From the NCBI GenBank assembly GCA_965649825.1, contig OZ287712.1, forward strand, positions 186,001 through 250,000: a DNA stretch of 64,000 nucleotides. Direction: 5' to 3'. The first letter of the stretch is position 1. Every line of letters begins with the position of its first letter. The notes under the pieces were generated by a model. It worked only from the letters and a program-made list of their open reading frames with translations, searched no databases and was not told the origin of the DNA. Below, piece after piece: positions 1 through 64,000 of the stretch. This DNA is from Penicillus capitatus. Taxonomy: Eukaryota; Plantae; Chlorophyta. The position numbers and the translations under genes are program-made.

Positions 1-141
1 GGCTCTCAACGTGGATGGACGTCGACCTCTTCTCCCCGAAGAACATACGCGTTCAACGTATGAGTCCACGTTTAAAACCATCCATCGATCGATGTATCCA
101 TCCCCCACGTTCCGTCAGATAGAGTTTGTCCGTTGGCATCT

Positions 142-1220
142 ATGCGAAGGAACAAAAGACAGCGCTCGTTCTCCTCGAAGAAGGTGAAGGGGTCGAAGAA
201 AGACGCGCCGAGACTGAGAAGGATCTCCAAGCGCCACACCGATCAAAAGCACTCCCAGACACTCACGTCCAGAACACGAACGACTCGTTTCGAACGTAGA
301 AAACAGAAACGTCGTCGGCCGCCTAGCAGAACGCACCGACAGGTTGCCAAGGCAGCAGCTGCGTCAAATGGATCGTCCGCTGCGTCAGAGGAGGATCTGG
401 AGATCGGGAATGCGTCAGGCCCATCTTCGTCCTTACCGACCTCGAAACTGATGTCGAAATTCGAGGAGCGTCTACGGGGAGGCCACTTTCGATTTCTGAA
501 CCAGAGTCTGTATCTATCCTCCGGAAGAGACTCCTGGAAGCGGTTTCAGAACAACGCATCGCTGTTTCGCGAGTACCACCTCGGCTACTTGCAAAGCATG
601 CAGCATTGGAGTGTTCAGCCAGTCGATGTTGCCGTCCGCTGGCTGCGGAAACAGACGCCGCATCAGAAAGTGGTCGACTACGGCTGCGGTGATGCCAGAA
701 TCATGAAAACCAATGTTGCACACGTACGCACGACATCTGACGTTCTTGTACAGGCGCCAAGCATCTGCACAGGATGTGACGTCCTTGGATTTGGTCGCCA
801 CGGATCCCAGAGTGATTGCCTGCGACATGGCGCACTCTCCACTCGGATCCACTTCGCACGATATCGCTATCTTTTCGCTGTCGCTGATGGGAACGGACTA
901 CCACGAGTGTCTGAGCGATGCAGCACGTGTTCTGAAACTGCAGGGGATTCTGTGGATCGCTGAGGTTCGACCCTCCATTCTCGCGAGGCCATCGAAAACG
1001 GTATCCGCAGGTCTGCAGCCGCTTCGCTGCGACGCCGTCGGGAAAGGAAGACTACCATGCTTTTGTGGATGCCATCGAGAAGCTCGGTTTTGAGCGTGTC
1101 CTGGCAAAGAAGCCTTCTCCACTCTTTGTCGTATTCGTCTTCAAGAAAGTGAAGCACGTGGCTCGCAAGATGCAGATCCAGTGGCCAACACTGAAACCCT
1201 GTCTCTACAAGAAGAGATAA
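142..1220 (+). CDS. RRP8: Ribosomal RNA-processing protein 8 (rRNA m1A methyltransferase), 3 exons
   Basis: Basic N-terminus, then FEERLRGGHFRFLNQSLY, the SAM-binding motif VVDYGCGDARI, DIAIFSLSLMGTDY and WIAEV, ending LKPCLYKKR* (TAA 1218-1220). GT-AG introns 724-772 and 965-1010 join the frames. Confidence 0.93.
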
Positions 1221-1329
1221 TAACCACATCACACGAAGCACAAATTCTCGTTACAAAAATCGAAAGAACGTCGGTCTCTTTTCAAAAGAATTCCTGCCGC
1301 CGCCGATCCAATCGACGGGCGCATCGGAT

Positions 1330-2334
1330 CTAGGCGACGATAAAGGAGTCGACGAGTCCTTGGACATCTGTTTTGATCCCTTTGAACCATCTCTTGTCGC
1401 CACACTGCGCTTTCAGAATGAACAGCTTCCCATTGGACACCGTGGCGGAGAAGAGCTGATGACGACCGCCTTCGTCTCCATCCGCAGATCTGCGAAGCAT
1501 TCCTTCAGACAGCAGAGTAACGCGAAGAGTGAGAAACCTGGTGAGAATGTTATAAGTGTAATAGTTTTTGCCGTTTTTGTCCTTGGTCTGGGAGTTCTCC
1601 AAGAGAGAGGCGCTCTGGACGATACCCGGTTTGAAGCCTCCTTCAGACATTGTCTCCCCTATGCAGGACACCGATATCGCTGCGGTACAGAGCTAAGGCC
1701 ACTGGTGTCCTGCCTGTAAAGACCTGCTGTCCCAGAAGAGGAGAGATCGTCGTTTTCAGGAAGTCCTCTTCGGAGCCGTAGTCTGATATCGATTTCTTAT
1801 CGGTATCACGCGTGATCACCAAGAAATTTGTCACGGCGTCGCCATTGTCTTCGTATCTAAGCACTCTCCGTCGCCTTCACCGGTGGCGGCGCGTTTGGAG
1901 AGGTCCGTACCGAACAACGACTCCGGCAAATTCGCGTTCCCTCGACGGATTCCACCTCGAAGGGATTTTAAGTGCGAATCCCTCGCCAACGTAAGGGATG
2001 AACCCTGGACGCCGCATTCGAGTCCCCTTAGCCGGATGGATCGACGCTACCTGAAGTGTCCGTCGTTTTCCCCAGCACATTCGCAGGATCTCCGTAGGCG
2101 GCCTGGGCTGCTTCGGCTGTAAGCCACGCGCCCACGCCCGTGACGAGACTCGCTAAACCTTCTCGACGCGAAATCTAGTCGCACATGATCGTTCACCTTC
2201 TGCAGAAAAGAAGGGTTTGCTACATTCTGTGCACGGACGACGGTGGCGGCCGAACGCGAAGGTGTGGATCGCGGGATTGTGGCGGGTAATGCGAGGGAAA
2301 CTCCCGCGAAGGACGTCTTGCCTGCGGCCTTCAT
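1330..2334 (-). CDS. psbP: Photosystem II oxygen-evolving enhancer protein 2 (PsbP), multi-exon, with transit peptide
   Basis: Spliced product contains [52 protein letters not shown] and GDKRWFKG, all characteristic of authentic PsbP/OEE2. The N-terminus is Ala/Ser/Arg-rich. Confidence 0.95.
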
Positions 2335-2390
2335 CTGACGAAGTTAATGGTTATCTTTCACGACCACGATGCGAGGCAAAGAAGCAGCGA

Positions 2391-2412
2391 CGATCGATCG
2401 ATCGATCGATCG
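2391..2412. repeat. (CGAT)5 self-complementary microsatellite in the 124-bp divergent psbP/leuC spacer
   Basis: cgatcgatcgatcgatcgatcg is read directly, followed by a CCAAT motif near 2427. Confidence 0.85.
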
Positions 2413-2458
2413 AAATCATCATTAGGCCAATCGGCTACCACGATTCGAAACGGACCTG

Positions 2459-4244
2459 ATGCAGGCCACCGTCTCTTTCGCAAAGCCATATGCGGCACCT
2501 CGTATGGCACAGCGTTCGATCCCCATCCGCGCGGTGATGACATCGCCTAAGCCTTCGCGCAAACCGTCGACGACAGGATCGGTACGCATTCGATACAAAA
2601 TTCTCGAACTCTGTGTGGACATGCATACATAGCATAGGTGAAGAAAGCCATGTCGATGACAGAGAAGATTCTGGCCCGGAAATCGGGTTCACCTCTCGTC
2701 GCACCTGGACAGAACATCTGGGTGGATGTGGATACATTGATGACACATGACGTCTGCGGACCGGGGACGTTCGGCATCTTCGAGAAAGAATTTGGACCCG
2801 TTGCTGCCGTCTGGGATCCAAACCGTCTGATTCTCATTCCAGACCATTACATCTTCACGGAGGATCCCCGTGCCAACCGAAACGTTGACATACTCCGGTG
2901 CGACCGCGCAAGGGAGGGGGACCTTGGTTATGCAGAAGAGGGTCCGTTTCTTAGGGACTTTGCCAAGAAATACAACATTCGGCATTTCTATGATATCACG
3001 GACCGTTCGGATTTCAGAGCAAATCCAAACTACAAGGGCGTCTGTCACATCGCGTTGGCACAGGAAGGGCACTGCCGACCGGGAGAGGTGATGTTTGGCA
3101 CCGATTCGCACACGTGTAATGCTGGCGCCTTTGGTATGTTCGCCTCTGGCGTCGGAAACACCGACGCTGGATTCATCCTCGGAACGGGAAAGCTGCTGAT
3201 CAAAGTGTGACCTCCCCTTTCCGCTTTCGCCTCGAAAGTGTGAGACCAGGTGCCGCCGACCTTGCGGTTTGTACTGGATGGCGAGATGCCAGACTATCTC
3301 TTGGCAAAAGATCTGATTCTGCATATCATTGGCGAGATCTCCGTCTCCGGAGCAACGTACAAAGCCATGGAGTTCTGTGGCACGGCCGTCGATGCCATGT
3401 CTATGGAAGAGCGCATGACGCTGACCAACATGGTCGTCGAGGCAGGTGGCAAAAACGGCGTCGTTCCGCCCGATCAAACAACCTTTGATTACGTCGACAG
3501 CCGAACAGACATCCCTTATGAAACCTTTTACAGGTGACCGTATCACCCCCTCCTCTAAACCCAATATACACATCCAATCGTGCAACAGTGATGGAGATGC
3601 TTCGTTCCTGGCGGAGTACAAGATCGACGTGGAGAAGCTGGAGCCCCTCGTCGCGGCGCCGCATTCTCCGGACAACCGCAAGACGGCACGGGAGTGCTCA
3701 AACGTCACATCATCGCATTTGAGTGACAGCGCGACGATCGAGTGCTTCTGTCTGCGATGCAGGTCGACATCGATCGCGTCTATATTGGATCGTGCACCGG
3801 TGGCAAGACAGAAGATTTTTTTGCGGCTGCACGGCTCTTCCATCGCGCCGGTCAGCAGGTCAAAGTCCCGACCTTCCTTGTCCCTGCCACGCAACAGGTC
3901 CTCCAGCCGTCACATCACCACCATACCTACAAGATCGATGATAGGTATGGGCAGATGTACATGCAATGCCAGTACCGGGATGCGACGGCAAGACAGCCTC
4001 TGAGATTTTCGAAGCGGCCGGATGCGTCCCGCCAGCCGCACCTTCTTGCGCCGCCTGTCTTGGAGGCCCCAAGGATACCTTCGCCCGGATGAACGAGGCC
4101 ATCACCTGCGTTTCCACCACCAATCGCAATTTCCCAGGGAGAATGGGCCACAAAGAAGGCCGTGTCTATCTCGCTTCGCCCTACACAGCCGCCGCCTCGG
4201 CTCTCAAAGGCAAAGTGTGCGATCCGCGTCCATACCTGTCGTAA
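2459..4244 (+). CDS. leuC: 3-isopropylmalate dehydratase large subunit (aconitase family), plastid-targeted, multi-exon
   Basis: Motifs [53 protein letters not shown] and [12 protein letters not shown] (Fe-S cysteines). The transit-peptide exon 2459-2581 is joined by intron 2582-2637. Confidence 0.95.
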
Positions 4245-4312
4245 CCCCTACATCGAACGCCGTCGGTTCATTAAGATCACCTTGACGTGCATTTTCGTTT
4301 TGGTGGCGAAGG

Positions 4313-6419
<2,107 letters not shown>

Positions 6420-6575
6420 TAGACAGACCGTATACACACCGATTCGTCCATCGTACATGATCATCGCCTAGGTTGCCTTATCAGTAGGCGACGTTTCGCA
6501 TTCTTCTGTCCTTCCGCCTTTCCGCTTTGTCGATCCCCCATTTACATGTCGCACAGCGATTCACATTGCCATTAG

Positions 6576-8179
6576 ATGGCTGCTTTCCCACAAGGATTCA
6601 AAGTCGAGGGCCTATCGGCGTGTTACGTGCGCGTTTGCACTGTCGCGTTGTCTTTAGGTGGCGCTGCTCGCGTCGGACGAAGGGATTCGTCACGCGGCGT
6701 CTTCCGTTTTGACGGCGTGTGCTTATAAAGGTAACCGACGAAACCCTAGTTATCGTGTCACATCTGCCTCCTCCAGTCACGCCGGCCGTCTCTGTGGAAG
6801 ATTGCCTGCAACTATGCACCGTGCAACGTATCGACATCGTCCTCGCAGAGGTGCGCTGCATCGTCAAGCGCATTGCCTTTCGGACGGATGCTCCTCGACA
6901 GTCAAGTGATTTGACGTTGAATAAAGAGAAGACACTGCAACTGACGGCCTCGCTCAAGAACATCCCACTGATCGTCATGTCCGATGCGGATACGCCGGCA
7001 ACGGTGTTCCATGGACTCAAAATTGGCGCCGTGGATTTTCTGAAGAGGCCACTCGATGAGGCAAAAGTTCGAAGTATGTGGCAACACACTTTACAGAAGG
7101 TAGCACCCTGCCATTCTCACTCTTTACCACGATGCCATACGTCACATCATTTTGTGTGAGCCAAACAGAGGATGCATGCGGTCCCGTTACCGGGAGATGA
7201 AGGAACCTCACAATGTCCACGAAGACTGCAGCCAACGGCACCTCCAGATCCACCAGGAGGAGGGACAGGAACGGGTCGTGGCGGCGCAACAGGTCCAGGT
7301 TTGAGCGAAGGATCGTCGAACGAACAGAAATTGGGCGGTCCCTCGACGCTCGAATCACCTTCAGCTGCCCTTCGGGACGTCGCACCCGAAACGGCACAGA
7401 ATTTTGCGAACGCACAACGGAGCGATCGATCGGCCACGGAGCGACCGCCCTCTGACACCGTCGTCGTCTCATCTGCCATGGGCCCCGCTGTCCAGCCACA
7501 TGTCCTTTAACCCCTCCTCTCTGCTCGCTCTATTCTCCGTTTGCCTGTCTTAGGGCGATGAGCAACGCAAGCGAACTCATCGAACGAGTTCTGAGAGTCA
7601 GAGGCGGAAGATCCGTTCCATCGGTGGATCCGGTTCGAGTGCGCAAGGGCCCGTTTCGACGACAACGACAACGACCTTTCCGCCGTTGCTGGGTATTCCG
7701 CCTGGATGTGTGCCGCCGGTCGGATCCAACGGTCTCGCCATCGGCATGCCTTTTCTCAATCAGCATCCCTTCCTCCCGACAACGCCCATAAACCCTGTGA
7801 GCACATTTGGATGCATGCCTCCTCCCTTTACGTACCCACTGGGAAGTGACTTAGGCAAGGACGTCACTCTTTCTCACTCTTTTCGCTTAAGTATGGCTCT
7901 GCAGATGTAGCGAGAGGCGGCGGCGCGGGAACGCCATTTGATCCAGGTCAACTCAATACCACCACCATCCCGATACCGCCTCTGGGTCTCACGATCCGCG
8001 AGCCTGAGGCGTCTTCCACTTCGCCGCCCTTTTCCAGACCGATGTCGTCGTTTCCTCGTCCGCCAGAGGTCGACGCGGTGCTGCATCGCAGTTCCAGTCT
8101 GCCTGTAGGCGTCACGCAGGAGGACCCTTTATCCGCAATCGGTGCGATCCGTCCATTGCGGGCGTCGGTTGATTACTAA
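6576..8179 (+). CDS. Pseudo-response regulator (degenerate receiver domain + low-complexity Pro/Gly/Ser tail), multi-exon
   Basis: Spliced N-terminus MAAFPQGFK-VALLASD...ACAYKVT...IVLAEV...IPLIVMS...GLKIGAVDFLKRPL...MWQH aligns by eye with plant/algal ARR/APRR receivers. Glu sits at the phospho-acceptor position. The C-terminal exon boundaries are less certain. Confidence 0.72.
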
Positions 8180-8390
8180 ACATGTCTCATGCATCTGCAT
8201 AGATACGACCCCGCCAACCACTCAGCGCAGGGAAACGGACGCCTCTCAGCGTTCTCTGCGCAAATCGCCGTCTCTCGTCAATTTTTGAGGCCTTCAGTTT
8301 TGTCGACAGACTGACGCCACGCACCGCTCTGTTCATACTTTGATTTATGCAACGCGTCATTTCATCTTAGCGTGAGGGGCGGATAGAAAC

Positions 8391-9316
8391 ATGCTCGCGG
8401 CGGAACTCGAACGAGCATTCGTGGCGTCGAGGACGCGGTACAACGGTCCGCGTTTGGTGCACTTTCGCGTCAATGGCATCGACGTCGCCACTACGGAAGA
8501 GACAACGCGTTCCGTCCCCGGTTCCTATTTGGACTGGCTCGTCGCGAACTGCGAGGAAGACGTGCTCCAAGGACGGCCCATTTGCCTCAAAGCATCGCCT
8601 CAGTTCTTTGCGCGTATGCTCCGACGTCATAGGTAAGGCGGCCATCACACCGAGCCGACGGCGACACGATGGCTGTGTGCGTTTGTTTGTGCAGCATTGC
8701 GAGAGAACGGACGAAGCGTTGTCCCAGGCAGCAGTGTCTCCAGAAGGGACGACCGAAACGACGTGGTCTGGATCCACCTCCTTTCACCAGCAGACGTCTC
8801 CATTCCCCAACGAACAGACCGCTGCAGATCTGCCATGTGACGACACCACTGCCGTCCGACGCAGCACTCGATGTCACTGTCGACAGTGCCGTGTGTTCCA
8901 TACTGGAGAGCTTCAGAATACTGAGCCGTCCATCGACAGCGTATTTTGACAGACTCATCGTCATTTTGACCGTTGGTCGGACTTTTGGTGGGATGCCTGT
9001 GATCTGGCCCTACATCATTTACCTCCTCGACTCGTACTCTCGCACCGTTCGCGATCTTATTTTCGTCCAGAATGCAGAAATCCAGGAAATGGATGCCGAT
9101 CTGCTGGAATCTCTCCACGAGACCGTCCATATCTCATCAGAGATCCAACACCGAATCAAGGTCCAGATACGACGCAAGGGGTACACCTGCACGTACACAG
9201 ACATGAAACTCGATCTCAATAATTTTTTCCAATGGCGCCTGGCTCGTCTCAGAGACAAAGGCATTCGATCTCTCGACGACGCCTGCACGGTGCGTTGTTT
9301 AATTCTCCATACCTGA
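8391..9316 (+). CDS. Hypothetical protein with possible BTB/POZ (T1-type) N-terminal domain
   Basis: Exon 1 (VHFRVNGIDVATTEETTRSVPGSYLDWLV...SPQFFARML) resembles the BTB pattern. It is followed by a GTAAGG donor and a long downstream open frame. Confidence 0.5.
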
Positions 9317-9778
9317 CGGACGATGGACGGACGGATGACAGAACATCTATCGGTTCCTGACGGTTACTCTCTTCATACTTGCTACCGATCAAAAAATTCA
9401 GCATCATCTGAGAAGGATGTGAGATGGGGTCTCGGAGTTGTTCTTTCACAACTCTCGTGTTCTGTTCTACGTCCGTCTACGGGTGACACGACGGCAACAG
9501 TAACAACAAAATGCAATAAGTTTGCATTCTTTGCGTCTTCCTGCAGAAGGCTTCGCATTGTTTGTATTCTTTGAAGTACCATCATCACCACCTTTACGCG
9601 TGGGGGACTTGTCTTTTTACTGAACATATTATGGCGTTAGTGATTAGGAGGGTGTCGTAGTATCAATCTCCTCTGGGTTATGTTAGCGTAGAATGGAAGT
9701 CTGGATTCCAACGCATGAGGCGGGGGCATTGTTCGAACCATCCATACAGTCCGTCGTCGTTTACCAATGACAAGACGT

Positions 9779-11467
9779 TTAAGACAAAGATGGCGTATTT
9801 AAAAGGTGGAGGTAACCTTGTATTGTGTTATCGTCAAGAGGAAGAGCGAGCTCACTGCGACCCAAAACGCAAGGATTCGGCAGAAAACGTCCTTTGGGAT
9901 CGATCTCGGCGCCCAGTGGACACTTCCGTTTCCGTGGCGTGACATCCGGCAGATCCAGTGGCGACAGTCCATTGCTCAGCGTCCGTCCTTCGTGTGCCCT
10001 GTATCCAACGCATCCCTCAACAGGGGCATCTCTGTCTATCGCACCCTACCTGCTGGGACTGAGAGCGTAATCCAACCATGCGTGGATCATCGGAGAAGGA
10101 CCGCCATCGTACAGCCCTTCATCCGTTTTCGATCTGGCTGGAATGACGAAGAAGTCTGCCCAGATGGAGCTCCCAGACCGCGGCAGCACGATTTTCAGAT
10201 CCGCAATCCGTCCTTGCAGATCGACGAAATCGGAACTCATTCCGACACAGGCCCTGGCATCGGAGGACATCAGTGCCTGAACATGCTCCCTACATCCGAC
10301 ACGATCCGTCACATCCTGTCTCTGCTCCTGGCGATGTGTGACCACGACGCCAGAAAAGTGTGACGGGTCACGATTCCGTTTAGGAAGTGTGTATCGAGCA
10401 CGGGGATCGGTTGACTCCCCGCCCTCTTCTTAGACTTCCGGCGAGATCGAGAGGGAGCGGTGCGTACGTGTTGCTAAAGCACAGTGCCGAGGCTTGGAAA
10501 TCGTGGATGCGTCTGTGGACGTCCTGCAACGAAGGGCCGCCGTTACGCTCTTCCATTTTCGAATTGAACGAGGCGCCGAGCGATTTGAAGCTCAGTCCCA
10601 CGAGGGATCTCGGTGAATTGAACCATGCCGTTTGGCCGTGCAGTTTCGGATGCAGTAAATCCTTCCAGTCTTCAATTCGATCAATACCCAATCTGTCACA
10701 TCAAACCAGTTCTCTGCCGTCTATGAACGCAATGAGGGGGACATACTTTCGCACTTTCTGATCCCTGTAAGCAATCACCGTCGTGCCCCATCGATATGGG
10801 ACAGCCCAAAGGTGACCTGTTGCACTCAGATGACCGTTTCTATTCCGTTGAGCGTATTGCCGCCAGCGCTTGGGCAGGCGACCGAACCAACTGAACACAC
10901 AAGCTATTGTAGCGAGGTATGGGCAGGGAGTGGAGGTGCTCGTAGGGAAAGGGGTCTTCGAATGGAAGGATGGCTTTTTGCCGAATGAGGTCGGTCAGCC
11001 AGGCGTCGCCGATCGTGACCAGATCGTCCTGTGCGTACTCCCCTGCCAGCAGATCGCTGTAGATGGTATCGGGGGAGGCTTTTGTTCTGCAACGGACGGC
11101 ATTGCGAAAACCGACGAGATTTTGAAACGCCGGCCGCCAGTGCGGAGGGAGAGCGTTCTTGGCGGCCACCAGCGACAGGTCCATCGGAATCATCGACATC
11201 TGCGGGTCCATCTCGACCAACATCTGTAACCATATGGCACGGCCTCGGCTGGGAGAGACGGCGACAAGGCACGACCTCGTCGGCACGAACAGGCAGCGGC
11301 AGGAGGAAGCCCAGTGCCAAGGACCTGCTGGACAGGACGAAGTCGCGTCGGTTGAGACACTGAGCACGCTGTCTGGAGGAGCGAGCGTTCTGCGTTCGCG
11401 TCGCGTGATGGCGACTTGCTTCGTCACTCGTCCACGGCCAGCGATGCGAGGACAGGAGATGTCTCAT
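9779..11467 (-). CDS. Spermidine/putrescine-binding periplasmic protein-like (PotD/PotF family, plant ENF2-like), multi-exon, likely plastid-targeted
   Basis: Motifs DLVTIGDAWL, VPYRWGTTVIAYR, IEDWKDLLHPKL.G, SPRSLVG...KSLGAS.N, WADFFVIP and the C-terminal LPNPCVLGRSELALPL. Confidence 0.82.
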
Positions 11468-11600
11468 AATCTCGGCACGTGCCAGGTGCAATCATGCAAC
11501 ACCGCCCTTCAAAACGCCGCGAAGGGATAAGAGCCGTTGCGACAAACCGTCGGTGATGCGGTCGACGGACGTTACACGATGGAACTGGCGTCCTGGATGC

Positions 11601-13031
11601 TCAGTCGTGATCAGACGCACCGTGAGCGTTGATGTTCTGAGGCAAGACGAGGCCCATGTCATCCATCGCTTTTTGGAAATCTGCTGGCGGCGGAGCGACG
11701 ATGCAGATCTCCTGTGCATCGGAGGGATGACGCAGTTCGATACGAAAAGCGTGAAGAGCCTGGCGGCCGATCCACGGCCCCTAGGTCACTCTTTTAGTAA
11801 ACGATGAGGTCGGCAAGGTCACACATACCAAGACGCCGTAAATGTCGTCGCCGATGATCGAATGCCCACGATGCGCGCAGTGCAGTCGTATCTGGTGCGT
11901 CCGTCCCGTCAGCGGTGTGCATAGCAGCAGACAAACGCCTGTACGACATCTCACTCTTTCAGCCGCCGCCATTGTGTGAGATGACCTTGATCTTCTTCCG
12001 GCGGCTGAAAGTTTGAACCGGCGGCCGTTTGGGTGTCGAGCAGTCGGACGTCGGGACTGGAGGCGAGAAGGTGAAAGGACGTCTTGGACCATTTGCCTTC
12101 GGATTCCGAAACGCGTCTCGCCACGTCGTGCGTCGGATCCAAATCGATGAACGTCTCCACGACGAAGTCGTTTTCGACTGGGATCCCGAGGCAAATAGCG
12201 AGATACGCTTTCCGGACCGTCTTCTCTCGGAACTGCGCGTTCACGGACTCGGCGGATTGCGCGTCCTTGGCGAAAACGACGACGCCAGTGGTGTTCATAT
12301 CCAGACGATGGACGCCATAGGGCTCTGTGCCGAGATAGCCAAATACACGACTGAAGAGCGTCCCGCCCAGAAAACGGTGTTTCGGCGAGGTGATGATATA
12401 GGGTGGCTTCTGGACGGCGAGGAGCCAGGCGTCTTCGTAGAGCACCTCGACCGGTTCCGAATCGCGCACCATAGGGATCTCTCTCGAAGCGGATTTGATC
12501 ATGCGTTCCGTCCTGTAAGGCAAAAGTGTGATGGGACGTGGGAGAAGAGATGTGACCGCTCGAGAGGTAGGCCAATGATCTCGGCCACTTCTTCAACCGT
12601 ACGGCGTCGCGTCCGCGAAGGATCGAGGTAGCGCAAGAAGAGGGCACGGGATCTGAGCTCGTGTTCCTTCTCGTTGATCGCCTTGAGAAACGTTTGGTAT
12701 TTTTCGGTGTCATCCACGTTTGTTAACTGTATGCATTGGCGTGCGTTTGAGTGAGATGATGTGACGTTTCATACTTTGTGATGTGTGAGAAGATCTTTGC
12801 AACAGCGCCGCAGATGGGAGAGAAATCGCTGCCGGCCGACGACGCCGCCTCTGCAAGCCGGACAGTACTCATACTGTCGATTCTGCTTGCGCCGATGCGA
12901 AGCTGCGATGCGTTGAGCAATGTAAGCCTCTGGGGAAAACAGGACGCCACTCAGTACGGACAGATGTCAGCAAGGACCGAACGTTTCTCCTCCTCCGAGG
13001 CGAATTCGGTCTTGCAGACGTCGTTGTCCAT
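11601..13031 (-). CDS. RluA-family RNA pseudouridine synthase with N-terminal Cys/His extension, multi-exon
   Basis: Motifs VLYEDAWLLAVQKP, catalytic VHRLDMNTTGV, KAYLA, TGRTHQIRLH, IIGDDIYG and RQALHA. The upstream exons (ATG 13031) are inferred from GT-AG pairs and are less certain than the core. Confidence 0.85.
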
Positions 13032-13113
13032 CGCAAGGTGATACGGGACGCGCCGAGGGGGGCGTTGTGCGCGAAGGGGTCGCGTGTTGCAGGAAGGAAG
13101 GCGACGAACAAGC

Positions 13114-14240
13114 ATGACAGAGACGACGGTGCGCGCACCGTTCTTCCTGCTACCGATGGATCCGTCCGAAGAGCAGCCGGCACTCGAACGCGACGTCCTC
13201 CAACGCATTGCCGCGTGTCTCAAGGTGCCATACGAGCCTGAGCGCATCCTGTCTGCCGTCGAAGAGCTCGTGACGAAATCGGATGCGAATACGGTCTCTC
13301 TGTCCAGTCCCATCATCTCGCATACGAAAAGAGTGAGAACAGGAGACGCTGCAAGTCTATGAGGAGCGATACGGCACGATGCATTCTCAACTGAACCAAC
13401 TGCAGCAGGAGAATTTCGATTTGAGAAAGGCACTGAACAAGGCGCAGCTCGCCAGTGAACCTGCCATTGTCCAAGTCCGGTTCTCATTTGTGTGACCTTT
13501 TGGCCGAAGGAGATGGATGACTAGGTGAAGCAGCTGTTGCTGGATCCAGCCATGAATAAGGAATTCTCTTCGCTCAAGGCCGAACTGGAATCAAGTCGAA
13601 ACGAGATCCGACGTCTGCAGGGTGAACTCGACGGCCTGACATTCACGCAGCAGAGCAAAGCAGGACGTCAACTCATGGCTAAGTGCCGTAAACTACAGGT
13701 GGATATTGCACGATGTGACGTGGCGGCGGCATCTGATGGGGTGGACGTCTGTAGGAAGAGAATGAGGAGATGGGGCGCGAGATCTCAGAGGGACGCGTTC
13801 ACGAACTGGAGACGCAGCTGACGGCGGCGCGGAGTTATGCGGAGGATCTCCGGCGACGGTTCAAAGAATTGGAGGCGCATTGCTACGCGTTGGACGAAGA
13901 GGCAGAAGACATCCAGCAACAGATCTTCATTCTCAAGAACCAACAGGAGGAGCGCAGTGTCAGGTCACTCTTCTGAATGTGTGACATGATGTGACGCCCA
14001 GTACATTCGAACAGGTACCGAGAGCGTAGTGTGACGCCTCGACGACTGAGTCCAGAATACAGAGATCCGCCAGAGATGTACGAGAGACGACGCATTTCGC
14101 ACTCGATGGATCGAAAACGACATCTGTCGGAAGAGAGAGGCGGTGGACCGGGAGGCGGACATCCCAGAGATCGCAGCTCAGGAATGTCGGTCCACGAGGA
14201 TGACCGCGAGATGGCGTCGATGCGTCGACGGTACAAATAG
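13114..14240 (+). CDS. FIP37: WTAP/FIP37/Mum2 m6A-writer complex subunit, multi-exon
   Basis: LLLDPAMNKEF...LQGELDGLTFTQQSKAGRQLMAKCRKLQEENEEMGREISEGRV is the WTAP/Mum2 signature, followed by coiled coil and an Arg-rich tail. Confidence 0.9.
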
Positions 14241-14295
14241 AAAGGACGTCTAAAGAATGTCTCTGTTCGAAATAATCATCATCGCGTCGATCGAT

Positions 14296-16357
14296 TCACG
14301 CACGGATCGTCTCGTTCTTGCCCAACAGCGTCTCGATCTCGGTCTTGTATTTCGAGAAATACGTTCGCAGGACGTATCGCCCTGAGGCATCTAAGCAAAG
14401 AGGAATGACCGATATGCGTCGTTGAGATCGAGAGGGCGTGGGGTTACCGATCATCAGATGGGTGAGGAGTCGAGTTTTGATGCTGGGCGGCGCCAAGAGT
14501 AATGTCAGCATCGCAAAGACGACGAGATCCGTCGAGTCGATGGACGAGGAGAGAAATCCCTTCCAGTAATAGGCAGGAAGGCGAAAGAATGTGTCAAAGA
14601 ATCGGTTGATATCTGGCAGTTCCAACTGAGCCAACAATTCCATCCCAAACACGTGAAACGACGCCTGCATCCAACAAACCGTCGATGCCTTGGCAGTCCA
14701 AGCGCGAGGACGCACTTGGGTTCTCTTCTCGGGTGACCAGAGTGAAGCCCAGACCATCTGGGATCTCTCCTGAACGAGGCGAAGGTCAGATGCGAGGGCG
14801 GCTTCGATGGCGGCTGCCATTTTGGGTGCCTCGCGTAAGGAACGCGAAATGGAGTATCCGCTTGAGGGGTGAATGAGATTGGCGGCGGCGCCAAAAGCTG
14901 TGATCGATTGATCTTCGATCGGCAGCGGACCGCCGACCGGAATGTAGGACCACTCTTCATCGAGCAGCTCCTTCATCTTGAGTCCCATCGCTTCCATTCG
15001 CCTGTCCCATCAAAAGATGAGCGGCATCTGGGAAAAGGCGGTGGGCAAACCGCATGAGGCGTGTCTTGAGTTGACTGAAGGGCAAGGGCGGCTTGGCAAC
15101 AAGACAGGTCTCTTCGAGAAAGACCCTGTCCCCGCCAAGCGGCATGGCATAGAGGAAACTGGGGACCTCGTCGTGGGTATTCCACAAACCGTCGCCGCCG
15201 TTTGGATGCTGGCCCCTCTGTCGAACAGCATCTCAGGCAATCAGGTGTGAACAGACGTGTGACTTTGATGCGGGGAGCTGAAGATGGCCACAGTCCAGAG
15301 TGATGGCGGCGGTAGTCCATGAACAGCACACGGTCTGTCGGGTACCGATCGCTGTACCCTTCGAGCTCCACTTCGATCCCGTACGCCGTCTGAGCACCAG
15401 GTGCGGGTACATCGTCTTCAAACTTAAGAAATCTCCCGGCGGCTGCTCCGGATGCCAACGTCACCAATCTCCCATATCACTCGATCCCCCTTAGACCCAT
15501 CGCGTGGACCGATGGCCGGACCTGGATGAAATGACAGCTTGGGTATCCTTGCACAGAACGACGGCCGTCTGCGATGACGCATCGATGTCGATCTGATCGA
15601 CAAATCCACGACAGAAATACACGTTCCATTTCTGGCACCGCTGCAGCAAGATCTCGTGCAGCTTCGCCAGATGGACGCGTCCGTAAGGCCGATCGATCGT
15701 CACCTGACAGCACAACACGTGACGTGAGAAGGCACGAAATGGACAGAGCTTCGAAGGGGGGAGACTTCTTGTTCTTCGCCAAAGTAGCAGACAGCTTCCG
15801 GCCAGATCCTCTCCAAAGCCTCCGCCATTCCAATCGACTCAAATTCGTCGACCCAGACGCCATAGTTATTCACAAAAGGCACGTCCTCCCCTGGAGAGAC
15901 GCTGTGAGGAGGACGGCGAGGTGGCAGGGGACTACCGATGAGGACAACGCTCCGGCCATGACGAGCGATCTCGGCAGCCAGTGCCAGACCAGCAGGGCCA
16001 CATCCGACAACGGCAACATCTGCTGTGCGCGATGCATCCCACACAAGGAGACTCTCTGTCAGAGAGAGTGAGACGTGGAGGTGGCGGCTCTTGTTTGCCT
16101 GAAAGAGTGAGAGGTTATGGAGAGTCGGTAGGGTGACACCAGGTGACCTGTTTCTGCACGTATTCCATTTCTGTGTGTCCTTCGCGGATCCATTGGTTGA
16201 TGTCTGTGTGTGAGAGAGGGGGTGTCGATGAAGCGAATGTCTTTTCTTCTGCCGATTGGGCTTTGAGGCGGTAAGAGGTGCGTTCTCCACGTTTTCCGAC
16301 GGGTTTGCGCAGAACGGCGAAATCGCTGTTCGCATGGATGACGGCAACGGCTTTCAT
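14296..16357 (-). CDS. LCYE: Lycopene epsilon-cyclase, multi-exon
   Basis: Motifs DVAVVGCGPAGLALA, PFVNNYGVW, GRPYGRV, AQTAYG, FLYAMP, VFLEETCL, EEWSYIPVGGPLP and HPSSGYS. N-terminal EYVQKQ and EEWSYIPVGG favour the epsilon over the beta cyclase. Confidence 0.88.
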
Positions 16358-16555
16358 GACGATGAGATCTTGATCTTAATATTGGCCTGACGCTAGAAAA
16401 ATGATACGGCATTCTTATTGTCGCGTAGATCGGATGGGACGACGCTTCGGTGTTGTGTACGACACTTAGACGACGGACAGTAACACGACTAAGAAATGGC
16501 AAAGGCGAATAGACACGATATGGATTGCTGATGACAGACAGCTGCACACCCAGAG

Positions 16556-16785
16556 TCGTTACAAGGATTCGAGTCAGAGTACCACATAACAATATAATCT
16601 GCTCCAGAGCTTTGCATTCGATCTGTTGCCGTGGACAACCATGAGTGCATTTAGCAATGCTAAAGTCGTTCATTTACACCGAAAACAGTAAAGGATCGCT
16701 TAGCCTTCTTTGACAAAGATACCCAAGAACAATCAACACACTCACATTGGGTTTTGTCCGATCATGCACACACTGACCTCCAGTC
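16556..16785. repeat. Dispersed ~230-bp repeat, copy 1 (other copy 48041-48260)
   Basis: Shared blocks such as ctgctc(c/a)agagctttgcatt, ggatcgct(t/c)agccttct-like and tcaacacactcacattgg...tgtccgatcatgcacacac occur in the same order. Confidence 0.75.
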
Positions 16786-16979
16786 ACGTTCAACGCCAAG
16801 GTACCCCCAGAACATTCCACACGGCCCACCACGATGTCTTCTCAGATATCCGATCCGTCGCGTCTCTTCACCATCTACAAGAAGGTGACGATCCGATCGA
16901 GTGACACGAAACAGATAACGCCTTATGACGTAGAATGCTAACGATGCAGCAGACCCTCTGGCATCTCTCGTCTTGCAGG

Positions 16980-17535
16980 GTGGCGGCTGCTCTTGCCACA
17001 GAGGCGGACGTCGAACAACTGCTTTTTGGCTTGGCGTGAAAGTGTGATCATCTCACTCTTTGACACACACCATTGCCTGTGCTGCACACACCTTCAGAAT
17101 GTTCAACCAGGCGAAGAGGGGCGAGATGGTCACGTTGCATTGCAAAGTGTGACGTCGATGCAGATGGAGTGAGAAATCGCGGAGTGTGTGAACGCAGGGT
17201 TGTCTCTGACGGATGGTTCGGTGTTCGACAGCAGCCACGGCGGCGACGTGCCGCTCGGTTTCAAATTTGAAGCAGGGCAGGCGACAAAGGGATGGGAAGC
17301 GGGAGTCCTTGGAGCGAGCGTCGGCCGAAGCGCAGACAGAAGGTCCCACCGGATACGGGAGGGATACAGTGAAGCGGGTGCACCGCCAGAGATTCCATGT
17401 CGTTTCTCTACCCCTCAATCCGACAGAGAGATCCAGTTCCGGTCTTCGGGAGATACCACGCTCGTGCTCGGTGTCGAAATCGCGGAGATCAAGACGCCTG
17501 CAAGACGCATGTGCGAGGGCTTGGATCCGCGATGA
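16980..17535 (+). pseudogene. FKBP-type PPIase (ER FKBP15/FKBP2-like), probable pseudogene
   Basis: Fragments DVEQL, AKRGEMVTLHCK, LTDGSVFDSS, GQATKGWEAGVLGASVG, KRRQKVPP and GAPPEIP...TLVLGVEI lie in different frames and cannot be joined by canonical introns. Confidence 0.65.
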
Positions 17536-17677
17536 CCGTTACCGTGTCAAGAAGAATGGATGCCATTTGCCGAGAATGCGAGGGACGAAGCGCGTGCCGC
17601 TGCTGGCAACGACGAACAAGGCGTCCAAAACCACGCAAACGCGCCTGTTGGAGCCGCGCAGAATCATCAAGTGATAC

Positions 17678-18528
17678 ATGTACAGAAGGAGAAAGGTGTT
17701 CTCACCGCAAGGCAGTGTGTGCCTTGTGGGGCTGGGTGTCTGTGGTCTGCTCTACGTGGGGGTGCTTCAGCTGGCCCTTAGAACCAAACCTGGAGTGTCC
17801 CCTGTCCTCTCAGCTGCTCGGGAAACGCCCCCTGAGAACATTCCCGAGCCTCGGCTACCGCCCACCGGACTCTACGCCTTGGTCCTGGAAGGGAATCCGA
17901 TCAGCAGCCTCATGCTGTGCGCTCTGTTCGTGCAGGGGGTCGTGGAAGACATCGACCGCGAGCCGAAAGATCTGGCCGAGTTTGCAGGGAATGTCTCGGT
18001 GGTGGTGAACGTTGCCTCGCACTGCGGCTTCACCGAGGCAAACTACAGAGGCAAGCATGACGTGTAGCTGCGAGCGACGTGCTCAGAGTCGCTGACGTGC
18101 AGGACTGCAGGACCTCTACGACCGGTACCGCTCCGATGGATTCACCGTTCTGGCGTTCCCCTGCAACCAGTTCGGAAACCAAGAGCCAGACGAGTGTCCG
18201 GAAATTAAGGCATTCGTCGAAGCAGAGTTCCACATCACATTTCCGATGTTCTTCAAAGTGCGCGCCGATCTCCCAAGAGGCCAGCTGAGTTGTCTCCGCT
18301 GCGCAGGTCGACGTCAACGGACCGAACACGAACGCCGTCTTCAGCTTCCTCAAGCAGCATCTGCCGCGCGGTGAAGGACAGGAGGAGGCAGCGGACTTCG
18401 ATCTGCCGTGGAACTTCCAGAAGTTCCTGATCGGCCGAGACGGCATGCCCCGAGATCTCTTTCCTCGAGAATTCGTCCGGGAGAGACTCGAATCTGCCAT
18501 TGTCTCGCTGCTGCACTCGGAACAGTGA
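17678..18528 (+). CDS. GPX: Glutathione peroxidase (Cys-type) with N-terminal membrane anchor, multi-exon
   Basis: Motifs VVNVASHCGFT, VLAFPCNQFGNQEP, VDVNG and WNFQKFLIGRDG. The active-site codon is TGC (Cys). Confidence 0.92.
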
Positions 18529-21500
18529 CTGGCTTACAGTATCCATCTGTAAACCTGGTGCTGCTCTGTAATCGTGTGTCGACCGACCGAGTCCCCATTC
18601 TGAAAACGACGCCTCATGGCCCAGTTCTTCCTTGACCAGCGAACCGGAAGAATGACGAAGGCTGATGCACCAAATGTCGCGGCCTTCCTGGCCGGAGGGT
18701 CGCAAATGCACCAGACGCACCTTCTCATTCGAGGCGTGTGTCTCGTCGAACAGGATCCCCAAATCGAGTCTCCGCAGTTGTTCGCAGCTTAGGCCTCCGC
18801 GCCTCTAGCGCCTTGGCTCATCCTTCTTCGCGAGCCGTGCGTGTCTTTCTTTTGCGGACAGGCATGCCGAGTTCGAATTCCTCGCATCTGCCACAGCATA
18901 GCAAAGTTCGCTGAGCGCGAGGTGAGGAAAGAGCGAAGAAAACGAGGTGCTTTTCCGTCTCGCCAAGAGAAGATTCGCGCCTGCCTTCTGCCGAGAGCAA
19001 TTGGCGGTCCTGATGGGAAGACGCGCAGAGCCGGCGTTCTTTCGGGCACGGAAGGCAGCAAACCGTCTGGCGATCATGGCCGTGAAGACGCCGTCGACCG
19101 CTTTTCGTGATCGTCGCAGGAGGCGCACGTCGTGAAAGCGATAAAAAACTGCTGCGTTGTTCATTAAATCGAACACTGACAGGTAACCGGACTGTTCCAG
19201 AGGGTCATGCAAAATCTCCAGAACTCATGCCGGGAAGAATGCGATCGGCTTCTCGTCGTTAGGCGACGCGTTTTTAGCAGTAACCATACCACCAGCGAGG
19301 TGCTGGTACGACGGGCGGAGTGCTGTCAAATCCCCTGCATTTACCGCTGTCACCGTTAAAGTCCCATGCATCAAGCCCTACATACTGCCAGCCCTCGATA
19401 CTTGACTGAGTTGATCCGGCAACTAACCGTGGTCATCACATACAATTTTGATGCAGTCATCCAAATAAACCGGATACTTTTCAAATTTAGGAGTGTCGTC
19501 GTCGAATTTCTTACCGCTACCTTCACATACGACAGACACCACAGTAAACATGAGGTTTTGTCACACAGCTATTCATTCATACTGTATTGATTGGCCCCAT
19601 CTTCTTTCAGGAACAGTTTGCCGACGACGTGGCCACTCTCGTCGACGACCGACTCCGTGGTGGGACGGTAAGCTGTCGCCTACAGAACACAAGACAGTCA
19701 CCACGGAGGGTTGCTGCAGTGGGGATCTTGCTGCGTGGAGGCAGAGGAGAGCGGCGAAGAAGAACAGAGCTGCGTTGGCAGACATGGTGTCCGAGACGAA
19801 GTCCGGAGAACCTGAGAGAGACAGATGCACAAACGCATAAAGGGAAGTGGCGATGGTCGAGAACTCTGCTGGAATTTATACCTTGAAGCTACAGTCAGCG
19901 GCCTGAATTCAGACAGCATGCCAGAAGCGACGTGTCCGAATTCGGCAGTGCCTCGTTTGCCGACGAACGCATTTGCCAATTCGGTCGTATTCGCCGAGCG
20001 CGACCCAGCAGCTGCTGTCGCATGGAGAGCTTTCTGAGGATTCATTCGGCAACAGCCACGATGTGACTTGTCTGGCGGGCATGTGCCGGACGGTTAGCCT
20101 CCATTTCCCTCCCAGCGCGAACCGAGGCAGTCTGTCTGCGAAGGCGAAACGCGGACGACCGCCTTCCACGTTCGCTGCGAGACAAGAAGGGGCTAATTGT
20201 TTCCTGAACGGGGACTGGGCCGACCGTCCGGACGCAAGGACGCTGTCTCTTGTTGCCATTTCTCGCAGATGCCGCAGCAACCGAGAATGGCTTAGGCGCC
20301 ACGAACGAATGACTGCTCTCTCGCTGTCCGCGGCGGCAGGCAGGAGGTCTAGACGAGAAACACACCCTAGATAAAAAGATGATCTACGCCGCCGATGACA
20401 GATGTGTCACCTGCACGAACGTTCGACACGGCGCACAGGAAATAGTCGCTTCCCAGCTGTCGGAGGCGTCTTCTGCACTGCGACAGGCGCATCTTCGACA
20501 AGAGAATCGTCGTCGGCGAAAAACTCATCCGTCCAGAAGGATGGACGGGACTCAGAACTTCCGCCGCGGTCCCTCGTTTACCGGCGCCGGTTTGCAGGCG
20601 AATGACTGGCTGTCTGCTCAGGCCGAGTCCGGACGCCGCGTCTGCGGTGTGTTTCGGCATCCGGCGTTGTCGCCAGTCCATCCGGTTGATGATGCCCCCG
20701 TCCGAAGCAACGGACTTCTAGCAGCGCGACAGCGCGTTCTTGCGTTTTCTGCGGAGGAGAACGAACGTCTTGCCGCGTCGATCCTTCTCCCGCTCCACAT
20801 GCGCATTTCCCATGCGAATGAAAGGAGGAAGATCGCGAATGCAGGCGTGGCACGTGCGCAGTAGATCGTTGACCATGGTCATCCGATGACCGAAGGTGCG
20901 GTGCACCGAGCACAACGACCCTTTCGCAGACCACGTCGCAACTATTTGGAGGCAGGGGACGGAGAATCCTCGGTTCTGTCGGAAACGGAGAAACGCTGTC
21001 TTGCGACGCGCGTGGACGGCGAGGCTGGCGTGCGATGTCTTCAGACACGCGAAGGTCATCTCACCGTAACCCGAACCAGACGCGTTCCGGTCCAGACGGC
21101 ACACGTCGGCAGAGCGGCGTCGGAGTCGCAGCGTCGAAAGAGATTTCGCAGTGAACGCCGACCCTTCGAGAATCCCGTTCTGACGACGGCGCGCCTCCTG
21201 CCACGGGACTGCCGATTCCCACATGTCGAGGCGTGGAGAAGGTAGTCGTTCAGCTGCAGCATCACTCAACATGTGATGGCTGCTGACATGTTCTTTCATC
21301 CTGCTCGGCGACATCAGCTTCGACGCACCTTGTCTGGTATGTAAGTCCGGAGTCTCTGCATTACATGAGTTCGCTGTGCAGGTCTGTGTCCCTTGGCAGT
21401 TCATTTGACTGTCGTGCTGAGTTGGAATCTGCCAGGAAGCTAGCTGTTTTGCCAAACAGGCGCATGACGGATCGTGTAGTCTCGTTCGCTGTCCTTGACC

Positions 21501-24065
21501 AAGAATCATCACTCTTCGTGCTCATACCTCGGTCGCGGTGTCACACATCCATGTGACTCTGAAGGGGTACATAAATCCACTTACACATGGCTGGCAACGT
21601 CCTTCATCTGGACTCTTTGTCTTGTGACAGGCACCGCGGCCGGAGAAGGGAGGTCGGTGAAGACGTTGAGGAAAGATCGAAGCAGATCGTATCACGTGTG
21701 GTCGCCAAATACCGCATCTGACAGATGCATGGACTCCAGACGAGCAGCGAAAGCCAAGAGGCCTTCTCTTAGTGACCGAGGTCGCCGAACTCGATTCGCC
21801 TGTCCCTCATTGACAGTCAAGATTCGCACTGTCCTGTCGAGGGCAGGGATTCTGTCGCCGATCCCCTCATTGGATTGTCGTCGAAGAAACCTGTTTCTGG
21901 AGCAGTTGGGGATGGGATCCTCCTCGCTGGAGTGTCACGTGTGGCCATCTCACAGATCCCTGACGATCGGAGAGAGGACTTCTGTAGCCTTGGAGAGCCA
22001 ACGAGTCAGGTGATGCTGTGCTAAGTCACTCAGGTTCAGCGATGTGACAGGACCAGTCTCGTGTGAGAGTTCGTTCCTGCTTCAAGGGGGAGATCGCGGC
22101 ATCGCTGTCCGAGCGATCAGGAAATGCGCATCCCGCGTGTGACTTTGACGACTTCTGGATGGCAGAGTCTCCGAATCCAGCAGATGATGTGACAACAGCG
22201 GCCGGATCGGACCCTCAAGACTTCAGATGCAGAGGATCTCAGCTGGTTGCCGGAGTCTGTGAGAATCCGTGTCCGCTTGCAGTTGTAGAGAAGTCGAGCA
22301 GCCTCGATCAGACGCCGTCAGTAACCTCTGTCAGCGCGGGACGTGCCACCGGTCCTACCAGACAGCAGACGCGTGAAGGATCGACCTCAGAGTTCGATCT
22401 CATCGTCTCAGTTACGCAGCTCTCCTGCTCCAAGCGAAGACGCCTGTCAGCAGCATGCCTGCACACCGCGATGAGATTTCACCTGGGCTCTATTCCCGGC
22501 CAAGTCAGTCAGTCGTTCCGACACCAGTTTCTACCCTAATCTATTCTGGTCTGCTTGTCATGGATGCGGTGCTGCCACCCGTATCATGACAGCAAACGCG
22601 TGCTGACACGTTTTCTGGCCTCACCTTCGTGGATATCTCATTTATCTGGAGTCTGGTGCTTTCCTCCGACTTTCTTTCCTTTAACCTAACTGGCCCAAAA
22701 AAGCCTCCAGCTCCCGAAGTTCTCGCGTCCAATTTCGGAAATAGACAACGATGTGACTGGATCCGGTGCGCGCGGCACCCACTCTACGGTTAGCGACCAT
22801 TCGCCTCCCACCGCCTGCGGAGGCGGTTGCTCCACGAAGCGGGAGCCTTGCCCTGTCATCGCATGGCCTCGACGGAAAGGAAAGGGAGCTGCGCTAACGC
22901 CTCTCGTGAAGCGCGTCGAGCGCTCGGACGCGACGACGGAGGCTCTTGCGCCGTCCTTCGCCGGTAGACGGCGCGAGAGGATGCGTCGCATGCCACGGCG
23001 GCACAGACCTCGTTCGCGCTCCTTGGCGGGCAGCAAGAGATCGTTTCGACGAAAGGCCAAAGCCTCGAGGGCGACCCATTCCGTCGGTCGGCCAGCGCAC
23101 CGCCCTTCGTGGACATTCAAGATCGCGTTGACAGACCAAGACACGCGCGGAAGACCGCCGATTCTCGCGCCTGTTGCGGAAAGAGGTCGGGGAAGCACCT
23201 TCCTATCTGCTCGCACACGCGATGCGCTGCTGAGGCTGGAAGTGTTGACAATGTTACACGAGACCACCAGAGAACAACGTCGTCTGGGTCTGCAGGAGCT
23301 CAGTTGCCGGTCATTGGAAGAGCACAGAATTAACTGGATCCATCGAAGACTGTCCGCAAGGCGAGGTGTCTTCCATCTCTCTATGAGTATTCTCTGCGAC
23401 GTGTACCTGTGCTGATTCTGCTCTGGTTGTTGGGGCTGATCTAGAAGAACAGACTTATCGATTATCAAGTGCTTTGTCACTTACCTGCCCTGTGTGCCAG
23501 TGTCGTTTCGACGGATGCGCCGGATTTTGCTTTATATGCATCTGGGTCATCCAATGACGTATCCAGAAGAAGTCCCGTTCGTAACCTCCGTTCCATAGTG
23601 GACAGGGTTTCTCATTTGAAAGTGTGACTATCTGTGCATGTATCGTAGACAGTTTATAGGCGCTCTAGTGTCGAGGATGTGTGCTGAGCATCAGAGAATC
23701 GTGGATCCGGTGTCCAGATGCCTCTTGTGGTGGAATGCTATGAACCGACGTCTATAGCGACCGAGAACACAGACAGGTTCGTGCCTTTCCCGAGCTTAGC
23801 AGAGATATGCATCTTGCGACGTCGAATGGGTCACATCTCGAACAGTCGTCATCATTTGAAGGACAAGGCGAGCTTTGGTGATTCTGGAGAGCGTCGAAGG
23901 AGGAAGGTTGCACAACGGACGATACTCATAACCTCTGCATTCCTGCAGGTGTGCACAAGATCGTCCATGATATGTAGATAAGTTGAACTCTGCAATGCTG
24001 CTGAGTCACTCGTCTTCGAACTAAACACTGCCACGCTCGTCCTTGCCGACAGGGCAGCAAAGTAG

Positions 24066-24268
24066 TGTCAGGGTCAAGAACCTGAAGAACCGACGAAGCT
24101 GTAGCATGACATGAGACATGACGCAATCATGACGTCATGTTAGCAGCAACATATAAAATGGGGGTATGATACGATCAATGTCTCTAAGAAAACAGCGTTC
24201 TTCTGTTTAAAACAACGCTTTCGCTTTCGCACACTTTATACGTCGGTAAACGCACTCCTTACACGACA
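24066..24268 (+). repeat. 5' LTR
   Basis: TG...CA termini, TATAAAA at 24152, palindrome CATGACGTCATG at 24128-24139. Confidence 0.96.
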
Positions 24269-24270
24269 AG

Positions 24271-26091
24271 ATGGTTTCGGAGCTTCGATACTCGAAAATT
24301 GACGTGGACGTTTTTACGTCGCTGCTCAGCTCCGCAGCTTTGGTCGAGGACGACTATCGTCCACGAGTCAAATATGTGGTGCAGAAGCTCGAGCAGAGGT
24401 CACCAGCGTTCGAACTTTTCCGTCAAGTCATAGAAGGACTGACGCCGCATTTTGCTTCGGCGGGAGCTTTCGACGCTGCGTTCGCGGGCACTGACGATGC
24501 TCATCCTGCGACCATCCGAGCGCTTTTCCTGTACGGGCACGTCCAAAGGACCGCGGACAATTATTGGAGAGTGGTCCGCGAAACAGTCATAGCTGCCTGT
24601 CCAGATCCCAGCCTCTCAGCAGAAGAGAAGCTGGCCAAGATCAACAAATCCAAGACCGAAAATTGGGGGGATTTCATCGACAGGTATTTTGCAGCGTGCA
24701 CGGTCTCAACCGCATCCAGAGAGACCCAAGTGAAAACATTATACAAGAAGCTGCCCCTACACCTGAAGAAGCTTGTGATGCACCTTCCGCCAGTGGCAAC
24801 GCCCGCAGACATAAGAGGGATCGTGCGGAATGTAAGTTTCTGGGAATCTGGGACCCCAGCAAAAATGGAGATAGACGAAGACGCGATGGACATCGACTTG
24901 GGCATAGTACAAGCCAATGCGGCAACGGACGGACGGGTTATCGGGAATGACGGGAAAATAAACTTCTCTGCCATTACAAATGCCGGCAGGGTAATGGTGG
25001 GAGCCCGTGAAATCTGCAAAACCTCAAGGCGCGAGGCCCAGAATATGTTGAGGTTCCTGCAGAGGATATGCAGCGGACAAGAACAGACAAGTGGCCAGAG
25101 GAGACCAATGAATCGGCGAAGATGGGGTGGAAGACGAGCTTTTGCGGTCGCTGATGATGGCATGCCAGAAGGAAGTGGGGAGCACATATGTGAGACCCTG
25201 AGCGAGGGAGCCGAAGAAGATGCCGAACAGGACATGGCAAGAACATATGCGGCACAGACGGCGAGCAGAAAGAAAGAACAGAAGAGAGTCATGAAACTCG
25301 GACTAGTCTCTCAAAGCCACCTTGGTTACCCGAGAAGGATTGACGCGCTAGTAGATACGGGGGCTGAATCGTCCATCATGTCTCTCGCGCTGGCAAGAGA
25401 ACTGGGCGCCAAGATTACGCCCAATAAGACACAGCTGCTCCTCGCCCATGGGAAGACAGCTAAGGTGACGGGTGAATGCAGCATAGAGGTGTCGATTGAG
25501 AAGACGACACACCCAGCATTCACAATGAACTGCCTGGTTTTACCGAATCCTGGCTATGATTTACTTCTGGGGATAGACGCCATGACGAAGCATCAGATAT
25601 CAGCTCACCCGCATAACAGATCGGTGAGTATCAAAGGCCGGAACGTAAAGTGTTTGTTTGCCGGACCCAAGATGGATAAGGAGGTGAAGAACGAGATCGT
25701 CACACAGGAGGACATTGGAAGATTCACAGAGCGAGTCGACCATCTCCCAGCGGTTAAAGGGGACCGCATTCAGGTGCCTCTCAACAGATCAATAGTCCTG
25801 GGACCGAGAGAAAGTCGCATGGTGAAGACGCCAATCATCATTCCAAGAGGGATGGTGCATCAACGGACACCGGTTGTAGCACCACATTTTTCTGTGCACC
25901 TGGGGGTACAGTACGAAACATTTTCCACCCTGACTCTGACCAATCATCGGGAGGAACCAGTCCGTATCACTGGGAAAACGACCATCTTTGAGATTCCAGC
26001 ACGAGCCGGACAGACAGTGACGATTCGGGACTGCAACGGGCAGCAACGGCAGCTGCGTGGGAACAAGCAGTCTTTTCCCAAACGGCAGTAA
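24271..26091 (+). CDS. gag: Retrotransposon Gag-aspartic protease ORF with degenerate dUTPase-like tail
   Basis: 606-aa ORF with protease motif ALVDTGAESS and LLLGID. No CCHC knuckle is seen. Confidence 0.88.
   Translation: MVSELRYSKIDVDVFTSLLSSAALVEDDYRPRVKYVVQKLEQRSPAFELFRQVIEGLTPHFASAGAFDAAFAGTDDAHPATIRALFLYGHVQRTADNYWRVVRETVIAACPDPSLSAEEKLAKINKSKTENWGDFIDRYFAACTVSTASRETQVKTLYKKLPLHLKKLVMHLPPVATPADIRGIVRNVSFWESGTPAKMEIDEDAMDIDLGIVQANAATDGRVIGNDGKINFSAITNAGRVMVGAREICKTSRREAQNMLRFLQRICSGQEQTSGQRRPMNRRRWGGRRAFAVADDGMPEGSGEHICETLSEGAEEDAEQDMARTYAAQTASRKKEQKRVMKLGLVSQSHLGYPRRIDALVDTGAESSIMSLALARELGAKITPNKTQLLLAHGKTAKVTGECSIEVSIEKTTHPAFTMNCLVLPNPGYDLLLGIDAMTKHQISAHPHNRSVSIKGRNVKCLFAGPKMDKEVKNEIVTQEDIGRFTERVDHLPAVKGDRIQVPLNRSIVLGPRESRMVKTPIIIPRGMVHQRTPVVAPHFSVHLGVQYETFSTLTLTNHREEPVRITGKTTIFEIPARAGQTVTIRDCNGQQRQLRGNKQSFPKRQ
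24272..24283 (+). promoter_or_regulatory. Primer-binding site, tRNA-iMet-like
   Basis: TGGTTTCGGAGC lies 3 nt after the LTR and matches 10/12 positions of the canonical TGGTATCAGAGC. Confidence 0.6.
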
Positions 26092-26141
26092 GCCAGCAGT
26101 CAGGCCTACTGTCGAGAAATCCTAGAATTGACTGCCGCAGT

Positions 26142-27670
26142 ATGGAACGACTGCTGACGACATTCCCAGACGTCATCCGTGAAGGAATTGGGCGCTTCCT
26201 GGGTTGGGAGGTCAGCATCGCAGACGTACAAGGGCAGATCCATTCCGTCCCGACCAGGGTCCCATACACATTCTCAGCGGAGACAGCGGCATGCAAGAAA
26301 GAGATCGACCAACTGATAGAAGCGGGGATTGTACGAAGATTCCATGGGAAGCCAAAACATGTGATCCCGTGGTTTTCAGTTGCGAAGAAAGACTCACTTG
26401 AGCGACGAGTGGTGCTCGACTTCAGGGGACTTAATACACTCACTACACGAAGACCTGCCCTACCTATGCATCGAGAAGGGGCAATCCAAGGTTTATCTGG
26501 GATGACAACATACGCAAAGTTGGACTTCAGGCATGGATTCTACCAAATCCCTTTGGCGGAAGATTTGCAGCCTTACTTCGTGACGGCCTTTGACAAACAG
26601 CCCTATGCCTTCACGAGACTACCAATGGGCTGGGTAAATTCAATGGCTTTTTTTGAGCAGGCCGTGCAGACAACAATTGCCGAAGTACGAGACGAGTTGA
26701 AAAGAAGAGGGATTCAGGCAGCAATCGAGAGCTATGCTGACGATGTCTGCGTCGGCGCAAAGACGAACCAAGATCTGGCAGCCGCCGTGGAACAACTTCT
26801 AACGGCCTACAGGAGACATGGCTGGACAGCTTCGCCAAAGAAATGCAAATTTGGGATCCCAGAGATCGAGTTTTTAGGCTACCGCTTCACCCAAGAAGGG
26901 GTACTCCCACCAAAGGGAACGCTGCAACAGTTGCTTGCAGCATCGCCGCCACAGACCAAGACAGACGTCCGATCCTTTCTTGGGCTTCTCCGCACAATAC
27001 TCAGCTACTGCAGAAGTGACATCCAAAGTTTGGCCGCCCTTCAGAAGCTGTCTCAAGCCGGATCAGAAGACATACGACAATACTGGAAAGAAGACCCATC
27101 CAGATGGAAAAAAATTATTCACTCCCTCGAACACGTATGGTACAATCGACCAGACGCATCCGGGCATGCTGTAGATCTCTACGTGGACGCAAGCAGAGAC
27201 GGATTCGGATATGCCTTATTTGACAAGACAACGAAGAAGCTGATAAGGATGGGGGCAGGTGGCTTCCAGCGAGATAAGTTCCAATCAAGTGGCAAGGCAG
27301 AATTGCTTGGCATGGAAAGGTCCATCAAAGAAGTCAGGCATCTAATCTTGGGGAAACAGCTGACGATATTCACGGATGCCACGGTGGTCAAACAGGCAAG
27401 TGGCGCCAAGGATCAGAGCTTCCTTGTACAGCGACACCTGGATGCACTCAATTTGACCGCAGGACGTGTCAAACATGTAGACGGGGTGGCTAACGTGATT
27501 GCTGACCTCCTCAGCCGCAGTCCCTGGTGGAGAGCAACGCTAGAACGAAAGAGGCCGATCATCGCAGCCCTTCAAGACACGACTAACTCTAGTCAATGGC
27601 CAGACTGGTACACACAGATGACTGAGTACCTAAGTGCAGGACGATGCCCTGAAGACACTACGCCACAGCG
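26142..27670 (+). CDS. pol: Retrotransposon reverse transcriptase-RNase H
   Basis: Motifs LDFRGLN, KLDFRHGFYQI, RLPMG, YADD, KKCKF and FLGY; RNase H LYVDASRDG, ELLG, FTD and NVIADLLSR. The ORF runs on out of frame to 27938 past the deletion junction. Confidence 0.95.
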
Positions 27671-28417
27671 AGCACCATTGTCAAGCTCCTGGAGCGCTGG
27701 GTGTCACTGTTTGGCAACCCCGACAGCCTGCAGACGGACAATGCACCTGCATTTGTCGGAAATCAGGTCTCAGCCTGGATGTCTGAACGCGGTATCAAAC
27801 GCCGCAGTATCCCAGCTTACCGTCCACAATGCAACGGCACGGTGGAACGCCTCAACCAAGAGGTCATCCGACGCCTACAGCGCCTCTCCACAGACGGCAA
27901 ATGGGCCCGGTTTCTTCCTCAAGTACAAGCACTTCTGAATGCTCATCCCAATGCCACCACTCATCTCAGTGCCGCGCAAACTGCATTTGGATATCAGCCT
28001 CGTCTACACTCTGCCCCGTCCACCTCCTCTTTGACACCAGCATCCACCGATCCTGCTCCAGCACAATCTCGAGACACCTTAGCTACTCGCTGGACTGCCA
28101 TCGACACACACATGGCACATCAGCAACAGCTCCGCACTACCAAGCCGTACCGAGACACCTCGTTTGAACCTGGACAATTAGTACTTTTGTTCAATCACCA
28201 ATTACATCAGACACATGGCAACAAACTGGCTCCTCAATGGCTGGGCCCCTACCGTATTCAGCAACGCTATTCTCCCCAATTGTATTATCTCACCTCTGAT
28301 TCTCGCTCCAAACCCTTCCTGACTCACCGAGATCACCTCAGAGCCTTCCATTCTCGGAGTCATGCGCAGGGAAGCGATTGTCAGGGTCAAGAACCTGAAG
28401 AACCGACGAAGCTGTAG
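27665..28417 (+). pseudogene. Truncated retroviral-type integrase (core C-half + GPY/F module)
   Basis: FGNPDSLQTDNAPAF...NGTVERLNQ has D(35)E spacing, and KLAPQWLGPYRI is present. The frame is closed by TGA at 27650, and the HHCC finger and first catalytic Asp are absent. Confidence 0.9.
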
Positions 28418-28581
28418 CATGACATGAGACATGACGCAATCATGACGTCATGTTAGCAGCAACATATAAAATGGGGGTATGATACGATCAATGTCTCTAA
28501 GAAAACAGCGTTCTTCTGTTTAAAACAACGCTTTCGCTTTCGCACACTTTATACGTCGGTAAACGCACTCCTTACACGACA
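28379..28581 (+). repeat. 3' LTR
   Basis: Matches the 5' LTR base for base by eye and is preceded by purine-rich agggaagcga. Confidence 0.96.
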
Positions 28582-29583
28582 GTAGGATCGTCTCTTGCAT
28601 GACGAAATCGGATGTCGGCCATGTGATGAATGAAGTGCTCGAGACGAACGATCATTCCACATCTCAATCGCAGAATTCGGATTACTGAACGGACAACGAT
28701 GACGATACAAACAAAGAGTCGTCATGTCATGTAGATGAGAGTGAAACGATAGATGTATGTTTGCATTGCTGTACGATGTGGTGTTATCATCGATTCGTTC
28801 TCTGTGTCGGAAGTGCCTTCTCCCGTTAGCGTCGTGGTCATCACTGAATGCGTTCAACCTGGAATGGCAGGATTGGATTGTTTGCGAGGACAGAACCGCG
28901 CTATTGAATGTGTATTTCGACAGCCATTTACAAATCGATTGCAGTCGGAGAGGATACATCGTGTACGTCAAATCAAAGATCGATTACATCTGGATGATGT
29001 ACATCGTTCACTGTTGTGACAAATGGACCTTTCATTTGTACGAAGAACAGTGATTCATTGAATCTACGTGAGACTTGCGAGATCTCGGGCTATGCTTTAA
29101 AACGAAGGAGCCGCAAAAGCCAGCTTACGTAGCAAAGACGATGTCATTCGCAAATACTATTGCACTTTTATGCAAATAAACCCTGCTGTCAAGACAAGGA
29201 GACTATCTTCAAACTCATCGTTTATTGCTGGGAGATAGATGATTGATGTGATACAAAACACTGGCGGTAAGAGGATGGTTCACAATCCTGCTCCATTTGT
29301 GTGCTTGCAATACATGTCCTTATAATCAGCGATCCGTCTAGTTAATACTCAGTAAGTTTATCCGGCCTTTCAAAGATCTTGACAGAAACCGGCACTTGGT
29401 AGTCGGCCAAGACTGCTAAAAAGATATTTCACATGGGAAGAGCTTCCAACACTGTACCAAAATGGATTCATGCAATAAACGATCCACTCAACTTCCGTTC
29501 ATTCGAGTGAAAAGAAAAAAGACACACCGCTGATCCAATGGAAAGAAAATAGCTGTCGCCCATCGAAGCTAATGTGGAGCGAT

Positions 29584-32500
29584 TTACACACTGGAAGAGG
29601 GACCTGGATTGCTAGGCGGATTGTAAGGTTCGCCAGTCCCTTTGCCACACAAGCGTCCAGTGCATTGCGTCACACGTGCAGAAAGAAAAGCCCTCAAGAC
29701 ACGGAAGGCGCTCCAGTCTTGGATATCTTCCATGCCTTGGTCTTCAAGGACAGCCTTCAGATAGACTTCCGCAGATTTGATGAAAGCATAGAACAGAACA
29801 AGAAAGAACCCGCAGATTGCCACAGACAAGAGAAGTGTGAGGAGAATCTTGACAGCATCAGAGGTGTGGTTGTCATTGAAAAACAAACCAGAGGCAAAGG
29901 TCAGTTGTGAAACAACCAAAGACGCCGTCTCGAATGCGTTCAGAAAAGTATAAGGCCCGTCGAAGGGCTGACAGCTAACATGGACATAGATTGCGAATGC
30001 CAGCACACAGACAGCGAGGATCCCTTGGATGTTGGTTCCTAAGGGATATGAAAAGGCCACCACGACAGTCAGAACAGCCTTTCTGAGCATCACTATGGAT
30101 TCCCAGAAAATGAAACGCTTTTTATAGGCGCGGTACAGAAATCCGGTGGCATCAGAGAGCCAGGGATTCTGACCGGGCTCCTGGGAGCGTTGTCTGATTA
30201 GGACGTACACCAGAAAGACAGGTAATCCAAAAGAAAAGATGACGAGGACAGGCCAACCCGCAGTTGCGGCGAGCACAGCATGAGATCCTTCATAGCATTT
30301 CAGGGAGGTATCCAGTGCCCAGTACTTGGCAGTATGATCATCATTGTCAACGGAGTCGTGGACCATGATGCAGTGAAGCGTGTTGACGGCTGTCTTGGTA
30401 ATGGACACGTAGGTAAGGTAAGCAACGGCCAGGAAACTGAGTAGTGCTCTCTTCGCGAAGTACCAGGTGTTCTCTTTTTGGTTCCGCGTCAAGAAGATCC
30501 AGAAAAATACGTAGAACAGAAATATACCTGAAGGGATGAGAAGGTGGATGATGGAACGCATGACGGATCTGGGTGGATTGTTGTGCAGATCAAACAGGCA
30601 GTCGACAGAGAGTGCGATCCCTGCAGTGGCAGCTCCGCTCATAAAGTCTATAAAACATCGGAGACTGTCGATAGGAGATTCTCAAGAGCAGACGACAGAA
30701 CAGAACCTGCTGTGAAGAGCAATGAACGCATCCAACTGGTCCAGTTCAGGTTGATGATTGCAGCTGTAGCGATCGCCTGGAGGAAATTGATGCCGATCTA
30801 CGACACAGCACGGTCTTAATATTGAAAAGGATGAAAAGGATTCTGCCTTGAAAACTTCGACGAGGATGAGCTTTGCAATGATTGGATCGGAGCTTGGTGC
30901 ATCATTGCTCGATACGGAATCAGGTTGATCTGGGAGAGGATCTTCCGGCGTTATCTCTTCTGTGTGCGTCGTTTCTACCAGTTCAAAGTGGCCTGGAATG
31001 TTGGTCGAGATTCTTTTCTTCGACGGAAAAGGCCGACGATTTTTTCGACTGACTCGATCAGTTGGATTAGGATTCGTTCGGCTTCGATTCACCACCAGCA
31101 TCCTTGTATCCAAGTTGCTTCGGATGGCGAAGCTGGAGAGAAGGAGCAACACAAGGATGGAAGCCACAAGAAGCATCGCCGTTTTAGAATCACGGTGGCA
31201 CTCATCGCATTCAAAGGACCAAGAGCGTCCATAGCCAGAATCACAGGCGCCACAAAGGAAACCAGTGTAACCCTAATAAGGCAGAATGATTGGCAATTGT
31301 CATCGCTAAGAGTAGCCTCACTTTTTTGCACTGAGCCGCGGAGTAGTCTCTGTCTAACGCCTCTTCGATCTCGCAGGTTTCCATTTCACTCGTCAAGTCG
31401 TTCAAAGCATCTTCTCGGCCATTGAAGTCACACGCCTTTCTCGAAACACACTGCTGGACGTGACGTGAACAGGGGGTTCGATGCCAATAGCCCCTGTTTG
31501 GGTGGATGACATCCGTGGTGCAGTTGCCGTTGTCTGGACATGGCAGGCACATAGATGCATCCGGGTCAAAGTTGTACTGCGACCCACTACAGCGGACACA
31601 GAGAGCCCCATCTTCCTGAACAGACTCCCCCAGCTGACACTCTCTGACTTCGACTTCGACGGAGAGCGGCTCCAGACCGGGTTCGCTGAAGTTCATTCGG
31701 ATCTCGTATCGGCCTGGACGCTGGAAACCGGAGATCGGCGGGAAGCTCTTCCGCTTCTCATTCACCTGCGTGTTGAACTCTCCAGAGAACAGACCGTCCG
31801 GAGAGTACATCGTTGCCTGGACAAATGCATCCCCTTCTCCGATGGCAGGACTCTGTCCGTACCCGTCCATGACCTCGACAAGAAGCATCGGAAGAGAGTC
31901 TCCGCTTCGATGGTTCCCAGAAACGAGTTCGTTGTTCTCGACGGGCCTTTCACTGTCGTCTTGACCATTGCCGATCGCAAATCCGCTGACGGATCTCGCA
32001 TACGAGGCAATGACTGGACCGTACAGATCAGCCTGGTTGGTCGTCCAGTCCGGGCACACATCCTTGATCGATTTCAGCAGATCCAATTCTTCTAGAGCGT
32101 CCGCCTGGTACACGTCAGGAGGCGTTTCTGTGTCTTTTGGCCGGCAGGAGTAACGAAGGACGTTCGGATCCTGTGTGAAGATGGCACCTCCGGATGTCTT
32201 CGCCTGATTGTTTGAGAACGTGTTGCCGGTCACTGCCACCAAGGTGCAAGAAGCATCTGATCTCGTGCAGTCTTGTTGATGGAGCTGAGTGGAAACATGC
32301 ACCGCACCTATGGCACACTCATAAGAGTTGCTCTGCTTTCAAACTATGAAGACACCTCCAAGATCGGCACTGTTGTCATTGAATGTGCAGTCATTCAGCT
32401 GCAGTGCCAGAGACTGGGGCTCGGAGGAGTCAAAAGCAATCGCTCCTCCATGTCCTTCTGCTTCGTTGTCACTGAAGGTGCATCGCGAGCACAGGAAGGT

Positions 32501-35500
32501 TGAAGGCGTATCTGCCAGAACGGCCCCACCACTTGCCATGGCCTCACACTCAGTGATCTTGAGTCCATTAGCTCTGAGACTTGACTTAGTGAGCCAAATA
32601 CCTCCGCCACGCATCGCTTTAGAGCTCGACAACAAGGTGTTTAAGATAATCGCCGAACTGTTCGGATTCAATAGGATTGATCCCCCGAAAAGAGCAGCCG
32701 TGTCATCTGTAAAAGAAGATTCTGTCAATTGCAATTTCGAGCGATACGCAGCGATGGATCCTCCAACACCTGCCTGGTTTTCTTGAAAGCGAGTCATGTT
32801 TGCATTCATCTCAGAATTCGCCAGAAAAACAACACCTCCAGCCGAAGTTGCTGCATTGTTCTTGACGGTAGACTCATGTAAGAACAACTGTGATCGTTCG
32901 TCAATGAAAAGGCAACCTCCGTTATCAGATCTGTTGTCGCGGAGAGAACACTTCGTCACGTTAACAATGCTCGATGCTGTACTGTGCAGGAATCCTCCTT
33001 CAACTGCTGCTTCATTGTCTACGACCGTTCCACCAATAACATACAGTTCCCCTTCAACGAGGAGAACGCCACCAGCATATCTCTGAGCACGATTGGACGA
33101 CATCCTGGAGTTCTCGAGAACAACTGAACCATTACTGGAAATACCGATTCCTCCGCCATTCGTGGAGGCGTTGTTGGAATCGACGATGCAAGCCAGCAAG
33201 TGCGCTACTGTCCTGCTTTGAACATCCAGACCACCACTGTTTGGAGCCGAATTGGAGCGCAAGACAGAATTGGACAGATTGAAGAGAGTTCTGCTTGAGC
33301 AACTAATTCCTCCTCCTCCTTCGTCGGCAGTGTTGCTGCGAACGATCAGATCGCTGCCAGTCACATCGCAGTTGACCAAATCGAAGCCGCCTCCATCACT
33401 GATAGCACGGTTGGACAAAAACAGAGAGTCCAGTATCGTGATCTCGCTCTGATCGCACGCAAAGCCACCTCCGTTTTCCGCATCAGCTATGTTTTCGGTA
33501 AAGTTCACGTTGAGGAGTGAAGTGGAAGCACGTGTAACATGCATTCCACCGCCCAAGCCGGCAGTATTCTGTGATACGAAGCAGTTCTTCAGGCTGATCG
33601 TTGCATCCCGAGCATCCACGCCTCCCCCAGAGATTTCTGCGCTGTTCCCAACGAAACTATCATTATCCACATCTGCCTCTGCATCCTCGACCATCAAGCC
33701 AGCACCTTCATTGGCCTCGTTTCCTGTATAGCTGCATCTGACAGACTCGACGCTGGAGTTCTTGACTGAAAGTCCCCCTCCTTTCACTTGAGCTGAGTTC
33801 GCTGACCATGTCACTTCTTCCAGACGAGCGTTGCTTTCCTCGCGGATCTCTGCTCCGCCACCGTCGAGAGTTGCACTGTTGTTAGAGAAGACGCATCGGC
33901 GAACGAGCAGACCATCCAAGGAGCCGCAGTCGAGGCCTCCGCCCGTCCTGGCAGAATTGTTGTTCACTGTGCATCTGATGAGTTCAATCTGAGCAGATGC
34001 TGACAGGAAGATGCCTCCTCCCTTGTCATACGCAACATTCTCCTCGAAGGTTGTGTCCACGATCTTGCTCTCCGAAACGTCATCGAGGTGAATGGCACCG
34101 CCGCTGTCTGCACTGTTCTTCGACATAACGGATCCGCGGACAGCGAGATCTCTCGATGCAGTTGTCTGCAGACAACCACCGTCTCTAGCCGTGCTGTTGC
34201 TGCAGTCCAGTGCAGATATCCTCGACGAGCTGCTCTCCGTCAGGAGAATGGACCCTCCTCTTCCCGATGCATTGTTGTTGCGGAAGATGGAGGAGATCAG
34301 CTCCAGGATGCCATTAGAGACAAGGAGAGCGCCTGCGTCCGTTGTAGCCGCGTTGTCTTGGAAGGAGCAGCCGTCGATCGTCAGATTTCCGTCGAAGGAG
34401 GCAATGGCGGCTCCGTTCTCTGCGGCATTGGACGTGAAGCTGGAGTTGGAGACTGAGAGGTTCTGTGTGAAATTCGACAGGATGGCAGCTCCAGAGAACA
34501 CGGCGGAGTTCTCGCGGAATGAACTGTCGACGACAGTGGCTGCTTGAACGCGGTCTAGTAGGAGAGCGGACTCTGTGGAGGTTCGGATATCGGCATTCCT
34601 CATGTCCAGGCTGCCTTCCACAACGCGGATTACGGAGAGCCCGTTTGAGCTTGCGGTCAGATCTTTTACTGATAACGATGAACCTGGCGGAGACGACATC
34701 AATGATAACGTCGGGACTTCTTCTGATAATCTTGTGTTCCTCCGAAGCCGAAGTCCTCTCAGATCGTTCTCCAGTGCCAGTCCGGCAAAGCACTGATTGC
34801 CGCAGGTATTGTTTGTGAACGCGACATCGATCATCTCCACAAAAGAGCACGACGAGTTGGAAGCAGAGAGGCCACTGGCTCCATTGAGAGAATTGCGCCT
34901 GAACGCCACGTGATGCAAAGAGATCTTCCCCAGAGGACTCTCCTGGAGACAGCTGTCAACCTGGATAATGGATGTGCCTTCTGTGTCCAACGTACAGCCC
35001 CGAAAGACTACGTTGGCGAGGAGCACATTGTGAGACCTGCGCAGTCATAACAGTCAGTCGCTTTGCTGGATTGGAAATTGATGTGGCTGGATCTACCTTA
35101 TGCGAAAGACTCCATCGTCTGACGGACATCTAAATCGAACTTTTCTCTCGGCTTTTGGAAAGATGCCATCGATAGGATCTGTTGATGAGACGTTGGAGCT
35201 CAGAGTGAGATTCCACGGCACAACAATTCGAGCAGGCATTCGTATCTCGTCTTCGACATTCAGTAGGATGACATCGTTCTCTCTGGTGCAGTTGACAACG
35301 ACACCGAGGTCGTCCGCTACGCCTTCCAGTGCCCTCGAGTCAATCAGCCACGTCCTACTCTCTTCGTCCAGAATGTCAGATATCTCCTGTCGCGTCAGCT
35401 GACACTCCGTATCTGATTACATCATACACAGCTTTAGTGGGATCAAGGTGCCGGTCGTATCACCTTCAGCAGCAGCAGCACGGGATCCTCTTTGCAACAA

Positions 35501-36010
35501 ATCGCGGATAGTCGAAGGGTCCTGAGAACAAATATGTTCTCTGTTGTCCTCCGAGTGATGACGAAGGGACATTAGATACCTGAGCAGTTGTATCTGCACC
35601 GGTCACCTCTTGCGTCCGTTCTTGAAGGCGTTCTCCGAGAACCTCTGGCATAACGCGCACATAATTAGCATCAATTGAAGCACTGAGCGAGAATGCGTTG
35701 GAGGGTAAATGTAAAGTGACGACAACGACAATTGGTCAACGAACACAGTTTTCCTGGGCGAGCGGCGCTTAGCGGACTCACTTGCCGAAATATGAGGCTC
35801 TGCGATGGTGACCTGGATTCTTTCCTTTTTCGCTGCGGCTTTCGCGAATGTCAGTAGCATAAAGCAAAGGAGTGCTGCCGTAGGACACCCGTATGCTTTG
35901 AAAGCGAAAGACATATTCCTCTTTCTGTCCCTACGGCCGTCACGTCTGGCTTTGTGCGTAAGATAACTGTATCCGTCAGATGTTCTTTTCTGCTTTCTGG
36001 CTCCGTCCAT
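29584..36010 (-). CDS. Large polytopic surface protein, copy 1: signal/anchor + pectin-lyase-like (Pmp GGA/FxxN) beta-helix + Cys-rich stalk + ~8-9 TM domain (~1,950 aa, ~9 exons)
   Basis: The 895-codon exon has repeated FxxN.A..GGAI motifs. CQLGE...CVRC...CLPCP..GNC...GYW...C and GY.G.LCGAC...YG follow, then hydrophobic helices with CYEGSH, GFLYRAY and FWESIVMLRK. All junctions close in frame. Confidence 0.88.
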
Positions 36011-37392
36011 TTAAGTCAACGTGTCTTTTTCGCCAAGAAAATCTAAACTGAACAATTTATACGACTGCGAAACGAACTCCAGCGCTTAAGTAGTCAGTTC
36101 AGATGAAGCTACAGGTCAGTGAACGACGAACTCGAATTGCAACGAAGTTGACAAGTAGTGTCCAGTGAATTAGCCGAGAACGTAACACCTGTCTATCTGT
36201 GTTTGGCTTTGACCGTCAGAATCTCCATCCACGCGTCGAAAACTCTCCTTGCCGTCGAGTCTACAATACTATGACGGAATTTCCTATGCTAACGGACAAT
36301 TGTCTTAACAAAAGCCGACCAGGCGTTGCAGAGGCATCCTGTTTTTCTATGCTCGTCGTCGAGTACTACGGATACCATACCTGTGTTCTGCTCGCTGTTT
36401 ATGTTTACTCGTCTGCAGAACGCTAGATGAAGGACGTTGCAAAGTGGCCTGCATGGAAACAGACTCCGTACATTTGCCGTCGAAGGTGTTGCGTCGCCGT
36501 ACGATAGGCGCGTTTGCCCGTCCAACTGTGTCGCTATGGAAGTGATCGCTAGGCGAGCAAAAAACGAATAGCTCTTCATTCGAAGAAACACAGAGTGTGA
36601 AACAGACAGACAGCCAGAACACGAAGGAACGGCTGTCTGCTTTGCAGACGACATGGTCCGCGTCGCTGCCGACCCTTCGGCGAAAGAGTTACGCAAGGCA
36701 CCACTTGAATCGCCGTCTACCTCGCTCCCGTTTGTTTGTTCATCGTCATATTGTTCTCGGGACACTGGCCAACGTCGTCGATACAGAATCTCTTCTGTGA
36801 TCATGCTCGTTACAAGTCAGAAGTGTTGGCTCGAAAAGTCAAGAACAAAAATGGGATGCCACCTGTCAGTGTTATCTGTGCAGCTGAGTAACGACCATCG
36901 GTTTTGAGCAGCATCTTGGTTGTTCAGACACGTTCCATTTAGCTGCGACTTCTGTGGTGCTTTCTTCCATCTATCACAAACAGGAAGATGAATAAAGCAT
37001 AGACAAGAGAACAACTGCATGCAGCATCACTGTGAGAAGTCTGTTCATATCTCTCTTTCCCTTGTGCCGAGCGCGGTGGAGTGACCGTGTCCGATGGTTA
37101 AGTTAAAACTCCTGTCCAGCGAAGACTCGGTCGTTTGCGTTTTCGATGGACGGTAAAACTAGGCTGCTAGAGTACGCGTAACGCTGTGCTGGATACTGAG
37201 TGACGAGCCGGCCGATTGCCTCGGGTCAAGTGTCAAAGGTTGCATCCGACCACGCTCGTTATAAGAGAAGGTCTAGAACACTATCCACAGCATCGACGCT
37301 CTCTGGAGCATGATACCGACGACAGGATCGACGCGTATAACAGAACAGCAGCTCGAAACGTACAATTTGGCGAATGGCATCGCATATCGCAT

Positions 37393-37561
37393 GTCACGTC
37401 ATCCACCACGTGGTCCTCATGCGATCTGCAGGCTCAGCAGACATGCAGCTGTCTGTCAGCGATACAACAAACAAACAGCGCTGCGAACTTCACAACATGC
37501 ATAACGCCATGCGGAAACCGTGAAGATGTTGTGAACTGCTCGGGTATATAAGCGACGCAAA
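37393..37561 (+). promoter_or_regulatory. Conserved promoter of secreted repeat-protein gene 1 (G-box CACGTG, 10-bp inverted repeat, TATATAA 37545)
   Basis: Only about 2 mismatches to 57250-57418 over ~169 bp. The TATA box is ~100 nt upstream of the ATG. Confidence 0.75.
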
Positions 37562-37649
37562 AGCACTCCCCCTCGTAAAGTGTTATTCTGTGAAACGAAC
37601 GGCGAAGTCGATTCGTAAGAACTGTCCCTTCGCCGAGTTGACCTTAGTC

Positions 37650-38192
37650 ATGAAACGCTGTATCCTTTGCCTTGTGAGTCCCGCCAACGTCACATCTATC
37701 AAGCTCTTTACCTGACTAACGGCATGGTGTCTGTTACAGACCATCGTTGTGTGTTCTGCTGCATGCAACGGTAACCTTTGCAAACGAAATGTGTACTAGA
37801 GTGGAAGTGGATGTGTTATCACAGCGTCGCGAGTTGGAATGGGAAGGGCCATGGGAAGAGCACTGGACGCCAAAATCGATGGGAGGCACTTATTGCAAAG
37901 CCCCAGCGAATCGCAAATCGTTCCGCCTTCGTCTATCTCCGCCAGCCCTGAAGTTACCGCGACTGTTGACGTTACCGCGGCTGCTAGCGGCGGCAGCGTT
38001 ACCGCGACTGCCGACGTTACTGCGGCTGCTAGCGGTGGCAGCGTTGTCGCGACGGCCAACGCTACCGCAACTGGCGCAAACGCAAACGCTACTGCGACTG
38101 TTGGCGGCACTGTCACGACACGTCCTGATGATTCCGTTCTCAAGTCCGTCGATTGTCGAGATAGATGTGAGTTACGTTCCATTACGAACTGA
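37650..38192 (+). CDS. Small secreted Ala/Thr/Ser-rich repeat protein, copy 1 (140 aa, 3 exons)
   Basis: Exons 37650-37673, 37740-37770 and 37825-38192 give the signal peptide MKRCILCLTIVVCSAACNA, then GRHLLQ, (T)A(T)xDVTAAASGGSV repeats and VDCRDRC. Donors GTGAGT/GTAACC and branch CTGACTAAC are present. Confidence 0.82.
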
Positions 38193-41100
38193 ATAACATT
38201 TCATCGCGGCAGGTCTGACAATTCCGGATTTACCGTGTTGCCTTGTCGGTTGATCGTTTTGAAGAGAATGACATTTCATCAAGCCAGGCTTGGCGGAGCC
38301 ATGGTCAGCCTGTGGCTATTATAGCCAAGGCATGTGTACTAACCGCTGAAATGCTGGTTGCTTGTATCAGAACCACATTTAAGCAGTTTGTTGAAACATC
38401 CGACTTCAGTTTACAACGACAATGCTATTGGCCTGCATTCCACAGACGTCGTGTCTGTCATGCGGCACATAAGCATAAATTAGATAGATCATAAGGTCAC
38501 ACAATTGTTCCATCGCTTGTTCGCATTTATCTCTGCTCTGACAGCGTCTTTGAATTTTTCTCCCCGCAAAGGTCGTACAGTGATTATCCGTTCCTGTCGC
38601 TGACTCTTTGAATAGGACGCCAGCGTCGAGGTTTAACGATCCCACGAAATCCGCGTATCGTCAATCAGTAAGTACCTTCTACACAAATGCGACTGCGTCC
38701 ATCGTGCAGTGTCGTTCACTGGTCTATCCATCCGAATTCGTCTCTGGCTAAGTTAAAAATGCGACGAAGGGGCAGGGTACAAACCGCAATGGCTGATGCT
38801 ATGGGTGTTTCCCCCGATTTGAAAGCAACCTTCAAAATCGCAATTGGAGTCGAATCTAGGATGTCTTGTAGGTTTTGTGTCGGTTTCCGAGCAAGGGAAT
38901 CCTGTTTCAGGCAGGACGTTCTAAAACTCGTTGTCTGGGTGCCGGAAAACATTGAAGGCCAAATCACGACGTCAAGAATGGCTTCTCTTAGTGACCAGTG
39001 TGCTTAATGGCAACGATGGAAGCTAACCGAAGGCTAGTCCCTATCACATGATGTTTCTCTTTCTTTAGTGCAAGTCAGAAACTCTGTGCGGACCTTCGAA
39101 CGTGATGATGGATGAAACATTATGTAAACCACTGTTTTCCCACTTCTAAAACATGACAAGACCCCAGTGTCCTTCTCTGTTTGATTCAAATAAATGAGCA
39201 CGATGTCCTCAGCACATTCGCCTCTTGAGTCTAGTAAAATGAACGAATGGCATCTCGTGGATGTCATTGAGTTTTCTAAACCCGATTCTGATCACCTGAA
39301 GAATTGTATAAAGCAGGCGCCATCCCTGTAACTGTAACGTAAAGGTATAACTAATAGAATCTACTCTTGCTTCTTGCGAGACTCGCACGTATTACCCTCT
39401 ATTTGTTCTTGCAAGATTTCTTCTGTCACTGGATCGTGGGGATGAATGACGCAACACAAGAGCAATTCGAACGTTACCTGTTCGGCATTGGAAGTTTCTG
39501 TTCAAAAGGTCATCATCAGTCGAAGAAATGCAAGAAGCCTAAGCTGAACAACTGAGTACCCTTGGAGCCTTTATAAAGTCTAGAAACTCCGTGTTCTGGT
39601 GTACACTACTACTCTCCACACGTCGGTAAACAAGACGATAACGTCATCTCTTGTGTGAATATGTGTTTAATAGATACAACGAAGGACTTCCTAGTGCTTA
39701 ACTTGCATCTATGTTGTCCCTGAAGGTTTGCCATAACACAGACGGCGAAATCTCCAGTTCTTGGCAAACACACCCACTGCCCCGGTAGTTCATCGCACCG
39801 GACTCTGTCCAGCAACCATCATCTTTGCCGTGTTCGGTAGTCAGTCTTTCGGTTTTTTTCATAGGGAGAACGACATGTGTATTCGTGACGACAACTGCCT
39901 CCCCGCTCACCACGGAACAACGACCGAGCAAGTTGTATGTACAGAAAAACACGTCCGCCGTCTTCCAATGTGCGATTCGAATCGGTGTGCCTGTCCGAGC
40001 CAGTTGAGAATATCCAAAAATCTGTCACAGCAAGCAGATCATTGGCGAGCTAGAATCGCGTGTCCCGCTTCTTTATCTTTTTGTGATCATATCTCTCTGC
40101 GTAGATTCTTCGACTGTAAATCGAAAGGACTCAAAGTTGCACCAAGGTGCTTAGCCACAGACACAGAATTCTCCACGGAACGCTCAAATCCGAGACGTTT
40201 GCCTGTCTAATGTCATCATCCAGACACGCCACTCGCAGAGAATGCTTGTCCCACAAGTCGCCAAGGAACGTCGACTGCTAAACGGCGTCAGATGCGAATT
40301 CACAGAGCTTCTGTTTCAGCCCGTTTCTTGATCTCCAAGACCACACGGGGCTTGCCACACGCCAAATCTTCTAACGCCCTCCCGTACAAAACACCTACCC
40401 TTCACGCCTGCGCCAGGAATGCGAGAGCTACTCGGACGATACAGACTGCACGGTCATCGATATCCTACACCCACCGTGTTTAGGGCCAGGGTATCCCGGA
40501 TCATGCCGAACGATCTACCACGGTGTTTTCCCGCTTATTTGCAGCCCAGGCCTTCGCGCCTGTAGCGCCTTGGCTCATCCTTCTCAGCGAGCCGAACGTG
40601 TCTTTCTTCTATGGATCGGCGTACCGAGCTCGAATTCCCCGCGTCTGTCGCGGCATCGCAAAGCACGCTGAGCGCGAGGTGGGGAGAGAGAGCGCGATGA
40701 GAACGAGGGTCCTGTCCGTCTCGCCGAGAGAGGATTTGCGCCTGCCGTTCTACCGAGAGCAATTGGCGGTCCTGATGGGAAGACGCGCAGAGCCGGCGTT
40801 CTTTCGGACACAGAAGGCAGCAGACTGCCTGGAGATCGTGGCCATGAAGACGCCGTCGACCGCTTTTCGTGATCGTCACAAGAAACGCGCGTCGTGAAAG
40901 CGAGTTCAAAAAACGGCTGCGATGCTTAAAGATCGAACATTAACAGGTAACCGGATTGTTCCAGAGGGTCATGCAAAATCTCCAGAACTCATGCCGGAAA
41001 GAATGCGATCGGCTTCTCATTCGTTAGGAGACGCGTTTTCAGCAGTAGCTTCTCTCCCAGCCTGGTGCTTGGATGAACTCAGGATGGCCGTAATATCCCT

Positions 41101-44100
41101 CGCACAAAAGGTAATCAGATTCGCAATAATATTTATCAAAGCAGAAGTCCCATGCATCGAGATCTACATACAGACATTCGAGTTCGATACTCGACTAAAT
41201 AGATTCGGCAAGTAACGATGTCTGTTGCATATCAATTCGACGCAGGCGTCTTTCAAATACGAATACTCTTGATGTTCAGGGAGGGCGTCGAACTTCTCGC
41301 CGCTGACTTCACATACGACAAACACCACAGTGAGAACGAGGTTTTGTCACGTAGCTGTTCATCCATACTGGCTTGGATGGCGCGTCCTTCTTTCAGGAGG
41401 AGTTTGCCGCCGACGTGGCCACTCTCGTCGACGACCGACTCCGTGGTGGGACGGTAAGCTGTCGCCTACAGAACACAAGACAGTCACCACGGAGGGTTGC
41501 TGCAGTGGGGATCTTGCTGCGTAAAGGCAGAGGAGAGCGGCGAAGAAGAACAGAGCTGCGTTGACAGACATGTTGTTCGAGACGAAGTCCGGAGAACCTG
41601 AGAGAGATGCACAAACGCGCAAAGGGAAGTGGCGGTGGTCGAGAACTCTGCTGGCATTTATACCTTCAAGCTACAGTTAGCGGTCCGAATTCAGACAGCA
41701 GTCCAGAAGCGACGTGTCCGAATTCGGCAGTGCCTCGTAGGCCGACGAACGCATTTGCCAATTCGGTCGCATCCGTCGCCCGCGACCCAGCAGCTGCTGT
41801 CGCATGGAGAGCTTTCTTAGGATGCATTCGGCAACAGCCACGATGTGACTTGCTCTGGCGCGCATGTGCCGAACGGTTAGCCTCCATTTCCCTCCCAGCG
41901 CAAACCGAGGCAGTCTGTCTGCGAAGGCGAAACGCGGACGACCGCCTTCCACGTTCGCTGCGAGACAGAGAGGGACTAATTGTTTCCTGAACGGGGACTT
42001 GGCCGACCGCCCGGACGCAAGGACGCTGTCTCTTATTGCCATTTCTCGCAGATGCCGCAGCAACCGAGAATGGCTTAGGCGCCACGAACGAATGACTGCT
42101 CTCCCGCTGTCCGCGGTGGCAAAAAAGAGGTGCAGGCGAGAAACACACCCTAGATAAAAAGATGATCTACGCCGCCGATGACGGACGTGTCACCTGCGCG
42201 TTCGTTCGACGTGGCACGTAGGAAACGGACACTTCCCAACTTGTCCTTTCCGTCTTCTGCACTGCGACTGGTGCATCTTCGACGGGAGAATCGGCGTCGG
42301 CGGAAAACTCATCCGTCCAGAAGGATGGGCAACGCGCTGAACTTCCGCGGCGGTCATCGTTTACCGGCGCCGGTTTACAGGCGAATGACTGGCCGTCTGC
42401 TCAGGCCGAGTCCGGACGCCGTGTCTGCGTAGCGCCTTTTGGCAGTCGGCGCGGTCACCCGTCCGTCTGGTCAATGATGCCGCCGTCCGAAGCAACGGAC
42501 TCCGATCAGCGCGACAGCGCGTTTTCGCGTTTTCGGCGGACGAGAACGAACGTCTTGCCGCGTCGATCCTTCTCCCGCTCCACACGCGCATCTCCCATGC
42601 GAATGACACGAGAAAGATCGCGAATGAAGGCGTGGCACGTACGCAGGAGATCGTGGACCAAGGTCATCCGATGACCGAAGGAGCGGTGCACAGAGCACAA
42701 CGGTCCTTTCTCAGACCACGTCGCAGCTATTTGGAGGCAGGGGACGGAGAATCCTCAGTTCTGTCGCAAACGGAAAGCCGCTGTCTTGCGACGCGCGTGG
42801 ACGACGAGGCTGGCGTGCGATGTCTGTGAACACGCGAAGGTCATCTCACCGTAACCCGAACCAGACGCGTTCCAATCCAGACGACACACGTCGGCAGAGC
42901 GGCGTCGGAGTCGCGTCGCCGAAGGAGATTCCGCAGTGAACGCCGACCCTTCGAGAATCCCGCTCTGACGGCACGCGCCCTGCCCTGGACCCAGAATCAT
43001 CACTCTTCGTGCTCATACCCCGGTCGCGGTGTCACACATCCATGTGACTCTGATAAGAATATGTATCCACTCGCACATGGCTGGCAACGTCCCTCATCTA
43101 GACTCTTTGTCTTATGGCAGGCATCACAGCTGGAGAAGGGAAGTCGAAGAAGTCGCTAAGGATAGATCGAAGCAGATCGTATCACGTGTGGTCGCCAAAT
43201 ACCGCATCTAACAGATGGATGGCCTGCTGACGAGCAGCGAAAGCCAAGAGGCCTTCTCTCTGTGACCGAGGTCGCCGAACTCGACTCGCCTGTCCCTCAT
43301 TGGCAGTCAAGATTCGCACTGTCCTGTCGAGGGCAGGAATGCTGTCGCCGATCTCATCATTGGATTGCCGTCGAAGAACCCTGTTTCTGGAGCAGTCGGA
43401 GACGGCATCCTCCTGATAGGCATGTGATGAGTGATTGTCTCACAGATCCCTGACGATCGGAGAGAGGACTTCTGTAGCCTTGGAGAGCCAACGAGTCAGG
43501 TGATGCTGTGCTGAGTCACTCTGGTTCAGCGATGAGACAGGACCAGAGTTGTGTGAGAGTTCATGTTTCAAGGGAGAGATCGCGGCATCGTTGTCCGAGC
43601 GATCAGGAAATGCGCATCTCGCGTGTGACTTTGACGACTTCTGAATGGCAGAGTCTCCGAAGCCAGCAGATGATGTGACAACAGCAGCCGGATCGGAGCT
43701 CAGACTTCAGATGCAGAGGATCCCAGACCGTTGCCGGACTCGGTGGGAATCCGTATCCGGTTGCAGTTGTAGAGAAGTCGAGCAGCCTCGATCAGACGCC
43801 GTCAGTGACCTCTGTCAGCGCGGGACGTGCCACCGGTCCTACCAGATAGAAGATGCGTGGAGGATCGACCTCAGAGTTCGATCTCATCGTATCAGTTACG
43901 CAGCTCTCCTGCTCAAAGCGAAGACGCCTGTCAGCAGCATGCCTGCACGCCGCGATGAGATTTCACATGGGCTCTATCTTCGGCCAAGTCAGTCGTTCCG
44001 GCACCAGTTTGTACCCTGATCTATTCTGGTCTGCTTGTCATGGATGCGGTGCTGCCACCCGTATCATGACAGCAAACGCGTGCTGACACGTTTTCTGGCC

Positions 44101-47100
44101 TCACCTTCGTGGATATCTCATTTATCTGGAGTCTGGTGCTTTCCTCCGACTTTCTTTCCTTTAACCTAACTGGCCCAAAAAAGCCTCCAGCTCCCAAAGT
44201 TTTTGCGTCCAGTTTCGGAAATAGACAACGATGTGACTGGATCCGGTGCGCGCGGCACCCACTCTACGGTTGGCGACCATTCGCCTCCCACCGCCTGCGG
44301 AGGCGGTCGCTCGACGAAGCGGGAGCGTTACCCAGCCCTCGCATGGCCACGACGGGAAGGAAAGGGAGCTGCGCTCACGCCTCTCGTGAAGCGTGCCGAG
44401 CTCTCGGACGCGACGACGGAGTCTCTTGCGCCATCCTTCGCCGGTAGACGGCGCGAGAGGATGCGTCGCATGCCACGGCGGCACAGACTGCGTTCGCGCT
44501 CCTTGGCGGGCTGCAAGAGATCGTTCCGACGAAAGGCCAACGCCTCGAGGGCGATCCATTCCGTCTGTCGGCCAGCGCGCCGCCCTTCGTGGACATTCAA
44601 GATCGCGTTGACAGACCAATACACGCGCGGAAGACCGCCGATTCTCGCGCCGCTTGCGGAAGGAGATCGGGGAAGCACCTTCCTATCTACTCGCACACGC
44701 GATGCGCTGCTGAAGCTGGAAGTGTTGACAATGTTACACGAGTCCACCAGAGAACAACGTCGTCTGGGTCTGCAGGAGCTCAGTTGCCGGTCATCGGAAG
44801 AGCACAGGCGTGTCTGGGTCCATCGACGACTGTCCGCAAGTCGAGGTGTCTTCCATCTCTCTATGAGTATTCTCTGCGACGTGTACCTGGGCCGATTCTG
44901 CTCTGGTTGTTGGGGCTGGTCTAGAAAAACAGAGTTTCGAGTGCTTTGTCACTTACCTGCTCCGTGTGACAGTGTCGTTTCGATGGATGCATCTGGGCCA
45001 TTCAAATCATCCAGAAGAAGTCCCGTTCGTAACCTTCCGATCCATAGTGGACAGGGTTTCTCATTCGAAAGTGTGACTATCTGTGCATGTATCGTAGACA
45101 GTTTTTAGGCGCTCTAGTGTCGAGGATGTGTGCTGAGCATCGGAGAATCATGGATCCGGTGTCCAGATGCCTCTTGTGGTGGAATGCTATGAACAACAGC
45201 GTCTATAGCGACCGAGAACACGGATGAGTTTGTACCTCTCCCGAGCTTTGCAGAGATCTGCATCTTACGACGCCGAGTAGGTCACATCTCGAACAGTCGT
45301 CATCATTTGAAGGATAAGGCGAGCTTTGGTGCTTCTGGAGAGCGTCGAAGGAGGAAGGTTGCTCATCGGACGCTATTCATAACCTGTGATGTGCATTCCT
45401 ACAAGTGTGCACAGGAGAGACAATGTCGTCAGATGCTTACCTTTCGATGAACGGCGGGCGCTGTGCAAGCAGGATAGTGCAAAATCAGAAAATTAGGTGC
45501 TGCGTGCAATGCAAATCCACACAACAGTTTGTTACGTTTTCACGGAGACGAACCGATGTCGAACTGTCCGTCACTGGACGATTTCGGTGACAGCTGAATG
45601 AAGATTGTTTTCCCCGAATCGTCACCATATCACTTCCCCTCTGCGAACGCGATTGTCTGATTTGGGAACCCATAAGAAGTCTACTGCTAGGTGTCGGGCT
45701 GTTCAAAGTAACTGCTGACTTCCCTACAGAGTTTTCAACTCCTTTCGCTGCATGTTTATGATTCCAGGGTGTTAGGGATCACTTCCAAGGAAAGAATCTC
45801 GCCTGATGGCCGACTGTCCCGGCCAAGAAGTGCGCTGCCTGTGGAAGCTCTCGCTTGTGCGTGGTGCTGCGGATCATACAGAACAAGTCCCATCGCATGG
45901 GTAACCTTTCAAGTACAGCTCGTTTCTTGAGTGGAGCGCATGTCCTGACGAAGACAGCTCCCTGATCAGATCAAAACGGCGTGTGTATCTCTTCCGAGCA
46001 TCCAGAAGCATCCTCTCATGAGTAAGTTTGTTCGCTTCGCCCTTTACTTGACGAATTGAATATTCCGAAGTCAAAGTGTGATCTTGGCGATGCGAAGGAC
46101 AAATCGCTTCGTTGAAGAGACTTGGTAAACTTCCACATGACATCCGCGGAAGTGGAGACCATTGGCGTTTCAACCAGTCACGAAGAGGACGCCACTCTTG
46201 TGAATGCGTGTTGGCATGGATGGCCCCAAGGATTCTGGTGTTCTTTCATAAAATGGAGCTCCACTACATGCCCGACGAGTCATCTCCGTCTCTGTGTGTT
46301 GGAAGCGAACAAATGTAGTCACTCACGGTGTCCTCGGTTGATATCACTCCGTGTTGCTTTGGCTGCGACTGGAAAGTCGGGGTAATTCGCTTTACTCGTC
46401 GCCGACTTGGGCGTCTATTCATTGTACGACAAATTATGTTCTTTTGAAAGAGAGTTCTGCTCAGTTGACAATGGCATTTGTTTTGCTGATTTTAATTGAC
46501 TTGTATTTTGAAAGGCACGCTCGGTGGCCGTCGAGATAGACGCAAAAAGGTTTGCAGAGTCGAATCACCGCAAGGGCTCGAAGACAGGCGGAAGGTGCGC
46601 AGGAGAGTCGACAACATACACGAACAAACGATTAACTTCGATTCGATAAGCAAACAAACAGCCCAAAAGACAATTGAATACCCGTTGCTGCCTCAGGAAC
46701 GAGAAATCTTCCACGACTTCAAGCGGGACTTCTCTATGAGCTTGTGATGACCGGTGAAGCTTAGGCGGCTCTGCTAGAAGACATGCTCCGAAGCTAGTAC
46801 ATCCTTTGGTTGCCAAGGCTCTAGTCAAGTAAGCCCCTATCTCGACTGACTTTGCACGATATGTCACGTTTCAACGCTTCATCCAGACACTCAGCGCACC
46901 TTCTTGACACATCGGCAGATCTACTAGCACGTCTGTTTATTCTTCACACATCCCGACAGTCGAAATTCCTACGGTTATGGAATGCAAGAGGAACGGCTAT
47001 CAGGCCTTCCGATACAAACACGAAACCGAGAACAAACAAGTAATGAACTGATAGATCAAAAGAAAAAAGACCGACATAGTGAATTACAAATCCCCTTTGG

Positions 47101-48040
47101 TTCCCGCGAGCCAGCCAATTGGATCAAGAACCACAAATAGCAACGGAAGTAATTACATGTTTGCAGCTCCTGCCAATAAATGAAAACTCATGCGAACGGT
47201 AAATTGCGTCATCGCAGCCTTCGACGGTTCTAACCTCTCCGGCACATTTAGATGGTCTACCCATGATGAATGCCTTCCACAATGGTCTCTGCCCGATGTT
47301 TAAGGATTAGTTTCATTCCATGAGTTCTATTCATTTGGTTTTGATCTCTCCTTCCGAAGATTCTCTCTTCTTCAACATCACTGTCTCTTTGGTGAGCTCG
47401 ACTGTGTGTGCGATGAACGCCTTCATTACATCCATTAACTAAACGATGTTTCTATCTAATGCTTGGAAAGACTCAAGCACTTTATGCGTCTTTGAATCGG
47501 CATTGTGTGTTAGTCATTCTTTCTAGTCGTTCTGCTTGCTTGATCCTTCATGTCCATTGTAGATGCAGAAACGTTCGAGACAGCACACATGCTCGACAAC
47601 AACAATCTTGGATAAACCCCGTACGCTCCTTTACCAAACCTCATCCTTGGGTACGCAAGAAAGCAATACCCCTCCCCTTCCCGCGTTCTGGGTCGATCAC
47701 TCAACAGTCGCAACGTGCATCGAGCATGAGAATGCGCGTCTTGAAGAGAAAATCGCGACACAAGGACAGCAATGTCATCTTTCGCGAGGTAACACGGAAT
47801 CTCACTCCAAACCCACTTTGGCACATAATCTTACGAACCGAAGTCTAGTGTTTTTTTAGCCAAGATCCTCCTAGTCTCCCGCCTCGACGTACCTGATGCG
47901 AAACACAATCCCGTTCTGTCGACCTTCTGCATCTGCGTACGACTCTTTGATGCGACAGGAAGGAAGGCGAGGAAGGGAATTTCACAGGCGAAAGAGAAGG
48001 TGACATGGACAACATATTCCACAAAGCTTCATGATCAGCA

Positions 48041-48260
48041 TCGTTACGATTTCGAATCAAAGAGTGCCACATACCAGTTTAATCTGCTCAAGAGCTTTGC
48101 ATTTGGCCTCTGCCGTCGACAAAGTTGAATGCATTTGGCAATGCCGATGTCGTCCGTTCACAACGAGAATGGTAGGAGATCGCTCAGCCTTCTGTCGAGA
48201 AATAGCCGAAAAAAATTCAACACACTCACATTGGTTATTGTCCGATCATGCACACACAGC
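48041..48260. repeat. Dispersed ~230-bp repeat, copy 2 (other copy 16556-16785)
   Basis: Same shared blocks as at 16556-16785. Confidence 0.75.
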
Positions 48261-49447
48261 ACTCCGATGAAGAACGGAGGTCAGGTCCACGATCTCAGTC
48301 ATACTGCGCCACAAGATCGTCCATGATACGTAAATAACTTGAACTCTGCGATGCTGCCAGATTTTTCGTCTTCTGACTTAATACCGTCATGCTTATCATT
48401 GCCGACAGGGCAGCAAAGAAGGATCATCTCTTGCATGATGAAATCGGATGTCGGCCATGTGATGAATGAAGTGCTCGAGAAGAACGATCATCCCACATCT
48501 CTATCGCAGAATTCGGATTACTGAACGGACAACGATGACGATGCAAACAAAGAGTCGTCATGTCATGTAGATGAGGCGGAAACGATAGATGTATGTTTGC
48601 ATTACTGTGCGATGCGGTTTTATCATCGATCCGTTCTCTGTGTCGGAGATGTCTGCTCCCAGAATGTCCCGATCATCACTGACGTTGCGCAGTCCAGAAT
48701 GGCAGGATTGGATTGTTTGCGAGGACAGAACCGCGCTATCGAATGTGTATTTCGACATCCATTTAACAAAAAATCGATTGCAGTCGAGAGCGGATACATC
48801 GTGTGCGTCAAATCAAAGATCGATTACATCTGGATGATGTACATCGTTCACTGTTGTGACAAATGGACCTTTCATTTGTACGAAGAACAGTGATTCATTG
48901 AATCTACGTGAGACTTGCGAGATCTCGGGCTATGCTTTAAAACGAAGGAGCCGCAAAAGCCAGGTTACGTAGTAAAGACGATGCCATTCGCAAATGCTAT
49001 TGCACTTTTATGCAAATAGACTCCGCTGTTAAGACAAGGAGACTATCTCTAAACAGATTTTTCACTGATGGGCGATGGATTAACAATGTGATACAAAACA
49101 CTTGTGGTAAAAGGATGTATCGCAATCCTGCTCCGTTTATGTGCTTCCAATACATGTCCTTGTAATGAGCGACACGTTCAAGTTAATACTCAGTAAGGAT
49201 ATCCGGCCATGCAAAAACTATGACAGAAACCGGCACTTGGTAGTTGGCCAGTCGGCCAAGGAAACGAAAAACAACTCCTGCGAGAAAAGTCTCCGACACT
49301 GTATCCAGATCGATTCATGCAACGACAGATTCGTGCAATGGATGACAAGTCACACAACTTATGTTTATACGATTAAAAAGAAAAAACACATCACTGATTC
49401 AATGAAAACAGAAAAGCTGTCGCCCATCGAAGCTAATGTGGAGCGAT

Positions 49448-52400
49448 TTACACACTGGAAGAGGGACCTGGATTGCTAGGCGGATTATAAGGTTCGCCAG
49501 TCTGTTTGCCACACAAGCGTCCAATGCATTGCGTCACACGTGTAGAAAGAAAAGCCCTTAAGACACGGAAGGCGCTCCAGTCTTGGATATCTCCCATGCC
49601 TTGGTCTTCAAGGACAGCCTTCAGATAGACTTCCGCAGATTTGACAAAGGCGTAAAACAGAACAAGAAAGAACCCACAGATTGCCATGGACAGCAGAAGT
49701 GTGAGGAGAATCTTGACCGCTTCAGAGGTGCGATCGTCATTAAAGAACAAACCAGAGGCGAAGGTCAGCTGAGAAACAACCAAAGATGCGGTCTCGAAGG
49801 CATTCAGAAAACCATAAGGCTCGTCGAAGGGCTGACAGGCACCATGGACATAATATGCGAATGTGAGAATGCAAACAGCGAGGATCCCTTGGATGTTGGT
49901 TCCCAAGGGATAGGAGAAGGCAACCACGACAGTCAAAACAGCCTTTCTGAGCATCACTATGGATTCCCAAAAAATGAAACGCTCTTTGTATGCACGGTAC
50001 AGGAATCCGGTGGCATCAGCGAGCCAGGGATTCTGACCGGGCTCCTGAGAGCGTTGTCTGATTAAGACATAAGCCAGGAAGGCAGGTAGTCCAAAGGAAA
50101 AGACAACGAGGACAGGCCAACCCGCAGTTGCGGCGAGCACAGCATGAGATCCTTCATAGCATTTCAGGGAGGTATCCAGCGCCCAGTACTTGGCAGTATG
50201 ATCATCATTGTCAACGGAGTCATGCACCCTGATGCAGTGAAGCGTGTTGACGGCTGTCTTGGTAATGGACACGTAGGTAAGGTAAGCAACGGCCAGGAAA
50301 CTGAGTAGTGCTCTCTTCGCGAAGTACCATGTGTTCTCTTTGTGCTTTCGCGTCAAGAAGATCCAGAAAATTACGTAGAAAAGAAATGTGCCTGCAGGGA
50401 TGAGAAGGTGGACGATGGATCGCATGACGGATCTGGGTGGATTGTTGTGCTGATCAAACAGGCAGTCCACAGAGAGAGCTATTCCTGCAGTGGCAGCTCC
50501 GCTCAGGAAGTCTGCAAGACACAAGAGAGCGTCGACAAGACATTTTTGAATTCAGAAGCCCCATAGCATACCTGCTGCGAACAGCAATGAACGCATCCAA
50601 TTGGTCCACTTCAGGTTGACGATTGCAGCCGTCGCAACCACTTGAAGGAAATTGATGCCGATCTGTGATACAGAACGGACCTGCGTATTGGAAAAGATGA
50701 AAAAGATATTGCCTTGAAGATTTCGACGAGTATGAGCTTCGCAATGATTGGATCGGAGTGTGATGGGTCATTCCTCGTTGCGGATTCAGGTCGATCTGGG
50801 CGCACAGCTTCTGGCGTTATCTCTGCTCTCTGTGTCGTTTCCACCAGTTCGAAGTGGCCTGGAATGTTGGTCGACGAGATTCTTTTCTTCGAAGGAACAA
50901 GCCGACTATTTTTTCGACTGACTCGATTGCTTGGATTATGATTTGTTCGGCTTCGATTCGCCACCAGCATCCTTGTATCTAAGTTGCTTCTAATTGCGAA
51001 GCTGGAGAGAAGAAACAACACAAAGATAGAGGCCACAAGAAGCATCGCCGTTCCAGAATCACGGTAGCATTCGTCGCATTCAAAGGACCAAGAACGTCCA
51101 TAACCAACATCACAGGCGCCACACAGGAAACCAGTGTAACCCTAATAAGGCAGAATGATTGGCAATTGTCGTCGCTGAGAGTAGCCTCACTTTCTTGCAC
51201 TGGGCCTCCGAGTAGTCTCTGTCCAGTGTCTCTTCGATTTCGCAGGTTTCCATTTCTCTCGTCAAGTCGTTCAAAGCATCTTCTCGGCCACTGAAGTCAC
51301 ACGCCTCTCTCGAAACACACTGCTGGACGTGACGTGAACAGGGGGTTCGATGCCAATAGCCCCTGTTTGGGTGGATGACATCCGTGGTGCAGTTGCCGTT
51401 GTCTGGACATGGCAGGCACATAGATGCATCCGGGTCAAAGTTGTACTGCGACCCACTGCAGCGGACACAGAGAGCCCCATCTCCCTGAACAGACTCCCCA
51501 AGCTGACACTCTCTGACTTCGACTTCGACGGAGAGCGGCTCCAGACCGGGTTCGCTAAAGTTCATTCGGATCTCGTACCGGCCTGGACGCTGGAATCCAG
51601 AGATCGGCGGGAAGCTCTTCCGCTTCTCATTCACCTGCGTGTTGAACTCTCCAGAGAACAGACCGTTCGGAGAGTACATCGTTGCCTGGACAAATGCATC
51701 CCCTTCTCCGATGGCAGGACTCTGTCCGTACCCGTCCACGATCTCGACAAGAAGCATCGGGAGGGAGTCTCCACTTCGATGGTTCCCAGAAACGAGTTCG
51801 TTGTTCTCGATAGGCCGTTCACTGTCGTCTTGACCATTGCCGATCGCGAATCCGCGGACGGATCTCGCATACGAGGCAATGACTGGACCGTATAGTTCGG
51901 CTTCGTTGGTCGTCCAGTCTGGGCACATATCCTTGGTCGATTCCAACATCTCCAATTCTTCTAGAGCGTCCGCCTGGTACAACTCAGGAGGCGTTTCTGT
52001 GTCTTCAGGAGAGCAGGAGTAACGAAGGACGCTGGGATCCTGTGTGAAGATGGCACCTCCGGATGTCTTGGCCCGATTGTTTGAGAACGTGCTGCCGGTC
52101 ACTGCCACCAATGTGCAAGAAGCATCTGATCTCGTGCAGTCTTGTGGATGGCGCTGAGTGGAAACATGCACCGCACCTATGACACACTCATGAGAATTGT
52201 TCTGCTTTCAAACTATTAAGACACCTCCAAGATCGGCACTGTTGTTATTGAATGTGCAGTTGTTCAGCTGCAGCGCCAGAGACTGGGACTCGGGGATATC
52301 AAAAGCAATCGCTCCTCCGTGCCTATGTGCTTCGTTGTCACTGAAGGTGCATCGCGAGCACAGGAAGGTGGATGACGCGTCCGCCAGAACAGCCCCACCG

Positions 52401-55400
52401 TCTTCCGTGGATCCACACTTAGCGATCTTGAGTCCATTAGCTGCAAGATTTGTCCACTGAGTGAGCCAAATGCCTCCGCCACGCATCGCTTTCGAGCCCG
52501 TCAGCGAAGTATTTAAGATAATCAACGAACTGTTACTACCCGATTGGATTGATCCCCCTTCAAGTGTAGCCTTGTCATCTGTGAAATCGGACTCTGTCAA
52601 TTGCAACCTGGAGTTATACACAGCGATGGACCCTGCAACGTTTGCCTGGTTCTCTTGAAATCGAGTCAGACTTGCATTCATTTCAGAATTCGCCATAAAA
52701 ACAGCGCCTCCGGCCAAAGTTGCCGTGTTGTTCTTGATAGTGGAGTCATGAAAGAACACTTGTGTTTGTGCGTCAATGAAGAGGCAGCCTCCGATGTACG
52801 CTATGTTGTCGCGGAGATAACACTTCGTCATGTTGACGATGCTGGATGCTTCACCATGCAGGAAACCTCCTTCAACTGCTGCTTCATTGTCTACGACCGT
52901 TCCACCAATGACATGCAGTTCCCCTTCACGAAGGTGAACGCCACCAGCATATCTCTGTGCACGATTAGACGATATTCTGGAATTCTCGAGAACAACTGTG
53001 CTGTTACTAGAAACACTGATTCCTCCACCATTCGTGGAGGCACTGTTGGACTCGACGATGCAAGTCAGCAAGTGCGCCACCGTCCTGCTTTGAACATCCA
53101 GAGCCCCACCGTTTGGAGCCGAATTGGATTGCAAGAAAGAATCGGACAGATTGAACAGCGTTCTGCTCGAGCAACTGATTGCTCCTCCTCCTTCATCAGC
53201 AGTGTTGCTTCGGATGGTTAGATAACTGGCAGACACGTCGCAGTTGACCAAATCGAAGGCACCTCCAGAACTGGTAGCACGGTTGGACAAAAACAGGGAG
53301 TCTAAGATCGTAGTCTCGCTCTGATCGCACGCAAAGCCACCTCCTCCTTTAGCAGCTATGTTTTCTGTGAAGTTCACTTTACGAAAGGAAGTGGGAACAC
53401 GTGTGACGTGCACTCCGCCACCCGATCCAGCGGTATTCTGTGATACGAAGCATTCTTTCAGGCTGATTGTTGCGTCCAGAGCATCAACACCTCCTCCAGA
53501 GATTTCTGCGCTGTTTTCGACGAAACTATCATCATCCACATCTGCCTCTGCATTCTCAACCATCAAGCCAGCACCTTCACTGGCCTCGTTTCCCAGATAG
53601 TTGCATCTGCGAGACTCAATGCTGGAGTTTTTGACTGAAAGTCCTCCTCCTTTCACTTGAGCAGAGTTCGCTGACCATGTCACTTCTTCCAGACGAGCGT
53701 TGCTTTCCTCGCGGATCTCTGCTCCGCCACCGTCGAGGGTAGCGTTGTTGCCAGAGAAGACGCATCGGCGGACGAGAAGATCGTCTGAGGAGCTGCAGTC
53801 GAGGCCTCCGCCCGTCCTGGCAGAGTTATTGTTCACTGTGCATCTGATAAGTTCCATCTGAGCGGATGCGGAGAGGAAGATGCCTCCTCCCTTGTCTCGC
53901 GCGACATTCTCCTCGAAGGTCGTGTCCACGATCTTGCTCTCCGAAACTTCATCGAGGTGAATGGCACCGCCGTTGTCTGCACTGTTCTTCGTCATAACGG
54001 ATCCGCGGACGACGAGATCTTCAGATGCAGTTGTCTGCAGACAACCACCGTCTCTAGCCGTGCTGTTGCTGCAGTCCAGTGCAGATATCCTCGACGAGCT
54101 GCTCTCCGTAAGGAGAATGGACCCTCCTCTTCCCGATGCATTGTTGTTGCGGAAGATGGAGGAGATCAGCTCCAGGATGCCATTGGAGACAAGGAGAGCG
54201 CCTGCGTCCGTTGTAGCCGCGTTGTCTTGGAAGGAGCAGCCGTCGATCGTCAGATTTCCGTCGAAGGAGGCGATGGCGGCCCCGTTCTCTGCGGCATTGG
54301 ACGTGAAGCTGCAGTTGGAGACTGAGAGGTTCTGTGTGAAATTCGACAGGATGGCAGCTCCAGAGAACAGAGCGGAGTTCTCGCGGAACGAACTGTCGAC
54401 GACACTGGCTGCTTGAACACGGTCCAGCAGGAGAGAGGACTCTGTGGAGGTCCGGATATCGGCATTCCTCATGTCCAGGCTGCCTTCCACGACGCGGATT
54501 ACGGAGAGCCCGTTTGAGCTTGCGGTCAGATCTTTTACTGATAACGATGAACCTGGCGGAGACGACATCAATGATAACGTCGGGCCTTCTTCTGATAATC
54601 TTGTGTTCCTCCGAAGCCGAAGTCCTCTCAGATCGTTCTCCAGTGCCAGTCCGGCAAAGCACTGATCGCCGCAGGTATTGTTCGTGAACACGACATCGTT
54701 CATCTCCACAAAAGAGCACGACGAGTTGGAAGCAGAGAGGCCACTGGCTCCATTGAGCGAATTGCGCCTGAATGTCACGTGGTGCAGACTGATCTTTCCC
54801 GGAGGACTCTCCTGGAGACAGCTGTCAACCTGGATAATGGATGCGCCTTCTGTGTCCAACGAACAGCCGCGAAAGACTAAATTGGCGAGGAGCACACTGT
54901 GAGACCTGCGCAGTCATAACAGTCAGTCGCTTTGCTGGATTGGAAATTGATGTGGCTGGATCTACCTTATGTGAAGGATCCCATCTTCTGACGGACATCT
55001 GAATCGAACTTTCCGGTCTGCCTTCGGGAAGATGCCATCGACGAGATCGGTTGATGGGACGTAGGAGCTCAGAGTGAGATTCCAAGGCACGACAACTCGA
55101 GCAGGCACTCGTATCTCGTCTTCGACATTCAGTAGGATGACATCGTTCTCTCTGGTGCAGTTGATAATGACACCGAGGTCTTCCGCTACGCCTTCCAGTG
55201 CCCTCGAGTCAATCAGCCACGTCCTTGTCTCTTCGTCCAACAGATCTGAGATCTCCTGCCGCGTCAACTGACACTCCGTATCTGATTACACCATACACAG
55301 CTTTAGTGGGATCAAGGTGCCGGTCGTACCACCTTCAGCAGCAGCAGCACGGGATCCTCTTTGCAACAAATCGCGGATAGTCGAAGGTTCCTGAGAACAA

Positions 55401-55887
55401 ATATGTTCTCTGCTATCCTCCGAGTGATGACGAAGGGACATTAGATACCTGAGCAGTTGTATCTGCACCGATCACCTTTTGCGTCCGTTCTTGAAGGCGT
55501 TCTCCGCGGACATCTGGCAAAACGCGCACATAATTAATCACTGTTAATTGAACCAAGCAGCGAGAATGCAATGCAGCGTATATGTAAAGTGATGACCATG
55601 GCAATTCGTCAGTTTAACATAGTTTTCCTAGGCGATCGGGATTTCTCTGACTCACTTGCGAAAGCATGGGGCTCTACGAAAGTGATCTGGATTTCTCCCT
55701 CGGACTGCGCTGTGGCTAGCGCAGATGTTAGAAGGACAAAGCAAAGAAATGTTGCCATAGGACATCCATGTTCTTTGACAGCAGAAGGCATCTCCCTCAA
55801 TCTGTCGCTGCGGTTGTCAGGTTTGTCTTTGTGCGTCGGAAGACTAGATCTGGCAGAGATTCTTTTCGGCTTTCTGGTTCCGTCCAT
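49448..55887 (-). CDS. Large polytopic surface protein, copy 2 (paralog of 29584-36010)
   Basis: Same exon structure, with 895-, 353- and 358-codon ORF-track segments and intact frames. Confidence 0.88.
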
Positions 55888-57249
55888 TCTAGTCCACGTG
55901 TCTTTCTCGCCAAGAGAATCCGAACAAAAAACGACTTAAGCGAGTGGGAAACGAACTCCAGCGCTTAAGTAGTCGCTGTAGACGCAGCTTCGGGGGAGCG
56001 GACGACGAAGTTGACTAGGTATGAAGTTGACAGGTAGTGACCAGCGAAATAGCCGAGAACGTAACACCTGTCTGTCTGCGTTTGGCTTTGACCGCGGGAG
56101 CCGTATCCATTTGCCAAAAAGTCGCCTTGTCACCAAATCTGCAATACCACGACGGAATCTAGTGTAAACGGACAGCTAAGTTGTCTTGAAAAAGCCTGCT
56201 GCAGATATACGTTGTCATTCCACACTCATTGCCGAGTACTACTGATACCATCTGTACCTGTGTTATGCTCGCTGTTCATCTTTGCTCTCCTGCAAAAACT
56301 CTATCTAGATGACGATGTCGCATACACATTAGACAAAATCGCCTCACGGAGACAAAAATTCGTCCATTTGCGTCTGAAGGTGTTTAGCTGCCGTGCCTAA
56401 GATCGCGTTTGCTCGTCCAACTGCGTCGCTGTGGAAGTGACGGCACTAGGTGAGCAAAACTGGTTAGTCCTCGTTCAAAGAAACGTAACGTGCGCGTCAG
56501 TCAGTACACGAAGGAACGTCTGTCTGCTTTGTGGACGACGCGTTTCGTCTCGCTGCCGACCCCATCGGCAAGAGAACTACGCAAAGCACCACTTGAATCG
56601 CTATCTACTCCTTGATCCTGTTTGTTCGTTTGTTCGCGGGACACCGGCTCTCATCGTCATGCGAGATCTTCTGTCATCATGCTTGTTGCAAGTCTGAATT
56701 GTCATTTCTAGAAGGTACGAGCATAACTGAGAGGCCACACATGTTAGTGTTCTTTGTGCATCTGAGTAACTGTAACAGCTTTTAATGAGTACCTTAGTTT
56801 ACAGACAGGTTTGTTTTACTTAGCTGGGATTTTTTTCATTCTTAGCTCCATTATGAATGTTAAGATGGATAAAAAGAACGTAAGGGAGTTAACTGCAGTC
56901 TCACTGCGAGAAGGTTTTTTCCTTTACCTTTTTTCTGCGCGAAGAGGCGTGATCGTTCTCTGTGTTTGGATAAAAACTCGTGTTTGGCGAAGACGCAATC
57001 GTTTGCGTTTTCTACGGAGGTCGAACGCAGACCGCTCGAGTACGCACAATGCGGCGCTGGTTGCGGAGTGACAAGATGGTTGGTTGCCTCGGGTCGAGCG
57101 TCAGGGATTACATTCGATCACGTTCGCTGCAAGAGAAGATCGAGTAGACTACTCACGGCGCTAACGTTCTTTTGGACATGATGTCCACGACAGGCGAGGA
57201 GCGGATAAGAGGATAAAGGGCAACTTAACGAATGGCTGGTATGCGGCGT

Positions 57250-57418
57250 GTCACATCATCCACCACGTGGTCCTCATGCGATCTGCAGACTCAGCAGACA
57301 TGCAGCTGTCTGTCAGCGATACAACAAACAAACAGCGCTGCGAACTTCACAACATGCATAACGCCATGCGGAAACCGTGAAGATGTTGTGAACTGCTCGG
57401 GTATATAAGCGACGCAAA
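57250..57418 (+). promoter_or_regulatory. Conserved promoter of secreted repeat-protein gene 2 (TATATAA 57402)
   Basis: Near-identical to 37393-37561. Confidence 0.75.
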
Positions 57419-57506
57419 CGCATTCCTTGCGTAAAGTGTTTATTCCGTGAAACAAACGGCGAAGTCGATTCGTAAGCACTGTCCCTTCGCCGTGTTGACC
57501 TTAGTC

Positions 57507-58216
57507 ATGAAACGATCCGTCCTTTGCGTTGTGAGTCCCGCCAACCTCGCGTGTGTTAAAATCGCCACCTGACTGACGGCGCGTTGTCTGTTGCAGATCG
57601 TCGTCGTTTTGTGTTTCGCTTCATGCGACGGTAACCTTCGAATGCGAAATGCGTCATAGTGTTGGAAGGGGATGTGTTTTTCTTAGCGTCGCGAGTCGGA
57701 ATGGGAAGTATCGTGGGTAAAGGTGCTATCATGGGAAAAGCAGTGGACGCCGAATTCCGTGGAAGGGACTTATTGCAAAGCCCCAGCGAGCCGCAAATGG
57801 CTCCTCCTCCATCCACCTCCGCCAGCCTCGAAGTTACCGCCGCTGCCTCAGATGCCAACGCTACCGCCGCTGCCTCAGATGCCAACGCTACCGCCCCTGC
57901 CTCAGATGCCAACGCTACCGCCCCTGCCTCAGATGCCAACGCTACCGCCACTCTCTCTGCTTCAGCTGCCGCCCCTGCCTCAGATGCCAACGCTACCGCC
58001 ACTCTCTCTGCCTCAGATGCCAACGCTACCGCCACTCTCTCTGCCTCAGATGCCAACGCTACCGCCACTCTCTCTGCTTCAGCTGCCACCCCTGCCGCCA
58101 CTCTCTCTGTTTCAGCTGCCACCCCTGCCGCCCCTGCCTCGGATGCCAACGCTACCGAAATTGGCGCAGCAGAATTCACCACGGCAGACGTCGATTGTCC
58201 ATTTCTCTGCAAGTAA
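57507..58216 (+). CDS. Small secreted Ala/Thr/Ser-rich repeat protein, copy 2 (195 aa, 3 exons)
   Basis: Exons 57507-57530, 57597-57630 and 57687-58216 give the signal peptide MKRSVLCVIVVVLCFASCDA, then GRDLLQ, ASDANATA repeats and VDCPFLCK*. Confidence 0.82.
57838..58156 (+). repeat. Coding minisatellite (cctgcctcagatgccaacgctaccgcc-type 27-33-nt units)
   Basis: About 8 copies of (c/g)gatgccaacgctac are interleaved with actctctctg and cagctgcc sub-units. Confidence 0.9.
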
Positions 58217-58893
58217 TGTTTCATTACGAACAGAGTAACGTTTCATCCTATCAGGCTTGGCGGGGTTGAGGAATTTGCCTTGTTGCGATTTTCTAGCTTG
58301 ACTAGAATAACGTTTCATCAAGGCAGGTTTGCCGGAGCCAAGGTTATTCTGTCGCCATTAAAAACAAGGCAAATGTGCAAAATAGTGAAACGCTGGTCGC
58401 TTATTTCAGAACTCCCTTTAAGCGGTTTTTTGATACATGGGATTCAAGTCCATAACGACAACACTATTGGCGCCTCATTGTACAGAAGACGTGTCTGTCA
58501 TGACGTCGACGAGAGTGTCGATTCGATAATAACGTGGCTCGATTGTTCGAACACGTGTTCGCATTTTGTTCAACTTAGATGACGTTTTCAAATCATTTGC
58601 GCCAATGTCTGACGCTGACGTTTGAAAAGGGCGCCATCGTTTGGAAGGACCACACATCGTTTGCTAGAGCCCGTGTCTCGACGGGCAGCAGGGCAAGAGC
58701 TCTTGGACATCCCTCCGTCAAGTTTTCCCTTGTATCTCCATCTCCTTAAGATCATCAGAAGAAGTGCTGAAAGGGCACGATGCCGATTCTTCGTTCCGGC
58801 TGCCGCAAGCTACCATCCTGCAATTCTTCTCTCTCGCTCCGTCTTCATCACCCTCTCACTGCTCCTCCCTTTCCAGTCTGTCTCCGATAGCAT

Positions 58894-59077
58894 TGTCACC
58901 ATCAGGAAGCTAAAGAAGAAGGGGGAACTGAAGATGAAGGGAACATCATGACATGAAGCATGACGCAATCATAACGTCATGCGCGAAGGGGCATATAAAA
59001 AGGGGGTTTATGATACACGATACGATCCTTTTTGAAAAACCTTTCTGTTCGTTTAAAAAACGCTTTCGCACGTAACA
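58894..59077 (+). mobile_element. Solo LTR (184 bp) of a family related to the 24066-28581 element
   Basis: TGT...ACA termini with 4-bp TSD GCAT (58890-58893 and 59078-59081). It shares catgacatga.gcatgacgcaatcat, catataaaa.ggggg and aaaacgctttcgcac-like blocks with the full element's LTR. Confidence 0.85.
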
Positions 59078-59497
59078 GCATGCACCATCCAAACGTCCCC
59101 TTCTTCAGCTACGACACAGGCGTCCCTCCACGAAACGCTCAAATCCGAGACGTTTGCCAATCCGGTGTCATCATTCAGCAACTCCACTCACAAAGAATGC
59201 CTATTCTACAGGTCGCCGAGAAAGGTCGACTGCGGAATGGCGTTAGATGCGAATTCACAATGCTTCTCTTTTAGTCCGTTCTTTGAAGTCCAACGCCACA
59301 GGAGGCATGTCACACGCCAAATCTTCTAACGCTTTCGCATACAAATCACCTACCCTTCACGCTTGCGCCAGGCGTTCGAGAGCCGCTTGGACGATACAGA
59401 CGGCACGATCATCAATGTCCCACCCATCGTCACGTTCAAAGCCAAGATACCCCAGAACAATCTCATACAGCCAACCACGGTGTTTTCCCACTTATTT

Positions 59498-62400
59498 GCA
59501 GCTCAGGCCTCCGCGCCTGTAGCGCCTTGGCTCATCCTTCTCAGCGAGCCGCGCGTGTCTTTCTTCTGCGGGTCGGCGTAACGAGTTCGGACTCCCCGCA
59601 TCTGCCGCGGTATCGCAAAGCACCCCAAGCTTGATATGAGAAGCGTACGACAAGAACGATGGTCCTGTTCGTCTCGCCGAGAGAGAATTGCGCATGCCGT
59701 TCTGCCCGGAGCAGTTGGCCGTCGTGCTGAGAAGACGGACAAATGCGGCGTTTTTCGGGTGCGGCAGGGAGCAGACCGCCTGGAGATCATGGCCATGAAG
59801 ACGCGTCGACCGCTTTTCGTGATCGTCGCGGGGGACGCGCATTGTGGAAGCGAGTTCAAAAAACGGCTGCGATGCTTAAAGATCAAACATTAACAGGTAA
59901 CCGGACTGTTCCAGAGGGTCATGCAAAATCTCCAGAACTCGTGCCGGAAAGAATGCGATCGGCTTCTCGTCGTTAGGCGACGCTTTCTGGGCAGTAGCCT
60001 CTCACCCAGCTTGGTGCGAGGACTAAGTCGGTTGGACGGTAATAAAATCCCCTGCATAAACCGGATTCCAAATCGTAGTCCCACGCTGCAAGCTCTACAT
60101 ACAGCCAGTCACGTATGATAGTTGACTAAATAGATTCGGTAACTAACCTTGCGAATCACATACGATTGTGATGCATTCGGACAAATCATCCGTAACGATC
60201 TTGTAATCAAGGTCGGCATCGAATCTCTGACCATCATCAGTGACTTCACATACGACAGACACCTCAGTGAACATGGGGTTTTGTCACACAGCTATTCATT
60301 CATACTGTATTGTTTGACAGGTTCTTCTTTCAGGAAGAGTTTGCCGACGACGTGGCCATTCTCGTCGACGACCGACTTGGCGGTCGGGCGGTAAGCAGTC
60401 GCCTACAGAACACAAGACAGTCACCACGGAGGGTTGCTGCAGTGGGGATCTTGCTGCATAGAGGCAGAGGAGAGCGGCGAAGAAGAACAGAGCTGCGTTG
60501 GCAGACATGGTGTCCGAGACGAAGTCCGGAGAACCTGAGAGAGACAGATGCACAAACGCGTAAAGGGAAGTGGCGATGGTCGAGAACTCTGCTGGAATTT
60601 ATACCTTGAAGCTACAGTCAGCGGCCTGAATTCAGACAGCATGCCAGAAGCGACGCGTCCGAATTCGGCAGTGCCTCGTTGGCCGACGAACGCATTTGCC
60701 AATTCGGTCGCATCCGTCGCCCGCGAACCAGCAGCTGCTGTCGCATGGAGAGCTTTCTGAGGATGCATTCGGCAACAGCCACGATGTGACTTGCTCTGGC
60801 GCGCATGTGCCGAACGGTTTGCCTCCATTTCCCTCCCAGCGCGAACCGAGGCAGTCTGTCTGCGAAGGCGAAACGCGGACGACCGCCTTCTGCGTTCGCT
60901 GCGAGACAGAGAGGGGCTAATAGCTTTCTCAACGAGGACTTGGCCGACCGCCCGGACGCAAGGACGCTGTGTCCTGTTGCCATTTCTCGCCGATGCCACA
61001 GTTACCGAGAATGGCTTAGACGGCACGAACGAATGACTGCTCTCTCGCTGTCCGCGGCGGCAGGCAGGAGGTCTAGACGAGAAACACACCCTAGATAAAA
61101 AGATGATCTACGCCGCCGATGACCGACGTGTCACCTGCGCGATGTTCGAAGACGCGCGTAGAAAACGGACACTTCCCAGCTTGTCCGTACCGTCTGCTGC
61201 ACTGCGACAGGCGCATCTTCGACGGGAGAATCGGCGTCGGCGAAAAACTCATCCGTCCAGAAGGATGGACGGGACTCAGAAATTCTGCCGCGATCCCTCG
61301 TTTAACCACGCCGGTTTGCAGACGAATGACTGGCCGTCTGCTCAGGCCGAGTCCGGACGCCGCGTCTGCGAAGCGCCTTTTGGCAGTCGGCGCGGTCATC
61401 TGTCCGTCTGGTCAATGACGGCGCCGTCCTAAGCAACGGACTCCGAGCAGCGCGACAGCGCGTTCTCGCGTTTTCGGCGGACGAGAACGGACGTCTTGCC
61501 GCGTCGATCCTTCTCCCGCACCACACGCGCATCTCCCATGCGAATGACACGAGAAAGATCGCGAATGAAGGCGTGGCACGTACGCAGGAGATCGTGGACC
61601 AAGGTCATCCGATGACCGAAGGAGCGGCGCACCGAGCACAACGGCCTTTTCTCAGACCACATTGCAGCTCTTTGGAGGCAGGGGACGGCGAATCCTCGGT
61701 TCTGTCGGAAACGGGTAGCCGCTGTCTTGAGACGCGCGTAGACGACGAGGCTGGCGTGCGATGTCCGTGAATACGCGAAGGTCATCTCACCGTAACCCGA
61801 ACCAGACGCGTTCCAGTCCAGACGGCACACGTCGGCAGAGCGGCGTCGGAGTCGCGGCGCCGAAGGAGATTCCGCAGTGAACGCCGACCCCTCGAGAATC
61901 CCGCTCTGACGGCACGCGAGCTGCCACGGGACTGCCGATTCCCACATGTCGAGGCGGTGGTGAATGGGAGTCGTTCAGCTGCAGCATTACTCAACATGTG
62001 ACGGCTGCTGACATGTTCTTTCATCCTGCTCGGCGACATCAGCTTCGACGCGCCCTGTCCGGTATGTAAGTCCGGAGTCTCTGCATTGCATGTGTTCTTT
62101 GTACAGGTAGGTCTGTGTCTCTTGGCAGTTCATTTGACTGTCGTACTTCGGTTGGGATCGGCCAGGAAGCTAGCTGTTTCGCCGAACAGGCGCATGATGG
62201 ACCATGCAATCTCGTTCCCTACACTGGACCTAGAATCATCACTCTTCGTGCTCATACCTCGGTCGCGGTGCCACACATCCATGTGACTCTGATAGGAACA
62301 TCTGTCCACTCACACATGGCTGGCAACGTCCCTCGTTTGGGTGGTCTCTTGTGACAGGCATCGCAGCCGGAGAAGGAAAGTCGATGAAGACGTTAAAGAC

Positions 62401-64000
62401 AGATCGAAGTGGATCGTATCATGTGCGGTCGCCAAATACTGCATCTGACAGATGCATGGTCTCCTGACGAGCAGCGAAAGCCAAGATGCCTTCTCTCAGT
62501 GACCGAGGTCGCCGAACTCGACTCGCCTGTTCCTCATTGGCAGTCAAGATTCGCACTGTCCTGTCGAGGGCAGGAATGCTGTCGCCGATCTCATCTTTGG
62601 ATTGCCGTCGAAGAACCCTGTTTCTGGAGCAGTCGGAGACGGCATCCTCCTGATAGGCATGTGATGAGTGATTGTCTCACAGATCCCTCTCGATCGGAGA
62701 GAGGACTTCTGTAGCCTTGGAGAGCCAACGAGTCAGGTGATGCTGTGCTGAGTCACTCTGGTTCAGCGATGTGACAGGACCAGAGTTGTGTGAGAGTTCA
62801 TGATTCAAGGGAGAGATCGCGGCATCGCTGTCCGAGCGATCAGGAAATGCGCATCTCGCGTGTGACTTTGACGATCTCTGGATGGCAGAGTCTCCGAATC
62901 CAGCAGATGATGTGACAACAGCAGCCGGATCGGACCCTCAAGACTTCAGATGCAGAGGATCTCAGCTGGTTGCCGGAGTCTGTGAGAATCCGTATCCGCT
63001 TGCAATTGTAGAGAAGTCGAGCAGCCTCGATCAGACGCCGTCAGTGACCTCTCTCAGCGCGGGACGTGCCACCGGTCCTACCAGACAGCAGACGCGTGGA
63101 GGATCGACCTCAGAGTTCGATCTCATCGTCTCGGTTGCGCAGCTCTCCTGCTCCAAGCGAAGACGCCTGTCAGCAGCATGCCTGCACGCCGCGATGAGAT
63201 TTCACCTGGGCTCTATTCCCGGCCAAGTCAGTCGTTCCGGCACCACCAGTTTCTACCCTGAACTATTTCTGGTCTGCTTGTCATGGATGCGGTGCTGCCA
63301 CCCGTATCATAACAGCAAACGCGTGCTGACACGTTTTCTGGCCTCACTTTCGTGGATATCTCATTTATCTGGAGTCTGGTGCTTTCCTCTGACTTTCTTT
63401 CCTTTAACCTAACTGGCCCAAAAAAGCCTCCAGCTCCCAAAATTCTCGCGTCCAATTTCGGAAATAGACAACGATGTGACTGGATCCGGTGCGCGCGGCA
63501 CCCACTCTACGGTTAGCGACCATTCGCCTCCCACCGCCTGCGGAGGCGGTCGCTCGACGAAGCGGGAGCGTTACCCAGCCCTCGCATGGCCACGACGGAA
63601 AGGGAAGAGAGCTGCGCTCACGCCTCTCGTGAAGCGTGCCGAGCTCTCGGACGCGACGACGGAGTCTCTCGCTCCATCCTTCGCCGGTAGACAGCGCGAG
63701 AGGATGCGTCACATGCCACGGAGGCACAGACCTCGTTCGCGCTCCTTGGCGGGCAGCAAGAGATCGTTTCGACGAAAGGCCAACGCCTCGAGGGAGATCC
63801 ATTTCGTCGGTCGGCCAGCGCGCCGCCCTTCTTGGACATTTAAGATCGGACCGAGAGACCAAGACACGCGCGAAAGACCGCCGATTCTCGCGCCGCTTGC
63901 GGAAGGAGGTCGGGGAAGCACCTTCCTATCTGCTCGCACACGCGATGCGCTGCTGAAGCTGGAAGTGTTGACAATGTTACACGAGTCCACCAGAGAACAA
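59498..64000. repeat. Tandem segmental repeat unit 3 (truncated by window end; only the GC-rich ~5 kb segment visible)
   Basis: Collinear with 18784-23290 and 40541-44760. Confidence 0.92.

Follow-up and report, generated by a model that had tools for sequence, protein, structure and literature searches.

Organization of the tandem array

The stretch of green algal DNA analysed here (the window, 64 kb in its full length) carries a tandem array of units in which a large gene for a predicted multi-pass membrane protein lies head-to-head with a small gene for a predicted secreted protein. Unit A (18775..40170) is composed of segment X1, an LTR retrotransposon, large gene A, small gene A and a spacer, and unit B (40171..59125) of segment X2, a 2.9-kb spacer, large gene B and small gene B, both as delimited by self-blastn and repeat families; about 2.9 kb retained in unit B are absent from unit A. 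Of unit C (59126..64000, assigned by homology) only the start is present, with segment X3 truncated by the window end. In the self-comparison of the window by blastn, segment Y was found in two copies (28581-37960 and 48417-57840) that are 85% identical over 9.5 kb, segment X in three copies (18775-23960, 40535-45416 and 59489-64000) aligned at 85-93% identity, and unit C was aligned with unit B over 40171-42984 = 59126-61925 and 42978-44757 = 62217-64000. The repeat structure of the window is far above chance expectation. The repeats recur at intervals (start to start) of 21.5-21.8 kb in unit A and 18.9-19.2 kb in unit B, in agreement with the tandem units of about 19-22 kb proposed in an earlier annotation made from the letters of the window (the sequence-only reading). 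A third unit starting at 59498 had also been proposed; the unit exists, but homology places its start at 59126 and that of its segment X at 59489.

The array adjoins a lycopene cyclase gene, and the same neighbour is found in the sister species, so that the locus is syntenic. Identity between units is 85% inside the window and 83-97% inside the sister species, compared with 76-80% between the species. Because identity within species exceeds that between species, the array is, on these comparisons, a case of concerted evolution. It would have grown probably by unequal crossing-over, with partial homogenisation of the copies by gene conversion. Even if the two products do not interact, the locus offers a clean example of concerted evolution in an array of surface-protein genes. 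An RXL-like motif had raised the possibility of a diatom-type origin, which was rejected: the leader of the phosphoglucomutase resembles a transit peptide and not a signal peptide, and the best named matches of this protein are from green algae and plants.

Structure of the large gene and its beta-helix

Predicted gene models were built from GT/AG logic and comparison of the copies. Large gene A (29584..36010, minus strand, ATG at 36010) encodes 1985 aa in nine exons (36010-35778, 35682-35580, 35521-35464, 35412-35097, 35036-32356, 32307-31322, 31272-30847, 30797-30707 and 30647-29584), and large gene B (49448..55887, minus strand, ATG at 55887) encodes 1982 aa, likewise in nine exons (55887-55656, 55540-55449, 55390-55333, 55281-54966, 54905-52225, 52176-51191, 51141-50713, 50662-50572 and 50511-49448). 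The eight introns of each copy measure 48-115 nt and both copies are open through to the stop codon; the donor of intron 1 is not the same in A and B, and the model of intron 7 in B requires a GC-AG donor. Both start codons had been correctly placed in the sequence-only reading, whose description of an intact protein of about 1,950 aa holds for the intactness of both copies and is slightly low for their length. A non-standard genetic code, which the in-frame stops might have indicated, was rejected and the standard code kept, because all of these stops lie within GT..AG introns of 48-60 nt that both copies conserve.

The large protein is predicted to consist of a signal peptide, a Pmp-type beta-helix, a beta-rich and Cys-rich stalk, a first transmembrane helix (TM1), a basic cytosolic loop and a multi-helix membrane domain. 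Pfam scans of the ectodomain returned Pmp repeats and DUF7630. Against Chlam_PMP (PF02415, gathering cut-off 20.6 bits), the 895-aa exon scored 44.8 bits and the exon that follows it 20.8 bits. GGA[ILV] motifs occur 5 times in copy A and 8 times in copy B, FxxN motifs 19 and 18 times respectively, and the protein bears 26 N-glycosylation sequons. The beta-helix is right-handed, with about 33 coils over about 1,100 aa; its AF2 model displays regular three-strand coils (pLDDT 94, pTM 0.84), and every match obtained with this model in Foldseek was a right-handed beta-helix, including autotransporter adhesins, PL6 lyases and tailspikes, with a probability of 1.00 and a TMt of 0.47 for pertactin. 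The Pfam score, the predicted fold and the structural matches all bear out the adhesin-type beta-helix recognized in the earlier annotation.

With the chlamydial Pmps and the autotransporter adhesins (pertactin, Ag43, TibA), the algal protein shares the GGA[ILV]/FxxN right-handed, three-stranded beta-helix and the clustering in multigene families. In contrast to these, it is eukaryotic and intron-bearing, has a much longer beta-helix (about 33 coils) and is anchored by an alpha-helical multi-pass domain in place of a beta-barrel translocator; Pfam scans of the large protein revealed no autotransporter beta-barrel domain, the C-terminus being an all-helical membrane domain. The same scans contained no ML-like (TRP_N) domain, and no kinase was detected in Pfam scans of the large-gene exons or of the C-terminal 852 aa. 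Also similar in layout are the Pmp-like surface proteins of Trichomonas, likewise eukaryotic and candidate adhesins with a signal peptide, extracellular Pmp repeats and a membrane anchor (PMC11288935), which have a single transmembrane helix with a short endocytic tail, whereas the algal domain has about 9-10 helices.

The membrane domain and its family

The membrane part of the large protein is predicted to comprise about 9-10 helices, with TM1 followed by a bundle of about 8 more, and the AF2 model of the membrane domain, obtained with the last large-gene exon alone, reached a pLDDT of 88. In a library clustered at 50% identity, the module was found in 4,467 clusters; it usually lies at the C-terminal end of proteins of 1,500-3,400 aa and ranges over green algae, with members in Chlamydomonas, oomycetes and ciliates. 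The relatives found bear names that are generic or domain-derived at most. Matches to PF06011 (TRP) were found in 7 of 40 aligned relatives of the membrane domain, with a best E-value of 7e-13. P0022 scored 32.3 bits against a cut-off of 28.5 and P0010 25.6 bits, and PF06011 is present in Saprolegnia and Bryopsis homologues. The window's own membrane domain stays under every Pfam threshold for PF06011. Its homology to this family is consequently transitive only, since the relatives match and the window copy does not. On this sequence evidence, the domain appears to be a member of an uncharacterised eukaryotic family of very large size, with the fungal Flc/Pkd2 "TRP-like" proteins (PF06011) as remote relatives.

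When the membrane-domain model was compared with the PDB in Foldseek, the best E-value was 0.35, TM scores were below 0.25 and no TRP channel was among the matches; a profile search of PDB sequences with the domain returned nothing. The canonical TRP fold (six transmembrane helices, pore loop, tetramer) was dropped as a candidate, given that neither the sequence nor the fold search of the PDB gave anything significant. Because the AF2 model is confident and has no PDB match, a channel function for this domain would rest on the remote homology to the fungal proteins.

For S. pombe Pkd2, which combines a signal peptide and an extracellular domain with a TRP-like membrane domain, stretch-activated permeability to Ca2+ has been reported (PMC6727746, PMC9727806). 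The fungal proteins of this group (PF06011; S. pombe Pkd2, S. cerevisiae Flc1-3, A. nidulans TrpR) and the algal one have in common a signal peptide, a large extracellular N-terminus and a C-terminal multi-helix membrane domain. They differ in that the algal ectodomain is a Pmp beta-helix with a Cys-rich stalk and not an ML-like lipid-binding domain, that TM1 and a cytosolic loop precede the algal bundle, behind which no coiled-coil tail was detected, and that the algal members, of which the window copy is below all Pfam thresholds, are known from sequence alone. The mechanism of the fungal proteins is itself only partly established. The large-protein family appears to join an adhesin-type beta-helix to an Flc/Pkd2-like membrane domain whose structure model is confident and without solved counterpart, and in the literature searched no paper named both domain accessions.

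The small gene and the divergent intergenic region

Small gene A (37650..38192, plus strand) has exon 1 at 37650-37673, exon 2 at 37740-37770 and exon 3 from 37825, with a stop at 38190-38192 if this exon is unspliced and a possible extra donor at 38167; small gene B (57507..58216, plus strand) has its exons at 57507-57530, 57597-57630 and 57687-58216. The 3' ends of both models are provisional. The ATG-to-ATG distance between small and large gene, on opposite strands, is 1,640 bp in unit A and 1,620 bp in unit B, which confirms the small signal-peptide gene read earlier from ATGs at 37650 and 57507, divergent and about 1.6 kb away; in each, an intron interrupts the signal-peptide-like sequence. 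Protein A begins with the signal peptide MKRCILCLTIVVCSAACNA, followed by a conserved stretch with RHLL and a Thr/Ala/Ser/Gly-rich repeat, while in protein B the repeats are of the form (A)SDANATA(T/P) and 8 N-X-T sequons are present. The conserved stretch is about 30 aa long and ends in R-x-L-L.

Across three species, all nine small-gene copies retain the TATA box, both introns at the same sites and phases, the branch-point motif, the R-x-[LV]-[LS] motif and an in-frame start codon whose position is shifted by 15 nt between species, and a signal peptide was recognized by inspection in all nine proteins. Indels are multiples of three in the exons and not so in the introns. On the other hand, the exons are conserved no better than the introns, and since the repeat is open in all three frames, the length of the small ORF is by itself weak evidence. 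The small protein had no Pfam family match, and a profile search of 5.8 billion proteins, of low power with so short a query, returned a single relative, inside the array of the sister species.

Downstream of R-x-L-L, the sequence is made of low-complexity repeats with 0-2 Cys. Pro, Ala, Ser and Thr together account for a fraction of 0.56 and 0.72 of the residues in the two window copies (0.48-0.72 in relatives); variation lies in repeat number and repeat type and not in a folded domain. Arabinogalactan-proteins and hydroxyproline-rich glycoproteins (AGP/HRGP) are recognized by a signal peptide together with a Pro/Ala/Ser/Thr content of 50% or more in the mature part, and both window small proteins have such a composition and signal peptide. 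The likeness extends to the 48-72% content and variable repeat number of the algal proteins and to the Ser-Pro-rich repeats of one relative, L2a. In contrast to these glycoproteins, neither a GPI-anchor signal nor any known globular domain of HRGPs was detected in the small protein, whose modelled 3' end is provisional. It also adds a conserved pro-region with R-x-L-L and Asn-Ala-Thr sequons, and its glycosylation is putative.

The intergenic region (36011..37649 in unit A, 55888-57506 in unit B) is mostly only 60-78% identical between units. Identity rises to 92-93% in a block that contains a TATA-like box (TATATAA, 37545-37551) a short way upstream of the small gene. The low identity of the region between units makes a shared regulatory module less likely.

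Divergence and selection between the copies

Large genes A and B are 85.6% identical (dN 0.076, dS 0.24, omega 0.31), and large-gene paralogue pairs of three species gave omega values of 0.29-0.62; in none of the regions was omega consistently higher than 1. Purifying selection acts on the copies, and the diversifying selection looked for with dN/dS was not found in this analysis, which covered paralogues and not alleles. The two copies diverge mainly in the N-terminal leader (54% identity), in the distal beta-helix (about 70%) and in the loop behind TM1 that is predicted to be cytosolic (76-78%), while big blocks are 95-98% identical. The statement that the units differ in their exposed parts is thus only partly right. 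The most variable part lies in the distal beta-helix, where omega rises to 0.55-0.59 in 100-codon windows and, in two species, to about 0.9-1.1 in a single 60-codon window, a figure with few substitutions behind it. Along the gene, dS between A and B forms a mosaic from 0.055 to 0.56, which indicates gene conversion and not suppressed recombination.

Pairing of the two genes in related species

In the sister species, the pair is found at the syntenic locus, and the head-to-head arrangement was seen at five of five small genes in its loci (L001, L002 and L006). In a more distant species (species 2, loci L003/L005), the pair is present at the head of the array; two further large-gene copies have no detectable small partner upstream, and motif search, blastn and ORF inspection of the L004 intergenic regions yielded no small gene, only a 51-nt minisatellite. 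Bryopsis homologues of the large gene lie in same-strand clusters with no such small-gene neighbour. As to constant co-occurrence of the two genes, which had been put forward as a check, the pair is seen in both window units, the sister loci and the head of the species 2 array, but not at the two other species 2 copies or in Bryopsis. Among the three paired species, identity of the large proteins goes down to about 56%. In ENA, the two related genomes have the accessions ERZ26696514 and ERZ25074695.

Proposed function and alternative explanations

With the array, folds, family ties, selection regime and synteny as described above, both genes are, on comparative sequence evidence, real. The reading that we favour, with a probability of roughly one half, is that of a concertedly evolving family of surface sensors or adhesion proteins with a co-inherited and possibly co-regulated gene for a matrix glycoprotein. 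The large product would be a cell-surface membrane protein with a cleaved signal peptide and a glycosylated beta-helix. Its most likely job would be to couple contact of the beta-helix with glycans of the wall, the matrix or foreign surfaces to a membrane response, which, by analogy with fission-yeast Pkd2, could be a stretch-dependent Ca2+ entry if the domain has channel-like activity. The small product would be a secreted pro-protein in which the conserved R-x-L-L site precedes a fast-changing Pro/Ala/Ser/Thr-rich repeat composed like the arabinogalactan- or hydroxyproline-rich glycoproteins of the matrix. The two genes are inherited together, and the 1.6-kb divergent promoter region may give them a shared regulation; the two products may also interact physically. 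The conserved head-to-head partner gene is a concrete handle on what the large proteins sense and, if the products do interact, algae would have a surface sensing module of a new kind.

The two genes may instead be neighbours by descent only, an unrelated, fast-evolving secreted matrix gene having lain beside the founder large gene and been copied along without functional tie. This explanation, which we regard as rather unlikely, is favoured by the two duplications of the large gene without the small gene in species 2, the unaccompanied same-strand clusters of Bryopsis, the poor conservation of most of the intergenic region and the fact that the unit carries along a non-coding 5.2-kb segment and a retrotransposon as well. 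Against it, linkage and orientation have outlasted divergence to about 56% protein identity and many spacer rearrangements, and no unlinked small-gene copy was found in a search of low power for so short a protein. It is improbable that the small ORF does not code for protein and corresponds, for instance, to a promoter-associated or non-coding transcript: exons no more conserved than introns, a repeat open in three frames, the lack of a Pfam match and a single database relative, in the sister species' array, would fit such a transcript, but not the in-frame ATG of all nine copies with its compensating shift between species, their typical signal peptide and conserved peptide motif, the identical intron positions and phases, or exon indels in multiples of three.

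The sequence-only reading had favoured a cognate receptor-ligand or self/non-self cassette, its matched pairs diversifying as do SRK/SCR at the Brassica S-locus, with which the array shares a membrane "receptor-like" gene tightly linked to a small secreted-protein gene, both of them variable. Head-to-head linkage kept across three species despite the divergence of the large proteins, variation of both genes between units, the distal beta-helix with its raised omega, and a small protein made of a conserved pro-region and a variable mature part are all consistent with this idea. Nevertheless, omega is below 1 almost everywhere, the single high window reflecting few substitutions, and purifying selection with gene-conversion mosaics characterizes the large genes. 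The receptor-like protein has no kinase or other S-locus-type signalling domain, the small partner varies in low-complexity repeats and has no defensin-like, folded Cys-rich structure, and two large-gene copies of species 2 are unpaired. Furthermore, S-loci are allelic systems and not tandem paralogues, which the algal copies are. An S-locus-like cassette is accordingly not supported, and we consider it very improbable. The same low probability is given to a candidate matched pair in which the variable glycoprotein, cleaved at R-x-L-L, would be the extracellular ligand or tether of the neighbouring beta-helix/Flc-Pkd2-like protein, and the array would give a green alga a set of specificities for recognition, cell-cell or cell-surface, of gametes, kin or substrate; if true, it would be a recognition system with a channel-like receptor in place of a kinase.

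Other sequences of the repeat unit

Segment X (40535..45416, with further copies at 18775-23960 and 59489-64000 in self-blastn) is 5.2 kb long and apparently non-coding, its copies being 90-98% identical to each other. No codon periodicity was found in its substitutions, no Rfam match in the whole window, segment X included, and no terminal direct or inverted repeats when these were searched; it is not present at the syntenic locus of the sister species. The Ty3/gypsy-like LTR retrotransposon (24066..28581, plus strand, 4.5 kb), found in unit A only, has identical 203-bp LTRs (TG..CA), a GTAG target duplication and ORFs for gag-protease, RT-RNaseH and integrase.

Tandem units and gene models

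Tandem units were detected in the window with self-blastn and a repeat finder, and comprise unit A (18775-40170), unit B (40171-59125) and unit C, which runs off the window end. Self-blastn also delimited segment Y, which is present twice (28581-37960 and 48417-57840, 85% identity over 9.5 kb), and segment X, a 5.2-kb apparently non-coding stretch, which is present three times (18775-23960, 40535-45416 and 59489-64000). The gene pair announced by the sequence-only reading was recovered, with intact large genes and, on the opposite strand, a divergent small gene (ATG 37650 in unit A, 57507 in unit B) at an ATG-to-ATG distance of 1,640 bp in A and 1,620 bp in B; the third unit that it had also reported is present and starts at 59126 by self-blastn.

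All in-frame stops of the long minus-strand frame of the large gene lie inside short GT..AG introns common to both copies. Models built from GT/AG splice logic and copy comparison predict eight introns in each, giving 1985 aa for copy A (minus strand, ATG 36010, stop 29584-29586) and 1982 aa for copy B (minus strand, ATG 55887, stop 49448-49450). At intron 1 (35777-35683 in A, 55655-55541 in B), the donors are placed 4 nt apart between copies in order to hold the conserved downstream frame. At intron 7 (30846-30798 and 50712-50663), copy B is devoid of a GT donor and, therefore, a GC-AG intron common to A and B would be the most economical model.

Architecture and relatives of the large protein

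The predicted large protein has a signal-like hydrophobic segment at aa 42-60, followed by a beta-helix scoring 44.8 bits with the Chlam_PMP Pfam model (PF02415, cut-off 20.6) and showing 5-8 GGA[ILV] motifs, 18-19 FxxN motifs and 26 N-X-S/T sequons. The AlphaFold2 model of the 893-aa beta-helix exon (pLDDT 94, pTM 0.84) displays about 33 regular three-strand coils, and its Foldseek matches were right-handed beta-helix proteins only, chiefly autotransporter adhesins (pertactin at a probability of 1.00, Ag43 and TibA), PL6 lyases and tailspikes. The Cys-rich part gives a DUF7630 match below threshold, and a first transmembrane segment (aa 1491-1509) leads through a basic loop of about 90 aa into a further helical bundle. 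For the last exon, which encodes 353 aa of the membrane domain, AlphaFold2 predicts a helical bundle (pLDDT 88, pTM 0.80) that includes a small beta-hairpin bearing conserved Cys; neither the fold (best E 0.35, TM <0.25) nor a sequence profile gave a significant match in the PDB.

The nearest relatives, at 54-76% identity, are ORFs from two ENA assemblies, on contigs of Mb size; next come, at about 22-26%, hypothetical proteins from Bryopsis, Tetradesmus, Chlamydomonas, Saprolegnia and Blepharisma, some of them annotated with the TRP-like domain PF06011. The Cys-rich and membrane module alone, searched against 1.84 billion proteins, retrieved 4,467 clusters at E ≤ 1e-3 and 194 at ≤ 1e-30, and is typically C-terminal in proteins of 1,500-3,400 aa. 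PF06011 matched 7 of 40 aligned membrane domains (best E 7e-13), and the Pfam scan gave no such match for the domain of the window copy; the suggested relationship to the fungal Flc/Pkd2 family is therefore a transitive one. In Pkd2, a signal peptide and an ML-like ectodomain accompany a TRP-like membrane domain (PMC6727746); membrane stretch renders the protein permeable to Ca2+ (PMC9727806). In the literature searched, no paper mentions PF02415 and PF06011 together. Several database gene models (P0241-P0246) contain two Cys-rich/membrane modules, probably because gene prediction has fused adjacent tandem genes, a hint that tandem arrays are common in this family.

A probable secreted-protein gene with a conserved layout and a fast-changing repeat

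The small gene was compared in nine copies from three species, namely window copies A and B, five from the sister species (two at L001, one at L006 and two at L002) and two from the more distant species 2 (L003 and L005). Its 24-nt exon 1, preceded at about 100 nt by a TATA-like box, is followed by a 66-nt intron 1, an exon 2 of 31-34 nt and a second intron, after which exon 3 opens with (A)SRVG. The TATA box, a CTAAC-type branch site and the positions and phases of both introns are kept in all nine copies. So are a typical signal peptide and an in-frame start codon, the latter located 15 nt further upstream in the relatives where the ATG of the window is replaced. A conserved stretch of about 30 aa ending in [FI][RS]GR-x-[LV]-[LS] is likewise found in 9/9; in the window this terminal motif lies at 37880-37900 and 57760-57780, about 25 aa past the signal peptide, with the variants RHLL, RDLL and RRLL among copies. 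As a lead only, we take this R-x-L-L motif to resemble the R-x-x-L / R-x-L-x sites at which site-1 protease and subtilases cleave pro-proteins.

Exon indels are multiples of three and intron indels are not. Two observations weaken the case for a coding gene: the exons are conserved no better than the introns, and the repeat is open in all three frames. The small gene is very probably (about 0.85-0.9) a real secreted-protein gene. Downstream of the motif, a predicted low-complexity region of 43-145 aa, made up of 48-72% Pro/Ala/Ser/Thr, differs completely between copies in repeat type and number, with ASDANATA repeats and eight sequons in window copy B and Ser-Pro-rich repeats in one relative. 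A profile search of databases with the small protein retrieved one relative only, located in the sister-species array.

Linkage of the two genes in relatives

In the sister species, locus L006 (ENA ERZ26696514, ctg303589) opens with lycopene cyclase, 85.6% identical to window 15551-16450, and this gene is syntenic with the array there; it is followed directly, in the orientation of the window, by a large gene, a small gene and a second large gene. Relative to L006, the window has 12.5 kb more (16450-28953), a stretch which includes the first segment X and the retrotransposon of unit A. About 35 kb beyond L006 on the same contig, L002 holds two more pairs, and the sister-species array therefore reaches at least 78 kb, while two further pairs occur on another contig (L001), parts of which are 95-97% identical to L006. 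In species 2 (ERZ25074695), where protein identity drops to about 56%, a head-to-head pair is formed by the small gene and the first large gene at L005 and on a variant contig, L003. The two genes co-occur in both window units, at the three sister-species loci and at the head of the species-2 array; no partner small gene was detected for two further species-2 large-gene copies, 9.5 kb apart, and no small-gene neighbour was found in the same-strand cluster of Pmp-like genes that includes a distant Bryopsis homologue. Between two species-2 large genes, at the spot expected for a small gene, L004 carries a 51-nt minisatellite (7114-7467, about 7 copies, 97-99% identical). Just upstream of the species-2 array is a 518-aa leucine-rich-repeat ORF (L003 3406-4962, L005 2883-4439).

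Evolution of the copies and proposed function

The two large proteins of the window share 85.6% identity (dN 0.076, dS 0.24). In the dN/dS check that had been proposed, omega is 0.31 overall and no 100-codon window exceeds 1, with a maximum of 0.83 in the leader and 0.55-0.59 in the distal beta-helix. For the beta-helix exon, paralogue pairs of two related species gave 0.29-0.62, and one 60-codon window near the distal beta-helix end reached about 0.9-1.1 in two species, a value based on few substitutions. Along the gene, dS between A and B ranges from 0.055 to 0.56, the mark of an older duplication overlaid by gene-conversion tracts. Units are more alike within species (85% in the window, 83-97% in the sister species) than between species (76-80%), indicating concerted evolution or independent amplification. 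The intergenic region is mostly 60-78% identical between units, and a short block including the TATA-like box of the small gene 92-93%.

The analogy with the Brassica S-locus (SRK/SCR) fails on the defining features that gave a clear result: Pfam scans of the large protein detected no kinase, the small protein is a low-complexity repeat protein and not a folded Cys-rich ligand, and the paralogues show low omega and gene-conversion mosaics in place of diversifying selection and suppressed recombination. A receptor/ligand or receptor/tether relation of the two products is improbable, and is retained because their linkage is conserved. The locus would rather be a concertedly evolving surface-protein array, in which a glycosylated adhesin-type beta-helix is joined to an Flc/Pkd2-like multi-pass domain and the gene for a secreted, fast-changing glycoprotein rich in Pro/Ala/Ser/Thr is inherited with each unit and may be co-regulated. 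The large protein may sense wall, matrix or foreign surfaces and respond with an ion flux, the mechanism with the best support by analogy.

Spacers, retrotransposon and flanking genes

Segment X is 90-98% identical between copies, above the 85% of the genes. No codon periodicity was found among its 861 variable sites in the copy comparison, nor any long ORF bias, Rfam match or terminal repeats, and the sister species lacks it at its syntenic locus. Possible explanations are a spacer homogenised by conversion, a non-autonomous element and a long non-coding RNA. About 2.9 kb of AT-richer spacer in unit B (~45520-48417) is missing from unit A (23960-24066), and part of it (47022-48229) is conserved 3' of the sister-species large gene, implying a deletion in unit A.

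The window has a GC content of about 53%, and the introns splitting its coding regions are GT..AG introns of 48-115 nt. Housekeeping genes occupy positions 1-18000. Database matches identify a plastid-type phosphoglucomutase (4313-6400), and a Lycopene_cycl Pfam match on the homologous ORF of L006 a lycopene cyclase (14296-16347, minus strand). An Rrp8-like methyltransferase (133-963), an aconitase-family/LeuC-like ORF (2638-3210), a response-regulator-like ORF (6719-7159) and an RluA-type pseudouridine synthase (11781-12713, minus strand) were named by eye from ORF translations. Phosphoglucomutase has an Arg/Ser-rich, transit-peptide-like leader and its top named relatives are from Micractinium (70%), Picochlorum (65%) and land plants (about 60%); the source is therefore a green alga.

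Unit A is longer because it alone contains a complete Ty3/gypsy-like LTR retrotransposon (24066-28581), recognized by its 203-bp LTRs with TG..CA ends, a GTAG target-site duplication and gag-protease, RT and integrase ORFs. Its LTRs are 100% identical, which points to a very recent insertion. A relative of this element adjoins the sister-species array (L001 640-5198).
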